Part shown: positions 1-64,000 of the stretch, piece by piece
How the letters are laid out: each line of letters starts with the position of its first letter
Numbering within the stretch: position 1 is the first letter of the stretch
Program-made: the position numbers and the translations under genes
The notes under the pieces: generated by a model
Seen by the model: the letters and a program-made list of their open reading frames with translations, nothing else
What the model was told of the DNA's origin: nothing
The model's database searches: none
Assembly: GCA_043747295.1 (NCBI GenBank)
Contig: JAYTPK010000168.1
Span: 9,121-73,120 of the forward strand
DNA from: Polaromonas sp.
GTDB taxonomy: Bacteria > Pseudomonadota > Gammaproteobacteria > Burkholderiales > Burkholderiaceae_C
Direction of reading: 5' to 3'
Length of the DNA: 64,000 bases

Positions 1-306
1 TGGTGCTGGGGATGCCACAGGTGACGCTGTTGTCACTGGACCACCTGCTACATCATTGACAGCGTTGGGGCTGCTAGCTCCTTGCAGGATTTTTGCTTTG
101 ACGTAGCTGAGCAAATCACCCGCACCTGATGCGGCTAACACGGGGGATGTAGTGGCAGGGTCAGGATCCACCACCGTCACAGGATTAACCACTGCAGGAC
201 TAGGTGATGCACCCCCGCCACCACATGCAGCAAGCCCTAAGCAGCACACCAGCACAGCAAGTATGGATGTAGTTTGCCTACCGGCATGGTTATCGTATGG
301 CAGCAT
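1..306 (-). CDS. lipoprotein, N-terminal part only (gene runs off window start)
   Basis: Minus-strand frame is open from ATG 304-306 to position 1. It is absent from the ORF track because it is open-ended. AAGGAG sits 7 nt upstream. N-terminus MLPYDNHAGRQTTSILAVLVCCLGLAACGGGG has a signal peptide and LAAC lipobox. Confidence 0.55.
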   Translation of the reverse strand, partial: MLPYDNHAGRQTTSILAVLVCCLGLAACGGGGASPSPAVVNPVTVVDPDPATTSPVLAASGAGDLLSYVKAKILQGASSPNAVNDVAGGPVTTASPVASPAP

Positions 307-348
307 AAAAACACTCCTTGGAATGAGGCTTGCAATGGGTTTGAAGTA

Positions 349-388
349 TTGACAAAAATCAATTTTGTGGGATAATATTCCACAAAAT
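349..388 (+). promoter_or_regulatory. sigma70-like promoter overlapped by a perfect 9-bp inverted repeat (candidate operator)
   Basis: TTGACA at 349-354, a 16-nt spacer, then GATAAT at 371-376. ATTTTGTGG (362-370) pairs with CCACAAAAT (380-388) across the -10 box. Confidence 0.4.
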
Positions 389-440
389 AGAATCCGTCAA
401 CTATTTTGCCCAAATTAAATTCCGATTGCTTGCTGCCTGC

Positions 441-1301
441 ATGTCCACCCGCTCGTCCATCGTTCTAGCTGCTGTGCTGCACCTGCTGAAACCGCTGGTG
501 CGCCTGATGCTGCGCCATGGCGTGGCCTACCCAAGCTTTGCTGCAGCACTCAAGCAGGTGTTTTTAGAGGCCGCGAAAGATGAACTTCAACAACAAGGCC
601 GCAGCCAAACCGACAGCGCCGTTAGCTTGTTGTCGGGGGTGCACCGGCGCGATGTGCGCACCCTGTCGAGTCCAAATGACGCGCCGCACCTAGCTGCCAA
701 CGCCCCTATGAACATGGCCACGCAGGTGGTAGCGCGCTGGCTTACGCACGACAACTATCTGTATGCCCAAGGTAACCCGCGCCCCTTGCAGCGCACCGAG
801 CCGCATGGTGGTTTTGACGGCTTAGTCGCCAGCATTAGCAGCGACATACGGCCGCGCGCCGTGCTGGACGAGCTGATCAGTTTAGGTATTGCCCAAGACA
901 CCCCCGAAGGCCTGAAATTATTAGAGCCCGGCCTGGTGCCCCGCCAAGGTTTTGAGGCCATGGCCACACTGCTGGGTGACAACGTGCGTGACCATATTGC
1001 AGCGGCCAGCAGCAATATCGACGGTAGTAATTTTTTAGAGCAAGCGATTTTTGTCGACCAAATCACCGAGCAGTCTGCACAGCACCTGCACGCCGTGTCG
1101 GCCAAGGCGTGGCGCACTGCATTTAAAACCGTGATGCAAGCGGCCTCACAGCGCTATGACCATGACCAAGCGCAGGCCTTGCCCAAGCAGCGTACCCACC
1201 GCATGCGCTTTGGTAGCTATTTCTACGCCAGTCCAACTACGGATGAGTCTGCAAAAAATGTGCCCGCACTGAAGACTGCACGTGCTAAAAAAAGCCCCTA
1301 A
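441..1301 (+). CDS. hypothetical protein (resembles DUF6502-type proteins)
   Basis: ORF 426..1301. The first ATG is at 441. N-terminal region LLKPLVRLMLRHGVAYPSFAAALKQVFLEAA is recalled as DUF6502-like. No catalytic motif recognised. Confidence 0.55.
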   Translation: MSTRSSIVLAAVLHLLKPLVRLMLRHGVAYPSFAAALKQVFLEAAKDELQQQGRSQTDSAVSLLSGVHRRDVRTLSSPNDAPHLAANAPMNMATQVVARWLTHDNYLYAQGNPRPLQRTEPHGGFDGLVASISSDIRPRAVLDELISLGIAQDTPEGLKLLEPGLVPRQGFEAMATLLGDNVRDHIAAASSNIDGSNFLEQAIFVDQITEQSAQHLHAVSAKAWRTAFKTVMQAASQRYDHDQAQALPKQRTHRMRFGSYFYASPTTDESAKNVPALKTARAKKSP

Positions 1302-1320
1302 AATCCACAACAGCCGCACC

Positions 1321-1872
1321 ATGAACCTAAGTCTTCGCCCCACTCTGGCCCTATTTGCAACAGCACTGCTTTGTGCTTTGCTGGCCGCAGGCTGCAGCCC
1401 AGGCACTGGCGGCACTGGCACAGGCCCCATTACCAGCAGCGGCACTGAGCTGCCAGGCACACCTGCAACTAATGCGCCCATTGGCACGCAGACACTGCCT
1501 GCGTCGCCTTCCAGTAATGGTGGCAGCGTCACTTACGTCAGCACGGCCACTGGGTCAGCCACGGTCACCGCGCTTTTGCAGGCAAGCAGCATTGTTATCA
1601 GCCAAGGCTGCGGCATCTTCAGCTACCAAGGCCAATGGGCTGTCGCCCTCGATGGCAGCATCACGGTACGCGGTCAATACACCATTGAAAACCTCAGCCC
1701 AACTGTGCCCGTGCCAACGCCGCAGGTAGCTACTGCTGTACTGCGAATATCGAATGCGGGAAACACAGCTACTGTGAATGTGGTGGACGCCGCGGGCAAC
1801 GAACTGATTGCACCCACAGTGCTGACCCGCAGTACGGCCTCGCCTGCGCCACCTAATTCTGCGGGCTGCTGA
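1321..1872 (+). CDS. lipoprotein, unknown function
   Basis: Internal ATG of ORF 1282..1872. MNLSLRPTLALFATALLCALLAAGC has a signal peptide and lipobox, followed by a Gly/Thr/Pro-rich linker. Confidence 0.6.
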   Translation: MNLSLRPTLALFATALLCALLAAGCSPGTGGTGTGPITSSGTELPGTPATNAPIGTQTLPASPSSNGGSVTYVSTATGSATVTALLQASSIVISQGCGIFSYQGQWAVALDGSITVRGQYTIENLSPTVPVPTPQVATAVLRISNAGNTATVNVVDAAGNELIAPTVLTRSTASPAPPNSAGC

Positions 1873-1880
1873 AACGCTCA

Positions 1881-1948
1881 CTATCAAATTAATAGCTGTC
1901 TAAGCAATGAATACTTGGACTACAAAGCTATTTAGCACCTAAAAGCGC
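1881..1948 (-). repeat. dispersed repeat family, copy 1 (intergenic)
   Basis: CTATCAAATTAATAGCTGTCTAAGCAATGAATACTTGGACTACAAAGCTATTTAGCACCTAAAAGCGC matches the reverse complement of the family core. Confidence 0.8.
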
Positions 1949-1958
1949 ACTCAACAGC

Positions 1959-2477
1959 TTAAAAAGTACCTACATAGTCCTTCTTACCCACATCCACGCC
2001 GTTATGCCGCAAAACGCTGTACGCCGTAGTGGTGTGAAAGAAAAAGTGTGGCAGTGCGTAGTTCAGCAAATACGACTGACCCGTAAAACGCTTTTCTTTT
2101 GGTGTACCCGCTTGCGTCACGATCTCGCGTGTGGCGGCTTGGTCAAACGCTGCCACGTCTAAGCTGGCCATAAATTTTATAACCGCTGCAATACGCTCTT
2201 GCAGTTGGTCAAACGTTAGTTCTGTGTCAGCCATCACAGGCACTTCTACACCGGCTAGGCGTGCGGCAGCGCCTTTGGCAAAATCGCAAGCTACTTGCAC
2301 TTGGCGCAGCAAACCAAACATGTCAGGAAACAACCGCGCCTGCAGATATGCGTTAGGGTCAATACTTTTAGCAGTGGCATGCGCCTGCGCCTTGGCTAGC
2401 ACGGCACTCAGACCGCCCAGCAGCTGGGTAAAAACTGGCACGCTGGCGGAATACATCATGTTGGAGGTGGTGGTCAT
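1959..2477 (-). CDS. DUF1993 domain protein
   Basis: 172 aa. MTTTSNMMYSASVPVFTQLLGGLSAVLAKAQAHA and the C-terminal FFFHTTTAYSVLRHNGVDVGKKDY are typical of DUF1993. Confidence 0.8.
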   Translation of the reverse strand: MTTTSNMMYSASVPVFTQLLGGLSAVLAKAQAHATAKSIDPNAYLQARLFPDMFGLLRQVQVACDFAKGAAARLAGVEVPVMADTELTFDQLQERIAAVIKFMASLDVAAFDQAATREIVTQAGTPKEKRFTGQSYLLNYALPHFFFHTTTAYSVLRHNGVDVGKKDYVGTF

Positions 2478-2650
2478 GAAAAGCTTTCTGTATGGATAAA
2501 AGTAGGCGTATGCTGTGCAAAACTAAGCTCGATTGTCGCCGGGATTGCAGCGCAGATACCAGCGTAACCAAAAAAGCCTTTGGCTTGCGCCACAATCTGA
2601 CCAGTTCATCTTAATTGCCTACTTCAAAGCTTCATCTCCAACACTGCCCC

Positions 2651-4015
2651 ATGGACCAACTGCAATCGCTGCTCAATAGTTTTTTTGCTTTCAAAGCCTA
2701 CGTGATGCTGCCCATCATCATCTTTGCTATCGCGCTGGCCGTGCGGTTGCCGCTGCAGCAGGCGCTGCACAGCAGTGTGTCGCTAGCTGCTGGCTTTGCT
2801 GGGGTGTTTATTGCATTTAACTTCTTCGTAGCCAATATCAGCCCTGCAGTGCAGCAGCTGTCTACGGTGCGGGGCTTAAGCTACCCGGTACTAGATGTGG
2901 GCTGGCCTCCGCTGGCGGCCATCACCTGGGCATCGCCACTGGCCATCATCTCGATACCGATGGTGCTGGTGCTAAACCTCACCATGCTGGCACTGGGCCT
3001 TACGCGCACGATCTACATTGATATTTGGAACTACTGGCACTTTGCCTTGCTGGGCGCATTGGTGATGACCAGCACAGGCAGCATGGCGCTGGGCTTGTCG
3101 GCCGTAGTGATTGTGGCGGTGTATTGCTTCAAAATGGCCGAATGGTCGGCACCTGATATTGAGCGTGAGATGGGCTTGAAAGGCATCTCAGCGTCACCTG
3201 TGTCCGTCAATGGCTTGGTGCCCTACATTGCTTGCATGGAGTGGTTGATTCAGCGCACACCACTTAAATCGGTGGGCTACTTTCCACAGCGCGATACTCA
3301 GCCTGGCCAAGAGCGTGCAGGCCTTAGTATCGTCAGCTTGCTTAGCGAGCCTATGGTGATGGGCCTGTGCATGGGTATCGCGCTAGCACTGGCTGCGGGC
3401 TATGGTGTGCAAGCTACGCTAGAGTTGGGCGTGCACATTGCAGCGGTGATGTTTATCTTGCCCCAGTGCGGGGGTTTAATCGGCAAAGCCATGATGCCCA
3501 TTACCAGCGCGTTGCGTGACCAAGTGACGCGCCGCTTTCCCAGCCGCACTAACCTCGTGGTGGCGCTGGACACCGGTTTTTTGATGGGCCACAGAGCCGT
3601 CATCATGACGGGGCTGATATTGATGGCCTTGGCCATTGTGATTGCGCTCATTTTGCCCGGCAACAAAGTGCTGCCACTGGGAGATTTGCCCAACCTGATC
3701 TCAGTCATGTCGCTGGCTGTGCTGATGCTGCGCGGCAATGTGCTGCATGCAGTGCTGACGGGTATCCCGGTGATCATCACATTTTTGCTGATTGCGTCTG
3801 ACATGGCACCGCTGTACACCAGCCTTGCACTTAAAACACCGTCATTTAACGCCCAAGGCTTGGGGCAAATTACCGCTTTCACCGACGGTGGGCACCAAGT
3901 GCGTTATGTGCTGTTTGCGCTGTACCAAGGCCAGTTGTGGGCTTGGCTGGCGCTGGTGGGGTTGGTAGCAGCCAGCGCGCTGGCTTGGCGCAGGTACGTT
4001 CGCGCAAGCGCTTAG
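2651..4015 (+). CDS. PTS galactitol-family EIIC-like permease (GatC homolog), orphan
   Basis: Multi-TM protein. LDVGWPPLAAITWAS and YIDIWNYWH match E. coli GatC segments (VDVGWPGSSPMTWAS, NVDIWNIWH). ATG at 2651 within ORF 2615..4015. Confidence 0.8.
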   Translation: MDQLQSLLNSFFAFKAYVMLPIIIFAIALAVRLPLQQALHSSVSLAAGFAGVFIAFNFFVANISPAVQQLSTVRGLSYPVLDVGWPPLAAITWASPLAIISIPMVLVLNLTMLALGLTRTIYIDIWNYWHFALLGALVMTSTGSMALGLSAVVIVAVYCFKMAEWSAPDIEREMGLKGISASPVSVNGLVPYIACMEWLIQRTPLKSVGYFPQRDTQPGQERAGLSIVSLLSEPMVMGLCMGIALALAAGYGVQATLELGVHIAAVMFILPQCGGLIGKAMMPITSALRDQVTRRFPSRTNLVVALDTGFLMGHRAVIMTGLILMALAIVIALILPGNKVLPLGDLPNLISVMSLAVLMLRGNVLHAVLTGIPVIITFLLIASDMAPLYTSLALKTPSFNAQGLGQITAFTDGGHQVRYVLFALYQGQLWAWLALVGLVAASALAWRRYVRASA

Positions 4016-4051
4016 ACCCTCGCGCCAGCACGTAATTTGTTTGCTGTTATC

Positions 4052-4081
4052 TTATTTACCGTTAACTTATTTGCCGTTGAT
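4052..4081. repeat. 15-nt tandem duplication spanning the FKBP gene stop codon
   Basis: TTATTTACCGTTAAC followed by TTATTTGCCGTTGAT (12/15 identical). The second unit holds the real stop and last 4 codons (INGK*). A weaker third unit may lie upstream. Confidence 0.6.
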
Positions 4082-4528
4082 GGCCAACAGTTCAACTTCA
4101 AAAAGCAGCGTAGCGTTAGGTGGAATCACACCCCCCGCACCGCGCGAGCCATAGGCAATAGCCGCTGGGCAAGTTAGCTTAGCCTTGCCGCCCACTTTCA
4201 TCATGCCCACGCCCTCGGTCCAGCATGGGATAACGCGGTTCAGCGGGAACTCGGTAGGTTCACCGCGCTTGTAGGAGCTGTCAAATTCTTTGCCATCGGG
4301 AAAAGTGCCTTTGTAATGCACTTTTACTTTATCGCTGGCTTCAGGGCTAGCGCCCTTGCCTTCGGTCAGGGCTAAATACACCAAGCCGCTTTTAGTCACC
4401 ACTGCGCCTTTTTCTTTGGCAGACGCGGCAGCCACGGCATCGGTTTGGGCCAAAGACACACTGCACACTGACAACAAAGCCACGGCCAAAGCTGATGACA
4501 ATCCAGTCGAATGGGTAGAAAAACGCAT
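4067..4528 (-). CDS. FKBP-type peptidyl-prolyl cis-trans isomerase, secreted
   Basis: Signal peptide MRFSTHSTGLSSALAVALLSVCSVSLAQ. FKBP motifs VHYKGTFPDGKEFDSSY and YGSRGAGGVIPPNATLLFEVELL. Confidence 0.9.
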   Translation of the reverse strand: MRFSTHSTGLSSALAVALLSVCSVSLAQTDAVAAASAKEKGAVVTKSGLVYLALTEGKGASPEASDKVKVHYKGTFPDGKEFDSSYKRGEPTEFPLNRVIPCWTEGVGMMKVGGKAKLTCPAAIAYGSRGAGGVIPPNATLLFEVELLAINGK

Positions 4529-4620
4529 AGGGAGTCCTTTAATAAAATGCAGGAAAGATTACATGCCAAATCTTATCAGGTGATGGGCTTGGCGGCAGCG
4601 TTGCTTGCGATCACAAGTGC

Positions 4621-5685
4621 TTAAGGTGAGCCCCAGCCTGTTAAACCACCCCAGCCTGTTACACGCTCCCACATGCCTTTTTTCTCTGGCTCGGCTGCGT
4701 AAAAAGCGTCTGCACGAATTTGGTTGCCCGGCGCACCGCGCATAGTGGCCAGGCTGACTACAGCATCCACCATCGGAGGCGGCCCGGCGGCATAAATGCG
4801 CGCGTTGTGCAGCGTTTGAAAGTCTTTGCCCACTGCCTCGTGCACCAAGCCTTGGCGGCTGTTGTCCACTTGCTGCTCTGAAAAAACGGGTATAAATTTA
4901 AAACCATACTCTTGCGCGCGGCTGCCCACGCGGTCGCTGGCATATAGGTCACGCTCGCCACGCACACCGTGGTACACATGAATCTGCTCTGGTGGCATGC
5001 CCGCATGTAACGCAGCGTTCAGCACCGACATCATGGGTGCCATGCCTGTGCCACCGGCCAGCAGCAGCAACGGGCCCTGACGCGCGCCCTCGGGGTCCTC
5101 CCAGTACGCCTCACCAAACGGGCCACGTACTTCTACGGTTTCACCGTTTTTCAACTGGTTGACAACATATTCACTGACCGCACCACCTGGCACGATGCGG
5201 ATATGAAACTCTAAATCGGCATCGCCCGGCTGGCTGGCCATGGAATAGCTGCGTACCGGCAGCTTGGCAAAGCGCAGTTTGGCAAATTGGCCTGGGTGAA
5301 AGGCCAATGACTGCCCAGGCGGCGGCGACAGGCGCAGCACCATCACATCATGCGCGGCGTGGCCCAAGTAGTTGACCTTAGTGAGCAGCTTGACCATGGG
5401 CATGGGCGTTGTAGCGGTAGACAGCCAACGTACTTTCACGTCGCTGACAACCCGCGCGCGACAGGCCAAAATAATATTGCGGCTACGCTCTTCGTCTGTC
5501 AACGCCTCAGGGCTGTAGGGGTCCATCTTGACCTCGCCGCTGAGTAGCTGGGTTTTGCAGCTGCCGCATTCACCCGTGCCGCAGCCATGCGGATATGGCA
5601 CGCCAGCGTCTAGCGATGCCTCCAGGATACGCAACTTGCGCGCCTCAATGGGCGCGGGCCACTGCTCAAGGTGAATCAGTGCCAT
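4621..5685 (-). CDS. 2Fe-2S ferredoxin fused to an FAD/NAD(P)-binding ferredoxin-reductase-type oxidoreductase
   Basis: N-terminal plant-type ferredoxin cysteines CGTGECGSCK...C. RSYSMAS FAD motif and LLLAGGTGMAPMMS NAD(P) motif. Trp-rich tail VTGWGG/LTGWGS arises from an 18-nt in-frame duplication (4627-4662). Confidence 0.85.
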   Translation of the reverse strand: MALIHLEQWPAPIEARKLRILEASLDAGVPYPHGCGTGECGSCKTQLLSGEVKMDPYSPEALTDEERSRNIILACRARVVSDVKVRWLSTATTPMPMVKLLTKVNYLGHAAHDVMVLRLSPPPGQSLAFHPGQFAKLRFAKLPVRSYSMASQPGDADLEFHIRIVPGGAVSEYVVNQLKNGETVEVRGPFGEAYWEDPEGARQGPLLLLAGGTGMAPMMSVLNAALHAGMPPEQIHVYHGVRGERDLYASDRVGSRAQEYGFKFIPVFSEQQVDNSRQGLVHEAVGKDFQTLHNARIYAAGPPPMVDAVVSLATMRGAPGNQIRADAFYAAEPEKKGMWERVTGWGGLTGWGSP

Positions 5686-5691
5686 GGTGTG

Positions 5692-7341
5692 TTACTGCAG
5701 TTTAATTTTCATGGGAATAGCGTGGCGGGTGTGACGCACTTGGTTATGGTCAAACACAGACACCCACATGTAGTTGCCCGTCGCAATAGGTTGGTCGTAT
5801 TTGGAACCCGTGTTCAACACGCGCGATGCCTCCAGGGTCCACCAGCCGTCCTTCCACTGCGCATGGGCACTCACGTCACCGCGGTCACCCATATGCGGGC
5901 CATCAATAATGGCCGATGGGATGACGGTGCCCACCGGAATAGCCGCATCTGCTTCTGCTGTAAAAGGCTGCAGGTCAGCGCGTGCCATCCAATACTTGCC
6001 ATCGTCGCTAGCGTTGGTGTCAGGGTTAAATTTACCCATCTCAGCTTGTTGAGCCGCTAGGTTTTTGGGCAGAAATTTGACCTTGACGTACGGGCTGTCT
6101 TTGATACGCTCAAAATTCTGATCGTAGCCACCACCAGTTTTCGGGTCTTGGGTATAACCGCCCGTATAGCGTCCGGGTTTTACATCCATCAGCGCGCCAA
6201 AGTAGTTGTCATCAAATTGGTTAAACGCCCCTGTGCGCACGCTCTTCCAGTGCCACACGTCGGCTAAGCTACCGTCCGTGGCAGCATGCAGACCCAAGCC
6301 GTTGGAGGGACCTGGCTTGTCCGCAAATGGCTTGGCACCCAAGCGCACGGTGTTGCCACCAGCAACGGGAGATTCGGCAATCATCACAGCAAACTTATCT
6401 TCGTAGAATTCGTTCTCGTCGTTGTTGTAGTAGTTGCTATGCAACAGCTTCCAGCCTTGGGCTGTTTTTTGCAGTGGAATATGTTTTTGGCTGCGCGTGG
6501 GGTCTTGCCACTTAAACAAGAAGTAGGCTTTGTTGCCATCGTGCAGTGCACGCACATACACAGGCACTTCGCCGCTTTTATCGGCCAGGTTAAAACCGCG
6601 CGACGTATGCACTTTGACTTCTGGTGCTTGCTGCCATATCGCGTCGTCACCTTTTCCATCGAGCACAGGCAAGGTAGTAGTTTTGATCACACTGAGTGTC
6701 ATCTGGGCAGTTTGATCCGCTACATAAGCCATAGCTGCACCGCCCAGGCCTGCAGCGGTTGCAAACACCGCACCCATGCCGTAGGCTAAGCGCGGGGTCA
6801 AAATTTTCAGCAGATGGCGAAAACCACCCAGCACCACATGGGCCACTACATGCAATCCCATGTAGACCACAAAACCCCAAGACAGCCACTGGTGCACAAG
6901 AATCAACGGGTCGGTGGGCAATAAGCCTGGAGAAAAGTACACCCAAGTACCTGTGAATGCTGCACCAGCCAGCAACACAAACGATACCCAGTAAATCAAG
7001 CGGTTAATGGCCTGCCAGCGGGTGGCGTGATCTGCACTTTTCAATGCCGACAGGCGCAGGGACAAACGCGCACCCAAACCCATGCGCCACAAAAAAACAA
7101 CATAAGCAATAACCAGTGCGGTCAGCACCGAGGCACTTACAAAGTGCCAGCGCAGCACGTTACCTTGAATCACCAGCACATCCAGCCATTTCAGCAAGCC
7201 CGTGCTGTCGGTCATGCTGGCAATGCGCCAGCCCGTGGACACGCTGGCCAGCAAGGCTATAACCAGACCCCAGTGGATTAACACGGTGGGAAGGTCAGAA
7301 GATTTTGAAGTGCGTTGTAGCAATGTTTTTGTTTGGTTCAT
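5692..7341 (-). CDS. membrane cytochrome b (b561/Ni-hydrogenase type) fused to a periplasmic EB_dh (ethylbenzene-dehydrogenase-like, DOMON-type) heme domain
   Basis: The N-terminal 210 aa carry about 5 TM helices with the HWGLV start typical of PF01292-type proteins. The C-terminal domain has LDGKGDDAIWQQAP, ALHDGNKAYFLFKWQD and DVWHWKSVRT, typical of EB_dh domains. It ends 6 nt upstream of the reductase gene. Confidence 0.75.
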   Translation of the reverse strand: MNQTKTLLQRTSKSSDLPTVLIHWGLVIALLASVSTGWRIASMTDSTGLLKWLDVLVIQGNVLRWHFVSASVLTALVIAYVVFLWRMGLGARLSLRLSALKSADHATRWQAINRLIYWVSFVLLAGAAFTGTWVYFSPGLLPTDPLILVHQWLSWGFVVYMGLHVVAHVVLGGFRHLLKILTPRLAYGMGAVFATAAGLGGAAMAYVADQTAQMTLSVIKTTTLPVLDGKGDDAIWQQAPEVKVHTSRGFNLADKSGEVPVYVRALHDGNKAYFLFKWQDPTRSQKHIPLQKTAQGWKLLHSNYYNNDENEFYEDKFAVMIAESPVAGGNTVRLGAKPFADKPGPSNGLGLHAATDGSLADVWHWKSVRTGAFNQFDDNYFGALMDVKPGRYTGGYTQDPKTGGGYDQNFERIKDSPYVKVKFLPKNLAAQQAEMGKFNPDTNASDDGKYWMARADLQPFTAEADAAIPVGTVIPSAIIDGPHMGDRGDVSAHAQWKDGWWTLEASRVLNTGSKYDQPIATGNYMWVSVFDHNQVRHTRHAIPMKIKLQ

Positions 7342-7557
7342 GGCGGTATAAATTTCTGTTTACTTACAAAAATGTTGTAGTTCGTGACCTTGAACCTCAA
7401 TAAAAACACATAAAGACACGAAATATACAACTGCAGTACTATATGCATATCATTGTCACTTCATTGTCAATACTCACCAATAACCCTGCAGAACATTAAG
7501 AATTAGAATACTTCAAGGTGTAAATGTGGTAATTTAGCGTCTAAAGAAGGAGTAAAT

Positions 7558-8703
7558 GTGAAAAATTACACAAAATTTGGGCGCTCGCTTGTCGCCTTAT
7601 TGCTTACAAGTAGTGTGCTTTGCAGCACAACAGCGCATGCCGAACCCGGCGTAGGTACGAACGAAATTGTTATCGGGCAAAGCATTGGTTTGCAAGGCGG
7701 CAAAGACGCTTTTGCTGTTGCAGTCAACCAAGGCGTTAAGCTGTACATAGACTCTGTCAATGCAGCAGGTGGTGTGTCGGGGCGCAAACTGATCATCAAA
7801 GCACTGGATGACGAAGGCAAAGGAGCCACAGCAGAGGCCAATGCCCGCAAACTGGTCGACGAAGGCGTATTTTTACTGTTTGGCTCTATTGGCGGTGGCC
7901 CAAGCACGGGGGTGATGAAGGTCGCTAACGAAAAACAAATCCCGTTCTTTGGCCCAATGGCTGGCTCGCCAGTGCTGCGCCGCCCACACCAAGCCATGGT
8001 GTTCCCGGTGCGCGCCGAGCACCGCGAGGAGTTTCGCAGCTTGTTAACTGCCGCTAAAAGCCTGGGTTTGACCAATGTGGCGTTTATGTACAGCGACTCT
8101 GAAGTTGGCAAGATGCACTTAGAAAATGTGAAGATTGCTACCAAAGATTTTGGCCAGCAGCTGGTGCTGCCTATCCCCGTAAAAGGCGACACCACCGATG
8201 CGCAGCTGGACGAGGCGGTAGCTGCCATGGAGAAAAACAAAGTCACCGTCCTGCTGCACAACGCACCTGGCAAGCTGTTTGCCAAAGTGGTGCAAAAAGC
8301 CAAAGCCAAAGGCTTGACGATTCAGTTCATGGGCGTGAATCAAGAGTCGTTTGAAATAGCCAAAATGCTTGGCAAAGATGCGGATGGCATTACGTTTGCC
8401 CAAGTGGTGCCCAGCCCATGGCAACGCAAACGCGAGCTGGCGCGTGAATACCAAGAGATGGCCAGCAAAGCAAAAATTGAGCTGAACTATGGCAGCTTGG
8501 AGGGTTTTATGACCGCCAAGGCACTGGTGATGGCGCTGCGGTCCACTGGCAAACAGCTTACCCGCACCAGCTTTGTCAAAACCGTGGAGCGCAGCGAGTT
8601 TGACCTGGGTGGGCTGATTGTTAAGTACACGCCAGGTGACCACCAGGGCTCCAAGTTTGTAGATTTATCACTGCGCTCACGTGATGGTATTTTTTTGCAT
8701 TGA
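7558..8703 (+). CDS. ABC transporter substrate-binding protein, Leu/Ile/Val-binding family, orphan
   Basis: GTG start 8 nt after AAGGAG. Signal peptide ends in AHA. EIVIGQSIGLQGG and the overall pattern fit type-I periplasmic binding proteins. No permease gene is adjacent. Confidence 0.8.
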   Translation: MKNYTKFGRSLVALLLTSSVLCSTTAHAEPGVGTNEIVIGQSIGLQGGKDAFAVAVNQGVKLYIDSVNAAGGVSGRKLIIKALDDEGKGATAEANARKLVDEGVFLLFGSIGGGPSTGVMKVANEKQIPFFGPMAGSPVLRRPHQAMVFPVRAEHREEFRSLLTAAKSLGLTNVAFMYSDSEVGKMHLENVKIATKDFGQQLVLPIPVKGDTTDAQLDEAVAAMEKNKVTVLLHNAPGKLFAKVVQKAKAKGLTIQFMGVNQESFEIAKMLGKDADGITFAQVVPSPWQRKRELAREYQEMASKAKIELNYGSLEGFMTAKALVMALRSTGKQLTRTSFVKTVERSEFDLGGLIVKYTPGDHQGSKFVDLSLRSRDGIFLH

Positions 8704-8788
8704 TAGTGTTTATAGCTATATGCTACTAATTTCATAGCTGCTTAAGTAGTAAATACTTGGACTACAGCCCATTTAGATAGGTAAAAGG
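8704..8788 (-). repeat. dispersed repeat family, copy 2 (intergenic, with internal partial duplication)
   Basis: ...TTTCATAGCTGCTTAAGTAGTAAATACTTGGACTACAGCCCATTTAGATAGGTAAAAGG. An extra ATAGCTATATGCTAC segment lies at the 5' side. Confidence 0.8.
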
Positions 8789-8815
8789 CTCCTGAACCGT
8801 AGTTCAGGAGCCTTT
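8784..8815. terminator. bidirectional hairpin terminator between convergent genes
   Basis: Perfect 14-bp stem AAAGGCTCCTGAAC / GTTCAGGAGCCTTT with loop CGTA, flanked by A and T runs. Confidence 0.6.
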
Positions 8816-8834
8816 AAACCATCGTAATCAGAGA

Positions 8835-9368
8835 TTAGCCGCGCAGCTTAGTGGCCACCTCAGCAACGCGCTTGCCATAAGCCTGCGCTGTGTCCAAATC
8901 GCCCTGCGGGATTTTGTCTGCTGGGTCGTTGGGGCCGCATTGCGCCATCACACCGCTGTAAGAGCCGATACGGTTAATGTTGCCGTCGCCCATCATAGGC
9001 TGGCCAACCCATACCATGCCTTGCTGCATGGACAGGGTGATGAAGTATTGCAGGGTAGACAACTTATCGCCGCTCAAGCCCGCAGACACTGTGAAGCCAC
9101 CGGCCACTTTGTCTTTCCAGGCGCTGCTAAACCACTTTTTGCTGCTGGCATCGGCAAACTTTTTAAACTGCCAGCTGGCCATACCCATGTAGGTGGGGCT
9201 ACCCATGATGATGCCATCTGCTGCATCCAACGTGGCCCATTGCGCGTCGGTGAGGTTGCCGTCTGCATCGATAGCGACCAGGTCTGCCCCTGCGCCTTTG
9301 GCTACAAATTCAGCCACACGCTGGGTGTGACCATAACCTGAGTGATAAACAACTGCTACTTTTGCCAT
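8835..9368 (-). CDS. flavodoxin-fold NAD(P)H:quinone oxidoreductase (WrbA-like)
   Basis: MAKVAVVYHSGYGHT start resembles WrbA/flavodoxin. ATG at 9368 follows AAAGGAGAA. The longer track ORF (to 9473) overlaps the upstream gene and is rejected. Confidence 0.8.
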   Translation of the reverse strand: MAKVAVVYHSGYGHTQRVAEFVAKGAGADLVAIDADGNLTDAQWATLDAADGIIMGSPTYMGMASWQFKKFADASSKKWFSSAWKDKVAGGFTVSAGLSGDKLSTLQYFITLSMQQGMVWVGQPMMGDGNINRIGSYSGVMAQCGPNDPADKIPQGDLDTAQAYGKRVAEVATKLRG

Positions 9369-9381
9369 GAGAAATTCTCCT

Positions 9382-9642
9382 TTATTTGGCGGTTTGGGGA
9401 TGAGGTGGCGCAGGCATCTGCACCGTAAGAGAGACAAGTTTTTGCACCAGCGGTCTAAAGGCAAATGCCACAAAAAACGCTACTGGAAAAGCCACTAACC
9501 AAGCTTGTAACCAGCGAACAAAGTAGCCCACAGCTAAGCCTGTGTTAACGGCGGTGATCATGCCACTCATCAACACGCTCATGGTGAGCGACATCCAAAA
9601 GGCTATGGCGATCGGGGTATATTTAGGATGTAATTTTTTCAT
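9382..9642 (-). CDS. DUF2798 membrane protein
   Basis: 86 aa with two TM segments. MKKLHPKYTPIAIAFWMSLTMSVLMSGMITAVNTG is typical of DUF2798. Confidence 0.75.
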   Translation of the reverse strand: MKKLHPKYTPIAIAFWMSLTMSVLMSGMITAVNTGLAVGYFVRWLQAWLVAFPVAFFVAFAFRPLVQKLVSLTVQMPAPPHPQTAK

Positions 9643-9661
9643 GGTTAATTTTCATGGTTAA
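9636..9661. repeat. 13-nt tandem duplication of a stop/start gene junction
   Basis: TTTTCATGGTTAA occurs twice. On the minus strand this is TTAACCATGAAAA twice. One unit carries the pirin stop and the other carries the DUF2798 ATG. Confidence 0.75.
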
Positions 9662-10545
9662 TTAATGGGTGAAAAGGATTCAAGATGCCCCATCTCGCCG
9701 CGTGCAAAGGCACGCCTGTAAGCCAAAATATCATCTGCCGAGTTGCCCGTGAACGGGCCACCTGAGTAGATTGGCTCTTTGATCGGCGTGCCGCTGAAAA
9801 ACACGCCACGCAATGCCTGTTTGCCTGCCTTGATGCGCGCCAAGCTCATGGCATATGCGTCAGACGCTTCAAAAATAATAGCGCTTTGTGCAATATCCGC
9901 CTGGACTTGCGCATCAAAACTGCCTGACCTAATAACAAAAAACGCGTTATCACCTGATTTAACAGGAATGTCCACCTGCGCTCCCGCTTGCAAAGTCACA
10001 TCGAGCAAGTTGACACGGGTAAGCCAGCGTGCATCTTGTCCAATCGGTGAGTAATGACCGCCCAACTCACCCGCCACCACGCGCAGGCTGCCACCTTCAA
10101 AGTCAACAACTGGCATGTCGGTGTGTTTGACTTTAAAAGCCACAGGCTCGGTGGATTTATGAACTCGACTCAGATTCACAAACACCTGCAAGCCCTGCTC
10201 AGTTTTACCCGCCTGCGCTGGTGTTTCTTCATGCATTGCGCCGCGCCCGGCTTGAAACCAATGCAAATCGCCAGGTTCAATCAAGCTGTGATCGCCCATC
10301 GAATCGCGGTTGACCGTGCCTGCCTCAGATTCAGGCAAGGTGAGCGAGACAGCGCTCATGCCTGCATGCGGATGTGGGCCAAACGGGTTAGAGCGCAGGG
10401 TATAGCTGTCAATGCCGATGAAGGGGTCGATCCAGCTTGCGTCCACACGCAACATATGCGCACCCGAGCTGGCATCAAAGCCGTGATAGGGCATGGCCAC
10501 GACGGCCTTGATGGTCAAGAGAGGATGAAGTTCTGCTCCGCACAT
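9658..10545 (-). CDS. pirin family protein (divergent copy)
   Basis: Cupin-type HPHAGMSAVSLTL and the C-terminal pirin domain are present. ATG at 10545 follows AAGGAA. The TTG at 10566 is less likely. Confidence 0.7.
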   Translation of the reverse strand: MCGAELHPLLTIKAVVAMPYHGFDASSGAHMLRVDASWIDPFIGIDSYTLRSNPFGPHPHAGMSAVSLTLPESEAGTVNRDSMGDHSLIEPGDLHWFQAGRGAMHEETPAQAGKTEQGLQVFVNLSRVHKSTEPVAFKVKHTDMPVVDFEGGSLRVVAGELGGHYSPIGQDARWLTRVNLLDVTLQAGAQVDIPVKSGDNAFFVIRSGSFDAQVQADIAQSAIIFEASDAYAMSLARIKAGKQALRGVFFSGTPIKEPIYSGGPFTGNSADDILAYRRAFARGEMGHLESFSPIN

Positions 10546-10569
10546 GGCGAGTTTCCTTTGAAACAACGG

Positions 10570-11271
10570 TTAAGCTGATAAATCAAACACGATGACTTCA
10601 GCGTCATGGCCACCCTGCAGCGCCAGCGTGTTCTCGCCCTCTAGCTTGGCAGCGTCGCCACCGGCCAGCTGTTGGCCGTTGACATTGAGCTGGCCACGCA
10701 CCAAGTGCACATAAGCTTTGCGTGCTGGATCGAGCGCAATTTGCGCCTGCTCTGCACCGTCAAACAGGCCTGCATACATCTTGGCATCGGCATGGATGGT
10801 GACGCTGCCTTGAACGCCATTGTTGCTGGCCACCAAGCGCAGCGCGCCGCGCTTCTCAGGCGTGGCAAAAGTTTTTTGCTCGTAGCCGGGTGCAATGCCA
10901 AACACGTTAGGCTGAATCCAGATTTGAAAGAAATGGGTTTCATGCTGCGGTGCGTGGTTAAACTCGCTGTGCAAAATGCCTGTGCCCGCACTCATGCGCT
11001 GCACGTCGCCCGGCGGTATGCTGGCGGCGTTGCCTACGTTGTCTTTGTGGCCTATAGAGCCGCTCAGCACATAGCTGATGATCTCCATATCTTTATGACC
11101 ATGGGTGCCAAAGCCAGTGCCAGGCGCAATGCGGTCTTCGTTGATCACGCGCAGGTTGCCCCAGCCCATATGCGCTGCGTCGTGGTAGCCCGCAAAGCTA
11201 AATGAATGGTAGCTTTTAAGCCAGCCGTGGTCGGCGTAGCCACGGTCTTGGGATTTGCGTAGGGTGATCAT
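10570..11271 (-). CDS. pirin family protein (YhhW/quercetinase-like)
   Basis: MITLRKSQDRGYADHGWLKSYHSFSFAGYHD, GFGTHGHKDMEIISYVL and GILHSEFN are classic pirin motifs. Confidence 0.9.
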   Translation of the reverse strand: MITLRKSQDRGYADHGWLKSYHSFSFAGYHDAAHMGWGNLRVINEDRIAPGTGFGTHGHKDMEIISYVLSGSIGHKDNVGNAASIPPGDVQRMSAGTGILHSEFNHAPQHETHFFQIWIQPNVFGIAPGYEQKTFATPEKRGALRLVASNNGVQGSVTIHADAKMYAGLFDGAEQAQIALDPARKAYVHLVRGQLNVNGQQLAGGDAAKLEGENTLALQGGHDAEVIVFDLSA

Positions 11272-11405
11272 GGTGCAGCCTTTCATTGAACAGCTCAGTT
11301 AAAGCAACTCATCACTGTATATGGCTAATATAAAGCCCTTATGTCATCAAATCAATTGCCTTTATTTGTTGATTAGATGCAAATTTTTTGAATATACTGC
11401 GGCTG

Positions 11406-12350
11406 ATGAATACTGCCGACCTAATTACCCCCGAAGCCCTGCGCATGCTACAGGCTGTAGCGCAAGAAGGCTCTCTGGCCGGTGCCGCGCGCAAGCTGGG
11501 CGTGGTGCCCAGCGCCCTGACCTACCGCGTGCGGCAAATAGAAGACGGCTTGGATGTGCTGCTATTTGACCGCAGCGCACGCAAAGCCGTGCTCACCGAT
11601 GCAGGCCAAGAGCTGCTGCGCGAGGCCCAGAGAATTTTGGGCCAACTAGACGCTGTGGCCCAGCGCGTTAAACGTGTGGCCACCGGCTGGGAGCCGCAGC
11701 TCACCATTGCCGTGGGTGGCCTGATTTCGCAGCGCACGGTGATGGAGTTGTGCGAGGCTTTTTTTGCGCTTGACCCGCCCACGCAGCTGAAAATTCGCAT
11801 AGAAAATTTATCAGGCGCTTGGGAGGCCGTAGAAAGCGGCTTGGCCGACCTTACTATTGGCAGCCTGGACGAGCCCAGCCAGTCTGCAGGCATGGTAAGC
11901 AAGCCGCTGGGCGATGTGCCCTTTGTGTTTGCCGTAGCGCCCCACCACGCTCTGGCCGCCCTGCCCGACCCTGTGAAAGACGACACCGTAGCCCAACACC
12001 GCGCCGTGGCCGTGGCCGACAGCGCGCGGCGCGGGCCCACCGTCACCGTGGGCTTATTGCCCGGTCAGCGAGTGTTAACGGTAGATAGCATGCAAGCCAA
12101 GCTGGATGCGCAACTGCGTGGTTTAGGCTGCGGCTTTTTACCGTTGTGCATGGCGCAACCGTATATCGACACGGGGCGCTTGGTAGTTAAACGCACCGCG
12201 CGCGCTTCACGGGTGGCTAAGCTCAGCTACGGCTGGCGCGCACCTGGGGCCAAGGCCCAGCTAGGCAAAGCGCTAGGCTGGTGGGCAGCGCAGCTGGGCA
12301 ATGCGCGCACACGCAATGCGTTGATGCATGTCCACGCAGCCCAAAATTAG
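11406..12350 (+). CDS. LysR family transcriptional regulator
   Basis: HTH region LRMLQAVAQEGSLAGAARKLGVVPSALTYRVRQIEDGL. Divergent from the pirin pair. Confidence 0.9.
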   Translation: MNTADLITPEALRMLQAVAQEGSLAGAARKLGVVPSALTYRVRQIEDGLDVLLFDRSARKAVLTDAGQELLREAQRILGQLDAVAQRVKRVATGWEPQLTIAVGGLISQRTVMELCEAFFALDPPTQLKIRIENLSGAWEAVESGLADLTIGSLDEPSQSAGMVSKPLGDVPFVFAVAPHHALAALPDPVKDDTVAQHRAVAVADSARRGPTVTVGLLPGQRVLTVDSMQAKLDAQLRGLGCGFLPLCMAQPYIDTGRLVVKRTARASRVAKLSYGWRAPGAKAQLGKALGWWAAQLGNARTRNALMHVHAAQN

Positions 12351-12377
12351 GCCTTTGTAAGCTAGGCCTTTGGAGAT
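12348..12377. repeat. 15-nt tandem duplication starting at the LysR stop codon
   Basis: TAGGCCTTTGTAAGC followed by TAGGCCTTTGGAGAT, then TAA. This gives three in-frame stops at 15-nt spacing. Confidence 0.6.
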
Positions 12378-12405
12378 TAAAACTAACCGATGCAATGTGA
12401 GTCAT

Positions 12406-15147
12406 CTAAGGCGTAACAGTATGCGCACCCAAGCCACTGGCATCGTCAATGGCAAAGCCGTCCCATTGCAGCGCGGGGTCAAACACACTGGCTGCAGCGT
12501 TGTCGCCAAACTTGACCGAAGGCTTGCGCCGCAAAGTGCGGTTTTGCGTGCTGATGTCTCCACTGACCCACGCTGCGCCGGGGTCAAACCCCACTTGACC
12601 AAAACGGTCAATCACCACACCTGATTTTTCTAGCGTAACAGCATCGTTCCCACTGAAGTTCGCGACTGATACTGTAAAGCTGCCAGTCGTTTTAAATAAT
12701 GCTGTGGCACCAGAGTTAACCAGTACTACCACCGCACCTGGTGCCAAAGTGTTCGTTAAGGTGTAGATATTGCTCACGGTGGTGGCGCCGTTGGTGTACA
12801 GCTTAGCGACATAGCTAGACAGATCGACCGTGGCCGTGGTGGGGTTGTAAATTTCTAGTGCTTTGTTATTGCTAGTACCTTCAATGTATTCACTGAAAAA
12901 CAGCTCAGGTGCACCAAGCGGCGTAGGTGGTGTAAAGGCTGCGGAGGTGATGGTCACCACTGCAGATTTGCTCACTGTTAGTCCAGCCGAATCTATCAAA
13001 GTGACCACCACGGTGTAGCTGCCTGCGGCTGCGTAGGTGTGGGTAACACCGCCTGCTGCGGTCAGCGTGCTGTTAACACTTGAGTCACCCCAGTTGATGG
13101 ACAAATCCGTCACCGTAGCTGCGCCGCCCGGCAATGCATCGGTGATGGTGATAGCCAGCGGGGTGCTGGCTATGCCTTTGCTGGGCACGTTGATGTTCAG
13201 CACGGGGACGTCTACTGCAGTATCGGCAGCTAGGGTGAGCGCTACCAACACAGGATCATGGTCAGAGGCACGGTACGGCGTGGCGGCGTAGCGGTCGTCG
13301 GTTTTAAACTCAGTGTTGTAGTCCAAAACTGTGGGCTCGTCGGCATTAATGTGCCACACACCTACGCCAGTGACCTGCGACTGTAAAGTGCTGCTAGCGT
13401 ACGCGTGGTCTAGCGCGCCTGTCTCACCGTTAAACACGTAGCTGTAGCGGTCGCTGGCAGGCAAGCGCTTAAGCAAGCTCTCATTGCCCGCAGCTTCTAG
13501 CGCTTTGGGTGGGTCTTCTAGCAAATAGCTGTTGATGTCGCCCATGATGAGCACATCGCTCTCACCGCCTGCTTGCAGCTTGGCTACAAAGCTGTTCAAC
13601 GCATTAGCTTGCGCAGTGCGCGCAAGGTTAAAGCAGCCTTGACCTACGTCGGGGTCAGTGGTGGTGGCAGGTGAGCCGCAGCCTTTGCTTTTAAAGTGGT
13701 TGACTACAAACCAAAAACTACCGTTGTTGGCCACCGATGCAAAACGCTGCGCCAGCGGTGGGCGGCCGCTGGGAGCCACGTAGTTGGCTAGGTCAGCGCC
13801 AGTGGGCAGCACCGTGCCACCAATGCGTTTGACTTTGGCGGGCTTGTACAGCATGTCCACTTTGATGACATCGGTGCCAAACTTGCCACTGTTAACCGCT
13901 GCGTAGGTGCCTGCGCCCAGCTTGGCGTTCAATGCAGCCACCAGGCTTTGGGTGGCTACGTCGTTGTTATTTTCAATTTCTTCTAGGCCCAACACATCAG
14001 CGTCCAGGCCAGCAATAGCTTCAACTATTTTGGCCTGCTGGCGGGTAAATTCGGCAGCAGTGTTAGCACCTCGGGCTAATGGGTTTTGCGACTGCAGGGT
14101 GGTGAAGTAATTGAGCACGTTAAAGCTAGATACTTTGATATCGCCGGTCAACACGGGCGGTGCAACAGGGCGCGGGTTGGCCTGCGTAAAAACGGGTGCT
14201 ACAGTAGTCTGCAAGCGGTAGGCACCAAAGCCTTGGCTCAGTATGCCGGTAAGTTTGGGTACTGTGTCGCCCACGCGGCGTGTACCAGCGCTGCCTGCAG
14301 CGCTAAAGTTGGGCGTGGGATTGGGGTTGGATGCGCTAGATCCATCGTCCAGCACTATGCGCTCTAGCCTGTTTTGCACAGACGTAGCGCTGGCGTTGCC
14401 ATTCGTTGGATTGAATTGGCGGCCATTCAGCGCTAACACCATCTCGCCAAATTGCCCTACGCGAAACGTCTCCACCACAGCCAGCGGTTGGCTAAATTCC
14501 ACCAGCATGCCCTCGTAGCGCTCCAGAGCATCGTCGCTGGCCAATGGCAGTGTGATCTGCTTGGGCGTAACTGCTACACCGCTGCCGCATATATTGACCG
14601 TGACAGTGCCTGCAAGCTGGGTAACAGTGCTGCCCACAGCGCCAAACTCAGCTACCTGGCCTTGCACTTGCACATAGTCACCCACCGTCATTTTGGCTAC
14701 GGTGGCAGTAGGTGCAAAAACAAAAATACCTTCTGACGTGAGCGGATCAGCATCGGGCACAGCCTGCTGCATGAAAAAGCCGTTCAGCTGAGTTTTAGTT
14801 TGGTTTTGAAACTCACCCACCACCACGCCACGCACGGTGACGGTTTGTGATATCAGCGCGCTCGTGGTGCTGGCACCCTGCACGGTGGTGATATCTGTCA
14901 GCGGCGCGCTGGCGCTGACTGAAGCGCTGCAAGTAGGCAAATTGGCCGCAGGTAGCGTAGAGGTAACCACAGGCATGGTGCTAGTGTTTACGGGTGTAGT
15001 TGCAGTGGTGCTTGGGGGTGTGGTACCGCCGGGCGGGTTAACAGGTGGGGCAGTATCGCTGCCGCCACACGCGGTTAGAAATGCAAGGATGAATGGTGTG
15101 CAAATAGCTAGCACGTGGCGTGTGATCCGCTGATTTTTTAAAGTCAT
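12406..15147 (-). CDS. ExeM/NucH family extracellular endonuclease lipoprotein (EEP nuclease with PKD-like and lamin-tail domains)
   Basis: LTAC lipobox. Endonuclease/exonuclease/phosphatase core (SFNVLNYF, GLEEIENN, ASDHDPV). C-terminal lamin-tail-like LFFSEYIEGTSNNKALEIYNP. Confidence 0.85.
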   Translation of the reverse strand: MTLKNQRITRHVLAICTPFILAFLTACGGSDTAPPVNPPGGTTPPSTTATTPVNTSTMPVVTSTLPAANLPTCSASVSASAPLTDITTVQGASTTSALISQTVTVRGVVVGEFQNQTKTQLNGFFMQQAVPDADPLTSEGIFVFAPTATVAKMTVGDYVQVQGQVAEFGAVGSTVTQLAGTVTVNICGSGVAVTPKQITLPLASDDALERYEGMLVEFSQPLAVVETFRVGQFGEMVLALNGRQFNPTNGNASATSVQNRLERIVLDDGSSASNPNPTPNFSAAGSAGTRRVGDTVPKLTGILSQGFGAYRLQTTVAPVFTQANPRPVAPPVLTGDIKVSSFNVLNYFTTLQSQNPLARGANTAAEFTRQQAKIVEAIAGLDADVLGLEEIENNNDVATQSLVAALNAKLGAGTYAAVNSGKFGTDVIKVDMLYKPAKVKRIGGTVLPTGADLANYVAPSGRPPLAQRFASVANNGSFWFVVNHFKSKGCGSPATTTDPDVGQGCFNLARTAQANALNSFVAKLQAGGESDVLIMGDINSYLLEDPPKALEAAGNESLLKRLPASDRYSYVFNGETGALDHAYASSTLQSQVTGVGVWHINADEPTVLDYNTEFKTDDRYAATPYRASDHDPVLVALTLAADTAVDVPVLNINVPSKGIASTPLAITITDALPGGAATVTDLSINWGDSSVNSTLTAAGGVTHTYAAAGSYTVVVTLIDSAGLTVSKSAVVTITSAAFTPPTPLGAPELFFSEYIEGTSNNKALEIYNPTTATVDLSSYVAKLYTNGATTVSNIYTLTNTLAPGAVVVLVNSGATALFKTTGSFTVSVANFSGNDAVTLEKSGVVIDRFGQVGFDPGAAWVSGDISTQNRTLRRKPSVKFGDNAAASVFDPALQWDGFAIDDASGLGAHTVTP

Positions 15148-15225
15148 AAAGGTCCCTGAACAATAGAGACTCTTTGTAAAGCAAGACTATGACCGAACTA
15201 TGACACGTAAATGTTAAAAATGTAT

Positions 15226-16260
15226 CTAGTTGTTCGATAGCCCGTAACTTAAATCCCGTGTTTTACCGCTAAACACGCGGTAGCTAAACACCGTGTAGCC
15301 CACTATCACCGGTAGCACTACCGCAGCACCGGCAAAGATAATGCGCAGCGCTTCGGGGGCACTGGCGGCTTGCCACACCGTCATGCGGCCCACCACCAGG
15401 TAGGGGAACAAGCTGTAGGCCAGACCATAAAACGCAAGACAAAAAATACCTACTGTGCTGGCAAACGGCACCCATTCGCCGTACGTGTTGCCAGACTGCA
15501 AGCGCACTGGCATGCGGCGCAGGCTACGTCCAGTGATAAAAAATAATAACCCCGTAGCCAGCGGAATAGGTGCGAGCAAAACAATGTAGGGCAATGCAAA
15601 CCATTTGTTAAAAATCTCTTGGCTCACCCACGGCGTAGCCAACGACACAGCCGCCACACCCAGCCCGGTTAACCACAAAGCTTCGCGTGCCCAGCGCACC
15701 GCCTGTAATTGCAGCGCACCTTCAGTTTTCATCACCAGCCAGCAGGCACCCAGCAGGCAGTAGCCCGCTACCAAACACACTGCAATCAGTGCGGCAAAAG
15801 CATAGGCGGCCCAGCTGGTTTCAAAACCTAAAATATAGCTGCCCAACATCCAGCCTTGCGACAGCGCAGCCAGCAGCGAGCCTGCATAAAACGCAGTATT
15901 CCACAACGATTTATGGTCATCGTGTGCTTTGGCGCGAAAGTCAAATGCTACGCCGCGCAGTATCAAACCCAGCAGCATGATGGCCACTGGCAAATACAGC
16001 GCCTGCAAAATCACGCCATGTGCTGCCGGAAAACAGGTCAGCAAAATACCCACGCCCAGAACCAGCCAAGTTTCGTTAGCGTCCCAAAACGGACCAATCG
16101 AGCTGACCATCACGTCTTTGTCTGACACCGAGGCGCGGCGCAGCAAAATGCCCACGCCCAGGTCATAACCGTCCAGCACTACATAGGCCAGCATGGCCAG
16201 GCCCATCACGCCCATGAAGATCACAGGCAACCAGTCGTTGAATGTCGTCAGGTTATGCAT
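15226..16260 (-). CDS. cydB: cytochrome bd-type ubiquinol oxidase subunit II
   Basis: MHNLTTFNDWLPVIFMGVMGLAMLAYVVLDGYDLGVG. ATG at 16260 overlaps the cydA stop (ATGCATAA). The longer track ORF is rejected. Confidence 0.9.
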   Translation of the reverse strand: MHNLTTFNDWLPVIFMGVMGLAMLAYVVLDGYDLGVGILLRRASVSDKDVMVSSIGPFWDANETWLVLGVGILLTCFPAAHGVILQALYLPVAIMLLGLILRGVAFDFRAKAHDDHKSLWNTAFYAGSLLAALSQGWMLGSYILGFETSWAAYAFAALIAVCLVAGYCLLGACWLVMKTEGALQLQAVRWAREALWLTGLGVAAVSLATPWVSQEIFNKWFALPYIVLLAPIPLATGLLFFITGRSLRRMPVRLQSGNTYGEWVPFASTVGIFCLAFYGLAYSLFPYLVVGRMTVWQAASAPEALRIIFAGAAVVLPVIVGYTVFSYRVFSGKTRDLSYGLSNN

Positions 16261-17629
16261 AACTGGCCCCTTGTGTTGCAGGTAAAGGTGTCGCGGCATA
16301 TGCAGGGCTACCAGCCTTGCGCGCCATGTGGAACACCACCGACACATACGCCACAAGCAATGCTAAGTACACCGTCAAATACATGGCCAAGGTACCCGCT
16401 AGCATGGGCGTAGGCACCGTGGCTGCGGCCTGCGAGGTGCTTAATATGCCGTAGACCAAATAGGGCTGACGGCCAATCTCGGTCACGTACCAGCCCGCTA
16501 GCGTGGCCACCCAGCCTGCAAACGTCATAGCCACCAGCGCGCGGGCCAGCCAAGGCTTAACCTCGCCTTGTTTTTTAAGCTGCCAAGCGCTTAGCCAGCC
16601 CACAGCCAGCATTAAAAGCCCCATACCCACCATCACCCTGAAGGCCCAAAACACAGGGGCCACTGGCGGGTGCTTGCCTTTGAAATCGTCTAGGCCTTTA
16701 ACCTCGCCGTCCAAGCTGTGGGTTAAATACAAGCTAGCCAGTTTGGGCATTGCGATTTCAAACTTGTTGCTGCGGGTGGCCTCATCGGGCAGTGCAAACA
16801 GCACAGCGCTAGCGCCCTTTTGCGTTTGCCAAATGCCCTCCATCGCAGCCAGCTTGGCGGGCTGGTGCTGTAGCGTGGCCAGGCCATGCAGGTCACCCAG
16901 CACGATCTGTAGGGGCAACACCACCGCCGCCATCACCACGCCCGTGCGCAGGGCCGACAGCACTGCGGGCACGCGGTCACCACGCAGCCAGCGGTAAGCG
17001 CTGATGCCTGCAATGACGAAAGCCACCGTGGCAAAACACGCTGTCATCATGTGGGCAAATTTGTAGGGGAACGAAGGGTTAAAGATAATGGCAAACCAGT
17101 CGGTGGCATACGCCACCATTGCGCCAGTTTGCGGGTCGGGCCGCATCTCAAAACCAGCAGGCGTTTGCATCCAAGAGTTCAGCGCCAATATCCAAAACGC
17201 TGACATGCTGGTGCCAAAAGCTACCAAAAATGTCGCTATGGTATGCACCCGGTTACTGACCCGCTGCATGCCAAACAGCATGATGCCTAAGAAAGTAGCC
17301 TCTAGGAAAAACGCCGTCATCACCTCATAAGCCAACAGGGGCCCAGCGATGTTGCCCACCGTCTTCATAAAGCCCGGCCAATTGGTACCAAACTGAAAAC
17401 TCATGGTGATGCCGCTGACCACACCCAAGGCAAATGTCAACGCAAACACCTTGACCCAAAAGCCGTAAGCGTCCATCCATTTAGCGTCTTTGGTGCTGTT
17501 AAATCGCAGCTTAAAAAACAGCAACACCCAGGCTAGCGCGATGGTGATGGTAGGAAACAAAATATGAAAACTGATGTTGGCTGCAAACTGAATGCGGTGC
17601 AAGATCAGCGGATCAAACGGTTCTGTCAT
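16253..17629 (-). CDS. cydA: cytochrome bd-type ubiquinol oxidase subunit I (short Q-loop, CIO-like)
   Basis: LHRIQFAANISFHILFPTITI and GWYVTEIGRQPY motifs. The 458-aa length implies the short Q-loop class. Confidence 0.9.
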   Translation of the reverse strand: MTEPFDPLILHRIQFAANISFHILFPTITIALAWVLLFFKLRFNSTKDAKWMDAYGFWVKVFALTFALGVVSGITMSFQFGTNWPGFMKTVGNIAGPLLAYEVMTAFFLEATFLGIMLFGMQRVSNRVHTIATFLVAFGTSMSAFWILALNSWMQTPAGFEMRPDPQTGAMVAYATDWFAIIFNPSFPYKFAHMMTACFATVAFVIAGISAYRWLRGDRVPAVLSALRTGVVMAAVVLPLQIVLGDLHGLATLQHQPAKLAAMEGIWQTQKGASAVLFALPDEATRSNKFEIAMPKLASLYLTHSLDGEVKGLDDFKGKHPPVAPVFWAFRVMVGMGLLMLAVGWLSAWQLKKQGEVKPWLARALVAMTFAGWVATLAGWYVTEIGRQPYLVYGILSTSQAAATVPTPMLAGTLAMYLTVYLALLVAYVSVVFHMARKAGSPAYAATPLPATQGASYA

Positions 17630-17650
17630 AGCTGTGCTCCTAAAGAAAAC

Positions 17651-18244
17651 TCAAAACTCTGCTGGCAACTGCAACCCCGTAGGCAATGGCTCTGCCTTAC
17701 GTCCACCCAAGCCCAGTTTTTCTTTGAACTCTAAAAACTTTTGCGCTTTAGCGCCTAGCTTCATCAGCTGGCGCAGCGTGTGCTCGTCTAGTTTTTGCAC
17801 ATCTGCCATCCAATCCGTGACCAGCTCGATCAGCTCATGCATATCGCCCATGCGCTTTTGCGCGAAGACGTCTTGCGGGTTGGTGGGCGCATGCAGCAGT
17901 GCATCGCGCAGCATGGTCAGCGTAGGGTCGATCTCGCGTTTACGCCGCTCGTCAGCCAAGGTCCGAAAAATGGCCCATACGTCCTCGGGTGCCGAGAAGT
18001 ACTCACGCCGATCGCCGGGTAAATGCTGCAGCCGCACCAGCCGCCACGAGTCCAGCTCTTTCAGCCCCATGCTAACGTTAGAGCGCGAGAAAGCTAGCGC
18101 CTCAGCTATCTCGTCTGCGTTAATCGGCTTTTCACTCACAAACAGCAGCGCATAGATTTGCCCCACGGTGCGGTTAATGCCCCAGCGGCTTCCCATCTCG
18201 CCAAAATGCAGAACAAAGCTTTGGGCTAACGGCGTGAGATTCAT
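17651..18244 (-). CDS. GbsR/MarR family transcriptional regulator
   Basis: HFGEMGSRWGINRTVGQIYALLFVSEKPINADEIAEALAFSRSNVSMGLKEL is typical of GbsR-type regulators. It lies upstream of cydAB on the same strand. Confidence 0.85.
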   Translation of the reverse strand: MNLTPLAQSFVLHFGEMGSRWGINRTVGQIYALLFVSEKPINADEIAEALAFSRSNVSMGLKELDSWRLVRLQHLPGDRREYFSAPEDVWAIFRTLADERRKREIDPTLTMLRDALLHAPTNPQDVFAQKRMGDMHELIELVTDWMADVQKLDEHTLRQLMKLGAKAQKFLEFKEKLGLGGRKAEPLPTGLQLPAEF

Positions 18245-18364
18245 GGAATTCCTTGGATTTCAATAATTACTGAAATTATAAGAAACTCAAAGAAATATAC
18301 AAGGGTTATTACTTATTACCTGCGCTGTCAGCAGGTGAATAGCCATGGTTGGGCTCGGTATTTA

Positions 18365-18448
18365 CTATCGATTTCATAGCTGTCTGAGTAATGAATACTT
18401 GGACTAACAGCATATTTTGTTGGTAAAAGTGCCGTTTTAGTGCTTTTT
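18365..18448 (-). repeat. dispersed repeat family, copy 3 (intergenic)
   Basis: CTATCGATTTCATAGCTGTCTGAGTAATGAATACTTGGACTAACAGCATATTTTGTTGGTAAAAGTGCCGTTTTAGTGCTTTTT. Confidence 0.8.
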
Positions 18449-18480
18449 GTGGTTCTTTGTATTGGGACGCGATCTGCTGC

Positions 18481-18541
18481 GGCGTGTGCCTTATGCCAAC
18501 CGGACCTGAGGCCCTTGATTGGTTGTCATAGGGCACACGCC
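18481..18541. other. long near-perfect hairpin in a 585-nt non-coding gap
   Basis: GGCGTGTGCCTTATGCCAACC pairs with GGTTGTCATAGGGCACACGCC (19 of 21 positions) around a 19-nt loop. Confidence 0.5.
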
Positions 18542-18829
18542 ACAGCAAATCGCTTGCACGAGGCTGGGGAACGGCGCGCATGTTTGCAGAGATTTTCTCA
18601 GCGATAGATCCCGCCGCCCGACCAAGGTAAACAACGAACCAATGCATTACCAATGGGTAAGCTCAGCAACAGCAACGCGCTATGAATAACCTCACGCTTC
18701 TTTAAGATCAAAGTGGAATCCTCAGCGCTGCGGGCATGCCGCGATAGGGTACGAGCGTCGTGGTCAGCTTTTGAATATCGGTCAACAGCTCAATGCTCAT
18801 ATGGCCCAAATTGCGTGTAGAGTCGTGGC

Positions 18830-19918
18830 ATGACTTCACGCACACCCCTCCGCCCCAAATCCTCACGCTCTAAAAACATTGCCATCATTGGCGCAGGCTT
18901 AGCCGGCATCACGGCGGCGCGCACACACATGCAGGCGGGCCATCAAGTAACGGTGTTTGAAAAAAGCCGCAGCGTGGGTGGGCGCATGTCTACCCGGCGT
19001 ACTGAGTTTGGTAGCTTTGACCATGGCGCGCAGTACTTTACCGTGCGCGATGCGCGCTTTCGCACTTTGATGCAGTGGGCGCTAGCCACAGCACCTGATG
19101 TAGCCCGCCCATGGGCTGCTAACGCGGTGCGCGTGCTAGACGAAAGCGGCCGCAAAGCTGCAGCTGCCCTACCCACCAGCGAACCTCATTGGGTGGGCCA
19201 ACCGGGCATGAATTCACTGGCCGTGCACTGCGCAGGCCCACTGGCCGATGCTGGCCGACTGATGCTCAATACCCGCATCCACCGCATTACCCACACAGCC
19301 GCTGGCTGGCACCTCAACGCTGTGGACGCCAACGACCTGGACGCTGTTTACGGCGGCTTTGACCAAGTGATATTGGCCCTGCCCAGCATGCAGGCGCGTG
19401 AGATGCTGGTCAACTCTGAGCACCACGAGGCCTGGGCCAGCGCGCTGGCCAAAGTGGTGGTAGCCCCCTGCTGGACGCTCATGCTGGCCTACCCCAGCGC
19501 TGTAACCGTAGCCCCGCGCGCAGCCGCTGTACCCCTTGGTCCCCAGTGGAGCGCAGCGCGCAGCACCCACCACCGCGTAGCCTGGCTGGCACGTGAATCG
19601 TCCAAGCCTGGCCGCGACACCATCGAGCGCTGGACCGTACAAGCCAGCGCCGACTGGAGCCGCGAACACTTAGAAGACGACGCTGCACGCGTGAAAGCCA
19701 AACTACTCAAAGCCTTTGCCGAAATCACCGGCATCCGCGCCGAACCCGACTATGCCGAAGTACACCGCTGGCGCTTTGCTAAAACCGAAACGCCGTTAGG
19801 TAAAAACTACCTGTGGGACGCCAAAACCGGCCTAGGTATCTGCGGCGACTGGTGCATAGGCCACCGCGTTGAAGACGCTTTTATCAGCGGGTTAGAGCTG
19901 GCACTGGCTACTAAATAA
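18830..19918 (+). CDS. NAD(P)/FAD-dependent oxidoreductase (renalase/amine-oxidase-like)
   Basis: Dinucleotide-binding [15 protein letters not shown], then [16 protein letters not shown] and FDHGAQYFT. Confidence 0.8.
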
Positions 19919-19928
19919 AGAACCTGGC

Positions 19929-20954
19929 TTGAGTGCCGCAGTCGAAGTGGCAAGCTTGCGAACCAGTTACGTCGGACGTTTTGCGCCCTCACCTACCGGG
20001 CCACTGCACGCAGGATCGCTGGTAGCGGCGCTGGCCAGCTGGCTTGATGCGCGTGCGCATGGCGGCCGCTGGCTAGTACGCATCGAAGACGTTGACACCC
20101 CCCGCTGCGTGCCCGGTGCTGACCACAATATGCTGCAGCAGCTAGCGCAGTGCGGTTTGGTCCCCGATGAGCCACCGGTGTACCAGTCGCAGCGCGGAGT
20201 ACATTACCAGGCCGCCCTAGACACTCTGAAACTGGCGCAATATGCCTACCCCTGCACTTGCTCGCGCAGTGATATTGAAGCCGTGTGGCAAGCCAGGGGC
20301 TTAGCCAAACCGCGCCATGGCGAGCTGATCTACCCGGGCACTTGTCGTCACAGTGCTGCGGCTGTTGATAACCTGCAACGTAGCCCTGCTTGGCGTTTTA
20401 AAACTGACTTTTCACAACAAAATCAGCCTGTAGTCCAAGTATCTGCTACTCAAGCAGCTATTAAAGATATAGCAAGCACACTTCAACCTTGCGCCGCAAT
20501 TGTAGATTGGACAGATCGCCGCTTGGGCCCGCAAACGCAATCGGTGGCCACCGCAGTGGGTGACTTTGTACTGCGCCGCGCTGACAGCCTGTGGGCGTAT
20601 CAGCTGGCTGTGGTGGTAGACGATGCGCTGCAAGGCGTTACCCACGTGGTGCGAGGTGAAGATTTAGCCGACAACACCGCACGGCAAATCTTGCTGCAGC
20701 ATGCGCTGGGCTACCCCACACCGCGGTACCTGCACACGCCACTGCAACTGGCAGCGGATGGACAAAAATTGTCTAAACAAAATGGTGCTCAGGCACTTCA
20801 ACTTGGCAGCACAGAGGCAGCGTCCAGCGCTTTAATACAGGCTGCAAAAGCACTAAAACTTAATCCAAATGGATACAGTTATGCCAATAAATCAAACTAT
20901 CTGGGACAATTGTTGCCTAATTTGTTGACACAATGGAAAACCATCTACTACTAA
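19929..20954 (+). CDS. gluQ: tRNA glutamyl-Q(34) synthetase
   Basis: [51 protein letters not shown] and KLSKQN match GluQRS. TTG start is uncertain. It carries an in-frame repeat-derived insert. Confidence 0.9.
20398..20477 (+). repeat. dispersed repeat family, copy 4, translated in frame inside gluQ
   Basis: AAAACTGACTTTTCACAACAAAATCAGCCTGTAGTCCAAGTATCTGCTACTCAAGCAGCTATTAAAGATATAGCAAGC encodes [26 protein letters not shown]. Confidence 0.75.
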
Positions 20955-21010
20955 AGTGAACACAACATTACAATGCTGGCACTGCCTAAGCAGTTATTTA
21001 AAACAGCCAA

Positions 21011-23497
21011 ATGAAACTACAACGCCGTCTAAGTCATCTACTCATTGTTTTTTTAGTAACAGGTGCACTATGGTCGACCTCAGCTTTTGCACAAACCTGC
21101 GCAGCACCAGGCAAAAACGGTCCCTGCAACGCTCTAACCGGCGTAGTTAACAGCTACCACGCAGGAGCAGCCGACACCACTGTGTCGGCTGGCGCTAGTC
21201 AAATCACACTAGCCTCTATTACGGGCCAACGAACTAGCAACCGCGCCTTGGAGATTGGCGACCAAGTGATAGTCATGCAAATGCAAGACTCTACAACGCC
21301 AGCCAATGCAGGCTTGCATGAATATGCCACGGTAATTGGCATTGCAGGAAACGTCATTACTTTAAACCGGGCTCTAACTAACGCCTATGCGCAGCAAGTC
21401 AACACCACGCCAACAGTGCGTACCTTTCAGGTGATCTACGTGCCCCAATGCTCCACGGCCACCATTGCGGCAGCCAGCACAGTGTCGGCAGACCGCTGGG
21501 ACATCAACGCCACAACGGGTGCAGGTACAGGTGGTGTCGTGGGCATCGACGTAGCGGGTAGTTTGGCGATTAACGGCACAATCACTGTAGCTGGAGCGGG
21601 TTTTCGCGGTGGGCCAGGCCGCAACGGCACAGGCAACCGCACAGGCGGGCTTTTCAGCGATGCTAACTATGCCTATGACTTAGCTGCCCCTAACGGTGCC
21701 ATCAAAGGTGAAGGTACTGGCGGCACGCCTTTACAGGTGTTCAATGGTACGGTAACCCCAGTCAGTTACGCAGCACTTATTGCCCAGGGGTACACCGCAG
21801 GATCAGGCGGTCAAGGCTCTATTGGCAATGCAGGAGGTGGCGGTAATGATGGCACCCCTGCGACAGGCAGCAACCAATTTAACAGCGGCGGCGGTGGCGG
21901 TGGTAATGGCGGCACGGGTGGCAAGGGCGGCTTTAGCTGGTCCGCGAGCAACGATGCTGGGGGTCGCGGAGGCAGTGTGGTCACAAACAACGCAACCCGT
22001 TTAGTACTGGGCGGCGGCGGCGGTGCTGGTAGCACTAACAACAACGGAAATGCAGATGCCATTACAGCATGGCCCCCCATAGTTAGCACAACCACGCGGC
22101 CGCTACCCACTGCAACGGGCACGGCCAACGGAGCCGACGGCCCCATCAGCTCCAGCGGTGCGTCCGGCGGAGGTGTGGTGTTGATACGTGCTGGCACACT
22201 GGCAGCTAGCACAGGCCGCGTGATTGCCGATGGTTATACGGCGCACAATAATTCTGGTGGCTCCGAGGCGGCTGGTGGTGGCGGTGCAGGCGGTAGTATT
22301 TTTATTAGCGCATTAAGCGGCAATGGCGCTGGCTTAACCCTGAGCGCTTCCGGTGGCGGCGGTGGCTACTCTAACTATTATGACCACGGGCCCGGCGGCG
22401 GCGGCGGCGGCGGCTATGTTGAAACTTCATTAAGCGCAGCGACTATTGCCGTGCTGGGTGGTACCAATGGCTACGACGGCTGTTGTGCAGGAGGAGCAGG
22501 CAACGGTAGTCCCAAAACCTACAACGCTGCACCAGGCGTGGGTGCAGTTAGCCTATTTCCGACAGGTATACCTACAGGTAACAGCGCTGGCGCGCAGTGT
22601 TTACCTGTTTTAACGGTGACTAAATCTACCACCACGCCTGTTCTTACACTGCCTAGCCAAACTACGGCCCAATATTTGATCACGGTGCGCAACGCGACGA
22701 CAGCGGGCACAGCTTACGGTGTGGCTCTGTCCGACGCATTGCCAGTACCCTTTGGCCTGCAAACGGTAACCCAATTGGGCACTACGACCATAAGCGGCAC
22801 GAGCACCACGGGCCCGAGCCCCACTACCCCAAACCAATCGGGCAGCACGCCCACTGCGGTGTTTGGTGTAGCAGGCAGTGCCAATAACCCCGCCACACCG
22901 TCGTTCACCATAGCACCCGGGGGTTCGGTCACATTGACTTTTATTGTCAACGTCAACACCACTACGCTAGCAACCTTTCAAAACAGCGCCAGCGCCACCT
23001 TTACCGATCCCACCCGCACCACGGGCGGCCCGGCCATAGGCTCAGCCACCATCAACCCAGCGGTATCCCCTGGCGGTACCTTCGCCAGTGGCGCAGCGGT
23101 GGGTGGCACTAACTACGCCAGCGGTTCATCTGCGGTAGATGACGTGCGGCTAGTAGCAACCACCACTCTCACAGTCACCAAAACAGACGGTACCGCCACG
23201 CTGATAGCTGGCAGCACCACAGCCTACACCGTGACCTTCAGCAACACAGGCGGTTTTGCGGCCAATAACGCCATCATTAAAGACATCCCTAGTGCAGGCC
23301 TTACCTGCACCACGGTGACCTGCGTTTCCACCACGGGCAGCGCCAGTTGCCCAGTAGGCCTTACATTGGGTACACCCACACCTGTGGCTAGCGTACCTAA
23401 TTTATTTAATACTACAGGCATCGCTATCACCACTTTCCCACCAGCCAGCAGTGTTAATTTAGTGGTGAGCTGCAATGTGACGGCCACTGGCCAATAA
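21011..23497 (+). CDS. secreted glycine-rich repeat protein with C-terminal DUF11-type repeat domains
   Basis: Signal peptide ends in SAFAQ. Central poly-Gly blocks (SGGGGGGNGGTGGKGG, GPGGGGGGGY). Two LTVTK... DUF11-like modules. No enzymatic motif recognised. Confidence 0.7.
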   Translation: MKLQRRLSHLLIVFLVTGALWSTSAFAQTCAAPGKNGPCNALTGVVNSYHAGAADTTVSAGASQITLASITGQRTSNRALEIGDQVIVMQMQDSTTPANAGLHEYATVIGIAGNVITLNRALTNAYAQQVNTTPTVRTFQVIYVPQCSTATIAAASTVSADRWDINATTGAGTGGVVGIDVAGSLAINGTITVAGAGFRGGPGRNGTGNRTGGLFSDANYAYDLAAPNGAIKGEGTGGTPLQVFNGTVTPVSYAALIAQGYTAGSGGQGSIGNAGGGGNDGTPATGSNQFNSGGGGGGNGGTGGKGGFSWSASNDAGGRGGSVVTNNATRLVLGGGGGAGSTNNNGNADAITAWPPIVSTTTRPLPTATGTANGADGPISSSGASGGGVVLIRAGTLAASTGRVIADGYTAHNNSGGSEAAGGGGAGGSIFISALSGNGAGLTLSASGGGGGYSNYYDHGPGGGGGGGYVETSLSAATIAVLGGTNGYDGCCAGGAGNGSPKTYNAAPGVGAVSLFPTGIPTGNSAGAQCLPVLTVTKSTTTPVLTLPSQTTAQYLITVRNATTAGTAYGVALSDALPVPFGLQTVTQLGTTTISGTSTTGPSPTTPNQSGSTPTAVFGVAGSANNPATPSFTIAPGGSVTLTFIVNVNTTTLATFQNSASATFTDPTRTTGGPAIGSATINPAVSPGGTFASGAAVGGTNYASGSSAVDDVRLVATTTLTVTKTDGTATLIAGSTTAYTVTFSNTGGFAANNAIIKDIPSAGLTCTTVTCVSTTGSASCPVGLTLGTPTPVASVPNLFNTTGIAITTFPPASSVNLVVSCNVTATGQ

Positions 23498-23577
23498 AAC
23501 ACGCCTCTGCAACACGATAGCGCTTGGCTAACCAAGCCAGCCAGCGCGTGCTCTGTGCCCTCTACAATCGAGGGCGT

Positions 23578-24399
23578 ATGAGCGATATTTCTCCCCTTCC
23601 CCCAGCCACTGTACCTGCAGCAGCAGACACCGCAGTACCCACCACCCCGCATCCCAAAGCCCGCCCCATTCGCAGCTTTGTGCTGCGCACCGGCCGCACC
23701 ACCGTAGGCCAAGCCAAAGCACTGGAGGATTTGGGCCCTCAATATTTGCTGCCGTATCAATCAAACGCTATAGATTTAATAGCTGTACAAGCAGTAAATA
23801 CTTGGACTACTGGCCAAAATGCTACTCAAACCATCCTAGAAATCGGTTTTGGCATGGGCGAAGCCACAGCACACATTGCCAAGCTGCTGCCGCAAGCTTT
23901 GTACTTGGCCTGTGAGGTGCATCCACCCGGTGTGGGCGCGTTGCTCAAGCGTATTGGTGATGAAGGCATTGGCAATATTCGCATCATTCAGCACGATGCC
24001 GTGCAAGTGCTAGAGCACATGCTGGCGCCAGACAGCCTAGACGCAGTGCACATTTTCTTCCCCGACCCTTGGCATAAAAAACGCCACAATAAACGCCGCT
24101 TGATCCAAGCGCCCTTGGTCAAATTGCTAGCCTCACGCATTAAGCCTGGCGGCTATATCCACTGCGCTACCGACTGGGAAAACTACGCCGAGCAAATCTT
24201 GCAAGTGCTGACCGATGAGCCGCTGCTCTCCAACACGGTGCCCGGCACACCAGCCACTGGCACCGCACCTGCTACTGGCTATGCACCCAAGCCGGATTAC
24301 CGACCGCTGACGAAATTTGAAAACAGGGGTATTAAGCTAGGCCACGGAGTATGGGATCTGGTGTTTAGACGCAACATGGCGCACAGTTCAGGTGCATAG
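23578..24399 (+). CDS. trmB: tRNA (guanine-N7)-methyltransferase
   Basis: ILEIGFGMGEATAHIA, FFPDPWHKKRHNKRRL and ATDWENYAE are TrmB motifs. ATG at 23578 within ORF 23524..24399. Confidence 0.9.
   Translation: MSDISPLPPATVPAAADTAVPTTPHPKARPIRSFVLRTGRTTVGQAKALEDLGPQYLLPYQSNAIDLIAVQAVNTWTTGQNATQTILEIGFGMGEATAHIAKLLPQALYLACEVHPPGVGALLKRIGDEGIGNIRIIQHDAVQVLEHMLAPDSLDAVHIFFPDPWHKKRHNKRRLIQAPLVKLLASRIKPGGYIHCATDWENYAEQILQVLTDEPLLSNTVPGTPATGTAPATGYAPKPDYRPLTKFENRGIKLGHGVWDLVFRRNMAHSSGA
23768..23827 (-). repeat. dispersed repeat family, copy 5, translated in frame inside trmB
   Basis: CTATAGATTTAATAGCTGTACAAGCAGTAAATACTTGGACTACTGGCCAAAATGCTACTC encodes AIDLIAVQAVNTWTTGQNAT. Confidence 0.75.
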
Positions 24400-24428
24400 C
24401 TAGATGCATAAGGCATTAAAATAACACC

Positions 24429-25346
24429 ATGCTTTACTTGAACAATCTCTTGTCCACTATCGCTGTGGGCATATTGATTGCGTCCATCATCGAGGCTTTC
24501 GTGTTGACCTGGCGCAAACCCGGCACCTACGACTGGGCTAGCATGGGTGTTTCGGTGTGCGACATGGTCATTCGCAACATACTGCGCTTTTTTCTACCGG
24601 CCACCTTTGTTATCACTGTTTCTGATTGGCTGTGGGAGCACCGCATCGCCACCATACCGCTGGACAATATTGCCAGCTTCTTTGTGCTGTTTATGGGCCA
24701 AGAGTTTTGCTATTACTGGTACCACCGCGCAGGCCACCGCGTGCGTTGGTTCTGGCTAAGCCACGGCATTCACCATTCGTCCAACACACTTAACCTAGCC
24801 GCCGCCTACCGCCTTAGCTGGACGGCAGGCTACACCGGCGTGATCTTATTTTTTATGCCTTTGGTGTGGCTAGGCTTTCCAGTCAAAGTGGTGTTGTCCT
24901 GCCTAGCGCTTAATTTGTTTTACCAGTTCTGGTTGCATGCAACTTGGGTTCCACGCCTAGGCTGGCTCGAAGGCATCATCAACACACCCTCATCGCACCG
25001 CGTGCACCACGCCAGTAATGTGCAGTACCTAGACGGCAACTACGGCGGAGTGTTGATCGTGTTTGACCGCATGTTTGGCACCTACATTCCCGAGAGCAAA
25101 GCCGTTGACATCACCTACGGCTGGGTCGAACCGATACGCACGCTCAACGTGTTCAAGCTGCAGGCCACGCCTTGGATACAGCTGTTTAACGACCTGCGCG
25201 CTGCACGCTCAGCGCACGAGGTAGTGGGGTTGCTGTGCAAGCCACCCGGTTGGCGTGCTGATGGTCTAGGCAACACGACAGACAATCTGCGCCACGGCAG
25301 CGTGCAAATCGCACCGTCAGTAGCCACGACAGTTACGGACAAATAA
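24429..25346 (+). CDS. sterol desaturase / fatty acid hydroxylase family membrane protein
   Basis: Histidine boxes HRAGH, HGIHH and HRVHH in a multi-TM protein. Confidence 0.85.
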   Translation: MLYLNNLLSTIAVGILIASIIEAFVLTWRKPGTYDWASMGVSVCDMVIRNILRFFLPATFVITVSDWLWEHRIATIPLDNIASFFVLFMGQEFCYYWYHRAGHRVRWFWLSHGIHHSSNTLNLAAAYRLSWTAGYTGVILFFMPLVWLGFPVKVVLSCLALNLFYQFWLHATWVPRLGWLEGIINTPSSHRVHHASNVQYLDGNYGGVLIVFDRMFGTYIPESKAVDITYGWVEPIRTLNVFKLQATPWIQLFNDLRAARSAHEVVGLLCKPPGWRADGLGNTTDNLRHGSVQIAPSVATTVTDK

Positions 25347-25388
25347 ACCGTAAGCTAGCGAATATCTCGCGCATGTGGTCCCATTGGC

Positions 25389-25730
25389 TTAGCGCCTGCG
25401 TGCGGGCTTGACGCTGTTGTCGTAGTACTCGGGTGCTTTCTTTTGCACCCACACTATAAAACTGCCGATCTCAGGGTGCGCCTGCAATGCGGGCCATGTA
25501 GCGAAGCCGCGTGCAAGTTCTTTCTCACTGAAGGTTGCATGAATTTTGCGGTGGCATATGCGGTGTACCGTGCTGGTGTCGCGCCCGCCTTGACTTTTGG
25601 GCACCAAGTGGTGCTCATCGACACTGCGCCCAGCCACCAATAATCTGCCACACAAGGGGCAGCTGCCCAAAGCCTGCGCAACATATTGCGGTGCTAAATC
25701 TGCGTTACGCAGACTACGTTTTGCAACCAT
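25389..25730 (-). CDS. small stand-alone HNH endonuclease
   Basis: CPLCG...DEHHLVPKSQGG...HRICHRKIH is the HNH/zinc-finger signature. 113 aa. Confidence 0.8.
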   Translation of the reverse strand: MVAKRSLRNADLAPQYVAQALGSCPLCGRLLVAGRSVDEHHLVPKSQGGRDTSTVHRICHRKIHATFSEKELARGFATWPALQAHPEIGSFIVWVQKKAPEYYDNSVKPARRR

Positions 25731-25773
25731 GGTTTAAAAAAATGAAATCAGACACTGCGGCTTCATGCAGACC

Positions 25774-25851
25774 AAAAAGTAGCACTTTTACCCATCATAT
25801 TGGCCTATAGTCCAAGTATTTATTGCTTATATAGCTATGCAATTAATAGCG
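25774..25851 (+). repeat. dispersed repeat family, copy 6 (abuts the alaS stop)
   Basis: AAAAAGTAGCACTTTTACCCATCATATTGGCCTATAGTCCAAGTATTTATTGCTTATATAGCTATGCAATTAATAGC. Confidence 0.85.
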
Positions 25852-25853
25852 CA

Positions 25854-28529
25854 TTAAATACGCTCGGTGACCCACGCTTGCACACTGGCCAGCGCCGCAG
25901 CCAGCTTGGCGGGCTCTGTGCCGCCGGCCATGGCCATGTCGGGCTTGCCGCCACCTTTGCCGCCCACTTGGCTGGCTACAAAATTGGCCAAATCACCAGC
26001 TTTCACTTTGCCAATGGTGTCAGCCGTTACGCCCGCAGCAATTTGCACTTTGTCGCCGTCCACGGCGGCCAAAACGATCACAGCGGTTTTCAGCTTGTCT
26101 TTCAGCTTGTCCATCGTGTCGCGCAGGGTTTTGGCCGCGTCAGCCCCCGAACCTACGCCCTCCAGCTTCACAGCCACCAGCTTGATGCCTTTGATGTCTG
26201 CAGCCCCTTCAGACAGCGAGTCGCCTTGGCTTGACGCCAGCTTGCCTTTGGCAGCGGACAGTTCTTTCTCCAGCGCCTTCATGTCAGCCTGCATTTGCGC
26301 AATGCGTGCTGACAGCTCGGCAGGCTGGGTTTTCAGGGCTGCGGCGGCGGTATTGACCGTGGCTTCTAGATTTTGCACGTACTCCACAGCGCCAATGCCG
26401 GTCACCGCTTCAATGCGGCGCACACCAGCGGCCACGCCGCTTTCGGCCACGATTTTGAACAGGCCAATATCACCCGTGCGCTGCACATGCGTACCGCCGC
26501 ACAGCTCTTTGGACGAGCCAATCGACAGCACACGCACCTCGTCGCCGTACTTCTCGCCAAACAGCATCATCGCGCCGGTTTTCTTAGCCTCTTCAATCGG
26601 CATGACCTGCGCGCTGGTGACCGCGTTGGCCAAAATTTCGGCGTTGACTTGGGTTTCAATTGCCACAATCTGCGCATCAGTCACTGGCGCATTGTGTGTA
26701 AAGTCAAAACGCGTGCGGTCTGCGGTCACCAAGCTGCCTTTTTGCTGCACATGGCTGCCTAACACTTCACTCAGGGCCTTGTGCATCAAATGGGTGGCGC
26801 TGTGGTTACGCACGGTGCGGTTACGCGCCTCGGCGTTAACCTTGGCCTTGATAGCATCGCCCACTTTGATGGTGCCACTGTGCATCTCGCCATGGTGGCC
26901 AAACACATCGGTTTTGATCTTTTGCGTGTCTAGTGCGGCAAAAATAGCGTCGCCCGTGCCAAATAGCAGGCCCTCGTCACCTGCTTGGCCGCCGCTTTCG
27001 GCATAAAACGGTGTCACATCTAACACCACAACACCTTGTTGACCTTTTGTAAGCTGCTGCACGGGTGCGCCATCGGCATATAAAGCCACCACTTTTGCCG
27101 CGCCCTCTAGCGTGGTGTATCCCGTAAATGTATTGGATTGGCCAGCGTAGTCTAGCGCTTTGTCCATCTTGAACTTGCCTGCAGCGCGGGCTTGGTTTTT
27201 TTGCTTTTCCATGGCGATGTTAAAGCCAGCTTCGTCCACACTCAGGTCACGCTCGCGGCATACGTCAGCGCTCAGGTCGAGCGGAAAACCATAGGTGTCG
27301 TGCAGCTTGAAAGCTACATCGCCCGGCAAGGTTTGCACTTTGGCTTTACCCGTGGCTGCGTCGTAGCCCAAAGCAGAATCTAAAATCTCCATGCCAGTGG
27401 CTAGCGTTTCAAAAAACCGCTCTTCTTCAACTTTTAAAACATCCATCACCCGCGCAGCGTCGCTCTTCAAACGCGGATACGCATCGCCCATCATGCGCAC
27501 CAGGTCGGGCACCAGCTTGTGGAAAAACGGAGTCTTTTTGCCCAGCTTGTAGCCGTGGCGAATGGCGCGGCGGATGATGCGGCGCTGCACGTAGCCGCGC
27601 CCTTCGTTGCTAGGCACCACGCCGTCGCTGACCAAAAACGCGGTAGCGCGGATGTGGTCTGCAATCACGCGCAGGCTTTTGTTGTTCAGGTCGGTCACGC
27701 CGGTTTCGCGGCCAGCGGCTTTGATCAGCTGGTCAAAAATGTCGATTTCGTAGTTGCTGTGAACATGTTGAAGAATGGCGGCAAGGCGCTCTAGGCCCAT
27801 ACCGGTATCAACGCAAGGCGCGGGCAGTTTGTTCAGCGAGCCATCGCTCTGCATGTCAAACTGCATGAACACGTGGTTCCAAATCTCGATAAAACGGTCG
27901 CCATCCTCACCCGGGCTGCCCGGTGGGCCACCGGGGATGTGCGGGCCGTGGTCATAAAAAATCTCGCTGCACGGGCCGCACGGCCCGGTGTCTGCCATCA
28001 TCCAAAAGTTATCGGACGCGTATTTTTTGCCTTTGTTGTCGCCAATGCGGATCACACGCTCTGGTGGCAGACCGATTTCTTTAGTCCAAATGTCATAAGC
28101 TTCGTCGTCGTCAATGTAAATCGTGGCCGTCAGCTTCTCAGGCGGCAGCTTGTAAACCTGGGTCAACAGCTCCCAGCCCCATTTGAGTGAGTCGCGCTTA
28201 AAGTAGTCACCAAAGCTCCAGTTGCCCAACATCTCAAAAAACGTGTGGTGGCGTGCGGTGTAGCCTACATTTTCTAGGTCGTTGTGTTTGCCGCCTGCGC
28301 GCAGGCAGGCCTGTACGCTGGCTGCGCGCACATACGAGCGCTTGTCAGCGCCCAAAAACACGTCTTTAAACTGCACCATGCCGCTGTTGGTAAACATCAG
28401 CGTGGGGTCGTTGCCAGGCACCAGTGGGCTGGATTCGACCACGGTATGGCCTTTGGTGGCGTAAAAATCGAGAAAAGACTTGCGAATGTCTGCGACGGAG
28501 AATTTGGGGGAAGAGCTAGCTTGTGTCAT
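25854..28529 (-). CDS. alaS: alanine--tRNA ligase
   Basis: [35 protein letters not shown] and the editing and C-Ala domains are present. 891 aa. Confidence 0.97.
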
Positions 28530-28595
28530 ATAGGGCTATTTTAAGGCCCTTCACACAGCTACTTAGCCCGTGCAGGGGCAATTAAACAGCGCACC

Positions 28596-30734
28596 TTAAA
28601 ATTTGCGGTGCTCTACCACTGGGTCATCAAATCTAGGCGCATTCTGGCCTTGCGGCGCAGCCAGGGGCAGCACCGCGCCGCTTGGGGCAAATAACGGCAA
28701 TGTCGACAATGGCGCTGGCACGCTGTGCCAAGCCCCTGTCTCGTAGCGTTTAGCCGTATAAAAATCAAACCAAGCTGCCGGCCCTTTGGGCAGATACACC
28801 TTGCGCATTAGCTCGCCTTGCTGCACCACGGGTGCTACCAGCAACGCGTCGCCCAGCATAAAGTCATCGCAGTCTGCGTAACACTGCTCATCGTCTGGGT
28901 AATTGAAAAACGTGGGCCGAATGATGGGCGCTTGGTGGCTGCTGGCGCGTTCAAACAAACTCCACAAATAGGGCATCAGCTGGTAGCGCAGGGTGATAGC
29001 GGCAATGACTTCTTTTTTAACCGAGGCATGCATCCAGGGCAGGTTAATCGTGCCATCGGTCTTCCAAGAGTTCATGACCATGCGCGGGTTCAGGCAGCAG
29101 GCTTGCACCCAGCGCAAAAACAGCTCTGGGTCAGGGCTTGGCCCGGCAAAGCCGCCCACATCGTGGCCTACGTTAAACATGCCCGACAGGCTCATTTGCA
29201 GGCCGGTGCGCAGGTTCCAGCGCAAGGTCTCCCAACTGGTGGTGTTGTCACCCGTCCAGGTTTGGGCATAGCGCTGAATACCGGGCATGCCACCGCGTGT
29301 GACGGTGTACACAGGCTCAGCAGGGTTGTGCGCAGCTTGGGCCTCAAAGGTAGCCCGCGTCATCAGCAGTGGGTGCAGCGGGCGGCTGCGTTGCATGGGC
29401 AAAGCCGTGCCAAAGCCGTGGCAACTGGCTTGGTCATCCATCACCGCGTATTCGTTGTTGTCGTTCCAGCCTACATCAATGCCGTAGTCCAGCACTTGGC
29501 GTTTGAGTGACTGCTGCCACCACGTCACCACGCTGGGCTGCGTAAAGTCTAGGTGCGAGCCTACGCCGTCCCAAAACTGCTCGACGATGGGCTGCCCTGT
29601 TAGCGCATTGCGTATAAAACCGCCCGATTGCTTGATCTCGCTATAGGCTGGGTGGTCGTCTAGCAAACACGGTTTGATATTGGCCACTAAGCGCAGACCG
29701 GCAGACTGAAACTGCGCATTAAGCTCTTTGGGCTGTGGGAATTTATCGTTGTTCCAAGTAAATACATAGCGCCGTTTACCGCGCGACGAATAGCCTGAAC
29801 CGTAGTGAAAAGAAGTTATTGGTACACTCTCAGCCATGCAGCGCGCTATAAACTGGCTTAACTGATTTTGCGCATCGCTGGCGTCAGCCAAGCCCATCGC
29901 AGTTTGGGCATAGCCTAATGACCAGCGCGGTGGCAAATGGGTGCCGCCAATCAAGCGCACATATTGGGCAATCACGTCGGCAGCGCTAGACCCGGTCATC
30001 ACGTAATAGTCTAGGTCGCCGTCATCAATGTCTACATAGCGGTAGGCATCGTGGTAGTTGTCGTGTTCGCAGCCTAGGTCAAACGTACACGCGGCCATCG
30101 TGTCGTAGTACATGCCCACCCAGTGGCCGCCGCTGGTGCGCGTGAGCACAAAAGGCCAGTGTTTGTACAGTGGGTCGCCCGACTGCGGGTCGTAGCCCAG
30201 TGCGTCCAGCGCCAGCGTGCGCAAGCGGCGGCCTTGTAAATTCAGCGGCCCGGTTTTGTCACCCAAGCCGTAGTAGCGCTCTGCCCTGTCGCGCTGCAGA
30301 TAGTGGCGTACAGCGCCTGTGCGCTCACTGCAAAAATACGCTGATGTAGCGCGGTCGCGCAGTAACGTATCGCCACTGGCGGTCTGCCAGCTGATGGTCA
30401 ATGGGTTGCAATTGACATGCACAGTCAGTTGCTGCGTTTTTAAAGTAATGCTGTTGTCGGTTTTTTGAATATCCAAGCTAGGTACATAAAAACCCGCAGT
30501 GTCATCACGCGCCCTGCCCTGCCAAGGCGTATCTTGTGTATGCTGCTTGCTGCCAGCAGATACTGGTGCAATAGCCCAAGTGCGCGGCTCTTTGTAGCCA
30601 TTGGCCTGGCGCAGTCGTACCCTGAATAATGTTTCACCCAAGGCCTCCACAGCAAATTGACTACCGTCTGGCAACTTTAATTGCACGCCATTGGCAGTTT
30701 GCGCTGCCGACTTGGCATGGCCTACAACTTTCAT
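28596..30734 (-). CDS. glycoside hydrolase family 31 (alpha-glucosidase/alpha-xylosidase-like)
   Basis: GVGWNDNNEY and QTWTGDNTTSWETLRWNL...GHDVGGF are GH31 catalytic-region motifs. Confidence 0.85.
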   Translation of the reverse strand: MKVVGHAKSAAQTANGVQLKLPDGSQFAVEALGETLFRVRLRQANGYKEPRTWAIAPVSAGSKQHTQDTPWQGRARDDTAGFYVPSLDIQKTDNSITLKTQQLTVHVNCNPLTISWQTASGDTLLRDRATSAYFCSERTGAVRHYLQRDRAERYYGLGDKTGPLNLQGRRLRTLALDALGYDPQSGDPLYKHWPFVLTRTSGGHWVGMYYDTMAACTFDLGCEHDNYHDAYRYVDIDDGDLDYYVMTGSSAADVIAQYVRLIGGTHLPPRWSLGYAQTAMGLADASDAQNQLSQFIARCMAESVPITSFHYGSGYSSRGKRRYVFTWNNDKFPQPKELNAQFQSAGLRLVANIKPCLLDDHPAYSEIKQSGGFIRNALTGQPIVEQFWDGVGSHLDFTQPSVVTWWQQSLKRQVLDYGIDVGWNDNNEYAVMDDQASCHGFGTALPMQRSRPLHPLLMTRATFEAQAAHNPAEPVYTVTRGGMPGIQRYAQTWTGDNTTSWETLRWNLRTGLQMSLSGMFNVGHDVGGFAGPSPDPELFLRWVQACCLNPRMVMNSWKTDGTINLPWMHASVKKEVIAAITLRYQLMPYLWSLFERASSHQAPIIRPTFFNYPDDEQCYADCDDFMLGDALLVAPVVQQGELMRKVYLPKGPAAWFDFYTAKRYETGAWHSVPAPLSTLPLFAPSGAVLPLAAPQGQNAPRFDDPVVEHRKF

Positions 30735-30757
30735 AGTTTATCCCTAAGCCTTACGCT

Positions 30758-31780
30758 TTAAATGCGCAAGCCGTCTTTATCAAAATAATGCAGATGCTCA
30801 GGTGGTGCCGTCACAAACACCTTGTCGCCGCGCTGCACACTGGTTTGCCCGTTAAGCACTAGCTCAAACACCGTATCCTCTGCACCCTGATGCACCACCA
30901 CGCCGTGCAGCAAGCTGGTGGAACCCAGTTGCTCAACCTGGGACACTGTAACAGTCAGGGCACCAGAAGCCGCGCTTTGTACCAATTGCGCATGCTCTGG
31001 CCTGATGCCTACGGAGTGTGTGCCTGCAGGCGAGTGCGGCACAGCAGCTGAGGGTACAAAATTCATACGCGGGCTGCCAATAAAGCCCGCAACAAAGGTG
31101 TTTTGCGGCCGGTTGTACAGCTCTAGCGGTGTGCCTACTTGCTCTATCACACCTGCGCGCAGCACCACAATTTTGTCAGCCATCGTCATAGCTTCTACTT
31201 GGTCATGCGTCACATAAATCATGGTGGCTTTCAGCCGTGCATGCAAGTCACGAATCTCCGAGCGCATGGACACGCGCAGCTCGGCGTCCAGGTTAGAAAG
31301 TGGCTCGTCAAACAAAAATAGTTTAGGCTCACGCACGATCGAGCGGCCAATAGCCACGCGCTGACGCTGGCCACCCGACAGCTGGGTAGGCTTGCGCTGC
31401 AGCAAGGCATCTAAGCGCAGCAAGGCGGCTGCAGCGTTCACCTTGGCGGCAATCACAGCAGCAGGCACCTTCATGTTTTCCAGACCAAAGGCCATGTTGT
31501 CGTACACCGTCATGTGCGGGTACAGCGCGTACGACTGAAACACCATAGCGCAACCTCGGTGCGCAGCAGACACCTCGTTGACAATGTTGCCATCAATCAA
31601 AATATCACCACCAGAAGGCGCATCTAAACCCGAGATGATGCGCAACAAGGTAGATTTACCGCAGCCTGATGGCCCAACAAATACGATAAATTCGCCATCT
31701 GCCACAGACAAATCCAAGCTGCGAATGATGGATGTTTTATCGTAGCTCTTTGATATATTTTTCAGTTCCAACGTGGCCAT
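30758..31780 (-). CDS. sugar ABC transporter ATP-binding protein (MalK/UgpC type)
   Basis: Walker A GPSGCGKST, signature LSGGQRQR and Walker B LFLFDEPLSNLD. Confidence 0.92.
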   Translation of the reverse strand: MATLELKNISKSYDKTSIIRSLDLSVADGEFIVFVGPSGCGKSTLLRIISGLDAPSGGDILIDGNIVNEVSAAHRGCAMVFQSYALYPHMTVYDNMAFGLENMKVPAAVIAAKVNAAAALLRLDALLQRKPTQLSGGQRQRVAIGRSIVREPKLFLFDEPLSNLDAELRVSMRSEIRDLHARLKATMIYVTHDQVEAMTMADKIVVLRAGVIEQVGTPLELYNRPQNTFVAGFIGSPRMNFVPSAAVPHSPAGTHSVGIRPEHAQLVQSAASGALTVTVSQVEQLGSTSLLHGVVVHQGAEDTVFELVLNGQTSVQRGDKVFVTAPPEHLHYFDKDGLRI

Positions 31781-31789
31781 ACCGTCCCT

Positions 31790-32857
31790 TTACTTCACGC
31801 CTGCGCCAGCTATGCCAGTGGTGATATATTTTTGTAAAAATGCAAATACCAAGCTCACAGGGATCAGCGTGATCACCGTCATGGCCAGCAAATAGTGCCA
31901 CTGGGTATTAAGCTCGCCTTGAAACGAATTAAGCGCCAGTTGCAATGTGAACTTTTCAGATTTGGACAACACAATCAAAGGCCATAAAAAATCGTTCCAG
32001 CGCCACATCACCGAGAAAATAGCCAGCACAGCCATGGCAGGCGCGGCCAACGGCAAAATAATCTTCCAGTAAATGCGCCATTCACTGGCATGGTCCATAC
32101 GGGCAGCTTCTAGCAGCTCATCAGGAATGGTCAGCATGTATTGGCGAAGCAAAAACACACCCGTAGGCGTGGCTACAGCAGGCAATATGACACCCCATAG
32201 GCTGTTGAGCAACCCCACGCTAGAGATAACCAAAAAAGCGGGCACTAAAATAATGGTGGGTGGAATCATCAACGTGGCAATGATCAAAATAAACACCGTC
32301 TTTTGCCCACGGAACTGGTACTTGGACAACGCAAACGCCGCCATTGAGTTAAACAGCAGTGTGATGATGGTAGCCACCACCGTGATGAACACACTGTTCC
32401 ACAAATAGGTACCAAAGCTGAATTTGCCAAACACCTCGGTGTAATTGCTCCAGGCAAACTGCATCTCATTGACTGGTGTGCGGTTTTTGATGTTGGTTTT
32501 GATCTCTACCGTGGGCTGCGCTGGGTCTACCAGCGTCGCCACTATACCCATGCGGCTCACCTGTGCCAGCTCGCGTGTAGCACCCGACTCGTCTTTGACG
32601 ATGTACAACGGCAAGGGTTTATCGTGACCACTCACAACCACCGTTTTTTGGCTGTAAGGCAAAAAGGTGGGCGGGAACTGTGCCAAGGCGCTTTCTGTTT
32701 TAAACGACGACATGACTAGCCACAGCACGGGGCCAAACATCATGAACAAGCCCGCCACCAGGTAAGCGTAGGTCACCCAATCAGTCCAGTCAAAATGCTG
32801 CCTGCCACGGGTTCGGGTTCGGGTTCGGGTTCGGGTTAAAAATTGAAGCACGCTCAT
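31790..32857 (-). CDS. carbohydrate ABC transporter permease
   Basis: Binding-protein-dependent permease with EAA-like loop DELLEAARMDHASEWRIYWKIILPLA. The ATG abuts the upstream stop. The N-terminus contains (TR)5. Confidence 0.88.
   Translation of the reverse strand: MSVLQFLTRTRTRTRTRGRQHFDWTDWVTYAYLVAGLFMMFGPVLWLVMSSFKTESALAQFPPTFLPYSQKTVVVSGHDKPLPLYIVKDESGATRELAQVSRMGIVATLVDPAQPTVEIKTNIKNRTPVNEMQFAWSNYTEVFGKFSFGTYLWNSVFITVVATIITLLFNSMAAFALSKYQFRGQKTVFILIIATLMIPPTIILVPAFLVISSVGLLNSLWGVILPAVATPTGVFLLRQYMLTIPDELLEAARMDHASEWRIYWKIILPLAAPAMAVLAIFSVMWRWNDFLWPLIVLSKSEKFTLQLALNSFQGELNTQWHYLLAMTVITLIPVSLVFAFLQKYITTGIAGAGVK
32808..32837. repeat. (CGGGTT)5 hexanucleotide microsatellite inside the permease 5' coding region
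   Basis: Five perfect tandem CGGGTT units encode TRTRTRTRTR at residues 8-17. Confidence 0.9.
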
Positions 32858-33859
32858 TTATTTGGCCTTTTTACCGGCATCGCTGGCGCGCGATACAAAC
32901 AGCTGCAGCAGCGTAAGCGCCATCAGGCCTACCGCCAAAATAAGCGAAGCTGCTGCCGCTAAACCGTACAAGTGGATCTGCTCAGCAAAACCAGTTTGGT
33001 AGATAAACTGCACAATAAACGTAGTGGCAGAGCCCGGCCCACCACCAGTCAACACAAACACTTCGTCAAAAATTTGTACTGCGCGAATCAAAGCCAGCAC
33101 GATGACCACAATCAGGTTAGGCATGAGCAATGGCAAGGTGATACGGCGAAGCACACGCCACGGGCTGGCAGCGTCCATCTCGGCAGCTTCGTACATGTCT
33201 TTAGGTATGGCCTGCAGCCCAGCCAGCAAGATGAGGGTGTAAAAACCCATGTGCGCCCAAATCGACACGAAGATCACCCAAAAGAAAGCCCAATTTTTAT
33301 CGGTCAACCAGTCTACTGGCATACCGCCTGCCGCCACCATACCTGCGTTGAACACGCCTTGGCTTTGCAGCAGCCATTTCCAGATCAAGGCCACCACTAC
33401 GGGTGACAACAAGACCGGATAGAAAAACACACCACGCCAAAAACCTCGGCCAATAATTTTGCGATTAAGCACCAGCGCGGTGACTAGTGAGAACAACACC
33501 ATCAGCACCACTTGGATAGCGCTGAACTTGGCAGTGTTAAAAATGGAGCGCCAAAAAATATCTTTGCGGCAGCTTTGAATATCAAAGTAGTTGCTGCATT
33601 CCAGCAAAATAGCAAAATTTTCTGCACCGGTATACGGCCGATCAAAAGGCATCAACTTTACGCCACCGGTGCTGGCGTAGATTAAGTTAATAAGAATCGG
33701 CAGGAAGGTAAAAACACCAAAAACGATCAAGTTGGGGGCAACAAACAGCCACCCAATACGCTTAACACCCAGCAGTTTTTGGCCCAGCTGAAAGACAGGC
33801 TCCAGCAAGTTAAAGCAAAAGCCTAAAAAGGCTGATATTGCAATTTGTAGTGTTTTCAC
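32858..33859 (-). CDS. carbohydrate ABC transporter permease
   Basis: Multi-TM protein with EAA loop DMYEAAEMDAASPWRVLRRITLPLL. Confidence 0.88.
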   Translation of the reverse strand: MKTLQIAISAFLGFCFNLLEPVFQLGQKLLGVKRIGWLFVAPNLIVFGVFTFLPILINLIYASTGGVKLMPFDRPYTGAENFAILLECSNYFDIQSCRKDIFWRSIFNTAKFSAIQVVLMVLFSLVTALVLNRKIIGRGFWRGVFFYPVLLSPVVVALIWKWLLQSQGVFNAGMVAAGGMPVDWLTDKNWAFFWVIFVSIWAHMGFYTLILLAGLQAIPKDMYEAAEMDAASPWRVLRRITLPLLMPNLIVVIVLALIRAVQIFDEVFVLTGGGPGSATTFIVQFIYQTGFAEQIHLYGLAAAASLILAVGLMALTLLQLFVSRASDAGKKAK

Positions 33860-33875
33860 AGCAATATGACAGCCT

Positions 33876-33904
33876 GCAGTTGCAGCACAAATGGCTGCAA
33901 CTGC
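33876..33904 (-). other. intercistronic hairpin between the binding-protein and permease genes
   Basis: Perfect 11-bp stem GCAGTTGCAGC / GCTGCAACTGC with a 7-nt loop, in the 60-nt gap after the SBP stop. Confidence 0.5.
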
Positions 33905-33919
33905 TGTGACCTTTCAGCT

Positions 33920-35194
33920 TTACCGTTGAGCTTGCTTGACTGCGTCAGCCATGTCTGTGGAGATCTTGGCCATCGCCTCATCGGTGCTCATTTCACCCAC
34001 AATGGCCTGCGTTACACGGGTCACAGTCGGCAGCATGATGGCGCGGTTGAACTTATAGCCTTGGAACAAGAATGCCTCGGTGGTCAGGCTGGCAACGCCA
34101 CCGCTGAACACGCCCAGCGCAGCGCGCATGGCAGGTGCAGCGCCTGGATAGCTCACGCCTTTTTTAGCCAAGCCTTGGTGCGCAGGGATGTTATTGGTTT
34201 TGCCAATGAACTCTGCATAGTTGGCCTCAGAGGCAATAAAGTCCATGAATGCGCCCACTTCTTTAGGTGACTTGCTGGTTTTGAGCGCTACCCAAGCAGC
34301 GCCACCTGGAATGCCTGAACATGCAGCTGGGCCGCAGGGGTTAGGTACAGCCACCCAGTCAAACTTGGTGCCTACGTCTTTTTGCAGGCGGTTGATTTGC
34401 CATGAGCCTGACAATACCATCGCTACACGGCCGTTGGTAAATTCGCCAACAGAATCAGCATACGTTGAGCCGCCCGAGCCGCCCCACACTTCTTTGAGCA
34501 TCGCGCCGTCTTTGTGCCAGCCTACAAATTTATTGACCGCAGTTTTGTAGCCGTTGTCCAAAATCAAGTTGCCTTGGGCATCAAAAATCTTAGCGCCATA
34601 GCTGATCGCTGGGCCTGCAAAGCGGTGGCCAGAGCGGTCCCACGCCATACCTGCGGTTAACTGGGTTGCCTTAGCTACTTTGCGAGTGGCTTCAACCCAC
34701 TCGTCCCACGTAGCTTTAGGGCCTGGCAGCTCGACCTTAGCTTGCTCAAACAGTGTTTTATTCACATAAGGGCCAGTCATGGTCAGCTGGGACATGAAGC
34801 CGTAAATACCTTTGTCGGTCGCGCTGGGGCGCAGCCAAGTTTGTGTCGCGCCAAAGTTAGCGTCCCAGTATTTGGTGTCTTTCACATGGGTGCTGATGTC
34901 CATGTAGTACTTGGACAAACCGCCCAAGTCAGTCACGCGCGCAATATCTGGGCCTTGGCCTGCGGCCAACTGCACTGGCAGCTGCTCCAAAATTGTTTTG
35001 TAGGGCACCACATCAATGATGACTTTGGTGCCAGCGTTAGCGGCTTCAAAGCGCTTAGCTTGCTCGGTCATTACGTCGCATTCCACACCGTCTTGGTAGC
35101 ACATCACGCGGATCTCGCCAGCAGATGCTAATGTGGGTGCCATCACAGCGATAAAAGTTGCGCATGCAACAGCAGAAAGAAGGGGTTTGTTCAT
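33920..35194 (-). CDS. sugar ABC transporter substrate-binding protein (family 1)
   Basis: MNKPLLSAVACATFIAVMAPTLASA signal peptide. Typical family-1 SBP length. ATG at 35194 within ORF 33920..35206. Confidence 0.85.
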   Translation of the reverse strand: MNKPLLSAVACATFIAVMAPTLASAGEIRVMCYQDGVECDVMTEQAKRFEAANAGTKVIIDVVPYKTILEQLPVQLAAGQGPDIARVTDLGGLSKYYMDISTHVKDTKYWDANFGATQTWLRPSATDKGIYGFMSQLTMTGPYVNKTLFEQAKVELPGPKATWDEWVEATRKVAKATQLTAGMAWDRSGHRFAGPAISYGAKIFDAQGNLILDNGYKTAVNKFVGWHKDGAMLKEVWGGSGGSTYADSVGEFTNGRVAMVLSGSWQINRLQKDVGTKFDWVAVPNPCGPAACSGIPGGAAWVALKTSKSPKEVGAFMDFIASEANYAEFIGKTNNIPAHQGLAKKGVSYPGAAPAMRAALGVFSGGVASLTTEAFLFQGYKFNRAIMLPTVTRVTQAIVGEMSTDEAMAKISTDMADAVKQAQR

Positions 35195-35291
35195 GAATTT
35201 CTCCAATGTAAATTAACTAATGCAGCATAGCCGAGCTGGTGGTATTTTGCGACAGGGTTTTTACGCAGATATATGGATACACGAGGGACGG

Positions 35292-35305
35292 GTCATCTAG
35301 ATGAC
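35292..35305. promoter_or_regulatory. perfect 14-bp palindrome upstream of the sugar ABC/GH31 operon (candidate operator)
   Basis: GTCATCTAGATGAC lies about 100 nt upstream of the SBP start. Confidence 0.3.
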
Positions 35306-35346
35306 AACTCATTTCTAGCGCACACATGGTGCTTGCCAAACCATGA

Positions 35347-36360
35347 TTATTGCGCGGTGATGCCTGCCGTTTTGATCACGCGGGTCCAGCGATCTTTTTC
35401 AGATTTGACAAACGCGCTGTAAGCCGCAGCACCCAAAGTGGGCACCACAAAACCTGTGGACTCTAGGCGCTGCTTGAGTTCAGCACTTTGAATGGCTTTG
35501 ACCATTTCAGCCTCCAGCTTGTCAACAATCGCTTTAGGGGTACCTTTGGGCAGCGACATGCCTGACCACGACAGCGCAGAAAAACCGGGGTAGCCAGACT
35601 CACTGACGGTGGGTACATCAGGGTACAGCGGGTTGCGCTGCGCGCTAGATACCGCCAGCGCGCGCAGTTTGCCCGCTTTAACGTGCTGCAAAGCGACGTC
35701 TTGGTTGATGAACATCATGGGGATTTGGCCGCCCAGCAGGTCGGTCATCATCGGGCCGCCGCCACGGTACGGTATGCCCACCATGAACAGACCTTTGCAA
35801 TCGGTTTTACCAGCTGGGCAGGCTGACACGGTTTGCTTGAGTAACTCCATCGCCATGTGGCCAGACGCTGCATGGGTGTAGCCGTAATTGAGCTTGCCTG
35901 GGTTGGCCTTGCCGTAGTCCACCAGTTCTTGCAGTGTTTTAAACGGCTGGCTGGGGTGCACCACCAGCACGTTAGGCCCTGAGTTAACTTGCGTGAGGTG
36001 GATAAAGTCGTTGTTAGAGTCGTACTTTAAATTGGCATCCAGCCCATGGGCTACGGCGTTTTGCCCTACCCCAGTTTGCACGATGGTGTAACCATCAGCG
36101 TTGGCCTTGGAGCCGCGCTCTGTGCCAATCACGCCACCTGCACCGCCCACGTTTTCAACCACAAAGGGCTGCTTCATCGACTTGGTCAACGCGTCGGCCA
36201 TCATGCGGGCCATCACATCGCTGGTGCCACCTGGCGGAAAAGGTACGATCACTTTAACGGCTTTAGTGGGGTAGTCAGCCTGCGCCAGTGCCACGCCAGA
36301 CACTATAAAAAGCATAGCTGCTTGAGCAATAAATACTTGGACTACACGGTTATTTAGCAT
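35347..36360 (-). CDS. Bug/TctC family tripartite tricarboxylate transporter substrate-binding protein
   Basis: Mature start DYPTKAVKVIVPFPPGGTSDV is the Bug-family hallmark. The N-terminal 16-20 codons lie inside a repeat copy. Confidence 0.88.
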   Translation of the reverse strand: MLNNRVVQVFIAQAAMLFIVSGVALAQADYPTKAVKVIVPFPPGGTSDVMARMMADALTKSMKQPFVVENVGGAGGVIGTERGSKANADGYTIVQTGVGQNAVAHGLDANLKYDSNNDFIHLTQVNSGPNVLVVHPSQPFKTLQELVDYGKANPGKLNYGYTHAASGHMAMELLKQTVSACPAGKTDCKGLFMVGIPYRGGGPMMTDLLGGQIPMMFINQDVALQHVKAGKLRALAVSSAQRNPLYPDVPTVSESGYPGFSALSWSGMSLPKGTPKAIVDKLEAEMVKAIQSAELKQRLESTGFVVPTLGAAAYSAFVKSEKDRWTRVIKTAGITAQ

Positions 36361-36372
36361 ATAAAGCCTTCA
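36303..36372 (-). repeat. dispersed repeat family, copy 7, supplies the start codon and signal-peptide N-region of tctC
   Basis: CTATAAAAAGCATAGCTGCTTGAGCAATAAATACTTGGACTACACGGTTATTTAGCATATAAAGCC. On the minus strand it reads MLNNRVVQVFIAQAAMLFIV. Confidence 0.8.
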
Positions 36373-36412
36373 TTAAATGGATAGAAATTTACGGGATAGT
36401 CTGCAAACTTTT

Positions 36413-37141
36413 TTAACGGCCCTGCGTTGTGCGCCAGGCTGCAAAGTCTGTTCGCGACTGCTCATCTGTCGGTGGATATAAACCCAAAATGCTGCGACCC
36501 TGCAGCACCTGGGCAGTCACAAAATCTTCAAACGCTGTCATCTCTACCGCCTCGGCGGCTATCTCATCAGCCATGTGCGCGGGGATAACAATCACGCCTT
36601 CTTTGTCGCCCACCATCACGTCTCCGGGCCACACGGCTACATCGCCACAGCCGATCGGCAGATTGATGTCTAGCGCTTGGTGCAAGGTTAAGTTAGTCGG
36701 CGCGCTGGGGCGCTGGTGGTAGCACGGAAAAGGTAATGCAGCAATCTCGGGCGAATCTCTAAACCCACCGTCGGTTACCGCGCCTGCGCAGCCGCGCACC
36801 ATCAGGCGTGTAATCAAAATAGAACCTGCTGACGCAGCGCGTGCATCTTTACGGCTGTCAAACACCATCACCGCGCCTGGGGGGCATTGCTCTACCGCCG
36901 CACGCTGGGGGTGTGTGCGGTCTTGAAACACGGTGATAGGGTTTAAATCTTCGCGTGCAGGAATGTAGCGCAGCGTAAACGCTGGGCCCACCATATTGGG
37001 TTGTTTGGCAGTCAGGTCGGTGTTAACCGGGCGCACGTCTTGAATAAACTGGTTGCGCAGCCCGCGCTTGAACAGCGCAGTACACAGCGTAGCGGTGCTG
37101 ACGGTTTTGAGCTTGTCACGGGTCGAGGTGCTTAAGGTCAT
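36413..37141 (-). CDS. RraA-like / class II pyruvate aldolase family protein (HMG/CHA aldolase-like)
   Basis: LKTVSTATLCTALFKRGL N-terminus and the GDVMVGDKEGVIVIP motif are typical of RraA/demethylmenaquinone-methyltransferase-like proteins. Confidence 0.75.
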   Translation of the reverse strand: MTLSTSTRDKLKTVSTATLCTALFKRGLRNQFIQDVRPVNTDLTAKQPNMVGPAFTLRYIPAREDLNPITVFQDRTHPQRAAVEQCPPGAVMVFDSRKDARAASAGSILITRLMVRGCAGAVTDGGFRDSPEIAALPFPCYHQRPSAPTNLTLHQALDINLPIGCGDVAVWPGDVMVGDKEGVIVIPAHMADEIAAEAVEMTAFEDFVTAQVLQGRSILGLYPPTDEQSRTDFAAWRTTQGR

Positions 37142-37188
37142 AGGCTTTTAGCTAAGTTAAAAAGTAGTGGTGGTCAATGATGCAATGG

Positions 37189-37911
37189 CTAGCGATCTAG
37201 CTGCCGGTCCAGCAAACGGTTGCGTGCTTGGTCGATGTGGTAGCGCATGGCAATGCCTGCACTGTCGGCGTCTGACACGCGAATGGCGTTGACAATGCGG
37301 TCATGCTCATCCAGCACACGGTCGCGCCGCTGGGCAGACGCAGCGCGCGTGAGCGACAGCGTCACATTCATGCTGCCTTTGTGTTTATCTGCCAGCTGGT
37401 CGAGTGTTTCCAGCAGCATGCTGTTGCCTGATGCCACGGCAATAGCGCGGTGAAATGCATAGTCGGCCTCTTGCGCCGCTTGGCCTTTGCCAAACACAGT
37501 TTTCAGCAAAATGGCGGCTTTTTCGATGGTGCGTAATTGCGCGTCCGTGCGCTGGCGCGCAGCCAAGCGCGCAGACAACTCTTCTATGGCCATGCGCAGC
37601 TCCAGGCTTTGCAGCACATCGTGCAATGTAAAAGTGCGCGTGAGTTCACCCAGCTTTTGCGACGGGCTACGCTGCACAAAGCTGCCCGAGCCTTGGCGCG
37701 AGATGACCACGCCATCACTTTGCAGCCTTTGCAAAGCCTCGCGCACTACAGGGCGTGAGACGTTAAACCGCTCGGCCAGTTGCGTCTCAGGCGGCAAACG
37801 ATCGCCCACAGCTACCGTACCGGCCATGATGTCGCCAAGTAGCTCGGTGTAGACGGTCTGCGACAAGCGCAGTCGGTCTACAGCCAAGGGTGACAGGTCA
37901 GCAGTGGGCAT
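37189..37911 (-). CDS. GntR family (FadR subfamily) transcriptional regulator
   Basis: HTH region LPPETQLAERFNVSRPVVREALQRLQSDGVV plus an all-helical FCD-type C-terminal domain. Confidence 0.9.
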   Translation of the reverse strand: MPTADLSPLAVDRLRLSQTVYTELLGDIMAGTVAVGDRLPPETQLAERFNVSRPVVREALQRLQSDGVVISRQGSGSFVQRSPSQKLGELTRTFTLHDVLQSLELRMAIEELSARLAARQRTDAQLRTIEKAAILLKTVFGKGQAAQEADYAFHRAIAVASGNSMLLETLDQLADKHKGSMNVTLSLTRAASAQRRDRVLDEHDRIVNAIRVSDADSAGIAMRYHIDQARNRLLDRQLDR

Positions 37912-37973
37912 GTTAATCAGCTAATGGCACGCTAAGTGGGAAGCTAGGGGGGAGCTAATGGGCAGATGAAAAC

Positions 37974-39734
37974 TTAATGGATTTCTGGCTCGCCAGCCGC
38001 TTTACCCGTAGCGTCTGCTTTGTAGTCAGTTTCTAAAAAGTCAAAGTCACAGCCCTTGTCGGCTTGCTGAATATGCTTTAAATACAGCGCCCCGTAGCCT
38101 CTGCTGAATTTGGGCATTGGCGGTATCCAAGCGCTGCGGCGCTTGGCCAATTCGGCATCGCTTACCGCCATGCTGATGCTGCGCGCTTCGATGTCTAGCG
38201 TGATCAAATCGCCATCTTGCACCAAGGCCAGCGGCCCGCCCACATGGCTCTCGGGCGTGACGTGCAGCACGCAGGCGCCGTAGCTGGTACCGCTCATGCG
38301 CGCATCGCTGATGCGCAGCATGTCGCGCACGCCTTCTTTGAGCAGCTTTTGCGGGATGGGCAGTTGCCCCCACTCCGGCATGCCGGGCGCGCCTTGTGGG
38401 CCTGCGCTTTGCAGCACTATCACGCTATCGGCCGTTACATCCAATTCCGGCGCGTCGATGCGGGCGTTCATGTCGTTGTAGTCTTTGAACACCACAGCTT
38501 TGCCAGTGTGTTTATAAAACTTCGCCTCCATCGCTGCCGGTTTGATAACAGCGCCACCGGGGGCAATGTTGCCGTACAGCACTGCCAAGCCATCTTTGGG
38601 CACCAGCGGGTTGCTCATAGGGCGAATCACGTCGTCGTTGTACACCTTGGCACCCGCGATGTTCTCGCCCAACGTGGTGCTCATGATGGTTTGGGCGCTG
38701 CCGTCTAGAAGCCCGCCGGTTTTCACGTCACCCAACTGCGTGAGCAGGGCACGCAGGCCACCCGCGTAGTAAAAATCCTCCATCAAAAACTTGCCGCTGG
38801 GCCGCAGGTTGGCCAGCACGGGCGTTTTGCGCGCCATAGCATCGAACTGGTCGATGTTCAGATCAATGCCCGCCCGCCGCGCCATCGCCACCAGGTGCAC
38901 GATGCTGTTGGTGCTGCCGCCCAACGCCAGTACGGTGGTAACAGCGTTGTCAAACGATGCCTTGGTGAGAATGTCGGACGGTTTGATGTCTTGCCACACC
39001 ATCTCGACAATGCGCTTACCAGTCAGCGTGGCCATCTGCGCGTGACGCGAGTCGGGCGCCGGAATACTGGCCGCACCGGGTAGAGTGAGGCCCAGTGCCT
39101 CTGCCGCACTGGTCAGCGTGCTGGCGGTGCCCATGGTCATGCAATGGCCCGGGCTGCGGGCAATGCCGTCTTCTACTTCTTGCCAATCTTGCTGCGTAAT
39201 GTTGCCCGCGCGCAGCTCAGCCCAGTACTTCCAGGTGTCCGAGCCGCTGCCAATCACGCCGCCTTTGTAGTCACCGCTGAGCATCGGGCCTGCGGGCATA
39301 AAGATGGTGGGCAGGTTCATGCTGATCGCACCCATGATGAGCGCGGGCGTGGTCTTGTCGCAGCCACCCATCAGTACTGCACCATCGGCCGGGTAGCTGC
39401 GCAATAGCTCTTCCGTCTCCATCGCCAGCAGGTTGCGGTACAGCATGGTGGTGGGCTTTTGCATCGGCTCACTTAAAGAGATAGCTGGCATCTCCACCGG
39501 AAACCCACCCGCCTGCCAAATGCCGCGCTTGATCTCTTCGACCCGCTGTTTGAAGTGGGTGTGGCAGGGGTTAATGTCGCTCCAGGTGTTGATGATGGCT
39601 ATCACCGGCTTGCCAGCGTAGTCACTGCGGTGGTAGCCCATTTGCGCGGTGCGTGAGCGGTGGCCAAAACTGCGCAGGTCTTGTACGCCGTACCAGCGGT
39701 GGCTGCGCAGTTCTTCAGGTTTTTTTCGGGTCAT
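37974..39734 (-). CDS. IlvD/Edd family sugar-acid dehydratase
   Basis: [25 protein letters not shown] and CMTMGTAST (Fe-S ligands) are IlvD/Edd motifs. ATG at 39734 within ORF 37974..39749. Confidence 0.88.
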
Positions 39735-39745
39735 GATTTTTAACT

Positions 39746-40660
39746 TCAAGTTGTGATGGCAAAAATAGGTTCGGGCAGGCCTTGCACGCCCGGGCGCAGC
39801 GCAAACACACCGCCCGCCAGCGGCTGGTCTGACAGGTCAATGCCTTCAGGCCGGATGGACGTGACAAACAGCGTGCGCATGTCGTCGCCACCAAAGGCGC
39901 ACATGGCGGGTTTTTTAACGGGCACGGCCAGCGACTGGTCTAACTTGCCTTGTGGTGTGAAGCGGTGTACCAAGCCTGCGTCGTTGCCGCAAATCCAGTA
40001 GCAGCCGTCGGCGTCCACCGCTGCGCCGTCTGGGCGGCCGGGCAGCGGGTGCATGTCCACAAATACGCGGCGGTTGGTAGGTGTGCCGGTTGCGGTGTCG
40101 TAGTCAAAAGCCCATACGGTTTGCACGCTGGGGTGTGAATCGCTCAGGTACATGGTGCGGCCATCAGGGCTGAAGGCTAGGCCGTTGGGCACTACCATGT
40201 GATCTACCAGCTGCCTTAAGTTACTATTATTTTCGTAGCTGGTTAAGCAGGGATTACCTTGTCCTACAGCCATATTGACCATCATGGTACCGGCCAAAAA
40301 CCGCCCTTGACGGTCGCAGCGGCCATCGTTAAAGCGCATGCCATGGGTGTTGTGTGGCGCAACAACTAGGCGCTTAACTTGCAAGTCACCACCCTGCCCT
40401 TGACCCGTGATAGGTGCAGGCGTGCGCAGATGGAAAATTCCACTCTCCATACCGGCAATCCAACCGCCCGCAGCATGCATGGCGATGCAGCCCAGCATCT
40501 CGGGCGCGGCCCAGCTTTGCACCTGCTCGCTACTGGCTTGCCATTGGTAGAGCTTTTTTTGCACAATGTCTACCCAGTACAGCGCTTTGTCTGCAGGGTG
40601 CCACACGGGGCTTTCGCCTACGCTGTTGCGGGCATCGACAATAAGTTCTGCGGTGCTCAT
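39746..40660 (-). CDS. SMP-30/gluconolactonase/LRE family lactonase
   Basis: [32 protein letters not shown] and [12 protein letters not shown] are beta-propeller lactonase motifs. Confidence 0.88.
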
Positions 40661-40673
40661 GATCTACGTGCTG

Positions 40674-41486
40674 TTAAAACGGCCCGGCCTTCACAAATCC
40701 ACCACCTTGATAGATTTTGGCCGGGTCTGCAGAATCCAGCGCAGGCACGCTTTCGAGCTTAGCGCGAAACGGCTCTGAGCTGTCTTGCGCCACAAAGCCT
40801 AAGTGCACAGCTTGGCTGTTGTCCCACCACACGTCGCGGTTATTGGACACACCATACACAATGGTGTGTCCCACATTGGGCGCAAACAGCGCGCAACGCA
40901 CCAGCTCGGTCAAGTCGCGGTAGCTTAGCCATGTGTGCAGCATGCGGCGGTCTTTAGGCTCAGGAAAAGACGAGCCTATGCGAATGCAAACCGTCTCTAC
41001 ACCAAAGCGATCAAAATAAAACCGCGACAAGTCTTCGCCATACGATTTAGACAAGCCGTAGTAACCATCAGGCCGCTTGGCGCAATCGGCACCAATCACA
41101 TCGCTTTGCTTATGAAACCCCACCACATGGTTAGAACTGGCAAAAACCACACGCTTAACACCGTGCAGGCGCGCAGCCTCGTACAGGTTAAACACACCTT
41201 TGATATTGGCTTCTAATATCTCTTCAAACGGCCGTTCGACCGAGACGCCACCCATATGCACAATAGCCTGCGCGCCCTGCACTAAGCGGTGCACAGCAGC
41301 CTTTTCTGCCAGGTCGCATACGGTGCATTCTTCATGTGCAGCCGCCTCACCCAAAGGCAATATGTCTGACAAGTGCAACACCTTGGCATAAGGTGCCAGT
41401 CGCTCACGCAGCACCTTGCCTAAACCACCTGCTGCACCTGTAAGCAGCAGCTTTGATAACGGTGTGGTGATCGGCGGGATTGGCAT
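40674..41486 (-). CDS. udh: uronate dehydrogenase-like NAD-dependent SDR
   Basis: LLLTGAAGGLGKVLRERLAP and VERPFEEILEANIKGVFNLYEAARLHGVKRVVFASSNHVVGF align closely with recalled Agrobacterium Udh (VEKPFEQILQGNIIGLYNLYEAARAHGQPRIVFASSNH). The gene symbol is tentative. Confidence 0.75.
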   Translation of the reverse strand: MPIPPITTPLSKLLLTGAAGGLGKVLRERLAPYAKVLHLSDILPLGEAAAHEECTVCDLAEKAAVHRLVQGAQAIVHMGGVSVERPFEEILEANIKGVFNLYEAARLHGVKRVVFASSNHVVGFHKQSDVIGADCAKRPDGYYGLSKSYGEDLSRFYFDRFGVETVCIRIGSSFPEPKDRRMLHTWLSYRDLTELVRCALFAPNVGHTIVYGVSNNRDVWWDNSQAVHLGFVAQDSSEPFRAKLESVPALDSADPAKIYQGGGFVKAGPF

Positions 41487-41529
41487 AAACAATTGCTTGG
41501 GACAAAATGTAGTTATTAAAAATTCTTAG

Positions 41530-41540
41530 TTGTAAGACAA
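41530..41540. promoter_or_regulatory. candidate GntR/FadR-type operator upstream of udh
   Basis: TTGTAAGACAA fits the GntR-family TnGT-N3-ACnA pattern, 44 nt upstream of the udh ATG. Confidence 0.3.
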
Positions 41541-41611
41541 ATTTTACTACCGGGAGGGAGCTTGTCTAGTCATTGATTACCCTTGTTTGGCAATCGTCAC
41601 ACTACAAAGAA

Positions 41612-41700
41612 CCAGTAAAAGCACTAAAACATCACTTTTATCAATGAAATATGCTTGTAGTCCAAGCATTTACTACTTAGACAGCTATGAAATTAATAGC
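41612..41700 (+). repeat. dispersed repeat family, copy 8, supplies the last codons and stop of ispF
   Basis: CAGTAAAAGCACTAAAACATCACTTTTATCAATGAAATATGCTTGTAGTCCAAGCATTTACTACTTAGACAGCTATGAAATTAATAGCAC. The ispF stop (CTA at 41685-87) lies in the CAGCTATGAAATT core. Confidence 0.8.
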
Positions 41701-42167
41701 ACTGCAGCTCTAGCCTCGATGCTCAAGCCCTCACCTACCGGCCCCATCTTCTCTGCAGTTTTAGCCTTTACATTCACTTGCGATACCGCCACCCCCAATG
41801 CAGCAGCAATACGCTCGCACATCGCCGGAATGTGCGTTGCCAGCTTAGGAGCCTGCGCGATGATGGTGCTGTCGACGTTGCCAATTTGGTAGCCTGCAGC
41901 CCGCACGCGCCGTGCGGCTTCAGTCAGCAAAGCAATTGAATCTGCACCTTTAAACTGCGCATCCGTATCAGGAAAGTGACGGCCAATATCACCCAAGGCC
42001 GCTGCACCCAGCAGTGCGTCGGTGATGGCGTGCAACAGCGCGTCAGCGTCTGAATGGCCTAGCAAACCTTTGTCGAAAGGGATGTGCACGCCGCCCAGTA
42101 TCAGCTTGCGACCAGGTACCAAGGCATGGGTGTCCCAGCCTTCGCCAATTCGAAATGGTGTGTTCAT
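41685..42167 (-). CDS. ispF: 2-C-methyl-D-erythritol 2,4-cyclodiphosphate synthase
   Basis: [26 protein letters not shown] and [19 protein letters not shown] are IspF motifs. Confidence 0.95.
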
Positions 42168-42895
42168 GCGGTGGTCTTTCTGCTTTGCAATATCGCCTGA
42201 GCCAGTGCAAAGTCTTCGGGGTAGGTAATTTTGAAATTGTGTGCGCTGCTAGGTACCAGCTTGGGCGCATGGCCCGCTAGCTCCATGGCGCTGGATTCGT
42301 CGGTAACTTGGCTACCCGCCGCGTTTAGCGCGTCCATTAAAGCGCCTATACGAAACATTTGTGGGGTGTGCGCCAGCCATTTGTCAGCGCGGCTGATGGT
42401 GGCGGCCACGCGGTCTGCGCTGGAAGATTTCAGGGTGTCGGGCAAAGGCAGCGCTAGCAGACCGCCCACTGGGTCGTGCTGGCAAGCATCTATCAAGGCA
42501 TTGATTTGTGCAGGCGTGACCAAGCAACGCGCTGCGTCATGCACCAGCGCCCAGTCTTGGGATTGCGCACCATGGCCTAGCAGATGGTTTAAACCATTCA
42601 ATACCGTAACAGCCCTTGTATCGCCTGCACAAGCTGCTATGAAATGTGCAGTACCCACACACTCGCTGAATAACGCATCATCAGTAGCGATCACAACCCA
42701 AGTTTGCACAATGCGGGGCACAGCGGCAAAAGCCGCCAAGGTATGTGCCACCATGGGCTGCCCAGCGATGCTTTGGTATTGCTTGGGTAACGTATTACTG
42801 CCCTGAGAAATAGCGCGTGTGCCAGTGCCGCCGCAGGGGATGAGCGCATAAAACTGGGGGGCGATTGGGGGGCTATTTTGGGGACTTAGGGGCAT
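42164..42895 (-). CDS. ispD: 2-C-methyl-D-erythritol 4-phosphate cytidylyltransferase
   Basis: [26 protein letters not shown] and the 4-nt overlap with ispF. Confidence 0.93.
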
Positions 42896-42961
42896 AGTTA
42901 TTCATATCTTAAGCGGGTATTCTAAAATCACAGCTTCACACCCCACTGCTTTGACTTTGGG

Positions 42962-45900
42962 GTGTTTTGTATTTGTGGTCAAAAAAACGTGGATTACCCC
43001 AAACTCTCCCCCGGCAAACGGCATACCCTGCCCCGCCCCATCAGCTCGGCTGATTCGCTGCTGTTATCCGAATTTGCTACGCGCGAGAAGGCAGCAGGGC
43101 GCATTACCGCTATCGTCACGGCCGACGCCACCGATGCGCAGCGCATCTTGGACGAGATGGTGTTTTTTGCGCCTGATTTGCAAACTGTGATGTTCCCTGA
43201 CTGGGAAACCCTGCCGTATGACACCTTCTCGCCGCACCAAGACCTGATCAGCGAACGCTTGGCCACGCTATGGCGTATTCACAGTCATAGTGGCCAACGC
43301 GACCCCAAAGACGCTGCCGATGTGGTGCTGATCCCAGCCACCACCGCGCTGTACCGCGTGGCACCGCCCAGCTTTTTAGCCGGCACCACCTTTCAGTTTA
43401 AGGTCAAACAAAAGCTTGACGAAGCCAAGTTGAAAGCACAGCTGACCCTGGCGGGCTACAACCACGTCACGCAAGTCGTCAGCCCGGGTGAATATGCCGT
43501 ACGCGGTGGGCTGATTGACCTGTTCCCCATGGGTAGCATGGTGCCTTACCGCGTAGATTTGTTTGACGACGAGGTCGATTCCATTCGCACCTTTGACCCC
43601 GACAGCCAACGCAGCCTGTACCCCGTGCCTGAAGTGCGCCTGCTGCCGGGCCGCGAGTTTCCGATGGACGACGCAGCGCGAGCCAAGTTTCGCAACCGCT
43701 GGCGCGAGTTGCTGGAAGGCGACCCGACCAAGAGCCGCATTTACAAAGACATTGGCAACGGCGTAGCTACCGCAGGCATTGAATATTATTTGCCACTGTT
43801 TTTTGACGATACGGCTACTGTGTTTGACTATCTGGGCAAAGAAGCTACCGTGGTCTTGCACGGAGATTTGGAACCCGCATTTGCGCATTTTTGGCAAGAC
43901 ACAAAAGAGCGTTACCGATTGGTGCGCGGCGACCCCGACCGACCTGCACTGGCACCTGAAGCTTTGTTTTTAAGCAGCGAGCAGTTCTACAGCATTGCCA
44001 ATACTTTTGGCCAGCTGGCCCTTAGGGCTACTGCGCAAGAAGCTACCGAATTTGTAGCGCAACCCTTGCCGCCCCTGGCTGCCCAGCGCGGCATGGAAGA
44101 GCCACTGTCGCTGCTCAAATCGCACATCGTGGGTACCAAACACCGCGTTTTGATCTTGGCCGAGAGCGACGGCAGGCGTGAGAGCTTGCTAGACTTTTTG
44201 CGCGCCAGCCATTTGGTGGTGCCGCTGTTTGATTCGCTGCTTGAGTTTCAAGCCAGCGATGAAAAATTTGGCATTACCACCGCTGCACTTGCCGCAGGCT
44301 TTGCCTGGACAGAAGGTGCCATTGATTTTATTACCGAGACCGAGCTTTTTGCCAGCGTAGGCGGTGGCCCACGCAGACGGCGTAAGCAAGAACAAGTGAG
44401 CGATGTTGAATCGCTCATCAAAGACTTAAGCGAGCTTAACGTGGGCGACCCCGTTGTGCACAGCCAGCACGGCATTGGCCGGTATCGCGGTTTGGTCAAC
44501 ATGGACGTAGGGCAAAAAATGCCCGATGGCTCGCCGACGCTGCAAGAGTTTTTGCTACTTGAATATGCAGGCGATGCCAAACTGTATGTGCCCGTGAGCC
44601 AACTGCATTTGATCAGCCGCTACACAGGTGTGTCAGCCGATGAAGCGCCCCTGCACCGCTTAGGCTCAGGCCAGTGGGAAAAAGCCAAACGCAAAGCCGC
44701 CGAGCAAGTGCGCGACAGCGCAGCCGAGCTGCTGAACATTTACGCACGCCGGGCAGCACGCCAAGGCCATGCATTCAAATTCTCGCCACAAGACTACGAA
44801 GCCTTTTCTAACGACTTTGGCTTTGAAGAAACTGCTGACCAGCGCGCCGCCATCCACGCCGTGATGCAAGACATGATTTCGCCGCGTCCGATGGACCGCC
44901 TAGTGTGTGGCGACGTAGGCTTTGGCAAAACCGAAGTCGCTTTGCGCGCCGCCTTCATGGCCGTGACGGGTGGCAAACAAGTGGCCATCCTAGCGCCCAC
45001 CACGCTGCTGGCCGAGCAGCACTTTGACACTTTGACAGACCGCTTTAGCAAATGGCCCGTCAAAATTATGGAGATGAGCCGCTTTCGTAGCGGCAAAGAA
45101 ATCACTGCCGCCATTAAAGGCTTGGCCGACGGCAGCGTAGACATTGTGGTGGGAACACACAAGCTGCTCAGCCCTTCAGTGAAATACAAAGACCTTGGCC
45201 TCTTAATTGTGGACGAAGAGCACCGCTTTGGCGTGCGCCACAAAGAGGCTATGAAAGCCCTGCGCGCCGAGGTGGACATCCTCACGCTGACGGCCACGCC
45301 CATCCCCCGCACGATGGGTATGGCGCTAGAAGGCCTGCGCGATTTAAGCGTCATCGCCACCGCGCCGCAGCGCCGCCTGGCTATCAAAACTTTTGTGCGC
45401 ACCGAAGGCACGGGCGTGATACGCGAGGCCGTGTTGCGCGAGCTAAAACGTGGTGGACAGGTCTACTTTTTGCACAACGAAGTCGAGACGATTGAAAACC
45501 GCCGCGCCAAGCTGGAAGAAATTCTGCCCGAAGCCCGCATTGCTGTGGCCCACGGCCAAATGCCTGAGCGCCAGCTAGAAAAGGTGATGAAAGACTTTAT
45601 CGCCCAGCGCTACAACCTGTTGCTGTGCTCCACGATTATCGAGACGGGTATTGACGTGCCCACGGCCAACACGATTGTGATGAGCCGTGCTGATAAGTTT
45701 GGCCTGGCCCAGCTGCACCAGCTGCGCGGCAGGGTGGGCCGCAGTCACCACCAAGCCTACGCCTACCTGATGGTGCCCGACGTAGAAGGCCTGACCAAAC
45801 AAGCCAGCCAGCGCATGGAAGCCATTGTGCAGATGGAAGAACTGGGCAGCGGCTTTTATTTAGCCATGCACGACTTAGAGATTCGCGGTGCAGGCGAAGT

Positions 45901-46498
45901 GCTGGGCGAGAACCAATCGGGCAATATGCTGGAAGTGGGCTTTCAGCTGTACAACGAAATGCTGGCCGAGGCTGTGCGCAGTCTCAAGGCCGGCCAAGAG
46001 CCCGATTTGCTGTCGCCACTGCACGTGACCACCGAGATCAATCTGCACGCGCCTGCCCTGCTGCCCAGCGACTATTGCGGCGATGTGCACCTGCGATTGA
46101 GTTTTTACAAAAAGCTGGCCACGGCAAAAACCACCGACAAAATCGACCAACTACTCGAAGAAATTGTCGACCGCTTTGGCAAGCTGCCGTCGCAGGCGCA
46201 AACCCTCATCGACGTGCACCGCCTGCGCGTCATTGCCAAGCCTTATGGCGTGACCAAGGTAGACGCAGCGCCCGGCATGATCACCATCAACTTCCAAAAA
46301 GACCCACCTATTGACAGCTTGGCCATCATCCATTTGATTCAAAAGAACAAACACATCAAACTGGCAGGCAACGACAAACTACGAATTGAGCGCGAGCTGC
46401 CAGATACCAAGGCGCGGGCGCAGATGGTGCGCGATGTGCTTAAAAGCTTGGGGCAACCTACTACGGCAGCCGCAAAACCCGAGGCACTAGCAACATAA
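42962..46498 (+). CDS. mfd: transcription-repair coupling factor
   Basis: UvrB-homology N-terminus, CarD-like DPVVHSQHGIGRY, helicase motifs LVCGDVGFGKTEVA / DEEHRFGV / QLHQLRGRVGRS, and a TRG region. The start could be GTG at 42989. Confidence 0.96.
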   Translation: MFCICGQKNVDYPKLSPGKRHTLPRPISSADSLLLSEFATREKAAGRITAIVTADATDAQRILDEMVFFAPDLQTVMFPDWETLPYDTFSPHQDLISERLATLWRIHSHSGQRDPKDAADVVLIPATTALYRVAPPSFLAGTTFQFKVKQKLDEAKLKAQLTLAGYNHVTQVVSPGEYAVRGGLIDLFPMGSMVPYRVDLFDDEVDSIRTFDPDSQRSLYPVPEVRLLPGREFPMDDAARAKFRNRWRELLEGDPTKSRIYKDIGNGVATAGIEYYLPLFFDDTATVFDYLGKEATVVLHGDLEPAFAHFWQDTKERYRLVRGDPDRPALAPEALFLSSEQFYSIANTFGQLALRATAQEATEFVAQPLPPLAAQRGMEEPLSLLKSHIVGTKHRVLILAESDGRRESLLDFLRASHLVVPLFDSLLEFQASDEKFGITTAALAAGFAWTEGAIDFITETELFASVGGGPRRRRKQEQVSDVESLIKDLSELNVGDPVVHSQHGIGRYRGLVNMDVGQKMPDGSPTLQEFLLLEYAGDAKLYVPVSQLHLISRYTGVSADEAPLHRLGSGQWEKAKRKAAEQVRDSAAELLNIYARRAARQGHAFKFSPQDYEAFSNDFGFEETADQRAAIHAVMQDMISPRPMDRLVCGDVGFGKTEVALRAAFMAVTGGKQVAILAPTTLLAEQHFDTLTDRFSKWPVKIMEMSRFRSGKEITAAIKGLADGSVDIVVGTHKLLSPSVKYKDLGLLIVDEEHRFGVRHKEAMKALRAEVDILTLTATPIPRTMGMALEGLRDLSVIATAPQRRLAIKTFVRTEGTGVIREAVLRELKRGGQVYFLHNEVETIENRRAKLEEILPEARIAVAHGQMPERQLEKVMKDFIAQRYNLLLCSTIIETGIDVPTANTIVMSRADKFGLAQLHQLRGRVGRSHHQAYAYLMVPDVEGLTKQASQRMEAIVQMEELGSGFYLAMHDLEIRGAGEVLGENQSGNMLEVGFQLYNEMLAEAVRSLKAGQEPDLLSPLHVTTEINLHAPALLPSDYCGDVHLRLSFYKKLATAKTTDKIDQLLEEIVDRFGKLPSQAQTLIDVHRLRVIAKPYGVTKVDAAPGMITINFQKDPPIDSLAIIHLIQKNKHIKLAGNDKLRIERELPDTKARAQMVRDVLKSLGQPTTAAAKPEALAT

Positions 46499-46546
46499 TT
46501 GCATGATACTTATTATTGTCCATGTAATTATTTTAGGAGCCTTGCC

Positions 46547-46813
46547 ATGGGCCAAGTCACAATTTACATGGACGACGATGCCATAGCCCGTGCTAAAGCT
46601 GCGGCTGCGGCGGCCAAACTGTCGCTTAGCAGCTGGCTGGCCAAGCTGGTGAAAGAGCAAACGCCCGAAGTAGACGCTAATGGCTGGCCATTGGGGTTTT
46701 TCGAAAGTATTGAGGCCAACAAGCACATTTGGGATGACTTTCCCAGCTTGGAAGAAATTCGTGCTGACATGGGCACAGACCTACCCAGAGAGAGCTTTCA
46801 ATGTATCTGCTAG
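46547..46813 (+). CDS. vapB: antitoxin, VapB-type (ribbon-helix-helix-like)
   Basis: ATG follows AGGAG. MGQVTIYMDDDAIARAKAAAAAAKLSLSSWLAKLV resembles RHH antitoxins. The 3' end overlaps the vapC ATG by 13 nt. Confidence 0.65.
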   Translation: MGQVTIYMDDDAIARAKAAAAAAKLSLSSWLAKLVKEQTPEVDANGWPLGFFESIEANKHIWDDFPSLEEIRADMGTDLPRESFQCIC

Positions 46814-47196
46814 ACAGCAACATTTTGATTTGTTGGCTCAAAGGACAAGGCAAAGTAACCCAGCAGCTGCAAAGCAAGTCGCCCCAGCACATCAAGATAC
46901 CAGCACCTGCTTTGTTTGAGCTGGAATAAGGCACTGCCAAATCACTAAAGCCGCAGCTACAACGTGAATTTATCGATGCGCTGGTGCTAAAGCTTGAAGT
47001 ACTTCCGCTGGACTACCCCAGCGCCGAAGCCGCTGGCTTATTGCGTAGCTCACTAGAAAGTAAAGGCAATTTGATAGGCTCCTACGATTTATTAATCGCA
47101 GGCATCGCCATAGCCCACAACCTGACAGCCATTACCCGCAACACCCGCGAGTTTGCACGCGTACCCGGCCTACGTGTAGAAAACTGGTACGACTGA
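46801..47196 (+). pseudogene. vapC: PIN-domain toxin VapC interrupted by one in-frame TAA at codon 43
   Basis: MYLLDSNILICWLKG...PAPALFELE-TAA(46927-29)-GTAKS...DLLIAGIAIAHNLTAITRNTREFARVPGLRVENW. Both halves are in one frame. The stop sits where VapC proteins have Tyr (ELEYGA). Confidence 0.8.
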
Positions 47197-47198
47197 GT

Positions 47199-47263
47199 CA
47201 TTTAGGTGCCAAATATGCCCGTAGTCCATGTATTCATTGCTCGAACAGCTATTAAATTGATAG
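47199..47263 (+). repeat. dispersed repeat family, copy 9 (intergenic)
   Basis: CATTTAGGTGCCAAATATGCCCGTAGTCCATGTATTCATTGCTCGAACAGCTATTAAATTGATAG. Confidence 0.75.
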
Positions 47264-47299
47264 AATCTAGCAAGCCATTAGAGGATCGAGCAGAGCAAC

Positions 47300-48184
47300 T
47301 TAATGCTTAGCAGGTAGCAGCTTTTGCACCAACGGGTGCAGCACTTTCTTTTGTGCACTGATGGCGTAGTAGTGCTCCTCAATGTCTTCACACAGGCCAA
47401 CGCGCTTCACGTCGAAGCTGTGCATCACGTCGGCCTCCACCATATGCGCAGCCGGGAAAATACCCATACCCGCTGCGCCAAAAGTTTTAAGCAACGCACT
47501 ATCTTCAAACTCGCCCACCACCCGCAGCTTAATACCTTGGCGTTCGCACCACTGGTCAATGCGGGTACGCACAGCGGCGTGGGTGGACGGCAGCAGCACA
47601 GGGAATTGGGCTAGCGAATGCGGAAAACCTTTTTTAGCCTGCGCACAAAGCTGCGCGGTGCCGTACCACGCTATGCATGATGAGCCTAGCGATTGGCTGT
47701 AGACCTTTAAGTTGGGGTTAGACGGTGCGGGTCGGTCGGCCAGCAGTACATCCAGCCGATGCAGTGCTAAGTCACCCAGCATGTCGTCAAAATCGTTTTC
47801 GCGGCATAACAAATGCAGGTGTGGCGTTTGCATGATGGGCTTCATCAGCATGCGCACAGCCAGCTTGGGCAAACCTTCAGATATACCCACGGCCAAGCGC
47901 ACGCTGGGTGCACCAATCGCATCGCTAATAGCCTTGGGCAACTGCTCGCCTAATTGAAAAATTTGCTCTGCTTGGCGCATGGTGGCCTGGCCAGCATCGG
48001 TCAGCACCAAGCCACGCCCTGCAGGTTTTAGCAAGGTGGTGCCCAGGTCACGCTCAAGCTCACGCACCTGCGCGCTGACAGTTTGCACTGCCATGTCCAG
48101 CTTGTCGGCTGCACGCGCCATGCCGCCTTCTTTGGCGACCACCCAAAAATAGTACAAGTGTTTGTAATTGAAATGCACGCTCAT
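47300..48184 (-). CDS. LysR family transcriptional regulator (NhaR-like)
   Basis: FNYKHLYYFWVVAKEGGMARAADKLDMAVQTVSAQVRELERDLG resembles the NhaR subgroup. Confidence 0.85.
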   Translation of the reverse strand: MSVHFNYKHLYYFWVVAKEGGMARAADKLDMAVQTVSAQVRELERDLGTTLLKPAGRGLVLTDAGQATMRQAEQIFQLGEQLPKAISDAIGAPSVRLAVGISEGLPKLAVRMLMKPIMQTPHLHLLCRENDFDDMLGDLALHRLDVLLADRPAPSNPNLKVYSQSLGSSCIAWYGTAQLCAQAKKGFPHSLAQFPVLLPSTHAAVRTRIDQWCERQGIKLRVVGEFEDSALLKTFGAAGMGIFPAAHMVEADVMHSFDVKRVGLCEDIEEHYYAISAQKKVLHPLVQKLLPAKH

Positions 48185-48385
48185 AGGGCTACTGCGGGTT
48201 GGTTTGGAGTTAAAGAATTATTAGATACTCAGTTTTTTACGATGCTTTATTCATTAATTATCTACTTTTTAAGAATTTTTAATCACCCTAAACTGCAATC
48301 TCCATTCGGCAGCGTCATCAGGGTTTTTTTAGTTTTGACGGCTGATTTATACATGTTGATTTTTTAACTGAGAAGGAATTTTTCA

Positions 48386-48694
48386 ATGAACTGTCCAATT
48401 TGCGCCAACACCGCCCTAATGATGACGAACCGACAAAATGTAGAGATTGACTATTGCCCGCAATGCCGTGGGGTATGGCTAGACCGAGGCGAGCTAGACA
48501 AGCTGATGGAGCTAGCGGTGGCCCAAGCCAATGTGGCCCCTGTGGCGCAAGCTGCCCCGGCAGGCTCTGTGCGCAGCCCAGCCACGATGCACAGCAATTA
48601 CAGCGACCGAGATTTTGAAGACTCTGACTACCGCGTAGCTGGCAACCAATATGGACGACGCAAAAAATCTTGGTTAAACGAGATTTTTGACTAG
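48386..48694 (+). CDS. TFIIB-type zinc-ribbon protein
   Basis: MNCPICANTALMMTNRQNVEIDYCPQCRGVWLDRGELDKL is the zf-TFIIB pattern (CxxC...CxxC). Confidence 0.8.
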   Translation: MNCPICANTALMMTNRQNVEIDYCPQCRGVWLDRGELDKLMELAVAQANVAPVAQAAPAGSVRSPATMHSNYSDRDFEDSDYRVAGNQYGRRKKSWLNEIFD

Positions 48695-48734
48695 ACTTGC
48701 ATTAGCAATCTAGCAATGCAGGCGTGCCGAGCAA

Positions 48735-48764
48735 TTAGTTGATCAGCACTTAGTTGATCAGCAC
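48735..48764. repeat. perfect 15-nt tandem duplication spanning a lipoprotein gene stop codon
   Basis: TTAGTTGATCAGCAC occurs twice, giving VLIN* VLIN* on the minus strand. Confidence 0.9.
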
Positions 48765-49247
48765 GATATTGATCTGCGCCTCTTGGCGGCGATCTTGCAG
48801 CGATGTGAGTATGAAAGACACCACCACAGGGCCAGCCGACGGGCCTTGGGCAAGGGTGTTGGCGGCATAGCGTGCGTTGTTAACTACGGCAGGCGATATG
48901 CTTACACCGTTGTAGAAAATAGCGGTGCCCACTGGGGCATCCACAATACGGCCACCCGCCACCACGGTCCAAGCTACTGGGCCAGATGCCGTAAGTTCAA
49001 AGTTGTTACCTACCGGAATATCTACATCTTGCTCCAGGCCCGGCAATAAATTAACGCCAGGAATAGCGTTGCCGTTCACACGCAGCGTCATGCTAAAGGC
49101 TGCAGGCTGCACCACAATCACAGGCGGTGGCTGCACCACCACGTCGCCAACAATTTCACCTTCTATGTAGCCGCCCCCGCCGCAACCGGCCAACACTGCG
49201 CTAGCGCAGATTAGCAAAGCGCCTACAATTTTAGTAACTACTTTCAT
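48750..49247 (-). CDS. lipoprotein, unknown function
   Basis: MKVVTKIVGALLICASAVLAGCGGGG has a signal peptide and LAGC lipobox. ATG at 49247 follows GGGAGA. Confidence 0.65.
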   Translation of the reverse strand: MKVVTKIVGALLICASAVLAGCGGGGYIEGEIVGDVVVQPPPVIVVQPAAFSMTLRVNGNAIPGVNLLPGLEQDVDIPVGNNFELTASGPVAWTVVAGGRIVDAPVGTAIFYNGVSISPAVVNNARYAANTLAQGPSAGPVVVSFILTSLQDRRQEAQINIVLIN

Positions 49248-49435
49248 AGCATGGCTCTCCCGTAAAATAACTGTACCTAGGCAGTTGACATACAACCGCC
49301 ATGACAGGTATTCAGCAACAACGCAGCGCAGCTAGCCGGCGTTGACTGCATGCCTGGCATGCCTACATGCTAGGCACTGTATTTACACTCCCTTTACATA
49401 TCGGTTCAGCCCGTATTTTTAACCTCAGCGCCTTT

Positions 49436-50149
49436 ATGTCTGCACACGAATACTCTCCCGGATTAGTTATTCAAAACTTTACTGCGCCATTGCAGTTAGC
49501 CCACTTTAAGTTGGCAGCATTTGATATGGACTCCACGCTGATTAACATCGAGTGCGTTGACGAGATAGCCGATGCAGCGGGTCGTAAAGCAGAAGTTGCG
49601 GCCATCACCGAGGCGGCCATGCGCGGCGAGATTACCGACTACAAAGACAGCCTGCGCCGCCGTGTAGCGCTGCTTAAAGGCGTTCCTGTTAGTGCGATGG
49701 AGCAGGTATACACGCAGCGCTTGCAGCTTAACCCTGGCGCACAGGTGTTGACGCAAGCTTTTAAAGCTGCGGGCATGAAGCTGCTTTTAGTGTCGGGTGG
49801 TTTCACGTTTTTTACGGATCGTATTCGTGATCGATTGCAGATCGACTGGGCGCGCTCTAACGTGCTGGAGATAGCCGATGGCCTACTGACAGGCCGCATG
49901 GTAGACCAGCCTTGGGGTGATATTTGTGACGGCGAACAAAAGCGCCTGACGCTGCTTCAGACATGCGCTGCCATGGGCATTGATGCATCGCAAACCATCG
50001 CAGTGGGTGATGGCGCAAACGATTTGCCCATGATGGGTGCGGCAGGTTTGTCAGTAGCCTTTCACGCTAAACCTGCAGTGCGTGCCAAAGCGATGGTGTC
50101 TATCAACACGGGTGGTTTAGACCGTGTTTTAGGGCTATTTACCAGCTAA
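49436..50149 (+). CDS. serB: phosphoserine phosphatase
   Basis: HAD motifs FDMDSTLI, LVSGGF and GDGANDLPM. ATG at 49436 within ORF 49367..50149. Confidence 0.88.
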   Translation: MSAHEYSPGLVIQNFTAPLQLAHFKLAAFDMDSTLINIECVDEIADAAGRKAEVAAITEAAMRGEITDYKDSLRRRVALLKGVPVSAMEQVYTQRLQLNPGAQVLTQAFKAAGMKLLLVSGGFTFFTDRIRDRLQIDWARSNVLEIADGLLTGRMVDQPWGDICDGEQKRLTLLQTCAAMGIDASQTIAVGDGANDLPMMGAAGLSVAFHAKPAVRAKAMVSINTGGLDRVLGLFTS

Positions 50150-50200
50150 ATCAGCCTGTAGTCCAAGTATTTATTACTTATATAGCTATTAAATTGATAG
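50140..50200 (+). repeat. dispersed repeat family, copy 10 (overlaps the serB stop)
   Basis: CCAGCTAAATCAGCCTGTAGTCCAAGTATTTATTACTTATATAGCTATTAAATTGATAG. Confidence 0.85.
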
Positions 50201-50207
50201 TGAAGCA

Positions 50208-51068
50208 TTACAAACCTAGCAACCTTACCGCGTTGCCTTTCAATATTCCCGGCATCACTTCAGGCTTAAACCCAGCTTCTTCAAAGTCTTTCATCCAACG
50301 CTCAGGCGTGATCAGCGGGAAGTCGCTGCCGAACAGCACCCGGTCTTTAAGCAGCGTGTTGGCGTAGTGCACCAGTTGCTTAGGAAAATACTTGGGGCTC
50401 CAGCCGCTCAGGTCAATCCACACATTGGGCTTGTGCGTTGCTACCGATAAAGCCTCGTCTTGCCACGGAAAACTCGGGTGCGCCATCACAATTTGCATGT
50501 CTGGAAAGCTAATCGCTACGTCGTCCAAATGCATGGGGTTGCTGTACTCTAGCCGCAGCCCACCACCACAGCGCATGCCGCTGCCAATGCCGCTGTGTCC
50601 AGTGTGAAAAATCGCTGGCAGTTTGTAGGCGTTGATCACCTCGTAGATCGGCCAAGCCATTTTGTCGTAGGGATGGTAGCCCTGTACAGTGGGGTGAAAC
50701 TTAAAGCCCTTCACGCCCTCTTGCGTAATCAAGCGCTCAGCCTCGCGTGCGCCTAGCTTGCCTTTGTGCGGGTCAATGCTGCCAAAGGCCATCATCATGT
50801 CGCTGTTCTCGCGCGCGGCCTGGGCTATTTCTTCGTTGGGTATGCGGCGACGGCCCATCTGCGCTTCGGCATCGACGGTAAACATCACTAGGCCGATTTT
50901 GCGTTCGCGATAATAGGCAATCGTCTCGGCAATGGTCGGGCGGCGGGCGTTTTTAAAGTACTTGTCGGCTGCGCGGTCATATTCTTCGCCATAGGCATCA
51001 AAAGGGTTCCAGCAGCTCACCTCGGCGTGGGTGTGGATGTCGATAGCGATCAGGTCTTGGTGGTTCAT
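50208..51068 (-). CDS. amidohydrolase family protein (amidohydrolase_2 / ACMSD-like)
   Basis: IAIDIHTHAE metal-binding start. FHTGHSG and MAHPSFPW are typical of amidohydrolase_2. Confidence 0.8.
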   Translation of the reverse strand: MNHQDLIAIDIHTHAEVSCWNPFDAYGEEYDRAADKYFKNARRPTIAETIAYYRERKIGLVMFTVDAEAQMGRRRIPNEEIAQAARENSDMMMAFGSIDPHKGKLGAREAERLITQEGVKGFKFHPTVQGYHPYDKMAWPIYEVINAYKLPAIFHTGHSGIGSGMRCGGGLRLEYSNPMHLDDVAISFPDMQIVMAHPSFPWQDEALSVATHKPNVWIDLSGWSPKYFPKQLVHYANTLLKDRVLFGSDFPLITPERWMKDFEEAGFKPEVMPGILKGNAVRLLGL

Positions 51069-51157
51069 GGCAGCAGGCGTTTAATAAAGCTAAAAAGTAT
51101 TGCGTAACAAATCTTCAGGTTCAGGGGTAACTACGGATGAGCATTTGCTAAGTTTCG

Positions 51158-51169
51158 ACTAAATTTAGT
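51158..51169. promoter_or_regulatory. perfect 12-bp palindrome in a divergent promoter region (candidate MarR operator)
   Basis: ACTAAATTTAGT lies between the amidohydrolase (-) and crotonase (+) genes. Confidence 0.3.
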
Positions 51170-51204
51170 TATTCAATATAACCTATATCAGTGATTTTCG
51201 CCAC

Positions 51205-51999
51205 ATGACTTTACCCACTACCGAAGCTAACACCCAAGATATTTCTGTCGACCAACAAGGCGCTGTCGCCATCATCACGCTGCGCCGTGCGCAAAAGCGC
51301 AATGCATTGAACGACGCGCTGGTGCTAGGCCTAGAGTACGCCTTTACGCACCTTGCTGCAGGTACACGCGCAGCAGTGATTGTGGGCGATGGCGACCATT
51401 TTTGTGCAGGCCTGGATTTAAGCGAGCTGCAAGAGCGCGGCACTATCGAAGGGCTGCACCACTCACGCATGTGGCACCGCGCTTTTAACGCCATAGAAAA
51501 AGGCTCAGTGCCTGTCGTAGCTGCACTGCACGGCGCAGTGGTAGGCGGCGGTATGGAGCTGGCCAGCAGCTGCCATATTCGCGTGGCCGATGAGACAGCG
51601 TTCTTTGCTTTTCCAGAGGGTACGCGCGGTATTTTTGTAGGTGGCGGCGGTTCAGTGCGCGCACCTAAGCTGATTGGCGAACACCGCATGCTGGACATGA
51701 TGCTGACTGGCCGTGTGTACAAAGCTGCTGAGGCTGTGCCCGTGGGCTTTGCGCAATATCTGGTGCCCACTGGCACTGCCAAGGCCAAAGCGATTGAATT
51801 GGCGCAAAAAATTGCCACCAACGCGCCTATGACCAACTACGCCCTGATGCACGCCCTGCCGCGCATTGCCGAGCAAACGGCAGACCACGGTTTTTTTACT
51901 GAGGCACTAATGGCGTCGATCACCGAGACTGCGCCTGAGGCGCAGCAACGTGTGAAGGACTTTTTAGAAGGCCGCGCGGCTAAGGTAAAGGCGGGTTAA
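51205..51999 (+). CDS. enoyl-CoA hydratase/isomerase (crotonase) family protein
   Basis: RRAQKRNAL, FCAGLDL and GAVVGGGMELASSCHIRVA are crotonase-fold motifs. Confidence 0.88.
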   Translation: MTLPTTEANTQDISVDQQGAVAIITLRRAQKRNALNDALVLGLEYAFTHLAAGTRAAVIVGDGDHFCAGLDLSELQERGTIEGLHHSRMWHRAFNAIEKGSVPVVAALHGAVVGGGMELASSCHIRVADETAFFAFPEGTRGIFVGGGGSVRAPKLIGEHRMLDMMLTGRVYKAAEAVPVGFAQYLVPTGTAKAKAIELAQKIATNAPMTNYALMHALPRIAEQTADHGFFTEALMASITETAPEAQQRVKDFLEGRAAKVKAG

Positions 52000-52011
52000 G
52001 ACGGGTTAAGG
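51992..52011. repeat. 10-nt tandem duplication spanning the crotonase stop codon
   Basis: CGGGTTAAGA followed by CGGGTTAAGG. The first unit holds TAA at 51997-99. Confidence 0.6.
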
Positions 52012-52046
52012 CAAAGCTTATCTAAGGGCGAAGAACTGATACCGGA

Positions 52047-52087
52047 CGCGAAGGGCGCGAAGGTTGCGAAGGTTGCGCGAAGGACGC
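52047..52087. repeat. GC-rich GCGAAGGTTGCG motif block related to the arms of the grpE-dnaK palindrome
   Basis: CGCGAAGGGCGCGAAGGTTGCGAAGGTTGCGCGAAGGACGC compared with the arm AGAGGGCGCAAAGGTTGCGCAAAGAGCGC at 60737-60767. Confidence 0.5.
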
Positions 52088-52107
52088 TAAAGGAATACCA
52101 AATTTTT

Positions 52108-53964
52108 ATGAGTGACATACCTGTTTATCGCGACTTTACTTTTGGCGTGACTCGCGCAGTGAAAACTGAGCGCGGAGGAAACACTTATTTGTCAGCCGAG
52201 CAGGCTTTGCAGGCTTATCCAGAACGCCTCACTGATCGCCTGCAGCACTGGGCGCACACCGCGCCTGAGCGCACTTGGATGGCGCGGCGCGATAGCACGG
52301 GCGTTTGGGTAAAAATCAGTTATGCCCAAGCTTGGGACAAAGCGCAGCGCATAGGCCAAGCCCTGCTTAATCGCGGGTTGGGCGTCGATAAACCCGTGGC
52401 CATCTTGAGCGAAAACAGCCTAGAACATGCCCTGTTGGCCATTGGCTGCATGACCGTGGGCGTGCCGTATTGCAGCGTATCCACTGCCTACAGCTTAATG
52501 AGCCAAGACTATGAAAAGCTGCGCCATGTACTGAGCACCATCACCCCGGGTTTGGTGTACGCCAGCGATTGGGCGCGCTACGGCAAAGCTATTGACGCTG
52601 TGCTGGGTGCTGACGTGGAAGTTGCTACAAATACCATAGCTACCCGAGCAATAAATACGTGGACTACCACCCTATTTGATGCACTTTTAAGCACAAATAC
52701 CACGCCCGCAGTCGCAGAGGCCATGCAGGCCACTGGCGGCGACACGATAGTGAAGTTTTTGTTCACCAGCGGCTCTACCAAGCTGCCCAAAGGCGTGGTC
52801 AACACCCAGCGCATGATTTGCGCTAACCAGCAGCAGATGGCGCAGTCCAAACCCAGCGTGTTTGACATTCCGCCCGTGCTGGTGGACTGGCCGCCCTGGA
52901 ACCACACCTTCGGCGGCAACCATGATTTCAACCTCGTGCTGTTCCATGGCGGCACGCTGTACATCAACGACGGCAAGCCCACGCCAGCTTTGATTGGCGA
53001 GACCATTCGCAACCTCACCGAGATTGCGCCCACGGTGTATTACGACGTACCGATTGGCTTTGAATATCTCGCCAACGCGATGAAGACTAACGCCGCGCTA
53101 CGTAAAAATTTACTCTCCAACCTGCGCATGTTTTTCTACGCGGGCGCAGCGCTGGCGCAGCCTATTTGGGACTCGCTGTATGAAACCCAAGAAAAAGAGC
53201 TGGGCTACCGCATTCCCATGACCACTGGCCTGGGCATGACCGAGAGCGCGCCGTTTGGCTTGTTTGTTACCAACACGCAAGTCAAGGCGGGCGACCTGGG
53301 CCTGCCCACGCCGGGCCTGGAGCTCAAGCTAGTGCCCAGTGGCGACAAATTGGAGGTGCGCTACCGTGGCCCTAACGTCACGCCCGGCTACTGGAAAAAC
53401 GAAGCCGCAACCCAAGAAAGTTTTGACGAAGAAGGCTTTTTTTGCACTGGCGATGCGGTCAAATGGATTGACGAGGCGGACATTCACCAAGGCCTGAAAT
53501 TTGATGGCCGCATAGCTGAAGACTTTAAGCTGTCCACCGGCACCTTCGTCAGCGTAGGGCCGCTGCGCGCCAAGGTCATTGCCGCTGGTGCGCCGCTGAT
53601 TCAAGATGTGGTGATTACTGGGCTGAATGAAAAAGAAGTCGGCGCGCTGATTATCTTAGCGCTAGGCCCCGCTAAAAAGTTTGCTGGCTTACCTGACAGC
53701 GCCACGATGAAACAAGTGGCTGAGCACGCCTGTATCCAACAAGCCATGGCAAACATGCTGACCACATTAGCCACTACTGCCACAGGTTCATCCAGCCGCA
53801 TTGCCCGCGCGGTGGTACTGACCGAGCCACCCCAGATCGACAAAGGTGAGATCACCGACAAAGGCAGCATCAACCAGCGCGCTGTGCTGACTGCTCGCGC
53901 TGCCTTGGTGCAAGCGCTGTATGCGGATACTGCGCCTCATTTGATCAAGCCTTCCCATGCTTGA
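52108..53964 (+). CDS. AMP-dependent acyl-CoA synthetase (feruloyl-CoA synthase-like)
   Basis: AMP-binding motif FLFTSGSTKLPKGV, plus GLGMTE and GDAVKWID. The overall layout resembles proteins annotated as feruloyl-CoA synthase. Confidence 0.8.
   Translation: MSDIPVYRDFTFGVTRAVKTERGGNTYLSAEQALQAYPERLTDRLQHWAHTAPERTWMARRDSTGVWVKISYAQAWDKAQRIGQALLNRGLGVDKPVAILSENSLEHALLAIGCMTVGVPYCSVSTAYSLMSQDYEKLRHVLSTITPGLVYASDWARYGKAIDAVLGADVEVATNTIATRAINTWTTTLFDALLSTNTTPAVAEAMQATGGDTIVKFLFTSGSTKLPKGVVNTQRMICANQQQMAQSKPSVFDIPPVLVDWPPWNHTFGGNHDFNLVLFHGGTLYINDGKPTPALIGETIRNLTEIAPTVYYDVPIGFEYLANAMKTNAALRKNLLSNLRMFFYAGAALAQPIWDSLYETQEKELGYRIPMTTGLGMTESAPFGLFVTNTQVKAGDLGLPTPGLELKLVPSGDKLEVRYRGPNVTPGYWKNEAATQESFDEEGFFCTGDAVKWIDEADIHQGLKFDGRIAEDFKLSTGTFVSVGPLRAKVIAAGAPLIQDVVITGLNEKEVGALIILALGPAKKFAGLPDSATMKQVAEHACIQQAMANMLTTLATTATGSSSRIARAVVLTEPPQIDKGEITDKGSINQRAVLTARAALVQALYADTAPHLIKPSHA
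52625..52692 (-). repeat. dispersed repeat family, copy 11, translated in frame inside the acyl-CoA synthetase gene
   Basis: CTACAAATACCATAGCTACCCGAGCAATAAATACGTGGACTACCACCCTATTTGATGCACTTTTAAGC encodes ATNTIATRAINTWTTTLFDALLS. Confidence 0.65.
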
Positions 53965-54059
53965 GCAACACCATTAACAAATACCACTCGCATCAACCTT
54001 GAGAGCTTTCTTAACACACCGCGTTCCATTGTCATCATCACTTTTACAGGAGACTCGCT

Positions 54060-55043
54060 ATGTCTAATCGCCGTCAATTTATCCAATCCAGCGCCGCTGC
54101 TGCCACGCTGGGCCTGGGCGCACTGCCCACATTCGCACAAACCCGCCCTGAGCTGCTGCGCATCATTGTGGGCTTTCCACCCGGCGGGACGACCGACGCT
54201 TTTGCGCGACGCGTGGGCGAGAAGCTGCGCGGTGTCTATGCCAACAACGTCGTCATCGACAACAAGCCCGGTGCAGGTGGCCAGGTAGGCGTGTTGACCC
54301 TTAAAGCCGCACCAGCTGATGGCGCCACCATGCTGTACACCCCTGCGTCCATGCTCACTATTTACCCGCACTCGTACAGCAAGCTGGGCTACAAACAAGA
54401 CGATGTCGCGCCCATCAGTATCGGCCACTCCACTGACCATGCATTTGCCGTGGGCCCAGCAGTGCCTGAGTCTGTCACCAACATCAAACTATTTATCGAA
54501 TGGGCCAAACAAAACCCCGGCAAAGCCAGCATTGGCAACCCCGGCGCAGGCTCTATGCCGCATTTGCTAGCGGGCCGTTTGGCCAGCATTGCTAATTTCC
54601 AAATTACCAACGTTCCATTTGCAGGGTCTGGCCCAGGTGTACCTCAGGTGTTAGGCGGCCAGATTGCAGGCATGTCGTCTCCACTGGGCGACTGGATGCA
54701 GCACATCAAAACGGGCCGCGCCCGCCTGCTGGCCACCTCGGGGCCAATACGTTCCACTTTCACGCCCGATGTTCCCACCTACAAAGAGCAAGGCTTTGAC
54801 GAGCTGGTAGTACGCGAATGGTTTGGTTTTTTTATGCCAGCAGGCGCCAGCCAAGCTGTCAAAGACCGCGCCTCTACATTGATTCGCGCCGCACTCATCC
54901 AGCCCGACGTGATCGCAGCCATGCAACCCTTAGCAGCACATGTCGAGCCCACCACCATCGCAGAGCACCAGCAGCGACTTAAAGACGACAGCGTGTTGGC
55001 TGGCAAATTGGTGCAGTCACTGGGCTTTAAAGCGGACTCCTAA
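54060..55043 (+). CDS. Bug/TctC family substrate-binding protein (Tat signal)
   Basis: MSNRRQFIQSSAAAATLGLGALPTFAQ twin-arginine signal, and LRIIVGFPPGGTTDAFAR as the Bug hallmark. Confidence 0.88.
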   Translation: MSNRRQFIQSSAAAATLGLGALPTFAQTRPELLRIIVGFPPGGTTDAFARRVGEKLRGVYANNVVIDNKPGAGGQVGVLTLKAAPADGATMLYTPASMLTIYPHSYSKLGYKQDDVAPISIGHSTDHAFAVGPAVPESVTNIKLFIEWAKQNPGKASIGNPGAGSMPHLLAGRLASIANFQITNVPFAGSGPGVPQVLGGQIAGMSSPLGDWMQHIKTGRARLLATSGPIRSTFTPDVPTYKEQGFDELVVREWFGFFMPAGASQAVKDRASTLIRAALIQPDVIAAMQPLAAHVEPTTIAEHQQRLKDDSVLAGKLVQSLGFKADS

Positions 55044-55137
55044 GCCTTCGCGCATGACCACGTGCTTGAGCTCACGCGCATGCGCATGCGCTCTCACAAT
55101 AGCCCGGCTGTAATCACACATAACTTTGGAGACTTCC

Positions 55138-56889
55138 ATGCAGCGACACATCACAAAGACTATCCTTCAAAGCGCTGCATGCATTGCAGGCATAGGTTTG
55201 CTCGCTGCCTGTAGCTCGATGTCCAGCAAGCAGCCTGTGGGTCAGCTCAAACCTGCCACGGGTGCCAGCTTGCAGCGCTGCGGCGAGCTGGCGGGTGGTT
55301 TTCAATTTAATCAAACCCGTATCGACACAGCGCTGCCAGTGGCTGCGGGCATGTCGTCTATGGCTAACCAACCTTTGCCAGCCCATTGCGAAGTCAAAGG
55401 CAAAATGTTTGAGCGCAAAGGCAGCGACGGGCGCGACTACGCCATTGCCTTTGAAATGCGCCTGCCCACCGCCTGGAACGGCCGCTTTTACTACCAAGGC
55501 AATGGTGGGCTAGACGGCAGCGTGCAGCCCGCGCTAGGTGCCCTAGGCGGTGGCCCGCTCACTGGCGCGCTGATGCAAGGCTTTGCAGTCATCAGCTCAG
55601 ACGCTGGCCACACAGGCGCGCAAACGCCCTACTTTGGCCTAGAACCACAAGCCCGGCTGGACTACGGCTACCAGGCCGTGGGCAAGCTCACCCCCATGGC
55701 CAAGGCCATGATTGCCAGCGCCTACGGCAAACAACCCGACCGCTCCTACATTGGCGGCTGCTCTAACGGTGGCCGCCACGCCATGGTGGCCGCTGCGCGG
55801 TACAGCGACCAGTTTGACGGCTACTTGATCGGTGCGCCCGGCTACCGCTTGCCCAACTCGGCTTTAGCGCAAATTTGGGGTGCTCAGCAATGGGCCAAGC
55901 TGGCCACACCCGGTGCCACCGTGAAGCACCCCATGATTCCCAACGCCACATTGGCTGATTTGGCCAGCGCGCTGACTGGACAAGAACGGCAAACCGTGGC
56001 CAACGCCATTCTTGATAAATGCGATGCACTAGACAGCGTGCGAGACGGCATGGTGCAGGCCACCCAGCAATGCCAAAGCACATTTAGCCTGCAGCGCGAC
56101 GTGCCCACCTGCAGCGCAGAACGCACTGGTAGCTGCCTGAGCGCTGCACAAAAAACCACTTTGGCCAGCGTAATGCAAGGCGGAAAAACCAAAGATGGTA
56201 AAACTGACCTTTACAGCAACTTTGCCTTTGACCCAGGCATCGCTGGCAGCAACTGGGCCACTTGGAAGTTTGTCAACTCTTTAGCTCTAGACCCCTTGGC
56301 GCTAGGTGCGGTGTTCAGCGTGCCACCGGGCCGAGTAGACCCGCTAACCGATGATATCGACGCGCGCCTAGCGCTGATGCAAGCTAAAAACAGCACTTAT
56401 GTGGAGTCTGGCTTTGACCACATGATGCCGCCATGGGGCAAAGCCAATAGCATCCGTGACTTGCGCGCACGCGGCGGCAAAATGCTGATGTACCACGGTG
56501 TCAGCGACCCTATCTTCTCCGCCGAGGACACACGCCGCTTCGTGGATAACTTGCAAATGTCGCATGACAACACAGCGGCTGACCACGTACGCTATTTCCC
56601 CGTACCCGGCATGAACCACTGCAGTGGCGGGCCAGCGGCAGACCAGTTTGACGCGCTCACGCCGCTGGTGCAGTGGGTGGAGTATGGCCAAGCCCCGCGC
56701 TCCATCATCGCCAGCGTGCGCGGCGCAGGGGTATTTGGCGGAGCAAACCCCGGCGGCGTCAATCTTGACTTACCTAAAGACTGGGCTGATAACCGCACCC
56801 GCCCCTTGTGCGCCTACCCCACAGTCGCCAAATTTCAAGGCACTGGCAGCACTGAAGACGCTAATAACTTTAAGTGCCAGCAGCCTTGA
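55138..56889 (+). CDS. tannase/feruloyl esterase family lipoprotein
   Basis: LLAACSS lipobox. GCSNGGRH nucleophile motif, FYYQGNGGLDG and C-terminal HCSGGPAADQFD are typical of tannase/feruloyl esterases. Confidence 0.85.
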   Translation: MQRHITKTILQSAACIAGIGLLAACSSMSSKQPVGQLKPATGASLQRCGELAGGFQFNQTRIDTALPVAAGMSSMANQPLPAHCEVKGKMFERKGSDGRDYAIAFEMRLPTAWNGRFYYQGNGGLDGSVQPALGALGGGPLTGALMQGFAVISSDAGHTGAQTPYFGLEPQARLDYGYQAVGKLTPMAKAMIASAYGKQPDRSYIGGCSNGGRHAMVAAARYSDQFDGYLIGAPGYRLPNSALAQIWGAQQWAKLATPGATVKHPMIPNATLADLASALTGQERQTVANAILDKCDALDSVRDGMVQATQQCQSTFSLQRDVPTCSAERTGSCLSAAQKTTLASVMQGGKTKDGKTDLYSNFAFDPGIAGSNWATWKFVNSLALDPLALGAVFSVPPGRVDPLTDDIDARLALMQAKNSTYVESGFDHMMPPWGKANSIRDLRARGGKMLMYHGVSDPIFSAEDTRRFVDNLQMSHDNTAADHVRYFPVPGMNHCSGGPAADQFDALTPLVQWVEYGQAPRSIIASVRGAGVFGGANPGGVNLDLPKDWADNRTRPLCAYPTVAKFQGTGSTEDANNFKCQQP

Positions 56890-56946
56890 GCTAATTTACA
56901 GCTCAGGCAGGTCAATCAACGCAAGCTTGCTGTACATTCTGTCGAT

Positions 56947-57525
56947 ATGCCCTCAGCCCGCGCCAACACGATCAGCAAAAAAGCCCCTGCGCCCAAAGCC
57001 AGCAAAGCGGCTACGGTTCTGGACACGAGGTTTTTAGAAAGCCTGATGGGCTATAACGCCCGGCGCGCTGCCTTGACCATCATTGACATGTTCTTTCAGC
57101 GCATGGCGGTGTATGACTTGCGGCCGGTGGATTTCTCGGTTTTATCGGTAATTGCCCATAACCCCGGCGTCACCTCGCGCCAGCTGTGCCAAACGCTGGG
57201 CATTTTGCCGCCCAATTTTGTGGCCATGCTGGCCAGCTTGCAAAAGCGCGAATTAGTGCAACGCCTGCCACACCCCAGCGACAAGCGCGCTATCGCCCTG
57301 CAATTGAGCCCTACCGGCAAAGCCATGATGCGCAAAGCCGAGCAAACTGTGCAAACATCAGAGCTTGACGCTACAGCCAGTCTGAGCACCGCTGAGCGCG
57401 ACACGCTTATGGCCTTACTGCAAAAAATTTATCTGCATAAATCACCCCCACCTACACCCCAAGTCCCCGCCCAATCTGCTGCACGGACAAGCCCGCGACC
57501 CAAAGCCCGGCCAACCGCGAAGTGA
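56947..57525 (+). CDS. MarR family transcriptional regulator
   Basis: Winged-helix region FSVLSVIAHNPGVTSRQLCQTLGILPPNFVAMLASLQKRELVQR...DKRA. Confidence 0.88.
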   Translation: MPSARANTISKKAPAPKASKAATVLDTRFLESLMGYNARRAALTIIDMFFQRMAVYDLRPVDFSVLSVIAHNPGVTSRQLCQTLGILPPNFVAMLASLQKRELVQRLPHPSDKRAIALQLSPTGKAMMRKAEQTVQTSELDATASLSTAERDTLMALLQKIYLHKSPPPTPQVPAQSAARTSPRPKARPTAK

Positions 57526-57602
57526 GCTCTTTATTGCGCCTCGCTGAGCCCCTTTTTATACGCTCAATAAGCCCCAAAGCTAGGCCCTAAGCGCCCCTGC
57601 GG

Positions 57603-57685
57603 TGCAAAAAGTGCAGCAAAAGAACCACAAAATTAGGGTTTGCGCCTAGTTTTGTTGCACAAGTAGCTATGATAGTTGTAGCATT
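57603..57685 (+). repeat. degenerate copy of the dispersed repeat family
   Basis: GCAAAAAGTGCAGCAAAAGAACCACAAAAT...CACAAGTAGCTATGATAGTTGTAGC keeps the flank and the AGCTAT..ATAG end. The GTAGTCCAAGTA core is lost. Confidence 0.35.
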
Positions 57686-57779
57686 TTTTGAAAAATGCGT
57701 TATATTTCAATCAGTTCGAGCCAAAAGCTCTTATTTCACATTACCCGCCAAAACAACTTATTCTTAGGAGAAGCCTCTC

Positions 57780-58091
57780 ATGAGCGCCAAGGACAATGCT
57801 GCTGTAAACCAACTGTTCGACTTGCTTGAGTCGCGCTTCGCCATCCGTGTTTTGTGGGCGCTCAAAGACGGCCACCCGCAAACCTTTCGCCTGCTACAAG
57901 ATAGCGTTGGCGGCATAACACCTAACACCTTGAACACCCGTTTAAAAGAAATGCGCGCTGCCGGTTTGATCACCCACGGTGACAACGGCTACGGCGTTAC
58001 CAGCAGCGGCGCTGACCTGCTGCGCCGTATGAACGAGATGAGCGCCTTTGCCACTAAGTGGACCAGCGCCCTCAAAGCCAAGAAGAAGTAA
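57780..58091 (+). CDS. HxlR-type winged-helix transcriptional regulator
   Basis: RFAIRVLWALKDGHPQTFRLLQDSVGGITPNTLNTRLKEMRAAGLI. 103 aa. AGGAGA RBS. Confidence 0.8.
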   Translation: MSAKDNAAVNQLFDLLESRFAIRVLWALKDGHPQTFRLLQDSVGGITPNTLNTRLKEMRAAGLITHGDNGYGVTSSGADLLRRMNEMSAFATKWTSALKAKKK

Positions 58092-58121
58092 GCTTCAAGG
58101 TTAGAATTACCTTTCGCCACT

Positions 58122-58148
58122 AAAGCAGCCGCTGAGGTTGCTTTTTTT
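58122..58148 (+). terminator. rho-independent terminator
   Basis: AAAGCAGCC-GCTGA-GGTTGCTTT stem-loop followed by a T7 run. Confidence 0.6.
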
Positions 58149-58149
58149 A

Positions 58150-58216
58150 TGCTTTTTCCAATCGAATAGCCTTGCAGTCCAAGTATTCATTACTTAAGCA
58201 GCTATCAAATTTATAG
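58150..58216 (+). repeat. dispersed repeat family, copy 12 (intergenic)
   Basis: ...GAATAGCCTTGCAGTCCAAGTATTCATTACTTAAGCAGCTATCAAATTTATAG. Confidence 0.8.
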
Positions 58217-58242
58217 TAAATTAACTTTAGAAAGACTCTGCC

Positions 58243-58602
58243 ATGTCCTCAATTACCACACCAAGCGGCTTGGAGTACACCGACACCCAAGTAGGCACCG
58301 GTGCCGCAGCTGTAGCGGGCCAACAAGTTAGCGTGCATTACACCGGCTGGTTGTTCAACGACGGCGTGCAAGGTGCTAAGTTTGACTCTAGCAAAGACCG
58401 TGGCCAACCGTTTGAGTTTGACTTGGGCGCAGGCATGGTCATCAAAGGCTGGGACGAAGGCGTAGCGGGCATGCAAGTAGGCGGTGCGCGTACCCTGGTC
58501 ATCCCGGCAGCCCTCGGGTACGGCGCACGCGGTGCGGGCGGCGTGATCCCGCCTAACGCAACGCTGAAGTTTGATGTCGAGCTGTTAGGCCTGCGCGGCT
58601 AA
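58243..58602 (+). CDS. FKBP-type peptidyl-prolyl cis-trans isomerase (cytoplasmic)
   Basis: VHYTGWLFNDGVQGAKFDSSKDRGQPFEFDLGAGMVIKGWDEG...YGARGAGGVIPPNATLKFDVELL. Confidence 0.92.
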   Translation: MSSITTPSGLEYTDTQVGTGAAAVAGQQVSVHYTGWLFNDGVQGAKFDSSKDRGQPFEFDLGAGMVIKGWDEGVAGMQVGGARTLVIPAALGYGARGAGGVIPPNATLKFDVELLGLRG

Positions 58603-58626
58603 TCTGGCAGCCCTTCATCGCAACCT

Positions 58627-58651
58627 AAGGCGCACCCGTTGCGCCTTTTTT
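58627..58651 (+). terminator. rho-independent terminator
   Basis: AAGGCGCA-CCCGT-TGCGCCTT followed by TTTT. Confidence 0.7.
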
Positions 58652-58665
58652 AATTCCAACTGCCC

Positions 58666-59829
58666 ATGAACTCTGCCGCACTATCGCTGCGCACTGCGCT
58701 GATTTTTGCCACCGCCATTGCCGTAGTCAATGGCTTTGGCCGCTTTGCCTATGCGCTGCTGCTGCCGGTGATGCGGCAAGATTTGAGCTGGGACTACGCG
58801 CTGTCGGGCTGGCTTAACACTGCCAACTCGCTGGGCTACGGCCTAGGGGCGTTGGCTGGCATGTGGCTGCTGTCGCGCTTTCGGCCAGCCACGTTGTTTG
58901 TCTGGGGTTTAGTGATTTGCGTACTTACGCTGCTAATGTGTGGCCTAACGCGAGAGCTCAGCTTGATGATGGTGTGGCGTTTTGCCAGCGGCGTGGGATC
59001 AGCCTGGGTGTTTGCCTGCGGCGGTGCGCTGGTGGCGGCCCACTACAGCCAAGACGGCGTCAAATCTGCCGCTGCCATTGCCATTTATTACGCCGGGGGT
59101 GGTTTGGGCATTGCTTTGTCGGGCCTGCTGCTCTGGCCTGTGTTGGGCTTGCAATGGAGCTGGGCATCGGGCTGGGTCGTTTTAGGCTTGGCAGGATTGG
59201 CCTTATCTTTGTGGCCCAGCAAATTGGCATTGCGCATTGGCGGTAGTACCAGCAGCGTGACTGGCGAGAACCTGCGCTGGCAGCATTACACGCCTATTTT
59301 GACGGCCTACTTTTTGTTTGGAGTGGGCTATATCGTCTACATGACTTTTGTTGTCGCCTGGTTGCGTGACATGCAGCTGGGAGCAGACGCAACCACGGCG
59401 GTATGGCTGGTCATGGGTTTAGCAGCCATCGCCTCGGGCTGGGTCTGGCGCGGCGTGATGACGCGCTGGTGGCCGATTCACACCTTTGCAGCGGCCTGCC
59501 TGTGCACTGCTGCTGGCACGGCACTGCCTATTGCGTCTAATAGCGTGTGGGTGTTGTTGGTGTCTGCCCTGCTGGTGGGTGGTTCGTTTTTTATGGTGCC
59601 GGGCGCCATGTTGGCCCTAGCCCGCAGCACACTGCCACCCAGTTTGTGGGCCAAAACCATGAATCTTTTTACATTTATCTTTGCGATTGGCCAAGGTGTA
59701 GGGCCTGTAGCAGCAGGCTGGATAGCCGACCATTACAGCCTGAACGCAGCTATGGCAGCAGGTGCAGCCACCTTGGTGCTAGCCGCTGGCCTGGCTCTAG
59801 TGCAAAAAAGAGGCTCTGGCGCTTTATAA
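58666..59829 (+). CDS. YbfB/YjiJ family MFS transporter
   Basis: 12-TM protein. AVVNGFGRFAYALLLPVMRQDLSWDY and LNTANSLGY resemble the YbfB/YjiJ subgroup. Confidence 0.8.
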   Translation: MNSAALSLRTALIFATAIAVVNGFGRFAYALLLPVMRQDLSWDYALSGWLNTANSLGYGLGALAGMWLLSRFRPATLFVWGLVICVLTLLMCGLTRELSLMMVWRFASGVGSAWVFACGGALVAAHYSQDGVKSAAAIAIYYAGGGLGIALSGLLLWPVLGLQWSWASGWVVLGLAGLALSLWPSKLALRIGGSTSSVTGENLRWQHYTPILTAYFLFGVGYIVYMTFVVAWLRDMQLGADATTAVWLVMGLAAIASGWVWRGVMTRWWPIHTFAAACLCTAAGTALPIASNSVWVLLVSALLVGGSFFMVPGAMLALARSTLPPSLWAKTMNLFTFIFAIGQGVGPVAAGWIADHYSLNAAMAAGAATLVLAAGLALVQKRGSGAL

Positions 59830-59902
59830 TCCTGCTCAAACAGCTACGGTTTTGCTAGCGGTCCATGTACCGCAATTTTTGCACTTTTGGGCTGTTTAAC
59901 CC

Positions 59903-59930
59903 CTTGAAACCCCCAAAAACGCACTCATTT
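59903..59930 (+). promoter_or_regulatory. sigma32-like heat-shock promoter for grpE
   Basis: CCCTTGAAA -35 (CTTGAAA at 59903-09), 13-nt spacer, then ACTCATTT against consensus CCCCATnT. Confidence 0.45.
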
Positions 59931-59981
59931 GTGCGGCAAGTTAATCTTTTAGCCTTAAATTTTTGCTACTAATTCCCGAAC

Positions 59982-60704
59982 ATGTCAGATCAACCCAAAC
60001 CCGATACCAACGCTAATTTAGGCGCTGATAATGCCGCGGCAAGCGCCGCCAAGGAAGCCGCCGACTTAGTGGGCCAAGACCTGGCCGCACATGCCAGAGA
60101 CTTGGCCGCGCGCGCTAATGACTTGGCCGCGCGTGGTAATGACTTGGCTGCGCGTGCCAAGGCCGCTGGCGTGCCCGCTGATGCCTCACCTGAAGAAATC
60201 GAAGCCGCCCTGGCGGCCAACGAGTCTGAGGCCGTTGATGAGCTGACCGTGGCGCTGGCCGAGGTAGCCACCCTCAAAGCCAAAGCGGCCGACCTGCAAG
60301 ACCAATACATGCGCGGCCAAGCCGAAGTACAAAACGCCCGCCGCCGTGCTGAAGACGAAGTGTCTAAAGCCCGCAAATTCGGCGTAGAAAGCTTTGCCGA
60401 AAGCCTGCTGCCAGTAGCTGATTCATTGATCGCAGGTCTGGCCATCAAAGATGCCACGATTGAGCAAATTCGCGAGGGCGCCGAGGCTACCTTGCGCCAG
60501 CTCACCAGCGCGCTAGAGCGCAACAAAGTCATGACGATTGACCCACCGGCTGGCGAGAAATTTGATGCCCACAAACACCAAGCCATCAGCATGGTGCCTT
60601 CTGAGCAAGAAGCCAACACCGTGGTGAGCGTGCTGCAAAAGGGCTACACCATAGCGGACCGCGTTCTGCGGCCTGCTTTGGTTACCGTTGCAGCGGCTAA
60701 GTAA
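59982..60704 (+). CDS. grpE: nucleotide exchange factor GrpE
   Basis: [41 protein letters not shown] and [14 protein letters not shown] are GrpE motifs. The N-terminus is long and repeat-bearing. Confidence 0.95.
60075..60158 (+). repeat. four tandem 21-nt (heptad) repeats in the grpE 5' coding region
   Basis: QDLAAHA / RDLAARA / NDLAARG / NDLAARA. The DNA units AATGACTTGGCCGCGCGTGGT are nearly identical. Confidence 0.85.
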
Positions 60705-60726
60705 TTTTTAAAGGTTTTTAAGACAT

Positions 60727-60913
60727 TTTTTGAACGCAGAGGGCGCAAAGGTTGCGCAAAGAGCGCAGAAGAAGACAAAGAAAATACAAAAAAAGAAAAC
60801 CAAAAAGTACAAACTTATTCAATTAAATTTACTAAATTTTCTCTTTTTTGTATTCTTTTTCTCCCTCTTTTCTGCGTTCTCTGCGCAACCTTCGCGACCT
60901 CTGCGTTCAAAAA
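60727..60913. repeat. 187-nt imperfect palindrome (about 75-nt arms, 37-nt AT-rich loop) between grpE and dnaK
   Basis: The left arm is TTTTTGAACGCAGAGGGCGCAAAGGTTGCGCAAAGAGCGCAGAAGAAGACAAAGAAAATACAAAAAAAGAAAA. The right arm, TTTTCTCTTTTTTGTATTC...TCTGCGCAACCTTCGCGACCTCTGCGTTCAAAAA, matches its reverse complement. Confidence 0.85.
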
Positions 60914-60925
60914 CTCTTAAAACCC

Positions 60926-60953
60926 CTTGCAATCCACCATCTCATCCACAAAT
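60926..60953 (+). promoter_or_regulatory. sigma32-like heat-shock promoter for dnaK
   Basis: CCCTTGCAA -35, 13-nt spacer, then CCACAAAT against consensus CCCCATnT. It lies just downstream of the palindrome. Confidence 0.35.
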
Positions 60954-60984
60954 ACATACCATTCAAAATTTAGGAGTAAAAATC

Positions 60985-62946
60985 ATGGGCAAAATCATTG
61001 GCATCGACCTAGGCACCACCAACAGTTGCGTTTCCATCATGGAAGGCAACGTCACCAAAGTCATTGAGAACTCAGAGGGCGCACGCACTACGCCGTCTAT
61101 CGTGGCTTACCAAGAGGACGGTGAAGTGCTAGTGGGCGCGTCGGCCAAGCGCCAAGCGGTGACTAACCCCAAGAACACGCTGTACGCGATCAAGCGTTTA
61201 ATCGGCCGCAAATTCACCGAAAAAGAAGTCCAAAAAGACATCGGCCTAATGCCCTACAGCATAGTCGCTGCCGACAACGGCGACGCATGGGTAGAAGTGC
61301 GCGGCAAGAAAATGTCGGCCCAGCAGGTGTCAGCTGATATCTTGCGCAAGATGAAGAAAACCGCCGAAGACTATCTAGGCGAGACCGTCACCGAGGCCGT
61401 GATTACCGTGCCCGCGTACTTTAACGACGCGCAGCGCCAAGCCACCAAAGACGCGGGCCGCATTGCGGGCCTGGACGTAAAGCGCATCATTAACGAGCCT
61501 ACTGCAGCCGCATTGGCTTTTGGCTTGGACAAAAACGAAAAAGGCGATCGCAAAATTGCCGTGTATGACTTGGGTGGCGGTACGTTTGACGTGTCAATCA
61601 TCGAGATTGCTGATGTCGACGGCGAAAAGCAGTTTGAAGTGTTATCCACCAACGGTGACACCTTTCTGGGCGGCGAAGATTTTGACCAGCGCGTCATCGA
61701 GTTCATCATCGCTGAGTTCAAAAAAGAGCAAGGCGTTGATTTGGGCAAAGACGTGCTGGCCTTGCAGCGCCTGAAAGAAGCCGCAGAAAAAGCCAAAATC
61801 GAGCTGTCCAGCAGCGTGTCTACTGACATCAACCTGCCCTACATCACAGCCGATGCGTCTGGCCCTAAACACCTGAGCATCAAAATGACCCGCGCCAAGC
61901 TGGAAAGTCTGGTCGAAGAACTGATTGAGCGCACCATTGCACCGTGCCGCACCGCCATTAAAGACGCTGGCGTGGCTGTGGGCGATATTCACGACGTGAT
62001 TTTGGTGGGCGGTATGACCCGCATGCCTAAAGTGCAAGAAAAGGTCAAAGAGTTCTTTGGCAAAGAAGCTCGCAAAGACGTGAACCCGGACGAAGCTGTG
62101 GCCGTAGGCGCTGCGATTCAAGGCCAGGTTTTGAGCGGCGACCGCAAAGACGTGCTGCTGCTCGACGTCACGCCACTGTCACTGGGTATCGAAACCCTGG
62201 GCGGCGTGATGACCAAGATGATCACCAAGAACACCACTATTCCAACGAAGTTTGCACAAACCTTCTCGACTGCTGACGACAACCAGCCCGCAGTAACCAT
62301 TAAGGTATACCAAGGCGAGCGCGAGATGGCCAGCGGCAACAAGTCACTCGGTGAGTTCAACCTAGAAGGCATCCCGCCATCAGCGCGCGGCACGCCACAG
62401 ATTGAAGTGTCGTTTGACATTGACGCCAACGGCATTTTGCACGTGGGTGCCAAAGACAAAGGCACTGGCAAAGAAAACAAAATCACCATCAAAGCCAACT
62501 CTGGTTTGTCTGAAGAAGAAATTCAAAAGATGGTGAAAGACGCTGAGCTGAACGCTGCCGACGACAAGAAAAAACTCGAACTCATCCAAGCGCGCAACAC
62601 AGCCGATGCACTGGTGCACAGCACCAAAAAAAGCATGACTGAGTATGCTGACAAGCTGGAACCCGCCGAGAAAGAAAAAATCGAAGCTGGCCTAAAAGAC
62701 TTGGAAGAAGCCATCAAAGGCGAAGACAAAGACGCCATCACGCAAAAGCAAGCCGCGCTGGAAATTTCAGCCCAAAAACTGGGCGAGAAAATGTACGCCG
62801 ACATGCAAGCCCAGCAAGCCGCTAATGCAGCCGCCACGGGTGCAGCAGGCGCGGATGCCGGTGCTGACGCAGAAGCAGCGGCTAAAGCCAAAGCCAAAGA
62901 CGACAACGTGGTGGACGCTGAAGTTAAGGAAGTTAAAAAGGGCTAA
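60985..62946 (+). CDS. dnaK: molecular chaperone DnaK
   Basis: [16 protein letters not shown] start after a GGAG RBS, plus [11 protein letters not shown] and [13 protein letters not shown]. The 85-codon upstream extension in the track ORF reads through the palindrome and is rejected. Confidence 0.98.
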
Positions 62947-62972
62947 GCCTTTCACCACCCAAACCAATCACG

Positions 62973-63015
62973 CGCCGCGCATGACTGATCACACCAGATC
63001 ATCATCGCGGCGTTT
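62973..63015 (+). terminator. imperfect hairpin between dnaK and dnaJ (attenuator/terminator candidate)
   Basis: CGCCGCG...CGCGGCG outer stem with GATCA inner pairing, followed by TTTGTG. Confidence 0.35.
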
Positions 63016-63037
63016 GTGCTAACTGAATATTGATAAA

Positions 63038-64000
63038 ATGGCCAAACGCGACTATTACGAATCACTGGGTGTGGCTAAAAACGCCTCGGACGAAGACATT
63101 AAAAAAGCTTATCGCAAGATGGCGATGAAGCACCACCCTGACCGCAACCAAGGCGATGCGGCTAAGGCAGCTGAGGTCAAGTTTAAAGAGTGCAAAGAAG
63201 CCTACGAAATGCTGTCGGACGGCAATAAGCGTGCAGCGTATGACCAGTACGGCCATGCGGGTGTAGACCCCAATCGCGGCGGCGGTGCGCATGGAGCAGA
63301 AGGTTTTGGTGGGTTTGCAGAAGCGTTTGGCGATATTTTTGGTGAAGCGTTTGGTGGCCGCGGCCGCCAGCAAGGTGGCGGGCGGCAAGTCTACCGTGGG
63401 GGCGATTTAAGCTACGCAATGGAAGTCACGCTAGAAGAAGCGGCCGTTGGCAAAGAAGCTCAAATCCGCATTCCTAGCTGGGACAATTGCACTACCTGCC
63501 AAGGCAGTGGTGCCAAGCCTGGTACCAAGCCCATTACCTGCACCACCTGTGCAGGCCATGGCCAGGTGCAGATGCGCCAAGGCTTTTTCAGCGTGCAGCA
63601 AACCTGCCCTACCTGCAAAGGCACTGGCAAACTCATCCCCGAGCCCTGCGTGGCCTGCCACGGCGTGGGCAAAACAAAGAACAACAAAACCCTCGAAGTC
63701 AAAATCCCAGCGGGCATTGACGACGGCATGCGCATTCGCAGCGCAGGCAATGGCGAGCCGGGCACTAACGGCGGGCCAGCGGGTGACTTATATATCGAGA
63801 TTCGCCTCAAGAAGCACGATATTTTTGAGCGCGATGGCGACGACTTGCACTGCCAAGTGCCAGTCAGCTTCCCCACCGCAGCCTTGGGCGGCGAGATCGA
63901 AGTACCCACGCTAGCGGGCAAGGCGGGCATCGACATCCCCGATGGCACCCAGCACGGCAAAACCTTCCGTTTGCGCGGCAAAGGTATCAAAGGTGTGCGT
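63038..64000 (+). CDS. dnaJ: molecular chaperone DnaJ, 3'-truncated by the window end
   Basis: Manual translation gives [37 protein letters not shown] (J domain, HPD), a G/F region, and CxxCxGxG zinc fingers ([32 protein letters not shown]). The frame is open to position 64000. Confidence 0.95.

Follow-up and report, generated by a model that had tools for sequence, protein, structure and literature searches.

An apparently undescribed ~66-bp interspersed repeat family with lineage dialects in low-GC Polaromonas

A low-GC (~55%) clade of Polaromonas carries interspersed repeats of ~66 bp, AT-rich and non-palindromic, that form a genuine and apparently undescribed family. The family was analyzed in a 64-kb stretch of DNA from a glacier-stream Polaromonas (the window), where the 66-base repeat occurs about once per 5 kb, both in spacers and in frame within housekeeping genes. 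We give a probability of about 0.5 to the reading that this is an ancient insertion-derived repeat whose copies are retained as sites on double-stranded DNA recognised by a co-evolving trans-acting factor.

The 18-base degenerate core AGTCCANGNATNNNNTNCTNNNNNAGCTAT has 12 exact matches in the window, compared to 0.00 expected from 100 shuffles. Six intact copies lie on the plus strand and six on the minus strand, and the same 12 were recovered by repeat finding, by a fuzzy core search, and by the AGTCCANGNATNNNNTNCTNNNNNAGCTAT pattern. All 12 copies listed in a preliminary description of this DNA exist. Its consensus was essentially correct, as were its start coordinates to within a few bases, except that the conserved unit placed at 8704 begins at 8720. 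The family extends beyond the window: more than 70 further copies are present among the matches listed in contigs of Polaromonas metagenome-assembled genomes (MAGs). The core invariance of 70 MAG copies arises partly by construction, given that they were ascertained by the core pattern; this does not apply to the window copies or to the orthologues in the substitution test below, which were ascertained without it. An information profile of 82 copies from the window and related loci defines a unit of ~66-67 nt with random flanks, which begins with tTTTA 23 nt ahead of AGTCCA and ends with ATAGca 43 nt beyond it. Summed over positions, the motif contains ~83 bits. There is also a long form with an extended left arm, represented by the copies at 18362-18469 and 41595-41702, which share ~105 nt. 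In addition to the 12 intact copies, the window contains at least two decayed ones. In line with the earlier remark that the sequence was not recognised as a described family, no match was found in Rfam, even at E<=10, or among plasmid sequences, and we found no matching family in the literature.

Copies had been reported in spacers, at gene ends, and inside coding sequence, and all three settings are seen. The minus-strand copy at 1878..1944 (57 bits) fills the 86-nt spacer between the convergent gene 1282-1872 (+) and DUF1993 gene 1959-2477 (-). Another at 8720..8786 (-, 62 bits) is situated between a convergent periplasmic-binding-protein gene (7558-8703, +) and flavodoxin-like gene (8835-9473, -), directly after the terminator-like hairpin of the latter. 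The long-form copy at 18362..18469 (-) comprises a unit at 18362-18428 and a ~40-nt left arm in the divergent MarR/amine-oxidase spacer; it has orthologous copies in the related loci L075 and L083, with a synteny break relative to L075 at its left edge. The copy at 25786..25852 (+), with the beginning of a small HNH gene (25389-25730, -) on one side and alaS (25854-28529, -) on the other, abuts the alaS stop codon, where synteny with L077 breaks. The right end of the second long-form copy (41595..41702, +; unit 41636-41702) includes the stop codon of ispF (41685-42167, -). The copy at 47200..47266 (+) lies 3 nt past a PIN/VapC-like ORF, ahead of the stop of a LysR gene, in a 2.3-kb island missing from L079. 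At 50137..50203 (+), between convergent genes, the left arm includes the stop codon of a HAD hydrolase gene (49367-50149), while the copy ends 4 nt before the stop of an amidohydrolase gene (50208-51068); L079 has an orthologous copy. The last intact copy (58153..58219, +) separates the terminator of an HxlR-type gene from the start of an FKBP gene, with orthologues in L079 (same dialect) and L081 (second dialect; see below). The degenerate copy previously placed at 57603-57685 proved real but weak: only its right arm is recognisable, at 57653..57684 (+; nhmmer E=0.003), and its orthologues in L079 and L081 also score weakly.

Intragenic copies make up 30% of the family. Among 85 copies, 22 occupy a single open sense frame and four in one antisense frame from which the stop has been mutated away; in-frame copies are thus frequent. 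Hosts include gluQ, trmB, and an AMP-binding synthetase in the window, as well as TIM, asparaginase, and others in a related MAG, and Pfam domains flank the coding inserts on both sides. The copy in gluQ (GluQRS; 20409..20475, +) uses the sense frame S1 and encodes a 22-residue segment; its orthologues belong to the same dialect in L026, L075, L077, and L083, and to the second dialect in L082. In the N-terminal part of trmB, the copy at 23765..23831 (-) is read in the antisense frame, with the consensus stop changed to CAA, and encodes AIDLIAVQAVNTWTTGQNATQ; orthologues are found in L077 (same dialect) and L082 (second dialect). The same antisense frame, with the stop changed to CGA, encodes ATNTIATRAINTWTTTLFDAL in the feruloyl-CoA-synthase-like AMP-binding gene (52622..52688, -). 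L079 retains that copy, L080 and L081 have it in decayed form, and the segment has equal length in all orthologues down to 72% identity. At 36300..36366 (-), a copy runs across the 5' end of the gene for a TctC/Bug receptor (35347-36360, -); both the ATG and the greater part of the predicted signal peptide, MLNNRVVQVFIAQAAMLFIV, come from the open frame of the copy. A decayed copy (40221..40277, -; E=2.8e-4) is in frame within an SMP-30/gluconolactonase gene (39746-40660, -).

Copies now appear to be immobile and vertically inherited at fixed loci. Across the ~40 kb comparable with genomes 83-92% identical (L075, L077, L079, L083), every copy is at the same locus and there is no sign of recent mobility. 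In Rhodoferax, Variovorax, and other Polaromonas, relics are found at the corresponding positions of gluQ, trmB, and fcs, and those in gluQ are shared by other genera of the Comamonadaceae, the family to which the host belongs; judging from these relics, the three coding copies tested are ancient and common to other genera in decayed form. Protein lengths point to insertion. Precisely at the element, the gluQ product exceeds E. coli GluQRS and GluRS by ~28 residues, trmB has 10-13 extra residues compared to E. coli and another Polaromonas, and the TIM and SGL domains measure 257 and 256 residues against 244 and 245 Pfam profile positions (~11-13 longer). However, net insertions of ~11-13 residues are smaller than the 22 codons of the element, so simple insertion is not a sufficient explanation. 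Some copies decay (40221, 57653, the L077 counterpart of 25786), and hence not every copy is maintained.

The family is divided into two dialects. In L082, five copies within 21 kb share CTAGCCCAAG.AAA...TGCACAG, which defines the second dialect, and the same form is present in five independent metagenome contigs. With an HMM built from the L082 copies, the L081 orthologue of the 58153 copy reaches 41 bits, compared to 17.5 bits with the window dialect. Across the central 25 nt, cross-dialect orthologues are 52-60% identical, in contrast to 68-88% for paralogues within a genome, while arm variants remain locus-specific across dialects. The tetranucleotide 5' of the core is GTAG in the window dialect and CTAG in the second. 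Three orthologous loci and ~11 second-dialect copies show, at the level of alignment, that the central 25 nt shifted in parallel in a sister clade; by this comparison, copies evolve in concert as lineage dialects.

Substitutions in nine orthologous pairs are strongly dependent on position: 76/279 (27%) at family-variable positions, 25/324 at conserved positions, and 3/162 (2%) at the 18 core positions (Fisher p=1.7e-10). Conservation shows no 3-nt period, and in many cases the third codon position does not vary. Positions -22..-20, -12..-9, and +32..+35 are 91-100% A/T, with A and T interchangeable; autocorrelation for helical phasing of these tracts is weak and only suggestive. The AAAAG/CTTTT and AAGTA/TACTT hairpins proposed earlier are not supported. 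No pair covariation was detected among repeat copies, and folding energies (z-scores -1.6 to +1.4) show no excess over shuffled controls. As read from aligned copies, these patterns show site-specific constraint on the double-stranded DNA itself, rather than on a peptide or an RNA fold. Alternatively, the constraint could stem from gene conversion over short tracts shared by the copies, or from what an unseen transposase requires.

In the favored reading, the family would have begun as a short non-autonomous insertion that spread in the distant past. Copies may have survived where harmless: between genes, at gene termini, and in protein segments that form surfaces or linkers; as one reading frame of the element is open, coding copies could persist. 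Each copy would be a putative site for a DNA-binding factor encoded elsewhere in the genome, with the invariant blocks GTAGTCCAAGTAT, CAGCTAT, and ATAG subject to base-specific readout and the A/T tracts read by shape or bendability. As the specificity of this factor drifts, sites would track it through selection or molecular drive. Candidate roles include a domesticated transposase, a chromosome-organising protein, or a DNA-uptake receptor; nothing in the 64-kb window suggests a candidate.

The family had been likened to MITEs, REPs, and Rickettsia palindromic elements (RPEs). This likeness stands with respect to high-copy non-coding dispersal and in-frame copies, but the defining structural features are missing: with no terminal inverted repeats, target-site duplication, palindrome, or supported hairpin, we reject assignment to any of the three by definition. 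RPEs are short non-coding repeats found in spacers and in frame in many unrelated housekeeping genes (summarised in PMC10969869). They also share with the present family the use of one permissive frame and old insertions common to related species (PMC10969869). However, RPEs are ~100-150 bp with palindromic ends and reside in obligate intracellular Rickettsia, whereas the 66-bp repeat belongs to a free-living betaproteobacterium, is conserved at the DNA rather than peptide level, and has lineage dialects. The family resembles MITEs (Correia/NEMIS, ERIC, Nezha) in being small, non-autonomous, numerous, and mostly located in spacers and at gene ends, in sometimes supplying start or stop codons, and in its association with synteny breaks. 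With REP/REPIN-RAYT systems it shares the GTAG tetranucleotide at the 5' side of the core and lineage-specific, vertically inherited populations, which could co-evolve with a single-copy protein. REPs differ in being 20-40-nt imperfect palindromes that are extragenic and usually paired as REPINs; the Polaromonas repeat has an unsupported stem of at most 5 bp, occurs singly, is often intragenic, and has CTAG in its second dialect.

A rather unlikely alternative is that the family is a purely selfish transposable element, non-autonomous and either MITE-like or IS200/IS605-PATE-like, which a transposase encoded elsewhere continues to mobilise in trans; conserved blocks would reflect the needs of the transposase and dialects would track its divergence, as in REPIN-RAYT pairs. 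Short length, high copy number, a non-coding nature, overlapped stop and start codons, lineage-specific consensus sequences, GTAG ahead of a small inverted repeat, and the coincidence of synteny breaks and a variable island with copies are all in keeping with this. Against it, there are no polymorphic insertions in the ~40 kb compared, a conserved flanking target is absent, and coding copies are older than genus splits. Old, fixed copies would be expected to decay, yet the core changes by only 2%; likewise, re-insertion does not explain orthologues that keep locus-specific arms while the core alone switches dialect. No parent IS was seen. As previously noted, the window lacks a transposase or integrase among the ~45 ORFs scanned with Pfam and, for the remainder, among Pfam-annotated orthologues in L075 and L079; its genes are all metabolic or housekeeping except for a PIN/VapC-type toxin fragment and a few ORFs without a Pfam match. 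Gene conversion among dispersed copies of a functionless repeat is improbable, although within-genome paralogues are indeed closer in the core than cross-dialect orthologues. RecA-dependent conversion needs far more than 13 nt of identity (the minimal efficient processing segment), and the longest uninterrupted identity between copies is ~13 nt. Such concerted evolution would not yield A/T-restricted positions with A and T interchanging, nor does it account for locus-specific arms or for copy-specific variants stably inherited across genomes differing by 8-17%.

Only slightly better placed than gene conversion is a DNA-uptake-signal-like role, in which the preference of a competence receptor and homologous recombination drive sites toward the current preference. 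Under such a model, orthologous sites would be conserved, copies would occur in both orientations and in coding as well as non-coding DNA, and clades would have their own dialects. The equal strand split, the genic and spacer copies, the conservation of orthologous sites, and the base-specific core flanked by A/T tracts agree with the Pasteurellaceae USS and Neisseriaceae DUS, and the two sister-clade dialects at orthologous loci recall the Hin/Apl USS types and DUS dialects (PMC1626085, PMC3630211). In addition, some coding copies have arms that seem fitted to the native codons, as with LGAQ in TIM. However, USS/DUS cores are 9-12 bp, occur about once per kb, and arise by point mutation without gaps; a motif of this length and information content, present at one-fifth of that density, greatly exceeds any of them and is unreachable by point mutation. 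The gap test of Redfield et al., by which USS are not insertions, fails here, where gaps in protein alignments coincide with the element. To our knowledge, competence is not established in Polaromonas. Uptake sequences are known from the Neisseriaceae and Pasteurellaceae alone (bioRxiv 10.1101/2025.10.24.684340). A structured RNA element in transcripts, such as a small RNA, 3'-UTR stabiliser, or processing site, is very improbable. The consensus strand is predicted to form two small stems, AGTA/TACT and GCTAT/ATAGC, with stem polymorphisms that are G-U compatible on that strand only, but compensatory changes are absent (T8/C8 and A16/G16 vary independently; p=0.56), left-arm pairing is no better than in shuffled columns, folds differ from copy to copy, Rfam offers no counterpart, no promoter or terminator consensus was found, and copies occur in both orientations relative to transcription of flanking genes. 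Least credible is a mobile peptide module selected for its product, for example a hydrophobic helix or signal-peptide segment. The 22 of 85 copies in the same open frame do encode ..PVVQV[FS][IT]AQAA[MI]K.IA and one copy supplies a signal peptide, but the majority of copies are non-coding or antisense, and the lack of codon periodicity already largely refutes this proposal. AlphaFold pLDDT is below 50 for the element-encoded segment, and the peptide is wholly different between dialects at the same locus, where the DNA follows the dialect of its genome.

All 12 intact window copies listed in the preliminary description are genuine, as repeat finding, a fuzzy core search and the degenerate pattern AGTCCANGNATNNNNTNCTNNNNNAGCTAT all lead to the same 12 places, six on each strand. 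The 18 specified bases of this pattern (the core) are matched exactly in 12 of 12 copies, against 0.00 in shuffled sequence. Profile scores in the window are bimodal (50-62 bits versus at most 17.5 bits), and weaker further matches to the profile of copies are few (40221-40277, 57653-57684, 59832-59860). An information profile over 82 copies defines a unit of 66-67 nt, tTTTAccaAtcAAAtAggCctGTAGTCCAAGTATTTAtTgCTcAagcAGCTATnAAATTnATAGca, with random flanks on both sides. Copies are single, lie 2-16 kb apart and occur once per 5.3 kb (12 in 64 kb). Window copies 18362-18469 and 41595-41702, as well as about 10 others, have an extra left arm of ~40 nt, leftward of which they pass into other, unrelated repeats. 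A 5'-truncation of the retroelement kind was considered and rejected, given that most copies have a sharp left edge at -23 (counted from AGTCCA within the element) and that the longer forms run on into other repeats unrelated to it.

The copies occupy spacers, gene ends and gene interiors. Those at 1878, 8720, 18362, 47200 and 58153 are purely intergenic (n = 5). At gene termini, a TctC receptor gene takes its ATG and signal peptide from copy 36300, copies 41636 and 50137 contain the stop codons of ispF and of a HAD hydrolase gene, and the alaS stop adjoins copy 25786. Wholly intragenic, in-frame copies are found in gluQ (sense), trmB (antisense) and a feruloyl-CoA-synthase-like gene (antisense), with a fourth, decayed one in a gluconolactonase (SGL) gene. 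As previously described, the window contains no transposase or integrase, its Pfam annotation and annotated orthologues revealing only housekeeping and metabolic genes; nor is there a RAYT (TnpA_REP) gene within the 64 kb. A 113-aa HNH-endonuclease-domain protein (25389-25730), with no shown link to the repeat, adjoins copy 25786-25852 and is kept in the related contig L077. A 2.3-kb island (46460-48748), comprising a DUF6364-like ORF, a PIN/VapC C-terminal fragment, a LysR regulator, a zinc-ribbon protein and one element copy, is missing from the related contig L079, which is 82-90% identical.

About 30% of copies are intragenic. Only one frame of the element consensus is open, the sense frame S1, with the reading FYQSNRPVVQVFIAQAAMKLI; the consensus contains one stop in the antisense frame of the trmB and synthase copies, changed there to CAA or CGA. 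Long open frames occur in S1 in 22 of 85 copies and in this antisense frame in 4 of 85. Of the 10 open-frame copies checked, nine reside in proteins of recognisable kind, the insert being surrounded by Pfam domains. In the related glacier-stream Polaromonas MAG, in-frame copies are carried by genes for TIM, asparaginase, carboxyl transferase, FA desaturase, EgtB-like, acetoacetyl-CoA synthetase and HMA-MauE proteins, those in asparaginase and HMA-MauE being in an inter-domain linker. An AlphaFold2 model of GluQRS has a mean pLDDT of 61.5, with values below 50 for the insert (147-207), a confidence too low for placing the insert. Antisense-frame copies are present in two distantly related AMP-binding enzymes (52622-52688 and the acetoacetyl-CoA synthetase of the MAG locus L049) at equivalent positions ~25-35 residues before the P-loop, reflecting either a permissive loop or a target preference.

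As judged from comparison with homologues, the element is of insertion origin, at least in gluQ. There, it lies within a segment that exceeds its counterparts in E. coli GluQRS and in GluRS by ~28 residues; this extra segment also occurs in gluQ of Rhodoferax, Variovorax and GC-rich Polaromonas, where both its residues and its DNA are recognisably related. For trmB, Rhodoferax has the same pattern as in gluQ, and at this place the genes of E. coli and the GC-rich Polaromonas contig L074 are shorter by 10-13 residues. The TIM domain with the element is 13 residues longer than the Pfam profile. In the synthase, all orthologues down to 72% identity have a segment of equal length, whose likeness to the element is lost gradually. 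In several proteins the net gain is ~11-13 residues, versus the 22 expected from the element. In TIM and TrmB, an arm of the element overlaps native conserved residues, which hints that the arms may have been moulded in place. At the L081 orthologue of the synthase copy 52622-52688 (L081 10525-10696), an extra ~32 aa are situated exactly at the decayed copy, suggesting that this site is a hotspot for more length change. In the gluQ-trmB interval, a DUF11/CLIPPER-type gene (21011-23497) differs greatly in size between relatives, its product having 348 aa (L077), 827 aa (L075) or 1394 aa (L082), and is missing in L074.

The positions of the copies are stable. Five metagenome contigs (L026, L075, L077, L079, L083) are syntenic with the window at 82-92% nucleotide identity, and each copy keeps its locus across the ~40 kb comparable with genomes of 83-92% identity. 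The alignment of orthologous loci, proposed in the preliminary description as a check, revealed no clean gain or loss of the element in the ~40 kb compared; the copy-related differences are all larger indels, which contain a copy or border on one. In the search for empty sites, the L082 counterpart of the MarR-upstream spacer (copy 18362) was not alignable. The family is old and, within the reach of these data, static.

Constraint on the element is site-specific. We counted substitutions in nine within-clade orthologous copy pairs, none ascertained via the search pattern. They affect 76 of 279 family-variable positions (27%) versus 25 of 324 family-conserved positions (8%; Fisher p = 1.7e-10), and the 18 core positions changed in only 3 of 162 cases (2%). 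Between the window and L075, the gluQ element is 78% identical and the protein-loop sequence on either side 58-67%. The tracts at -22..-20, -12..-9 and +32..+35 are 91-100% A/T with free A<->T interchange, a pattern that argues against RNA pairing or coding constraint as its cause and that would be expected from shape read-out of double-stranded DNA. Some copies have decayed, so upkeep is not universal.

The central part of the element exists in two lineage-specific dialects. Contig L082, of ~55% G+C like the window and with genes 71-84% identical to it, contains, within 21 kb, five copies that have the window-like architecture and share a different core, ..CCTCTAGCCCAAGtAAAtAaTGCACAGgCAGCTAT.. 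where the window has ..CCTGTAGTCCAAGTATTTATTGCTCAAGCAGCTAT..; two of the five are orthologues of the window gluQ and trmB copies. The L081 orthologue of copy 58153 scores 41 bits with the five-copy L082 model versus 17.5 bits with the window model, and the second dialect also occurs in five independent metagenome contigs. At the orthologous gluQ, trmB and hxlR-fkbP loci the dialects differ: in the central 25 nt, cross-dialect orthologues are 52-60% identical and within-genome paralogues 68-88%, while the arms retain locus-specific variants. Separate loci, each inherited vertically, have thus changed their core in parallel, which excludes re-insertion of whole elements as the source of the dialects. 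Documented precedents for parallel change are the Hin and Apl types of USS (PMC1626085) and the DUS dialects (PMC3630211).

We consider it about an even bet (probability near 0.5) that the element is an ancient insertion-derived interspersed repeat now upheld as putative double-stranded DNA recognition sites for a co-evolving factor. The element would have spread anciently by insertion, its copies would then have been kept as such sites, and a trans-acting reader would co-evolve with them. The existence and nature of this reader are inferred, and likewise the selective benefit or drive. That the element is a peptide module is scarcely credible: long open frames do run through some copies, but conservation shows no period of three bases and, in the open frame, many third codon positions never vary, so the peptide is not the conserved entity. 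An RNA element is very improbable. The hairpin proposed for the left arm found no support, its pairing being no better than in shuffled columns. Consensus folding of both strands was weak (Alifold -3.9 kcal/mol, 9 pairs, 0 compensatory), the two sides of the single polymorphic stem pair vary independently (p = 0.56), a mutual-information scan gave no structure and single-copy folds had z-scores of -1.6 to +1.4. A scan for sigma-70 promoters and intrinsic terminators found no site recurrent among copies.

The remaining alternatives concern DNA. A functionless repeat subject to gene conversion is a doubtful prospect; uninterrupted identity between copies reaches ~13 nt at most, and, from what is established about recombination, RecA-type conversion is therefore an unlikely source of the dialects. 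A selfish element still active through an unseen transposase is a minority possibility, to be set beside the absence of clean gain or loss in the ~40 kb compared. Drive of the uptake-signal type is rather unlikely. The element resembles USS/DUS in having clade-specific dialects at conserved genomic positions. However, these have a 9-12 bp core at ~1 per kb, whereas the element is 66 bp long and occurs once in 5.3 kb. Redfield et al. 2006 found that uptake sequences arise by point mutation and are gap-free versus homologues that lack them (PMC1626085); the element, far too long for a point-mutation origin, coincides with gaps in GluQRS against E. coli (+28 aa) and in TrmB against E. coli and L074 (+10-13 aa), and with a TIM domain 13 residues over its Pfam profile. 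An extension of the recognition-site reading is possible but speculative: ~1000 66-bp genomic 'self' signals could serve a dedicated co-evolving DNA-binding system, whose shift in specificity between sister Polaromonas clades would have dragged along all sites, those in essential genes included. Candidates are a novel signal for uptake or for recombination, or a site of chromosome organisation. If true, this kind of genome-wide signal would be undescribed outside Neisseriaceae and Pasteurellaceae, and its length unprecedented.

The preliminary description had likened the element to MITE/REP elements and its in-frame copies to Rickettsia palindromic elements (RPEs). The likeness to RPEs in proteins stood, whereas the defining features of all three kinds did not. 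The RPE analogy is apt for behaviour because open-frame copies lie within recognisable functional proteins, with Pfam domains on both sides; unlike RPEs, the element has no palindrome able to form a long stem. It is MITE-like in being small (<300 bp), non-coding and multi-copy. In contrast to MITEs, its ends (tTTTAcc... / ...ATAGca) are non-complementary, an inverted-repeat search yielding copy-to-copy pairs only, and no target-site duplication above chance was found at any boundary offset in 82 copies (k = 3-8). Of the 5' REP tags, GTAG or CGTC, the window dialect has GTAG, but the second dialect has CTAG, and the imperfect 20-40 nt REP palindrome is unmatched: the element's stem is ≤5 bp, in most cases containing a T-G mismatch, without covariation. 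REP/REPIN sequences are also extragenic and often in inverted pairs, in contrast to the single, partly intragenic copies here. The element is best filed as a kind of small interspersed repeat outside the MITE, REP and RPE families, with an unusual combination of properties (non-palindromic, constrained at the DNA level, dialects at orthologous loci).

A check of catalogued families left the element without a match. Rfam was searched with the window, the 18.3-18.9 kb region and three loci at gathering score and permissive E-values, and covariance models gave 0 matches to any copy at gathering score or E ≤ 10; miRNA-like matches were by chance, to unrelated long hairpins. Plasmid BLAST with the element returned nothing, viral contigs a single chance match, and the searchable literature nothing on the family by sequence or by topic. 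MITEs in Polaromonas JS666 are cited in a review (PMC10969869). A one-genome-per-species scan identified at least 63 Polaromonas contigs with the element, nearly all of one glacier-stream MAG, which holds >70 copies among the matches listed; three other Polaromonas MAGs are also among these. Nostoc matches, one conserved coding locus and one chance match, are irrelevant to the element. The GC-rich relatives L073 (Rhodoferax) and L074 (Polaromonas) have the AT-rich element as relics only. L074 carries in its spacers its own unrelated GC-rich family of ~100 nt (2498-2598, 9904-9999, 12661-12762, 15276-15338).

If the recognition-site reading is true, a free-living environmental betaproteobacterium would carry a long DNA word, repeated hundreds of times, that is tolerated in essential enzymes (GluQRS, TrmB, TIM, carboxyl transferase), kept constant through selection on DNA itself and rewritten in parallel at lineage splits. 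This would extend protein-embedded repeats, the RPE phenomenon, past obligate intracellular bacteria. It would also provide a clean natural system for the co-evolution of dispersed sites with their reader, so far tractable only in short uptake sequences and REPIN-RAYT pairs. In practice, the motif marks the clade of glacier-stream Polaromonas MAGs sharply, and is a likely source in them of contig breaks and mis-called gene starts and stops.

Repeats of other kinds neighbour the element. A long imperfect hairpin (18468-18554, stem ~38 bp) adjoins a long-form copy and is probably another structured repeat family, as its counterpart in L007 has compensatory stem changes. An ~85-nt block at ~18622-18707 (..GGTTCGTTGTTTACCTTGGTCGGGCGGCGGGATCTATCGCTG..), without an Rfam match, also occurs at the MAG locus L033 upstream of another long-form copy. 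In the grpE-dnaK interval, a palindromic element of ~190 nt (60725-60916) has 44-nt arms that are 91% complementary around a 99-nt centre. It yields spurious miRNA matches in Rfam and is a second dispersed family, of TIR type, that recurs at L082 5343-5528 and L079 15359-15583.

Follow-up and report, generated by a model that had tools for sequence, protein, structure and literature searches.

Results

The gluQ gene and its product

The window, that is, the whole 64-kb stretch of DNA analyzed here, contains a gluQ gene with a repeat copy inside its reading frame. The gene and the parts of this copy are placed as follows:

19929 to 20954, plus strand: gluQ, encoding tRNA glutamyl-Q34 synthetase (GluQRS), intact, 341 amino acids (open reading frame [ORF] list, NCBIfam, PDB and fold matches)
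20407 to 20475, plus strand: repeat copy translated in frame, codons 160 to 183, 24 amino acids (nhmmer profile, frame, GC content, pLDDT)
20430 to 20455, plus strand: hairpin-1 module of the gluQ copy, a GTAG tag (20430 to 20433) followed by the imperfect palindrome TCCAAGTA-TCTGC-TACTCAAG (sequence, alignment of copies)
20456 to 20474, plus strand: hairpin-2 module, AGCTAT-TAAAGAT-ATAGCA, encoding A-I-K-D-I-A (sequence, alignment of copies, alifold)

The assignment of the product as GluQRS is based on the NCBIfam equivalog NF004313, which it matches with 412.1 bits (cutoff, 380), and on TIGR03838, which it matches with 365 bits (cutoff, 276.7). The GluRS model TIGR00464 is matched only over profile positions 5 to 251 of 470, and this, together with the length of the protein and its fold match, identifies a GluRS catalytic domain that lacks the C-terminal anticodon-binding domain. 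Escherichia coli GluQRS (YadB) provides both the top PDB sequence match (1nzj/4a91) and the best fold match to the AlphaFold model (4a91; TM score, 0.82 normalized to the target), and the two proteins have the enzyme family, fold, zinc ligands, and class-I motifs in common. Residues 4 to 111 of the E. coli enzyme align without gaps. Farther on, 28 E. coli residues (111 to 139) stand opposite 72 residues of the gluQ product (119 to 191), and the repeat-derived loop is missing from the E. coli protein.

Across an alignment of 97 sequences, H27, G29, S30, K280-L-S-K-Q, C109, C111, Y135, and C139 are invariant. We take H27/G29/S30 and K280-L-S-K-Q to be the class-I motifs and C109, C111, Y135, and C139 to be the zinc ligands (Cys-x-Cys ... 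Tyr-x3-Cys), and both sets are intact in the gluQ product. With a pN/pS of ~0.1 to 0.25, the core of the gene is under purifying selection. The sequence-only reading of this DNA had described the frame as intact, with which these results agree, and had placed the enzyme in an essential pathway, which is overstated given that E. coli can dispense with this tRNA-modification enzyme. The C-terminal tail of gluQ is low in GC, like the repeat segment.

A dispersed repeat with a translated copy in gluQ

An nhmmer profile built from 11 copies in the window, with the gluQ copy left out, matches gluQ at 20407 to 20475 on the plus strand with 42.4 bits and an E value of 2.9e-12. The envelope of this match (20398 to 20479) means that the interval of 20398 to 20477 first proposed for an in-frame copy is essentially right, and the peptide is exactly the one quoted at that time. 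The copy spans ~69 bases, its first base being the second of codon 160 (GAC, 20406 to 20408), and its GC content is 0.41, compared with ~0.57 to 0.67 elsewhere in the gene. Among the clear copies in the window it diverges most (42 bits versus 56 to 67), with 6 mismatches to the 32-nt core of the repeat. As judged from sequence, chance similarity of this segment to the repeat is excluded by the E value. That the finding is an artifact, either of such similarity or of gluQ being a decaying pseudogene, is extremely improbable: only the low GC of the repeat segment and of the C-terminal tail would speak for it, while the E value, a full-length frame scoring above the equivalog cutoff, the invariant motifs, and the purifying selection on the core all speak against it.

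The repeat family comprises 12 clear copies in the window, on both strands, and 1 weak match. In its unit of ~67 nt, a left arm rich in A/T (CTTTTA..AAAT.GCC) is joined to two hairpins: hairpin 1, an imperfect palindrome of the REP type with a GTAG tag, and hairpin 2, the conserved AGCTAT-N7-ATAGC. The tag reads GTAG in 10 of the 13 copies and ATAG, TTAG, or GCAG in the others. After the tag comes TCCAAGTA-N5-TRCTTAGA, whose 8-bp stem has one or two C.A positions that become G.U on the other strand; in the variant of genome L086, the palindrome is weaker and the stem poor. RNAalifold over all copies supports hairpin 2 only, the stem of hairpin 1 being seen only in single-sequence folds. The clear copies outside gluQ, all found with nhmmer, are the following:

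1878 to 1950, minus strand: intergenic, between convergent ORFs (65.8 bits)
8718 to 8790, minus strand: intergenic, between convergent ORFs (63.1 bits)
18360 to 18435, minus strand: intergenic, upstream of the amine-oxidase-like gene that precedes gluQ; orthologous copy in L085
23763 to 23832, minus strand: in frame and in reverse orientation within a trmB-like ORF (23524 to 24399, plus strand), amino acids 80 to 103, SNAIDLIAVQAVNTWTTGQNATQT
25778 to 25854, plus strand: intergenic (64.8 bits)
36298 to 36373, minus strand: at the 5' end of a tctC-like ORF or overlapping it
41631 to 41703, plus strand: overlapping the 3' end of an ispF-like ORF (YgbB family)
47193 to 47268, plus strand: intergenic (66.8 bits)
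50135 to 50204, plus strand: intergenic, between convergent ORFs
52620 to 52683, minus strand: in frame and in reverse orientation within an AMP-binding enzyme ORF (52108 to 53964, plus strand), amino acids 171 to 192, EVATNTIATRAINTWTTTLFDA (55.7 bits)
58150 to 58221, plus strand: intergenic (61.6 bits)

Nine copies are thus intergenic or at ORF ends, several of them between convergent ORFs, and translated in-frame copies occur in three unrelated genes, namely gluQ (plus orientation) and the trmB and AMP-binding enzyme genes (minus orientation, both in the same frame). Orthologues of the trmB copy are present in L081 and L086, with a partial copy in L084. In an alignment with 4gxr, the insert in the AMP-binding enzyme lies in a loop with gaps. 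We considered gluQ as the master copy of the dispersed repeats and rejected this model on the basis of the divergence of its copy from the window consensus; it is also contradicted by the existence of two old loci, gluQ and trmB, that both carry the genome-specific variant.

The repeat-derived loop

The AlphaFold model of the gluQ product has a mean pLDDT of 82.9, falling below 50 at residues 164 to 186, which are flanked by confident strands at 154 to 157 and 191 to 196. The insert is accordingly modeled as a loop, as the sequence-only reading had anticipated, and is predicted to be flexible or disordered between two beta-strands.

Distribution among GluQRS orthologues

The segment had been read as repeat derived and without counterpart in E. 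coli GluQRS, and it is absent not only from that enzyme but also from many Comamonadaceae orthologues, over which the gluQ product has an excess of 21 to 27 residues. An insertion that is recent or private to this genome does not fit the data, since the same insert is found at the identical place and in the identical frame in Polaromonas, Acidovorax, and Rhodoferax-like orthologues with only 60 to 80% protein identity. Its offset from the WRF motif and its orientation are also identical across the insert-bearing lineages, and the AWRF..W.DRR segment has a constant length of 117 nt in most insert-bearing orthologues, compared with 54 to 72 nt in those without the insert. A long segment is present in 89 of the 91 close homologues that could be parsed. 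Orthologues carrying the peptide without the nucleotides of the repeat, named in the sequence-only reading as evidence that would count against it, were not encountered; the signature AGCTAT-N7-ATAGC, with its rare ATA and GCT codons, is present alongside the peptide.

Other orthologues carry what may be relics. Long segments without the hairpin and with normal GC3 occur in L005, L038, L052, L056, and L067, and truncated remnants occur in L026 and L047, a pattern that fits an old presence followed by decay. The hairpin-2 loop, which is AAAGATA in the gluQ copy of the window, has a variant, AAAAAYA, that is common to the gluQ copies of L081, L084, and L086 and is not found in their intergenic copies. 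Taken at the level of sequence, the gluQ insert is old and shared across several Comamonadaceae genera. In a single-gene neighbor-joining tree, which is weak, the insert-bearing genes fall into at least three clusters with insert-less genes interspersed, so that a single origin would require several losses.

Constraint on DNA rather than peptide

Within the clade of the window, pS of the insert is 0.00 to 0.24 (up to 0.47 against L086), compared with 0.48 to 0.68 for the gene core, or 0.48 to 0.65 when only the clade is counted, whereas pN of the insert is 0.12 to 0.39 in all pairs except window-L081, compared with 0.06 to 0.16 for the core. The insert therefore has pN approximately equal to or above pS, with a pN/pS of ~1 or higher, against the 0.1 to 0.25 of the core. 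Its synonymous sites are 3 to 5 times more conserved than those of the core (pooled synonymous deficit, P = 2e-8), and a codon-position effect is absent. Its GC3 is 0.14 to 0.50, versus 0.51 to 0.88 in the rest of the gene, and the low GC3, the rare ATA and GCT codons, and the nucleotides of the hairpin-2 module are all retained in orthologues of other genera. Because pN is at or above pS and the synonymous sites are conserved, the constraint lies on the nucleotides and not on the peptide, and the insert evolves as DNA and not as a selected peptide. Differences in peptide between lineages track the variants of the repeat; a repeat with GCTCCT, for example, gives P in place of I. A neutral-divergence control with the spacer at 18156 to 18829, aligned with L085 and L084, gave no usable contrast, since conservation between the window and L085 is ~95% over the entire spacer.

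These observations bear on the earlier proposal that the element is either tolerated or exapted as a surface loop, of which the first half is favored and the second is not supported. Were the ~22-residue peptide kept for a role in GluQRS, such as binding of the tRNA-Asp anticodon loop or regulation, its persistence across genera and the long segment in nearly all of the parsed close homologues would be explained, as would the recurrence of a weak motif, N-x-P...A-Q-A-A-x-x-x-I-A. The insert also lies within the zinc-bearing insertion subdomain, which in GluRS contacts tRNA. The residues that recur are, however, precisely the ones that hairpin 2 and the conserved left arm specify, and the high pN/pS of the insert, the tracking of repeat variants by the peptide, the predicted disorder of the region, and the lack of the insert in E. 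coli and many orthologues make such a role very unlikely.

Conservation at the level of DNA could also indicate that the gluQ copy is a working nucleic acid element, either a binding site for a factor that recognizes the GTAG hairpin or an mRNA structure, with direct selection keeping the nucleotides and the peptide arising as a by-product. The synonymous-site deficit without a codon-position effect and the low GC3 across genera would be expected from such an element, and the C.A mismatches of the plus strand, which in several copies are G.U pairs on the other strand, hint at a role as RNA. The genome-specific covariation of hairpin 1 at the fixed gluQ and trmB loci, described below, is likewise predicted by coevolution with a trans-acting factor. 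Against this, a search of Rfam at gathering and permissive thresholds returned no family for the repeat, only spurious miRNA-type matches on unrelated hairpins, and a promoter and terminator scan of positions 1 to 20000 revealed no enrichment at repeats, with one weak terminator-like match on a copy. We know of no function for the repeat family, the gluQ copy diverges more than any other clear copy, and the copy has been lost or degraded in many lineages that retain gluQ. We therefore regard a direct nucleic acid function as unlikely but conceivable.

Matching of the gluQ copy to its own genome

The repeats of other genomes were examined in ~20 kb each, so that consensuses are drawn from 1 to 4 copies; iterated nhmmer for a genus-spanning profile stalled at 45 matches and missed Acidovorax and some Polaromonas variants. 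In all six lineages compared, the hairpin-1 region of gluQ (20430 to 20455 in the window) is closest to the intergenic copies of its own genome, making this module the genome-specific part of the copy. The summed own-genome similarity is reached by only 1 of 720 permutations, and the own-versus-other comparison does not by itself reach significance when restricted to the three closest genomes (P = 0.075). In the flanks outside hairpin 1, identity between gluQ orthologues is 0.68 to 0.70 and does not exceed that to the consensus. A second locus is mosaic in the same manner: between the window and L086, the flanks and hairpin 2 of the trmB copy are identical at 36 of 40 positions, whereas hairpin 1 is identical at only 14 of 28 (Fisher's exact test, P = 5e-4), and each hairpin 1 is 82 to 85% like the consensus of its own genome. 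It follows from this mosaic that replacement in situ occurs in the repeat family, and the own-genome matching in gluQ indicates concerted evolution, the gluQ copy apparently changing in step with the other copies of each genome.

The same similarity could reflect recent arrival, if the variant of each lineage had independently entered one permissive or targeted site in gluQ. It is true that every gluQ copy matches the variant of its own genome, that the insert-bearing genes form several clusters in the tree, and that the locus-specific signal in gluQ outside hairpin 1 is weak. Recurrent insertion would nevertheless have to reproduce an identical WRF offset, orientation, and frame, along with a segment of 117 nt that does not vary among Polaromonas, Acidovorax, and Rhodoferax-like genes. 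It is further at odds with the relics, degraded or truncated, that related genes retain and that point to an old presence, with the vertical flanks and hairpin 2 of trmB around a swapped hairpin 1, and with the AAAAAYA loop that gluQ copies have in common and their intergenic counterparts lack. We consider it unlikely.

A narrower idea, which we put forward tentatively as quite possible, is that only the GTAG-hairpin module of fixed orthologous copies, including the translated ones in gluQ and trmB, is rewritten to the current variant of the genome, while the flanks and hairpin 2 descend vertically. If so, a targeted transfer from copy to copy, by REP-transposase-mediated replacement or short-tract conversion, would act inside coding sequences and directly drive amino acid change in enzyme loops, and in-frame REPs would be live members of the repeat population and not fossils.

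Discussion

The explanation that we favor, and hold to be probable, is that the gluQ segment is a copy of the resident ~67-nt Comamonadaceae repeat that entered the gene once and has since been inherited vertically as a tolerated loop, with hairpin 1 homogenized by transfer between copies. The repeat would have entered long ago, in an open frame, at a site where GluQRS would have a loop of variable length between two beta-strands of its zinc-bearing insertion subdomain, and its translation would yield a flexible loop of ~22 residues that the enzyme tolerates. The copy would then have been passed on vertically and been ameliorated, truncated, or lost in some lineages. Where the repeat family persists, hairpin 1 in gluQ would be kept like the other copies of the genome through sequence transfer between them, by either gene conversion or element-mediated replacement, and as a consequence the amino acids of the loop would follow the local repeat variant. 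We infer here a single origin, conversion as the homogenizing mechanism, and neutrality of the insert for the enzyme.

Translated REP-type repeats in housekeeping genes are documented but have seldom been dated or tested for selection, and the signature in gluQ is unusually clear in its in-frame persistence across genera, its constraint at the level of DNA, and its tracking of the variant of its own genome. The gene could therefore serve as a convenient natural system in which to distinguish conversion from transposase-mediated replacement as the source of REP-like homogeneity. It bears on whether homogenization reaches coding DNA and on the share of apparent protein evolution in surface loops that is a by-product of repeat dynamics. 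It also carries a warning for annotation, in that loop sequences of GluQRS and TrmB in Comamonadaceae should not be taken for functional adaptations.

Several known repeats invite comparison. The ends of the unit (CTTTTA... and ...ATAGCA) do not form an inverted pair and, by inspection, no flanking duplication is seen in the 13-copy alignment, unlike what would be expected of a MITE. The BRE described by Hot et al. (2011, PMC3110155) occurs in Bordetella, Polaromonas, Rhodoferax, Acidovorax, and Delftia and, although mostly intergenic, is in some cases fully within coding sequences. Its length is 75 to 91 bp, its GC content in Bordetella is ~69%, and it is often found in tandem (VNTR-like), whereas the repeat described here is ~67 nt and dispersed in single copies, with no tandem arrays in the window; the GC content of the insert-containing gluQ segment is 0.33 to 0.54 among orthologues. 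From these descriptions of length, GC, and tandem habit, we consider it unlikely that the two are the same.

Rickettsia palindromic elements (RPEs) are palindromic "selfish DNA" carried in frame in protein-coding genes (reviewed in PMC10969869). Like the repeat in the window, they are dispersed palindromes found in frame in unrelated housekeeping genes and have several genic copies per genome; their insertions are compatible with the protein fold, which may also hold for the repeat. They are, however, ~150 bp long with a conserved peptide of their own, whereas the ~67-nt repeat is read in two frames and orientations and, with pN at or above pS, has no constraint at the level of the peptide; the sequences are unrelated, and the host here is a free-living betaproteobacterium. 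With REPIN/RAYT systems, the repeat shares GTAG-hairpin variants that are homogeneous within a genome, differ between genomes, and persist vertically over long periods. REPINs are inverted doublets of REPs, and none is present among the 13 window copies, whose nearest neighbors lie ~2 kb apart.

A further close parallel is provided by the GTAG-tagged REPs surveyed by Di Nocera et al. (2013, PMC3733652), which are short GTAG palindromes of high copy number located mostly between convergent or unidirectional ORFs. The repeat appears to fit the description of a REP, having a 20- to 40-nt imperfect GTAG palindrome and a high, mainly extragenic copy number. It differs from the REPs of that survey in that the hairpin is part of a ~67-nt unit with a left arm and a second hairpin and in that all copies are singletons, with no inverted dimers. 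Those REPs also include a minority that are contained entirely in ORFs and translated with them; genes for tRNA synthetases and tRNA pseudouridine synthases are among the hosts (PMC3733652). With intragenic REPs and RPEs already described, the gluQ case joins a known kind; the survey does not include Comamonadaceae, nor does it quantify, as is done here, how an in-frame copy persists across genera and matches the repeats of its own genome. In that survey, different REPs were found at about the same site in recB of two Xanthomonas species (PMC3733652).

An in-frame repeat copy in gluQ

The dispersed repeat of the window is present in 12 clear copies and one weak match, distributed over both strands (consensus, CTTTTAnCnAnnAAATAnGCCTGTAGTCCAAGTATTTATTGCTTAnACAGCTATnAAATTnATAGCA). 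One of the clear copies is translated as part of a tRNA-modifying enzyme gene.

19929-20954, + strand: gluQ ORF, encoding a 341-aa GluQRS
20407-20475, + strand: repeat copy, in frame, forming gluQ codons 160 to 183

The assignment as GluQRS is based on the NCBIfam equivalog NF004313 (412 bits; cutoff, 380), and E. coli YadB/GluQRS is the top match both in a PDB sequence search (1nzj/4a91) and in a fold search with the AlphaFold model (4a91). The source organism belongs to the Comamonadaceae; the closest protein, P0001 from an ENA metagenome, is 95% identical, and identity to named relatives does not exceed 70%. A sequence-only reading had gluQ running through a repeat copy at 20398-20477, and this is borne out, at nearly these coordinates, by a profile made from the 11 window copies outside gluQ, which matches 20407-20475 with 42.4 bits (E=2.9e-12). 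The GC content of the copy is 0.41, versus approximately 0.57 to 0.67 across the remaining gene.

The 3' end of gluQ (20800-20954, the C-terminal ~50 codons) and the spacer behind it (20955-21050) are also markedly AT-rich (GC, 0.34 to 0.41). This tail is kept only in the closest relatives, P0001 to P0003, with different ends in other orthologues, and like the insert it may have been acquired, or may have replaced an older end, in recent time.

Distribution among orthologues

The alignment with E. coli GluQRS is gap-free up to query residue 119 and resumes at 191, with 28 residues in between in E. coli and 72 in the window protein. In 80 orthologous gluQ loci retrieved from a species-level genome collection (locus numbers with prefix L), the segment from AWRF to W.DRR is 16 to 25 residues long in many, including those of Ramlibacter, Curvibacter, Hydrogenophaga, Variovorax, Rubrivivax, and Roseateles; it is 45 residues in the window and 39 in a set of other genes, and the excess of 21 to 27 codons is in line with the length of the repeat unit. 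The insert is not private to the window genome, as a homologous in-frame segment with the same WRF offset, orientation, and frame is present in orthologues with only 60 to 80% protein identity.

Insert-bearing gluQ genes
Polaromonas: L001-L003, L011
Acidovorax: L008, L010, L066
Rhodoferax-like MAGs: L019, L023, L007, L006
The window's own clade: L081-L087

Similarity to the repeat at the DNA level accompanies the peptide in these orthologues, in keeping with the origin proposed from the sequence: their DNA retains the second hairpin, AGCTAT-N7-ATAGC, which uses ATA (Ile) and GCT (Ala), unusual codons in such GC-rich genomes. A search of a 5.8-billion-protein database gave 91 closest homologues that could be parsed, and 89 of them have a long segment; this set is biased toward insert bearers because the query itself has the insert. 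A Burkholderiaceae MAG (L032) has window-like dispersed copies at 2045 (+) and 6376 (-) and a short gluQ loop without insert (17 residues from AWRF to W.DRR), so presence of the repeat family does not guarantee an insert in gluQ.

Probable concerted evolution of hairpin 1

Hairpin 1, a mid-element GTAG tag with an imperfect palindrome, is uniform inside each genome and different between genomes.

Hairpin 1 variants
Window's clade: GTAGTCCAAGTA..TRCTTA
L086: CTAGCCCAAG..TGCACAG
L007: CCAGCCCTTGT.AATACTGCTCAAG
L002: GCCCATGTCSGGCATGGG
Acidovorax L008: AGCGCTTG..AAGCGC
L011: ATGCGCAAGCAGCTCCT

In six of six lineages, the variant found in gluQ is that of the genome in which the gene lies. Over the 37-nt hairpin 1 region, mean identity between gluQ and own-genome intergenic copies is 0.74 to 0.86; the own-genome column is best in all 6 rows, and the observed sum is reached by 1 of 720 permutations, the identity one. 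At the columns separating L084-type from L086-type consensuses, the own type scores 8:1 for L084 gluQ and 8:0 for L086 gluQ. Amino acid differences in the gluQ loop arise because the hairpin 1 variant follows its own genome (PVVQV versus PLAQQ versus PPALV; AAI versus AAP, the latter where the local repeat has GCTCCT). Outside hairpin 1, L081, L084, and L086 share a hairpin 2 loop variant in gluQ, AAAAAYA, that is absent from their intergenic copies; the corresponding loop in the window gluQ copy is AAAGATA.

The same pattern is more cleanly shown in trmB, listed here with other matches inside ORFs.

23763-23832, - strand: in-frame copy, aa 80 to 103 of a trmB-like ORF (tRNA m7G methyltransferase; 23524-24399, +)
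52620-52683, - strand: third in-frame copy, in an acyl/aryl-CoA ligase-like ORF (52108-53964, +), inside its AMP-binding domain
40219-40279, - strand: weak, degraded match (18 bits, E=1e-4) inside a 304-aa ORF (39746-40660, -), in the same orientation as the ORF

The trmB copy lies in reverse orientation, is translated as SNAIDLIAVQAVNTWTTGQNATQT, and is positioned after a conserved N-terminal stretch (IRSFVLRTGRTTVGQ) and before the Methyltransf_4 domain. L081 and L086 have orthologous copies, and L084 has a partial copy. When the window is compared with L086, the flanks and second hairpin are identical at 36 of 40 positions and hairpin 1 at only 14 of 28 (Fisher P=5e-4), and each hairpin 1 is 82 to 85% identical to the intergenic consensus of the genome it comes from. 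With its conserved flanks and swapped hairpin 1, trmB thus shows directly that a locus can be inherited vertically and have one module replaced in situ; in gluQ, less locus-specific signal is seen beyond hairpin 1 (flank identity between orthologues, 0.68 to 0.70). One tentative reading is that a targeted process acts on fixed copies, translated ones included, and rewrites their GTAG-hairpin module.

The AMP-binding copy is translated as EVATNTIATRAINTWTTTLFDA and lies in the loop before the TSGST motif, which is ~12 residues longer than that of 4gxr. Both this gene and trmB use one particular reverse frame, giving A-I/T-x-x-I-A...NTWTT, and gluQ uses the frame that is open in more window copies than any other (6 of 12). 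The match at 40219-40279 may be an old in-frame relic.

One insertion or several

We favor a single old insertion into gluQ followed by losses, which would account for the identical position, orientation, and frame with a constant 117-nt segment, for long segments that have been ameliorated in Comamonas, Paracidovorax, and Variovorax W6, and for truncated remnants in L026 (TCA ATC GCC versus TCA ATA GCG) and L047 (CCAAACGCGCC versus CCAAATCAGCC); trmB provides the precedent for in situ replacement. Recurrent site-specific insertion could be argued from a neighbor-joining tree of the protein minus the insert region, a weakly resolved single-gene tree in which insert-bearing genes fall into at least three clusters with insert-less ones interspersed, but we consider it improbable.

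Behavior of the insert as a nucleotide element

Divergence was compared among the seven gluQ genes of the window's clade.

Synonymous and nonsynonymous divergence of gluQ
gluQ core: pS 0.27-0.68 (at least 0.48 for all pairs except window-L081); pN 0.02-0.16
Insert, within the window's clade: pS 0.00-0.28; pN 0.04-0.32
Insert, against L086: pS 0.31-0.47; pN 0.28-0.39

Synonymous sites of the insert are severalfold more conserved than those of the core (pooled binomial P=2e-8; P=6e-7 for the L084-L085 pair by itself), and its nonsynonymous sites are less conserved than the core, with pN/pS of ~1 or above. In all hairpin-bearing orthologues, GC3 is 0.14 to 0.50 in the segment versus 0.51 to 0.88 elsewhere in the same genes; in hairpin-less long segments (L005, L038, L052, L056, and L067) it is close to the gene average. 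Taken together, the synonymous conservation, the pN/pS ratio, and the low GC3 indicate that the insert behaves as a constrained or homogenized nucleotide element that need only stay open, and not as a selected peptide. Of the two fates proposed earlier for this surface loop, toleration is thus supported and exaptation is not. In an AlphaFold model from a 97-sequence alignment (mean pLDDT, 82.9; pTM, 0.83), residues 164 to 186 have pLDDT below 50 and are flanked by confident strands at 154 to 157 (AWRF) and 191 to 196 (IVDWTD). Zinc ligands and class I motifs are invariant across the alignment.

Relation to known repeat families

GTAG-tagged REPs, as defined in the literature, are a good fit for the family: GTAG heads the short palindrome in 10 of 13 copies, the family is high copy and mostly located between convergent or unidirectional genes, and C.A positions in its stems turn into G.U pairs on the opposite strand. 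The family differs in its larger unit of ~67 nt, which has a conserved left arm and second hairpin, and the copies, all singletons, are unlike the doublets that characterize REPINs. An Rfam search returned no family for the repeat, and a scan of 1-20000 gave no promoter-like or terminator-like enrichment at it, with a single weak terminator-like match on a repeat copy.

The Rickettsia RPEs are characterized by palindromic repeats that lie in frame within housekeeping genes (PMC10969869). Di Nocera et al. describe GTAG and CGTC REPs wholly inside ORFs of several species, among them genes for tRNA synthetase and tRNA pseudouridine synthase, and different REPs at about the same recB site in two Xanthomonas species (PMC3733652). 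Bordetella and several Comamonadaceae are reported to have a "beta-proteobacterial repeat element," some copies of which are intragenic (PMC3110155); compared by description only, this element does not match the window repeat in size, GC content, or tandem habit. The basic phenomenon is therefore already known. What is new here is another repeat family and host clade, an in-frame copy shown to be old, the signature at synonymous sites, and statistical support for own-genome matching.

Other noncoding features

A strongly conserved, hairpin-forming noncoding block at ~18455-18555 (GCGGCGTGTGCCYTATGCCAACCGGACCTG.GGCCCTTGATTGGTTGTCATAGGGCACACGCCAC) adjoins a repeat copy upstream of an amine-oxidase-like gene. 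It is near-identical in L084 and L085, although synonymous sites of the neighboring genes are close to saturation, and Rfam gave only spurious miRNA matches to it, at 18470-18553. The block could be a structured RNA not described before or a protein-binding site. At 60727-60913, two 44-nt arms that are 91% complementary and 99 nt apart form a long inverted repeat, to which Rfam gave subthreshold, clearly spurious miRNA/snoRNA matches. Finally, the repeat copies at 18365-18469 and 41595-41699 share an extended similarity of 105 nt (84%) that runs ~35 nt past the usual left end (CAAAGAACCA..AAAAAGCACTAAAAC), which suggests a longer subfamily or composite element.

Follow-up and report, generated by a model that had tools for sequence, protein, structure and literature searches.

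An old, in-frame repeat copy in trmB of a Polaromonas-like bacterium, probably rewritten to each species' repeat variant

The trmB gene in the 64,000-nucleotide stretch of DNA analyzed here (the window) contains a copy of an AT-rich repeat, in frame and directly upstream of the SAM-binding motif. Comparisons across relatives make it probable that this copy is an old, tolerated replacement within TrmB which has been rewritten to the repeat variant of each species. It is one of at least 147 in-frame copies in the genome, and among these it is unremarkable; what is unusual is the phenomenon across the genome as a whole.

The repeat copy in trmB

Coordinates below are positions in the window.
23578..24399, + strand: trmB (tRNA m7G46 methyltransferase), 273 aa, with ATG at 23578 and stop at 24397-24399, from the ORF list
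23767..23832, + strand: in-frame repeat copy of 22 codons, A64-T85 = AIDLIAVQAVNTWTTGQNATQT, from nhmmer
23767..23783, + strand: head hairpin GCTAT-AGATTTA-ATAGC, encoding AIDLIA, which is the repeat's genus-wide conserved part
23788..23790, + strand: CAA (Gln71) at repeat columns 22-24, a stop codon (TGA, TAA, or TAG) in 71% of intergenic copies
23797..23810, + strand: species-specific core AATACTTGGACTAC (N-T-W-T-T), 14 nt
23827..23829, + strand: CAA (Gln84) at repeat columns 61-63, TAA in the family consensus
23833..23859, + strand: SAM-binding motif I, ILEIGFGMG, β-strand 1 of the Rossmann fold (predicted strand 84-89)

The gene product matched the Pfam family Methyltransf_4 (1.4e-50, residues 84-261) and the structure of E. 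coli TrmB, 3dxx (1.4e-54), and combines this domain with the SAM and FPDPW motifs that define membership of TrmB. Its catalytic motifs, including EIGFGMG and FFPDPWHK, are all intact and are invariant across 50 aligned sequences. There is an alternative start, an in-frame TTG at 23524, upstream of the ATG at 23578. The conserved N-terminal region (RSFVLRTGRTTVGQAKA...) lies upstream of the insert in the same frame in all orthologs compared, and from the reading frame the segment is predicted to be a translated part of TrmB. In an AlphaFold2 model of the protein (mean pLDDT, 81.5), insert residues 67-78 were predicted as a confident helix leading into β-strand 1, with a pLDDT of 89-96 for the block.

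A profile was built from 10 window copies of the repeat other than the one in trmB, and run with nhmmer over the 3.8-Mb, 349-contig assembly. Positions 23767-23817 matched profile columns 1-51 with a score of 47.1 bits and a whole-genome E value of 6.4e-12. A preliminary description of this DNA had placed a repeat copy in frame within trmB, just upstream of the SAM motif ILEIGFGMGE, and the nhmmer match, the ORF list, and the position of the motif (23833-23859) bear this out. The copy is real, but the coordinates given for it, 23768-23827, were one base off: the peptide AIDLIAVQAVNTWTTGQNAT is encoded by 23767-23826 and is followed by QT and then ILEIGFGMG. The "minus orientation" assigned to it reflects a naming convention, in which minus is the forward strand here. 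The last 15 nt of the copy form a decayed tail, outside the nhmmer-supported part (23767-23817); in a direct comparison the tail was identical to the repeat consensus at 11 of 21 positions, and a full-length tail is kept in the trmB ortholog of genome G011. The codon for Asp66 is GAT where the family usually has AAT; it occupies the same place as the Asp of the canonical TrmB LD, and D66 is nearly invariant in TrmB alignment A1.

A second gene in the window carries a copy in the same frame.
52108..53964, + strand: acyl-CoA synthetase (ACS)-like gene (AMP-binding), 618 aa, from Pfam
52624..52681, + strand: in-frame ACS copy, same frame as in trmB, ATNTIATRAINTWTTTLFDA, with CGA at the first stop position

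This copy matched profile columns 1-58 (39.7 bits, E value of 1.3e-9). The codons of both copies begin at profile column 1, in agreement with the shared frame (A-[IV]-NTWTT) noted earlier for the two genes, with the ACS copy now starting at 52624 and not at 52625. Both trmB and the ACS gene have C-for-T changes at stop positions.

A coincidence, in which a fast-evolving linker happened to resemble the repeat, is scarcely credible. The linker does vary in length and sequence between species, and the first four codons correspond to the ancestral A-L-D-L, as a chance likeness would allow; the profile statistics (E value of 6.4e-12 over 51 nt) nevertheless refute it, and it is also contradicted by the exact 14-nt species-specific core, by the same pattern in the ACS gene and in ∼145 other genes, and by the way in which copies track the variant of their species.

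TrmB was searched for in 40 relatives, one of which, an incomplete genome, was without a match. The canonical PYxxxPLDxxxxFGRxAPxxLEIGFG was present in every searched genome without the repeat head motif CTATNNATTTNATAGCT (other families, and genera g2, g4, and g5). The linker of about 17 residues that the preliminary description gave for Burkholderia, against 25 here, was confirmed, with 17 residues from PY to [IV]LEIGFG in 16 of 16 relatives lacking the head motif. These repeat-free orthologs have the canonical short linker and were not seen to share the inserted peptide; a shared peptide had been named in advance as the finding that would speak against a repeat origin.

The preliminary description took the site to be a variable linker, and in this it was mistaken, since a conserved segment has been displaced. 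TrmB here lacks the proteobacterial LD....FGRxAP segment before β-strand 1 and has AIDLIAVQAVNTWTTGQNATQT in its place; an Asp and possibly a Gly are the sole remnants. In the alignment with E. coli TrmB, GREAPVTLEIGFG stands opposite GQNATQTILEIGFG. A simple "+22 residue insertion" was rejected, because the protein gains only 8 residues on balance and FGRxAP has disappeared. By comparison with the orthologs, then, the copy is read as a replacement of a conserved motif, with a net gain of 8 residues, and not as an entry into a free linker.

The repeat-derived segment was found in 18 of 18 same-genus genomes and in G023, from a neighboring genus, with the same start codon and without FGRxAP; its length ranges from 26 to 43 residues between species. 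No genome with an empty canonical trmB site was encountered among the 18 searched in the genus. In the repeat-poor genomes G001 and G016, the insert has decayed past recognition and is not the canonical linker. Related long linkers occur in records from Rhodoferax, Ca. Aalborgicola, and Hylemonella, and the canonical form in many named Polaromonas (P. aquatica, CG9_12, A23). The canonical form in repeat-free genomes, together with the repeat-derived segment across the genus, argues for an old event in which a conserved motif was replaced; on these comparisons the trmB copy is old and goes back to an event common to the 18 same-genus genomes and several related genera. In the trmB frame the repeat head reads A-I-N/D-L-I-A, which resembles the ancestral A/P-L-D-L-x-A found at precisely this place, so the head match may in part reflect ancestral codons that were kept and not DNA that was inserted. 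This likeness and the E. coli alignment make the exact boundaries of the original event uncertain.

Long insert-like TrmB linkers were also observed in three records with 9-17 head motifs per genome: L182 (Ottowia massiliensis), L189 (a Hylemonella MAG), and L141 (a Rhodoferax ferrireducens MAG). Despite the long TrmB linker, head motifs number only 9 in Ottowia and 15 in Hylemonella, where the segment outlasts an abundant family; the linkers of all three look like fossil inserts that have outlived the repeat.

The repeat family and known repeat systems

The repeat consensus, GCTATAAATTTAATAGCTGCTTGAGCAATAAATACTTGGACTACAGGCCTATTTGATTGGTAAAAG, is 66 nt long with 33% GC, in a genome of 54% GC. 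With nhmmer, 785 copies were identified across the genome, 12 of them in the window; a few may come from a co-binned relative, which leaves the window unaffected. For the 14-nt core AATACTTGGACTAC, 12 occurrences were counted in the window where 0.18 would be expected. Contamination of the assembly, a MAG, is estimated at 8.4%, and two Polaromonas-like populations are probably mixed in it. Outside the window, contig C82 carries at 1180-1983 a second trmB, with 81% identity to the one in the window and a G002-like repeat variant. The copies found by nhmmer in the window, apart from those in trmB and the ACS gene, are as follows.
1881..1945, 8722-8787, 18365-18429, and 36303-36365, + strand: repeat copies
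25785-25850, 41635-41700, 47199-47263, 50138-50200, and 58152-58216, - strand: repeat copies
20408..20473, - strand: repeat copy inside an ORF, read in an opposite-strand frame

Some intergenic copies run past their TAAAAG end into an AAAAG...CTTTT-type or terminator-like hairpin (window 18394-18460, 41600-41657, and 8766-8810; for example, GGCTCCTGAACCGTAGTTCAGGAGCC after the copy at 8722-8787). These may represent a longer variant of the repeat, or a tendency to sit beside terminators.

The head of the repeat forms a hairpin with a 5-bp stem, GCTAT-N7-ATAGC. Beyond this stem the repeat folded no better than shuffled sequences (DNA fold z score of -0.8), the 781 aligned copies contained no covarying distant columns, only correlations between neighboring ones, and an Rfam scan of the window returned no family. 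A palindromic element of the type found in Rickettsia (RPE) was rejected on the short stem, the z score, and the lack of covariation; the other mark of RPEs, in-frame presence in numerous unrelated ORFs together with a conserved encoded peptide, was found (147 copies). A MITE was rejected because the repeat has neither terminal inverted repeats (its ends agree at 8 of 20 positions) nor target-site duplications (among 150 full-length copies, flank k-mer matches were not enriched at any offset). Copies are singletons, with gaps of <300 bp between neighbors in 9 of 559 cases, only 2 of the 9 being inverted. REP/REPIN was likewise rejected, the repeat being 66 nt with a weak hairpin, and not a 20-40-nt tagged palindrome, and forming no close inverted pairs. 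GTAG is present on the reverse strand of the core in the genome studied here (G000) and absent from the G009 and G007 consensus. Having failed these defining tests, the repeat falls outside REP/REPIN, MITE, and palindromic RPE, and resembles them in sitting inside genes.

Two PF01797 (Y1 transposase) genes are present in G000, neither convincingly flanked by the repeat. The RAYT-like gene at C100:7085-7798 has one degenerate copy 7 nt downstream (7805-7856, inverted) and nothing clear upstream; it adjoins rarA, which itself has a degenerate in-frame copy at 6436-6492 (region 5703-7856). At C331:1328-2212, a Y1-transposase-like gene has its own ∼28-nt inverted repeats (GGGTCAGGTCTCCCATTTCCCAAAAT..., region 1230-2330), unrelated to the 66-nt repeat. 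Replication-strand bias of the copies in G000, assessed by local GC skew, is weak (odds ratio, 1.5; p = 0.009), and neighboring copies have the same orientation 58% of the time. On the complete chromosome of Polaromonas aquatica (G046, L202), CTATNNATTTNATAGCT was counted ∼67 times forward and 3 times reverse in the first 1.8 Mb, with whole-genome totals of 142 and 139; this bias suggests an orientation tied to replication direction, as in single-strand (HUH/Y1) transposition.

In-frame repeats are of a known kind, represented by the Rickettsia RPEs and by intragenic REPs. The present family, its scale, and its rewriting within genes appear to be new, although the family may have been mentioned before. 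According to the MITE review PMC10969869, the first report counted 44 RPE copies, roughly half lying in ORFs (Ogata et al. 2000, 2002). Like the RPEs summarized there, the repeat here is dispersed in frame through many unrelated housekeeping genes, with a recognizable, tolerated peptide and preferred frames. Unlike them, it resides in free-living Comamonadaceae, is 66 nt long as opposed to ∼100-150 nt, is not palindromic beyond its 5-bp stem, has at least 147 in-frame copies in one genome using six frames, and is rewritten to the species variant at orthologous sites. Sequence homology to the Rickettsia families is unlikely, given the different phylum-level lineage.

The intragenic GTAG/CGTC-tagged REPs, argued to be neutral passengers (Di Nocera et al. 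2013, PMC3733652), are comparable in lying inside known genes, including tRNA-related and DNA repair genes, and in encoding 20-30 residues. Those elements are palindromes of 20-40 nt, rich in GC and tagged by a conserved tetranucleotide, and often come in dimers, whereas the repeat here is AT-rich (33% GC) and occurs singly. The only comparable overwriting described so far concerns extragenic REPINs (REPORTH preprint, 10.1101/2024.10.14.618302), where, as here, a position is kept across strains while its sequence shifts to the predominant type of the genome. That case concerns extragenic REPIN doublets in Pseudomonas chlororaphis with known RAYT genes (10.1101/2024.10.14.618302); here the copies lie in open reading frames, the comparison spans species and genera, and no transposase is tied to the repeat. 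The BRE element (Hot et al. 2011, PMC3110155) has been reported in Polaromonas (JS666) and other Comamonadaceae, again with some copies wholly in coding sequence. It is ∼90 nt long with 69% GC, is often in tandem, and has at most 29 copies (PMC3110155), and it was rejected as the same element on GC content and length.

Reading frames of copies within genes

A copy was classed as genic when one frame was open through it, with at least 60 codons to either side, and codon usage scored positive on each flank. As a control, random 60-bp windows passed in one frame in 46.4% of cases and in two frames in 0.05%, so the test is specific and roughly half-sensitive. The 147 genic copies among 785 (18.7%) are a lower bound, and are depleted 2.5-fold relative to random positions. 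The fraction of copies open in each frame was taken from 373 full-length intergenic copies.

Opposite/1: 68 genic; open in 0.38 of intergenic copies; PVVQV(S/F)TAQAAIKNIA
Same/0 (the trmB frame): 36 genic; open in 0.056 of intergenic copies; A(I/T)xxIAx(Q/K/R)A(V/I)NTWTTG
Same/1: 15 genic; open in 0 of intergenic copies; LSKxELLEQQILGLQxDL
Opposite/0: 8 genic; open in 0 of intergenic copies
Same/2: 7 genic; open in 0.34 of intergenic copies
Opposite/2: 6 genic; open in 0.35 of intergenic copies

All six frames occur, and their use is far from uniform (chi-square, 130; p = 3e-26); the frame preference first suspected from trmB and the ACS gene therefore persists genome-wide. At columns 22-24 a stop is present in 71% of intergenic copies and in none of the 36 genic same/0 copies, which have AAA (8), CGA (8), CAA (7), and other codons. 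Columns 61-63 read TAA in 308 of 588 intergenic copies, compared with 0 of 22 genic same/0 copies, and a TAA variant that stops opposite/1 occurs in 23% of intergenic copies and in none of the 68 genic copies in that frame.

The suggestion that only stop-free frames survive selection was correct in part: stops have been purged from genic copies and frame use is skewed, but the trmB frame itself is open in just 5.6% of intergenic copies. Nor is freedom from stops sufficient: of the 147 genic copies, no more than 6 and 7 use the two frames that are ∼35% open, and none of the six frames is unused. The absence of stops is therefore necessary, yet does not explain the frame preference. The two disfavored open frames give Cys-, Tyr-, and Pro-rich peptides, and the two favored frames Ala/Ile/Val/Thr/Gln-rich ones; we infer that the compatibility of the peptide decides which genic copies survive.

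Species variants and proposed history

The core AATACTTGGACTAC is abundant only in G000 (554 copies) and its closest relative, G008 (576 copies); the head motif CTATNNATTTNATAGCT is common in all genomes of the genus, at 42-474 copies each, and is abundant in three related genera as well. Consensus sequences of different species, drawn from 330-400 kb of each of four other species, differ in the 30-nt core. Each trmB copy scored best with the model of its own species and lower with the others (49.6, 50.2, 21.5, 23.6, and 18.4 bits on the diagonal), and the ACS copy likewise scored best with its own. With the tested copies left out of the models, the own-species signal in trmB was still clear for the G000, G007, and G009 clades, and was ambiguous for G011 (19.7 versus 21.2 bits) and G023 (18.4 versus 18.0 bits).

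For the 147 genic sites of G000, partial genomes gave 61 ortholog alignments spanning the site. The insert was present in 54 of the 61, including 39 of 42 at ≥55% identity. Recognizable orthologous copies scored best with their own species' model in 29 of 30 cases, or 27 of 30 after leave-out. Across conserved columns, agreement with the consensus at third codon positions was as good in genic copies as in intergenic ones (0.944 and 0.984); at first and second codon positions it was poorer. From the codon comparison, this pattern is the opposite of protein-level conservation. Own-species matching, third-position conservation, and the decay of the insert in the repeat-poor G001 and G016 together indicate old sites at which the DNA appears to be homogenized with the genomic repeat population. 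The preliminary description foresaw neither the antiquity of the copy nor its lineage-wise rewriting.

Independent recent insertions, each of the resident species' own variant, at the same hot spot in trmB, the ACS gene, and other genes would also place each species' variant in its trmB, and would be compatible with site-specific targeting by a mobilizing enzyme. We consider this unlikely. It would require the same LD....FGRxAP codons to have been deleted, with the same left junction, in every lineage; moreover, other species have an insert at 39 of 42 orthologous gene sites, no empty canonical site appeared in the 18 same-genus genomes searched, and the repeat-poor G001 and G016 keep a decayed insert in place of the canonical linker.

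Similarly improbable is that the repeat acts as DNA or RNA, perhaps as a binding site for a species-specific chromosome-organizing or RNA-processing protein, in which case selection, and not conversion, would make all copies, including those in genes, co-evolve with that protein. Such a function could account for the synonymous positions of genic copies, which show the same degree of conservation as intergenic copies, for the tracking of each species' variant, and for a head hairpin that is conserved across genera. Against it, there is no significant folding beyond the 5-bp stem (z score of -0.8), no covariation, and no Rfam match; copies are depleted 2.5-fold in genes (18.7% versus 46.4% of random windows), the trmB insert decays in low-copy lineages, and no candidate factor was identified.

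The reading we favor, an old replacement that has since been rewritten, would have the following course. In an ancestor of the Polaromonas-like genus and some Rhodoferax-group lineages, the AT-rich repeat displaced LD....FGRxAP before the SAM-binding strand. The copy would have been translated ever since, here as 22 codons with a net gain of 8 residues and a predicted α-helix (67-78) running into β-strand 1. Having varied in sequence and length while the rest of TrmB was conserved, it would be a tolerated passenger and no new functional module. Selection on the protein would remove stops and unsuitable residues, in keeping with CAA at both family stop positions and the retained Asp66, and the DNA would be rewritten to the current variant of the species, most likely by short-tract gene conversion or else by overwriting by a repeat-spreading enzyme. 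The same would apply to at least 147 other in-frame copies, the frame skew reflecting peptides that proteins can carry over the long term and not only frames that are free of stops.

A broader proposal, for which we would put the chances at about even, is that ∼150 or more proteins carry a peptide module homogenized by conversion or by a repeat-spreading enzyme, with selection vetoing only stops and harmful residues. If this is true, peptide segments of unrelated enzymes would co-evolve within a species and diverge together between species, a concerted evolution of short dispersed repeats inside coding sequence. Active overwriting or conversion would, if it occurs, provide a natural system for studying the limits of DNA-level homogenization inside working genes, and which peptides proteins can absorb. 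For annotation and phylogenetics, such segments lie at orthologous sites, yet their residues are not orthologous one by one.

In-frame "selfish" repeats have so far been regarded mostly as something peculiar to Rickettsia and to a small number of REP families. The count in this free-living betaproteobacterial lineage from cold environments is at least threefold higher, with copies in core enzymes such as TrmB, RecG, DapF, ArgJ, and FolP, and the copies are old yet carry the current variant of the species, even at synonymous sites. In a sample of genic copies, Pfam confirmed RecG, DapF, ArgJ, FolP, enoyl-CoA hydratase, and Ada/AlkA as hosts. Two in-frame copies, in different frames, were seen within one protein in RecG (C114) and in enoyl-CoA hydratase (C175); those of RecG read ...AFTNKNPSQSKYLLHSALLF... 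and ...EEKQPVVQVSINQTAINNIANA....
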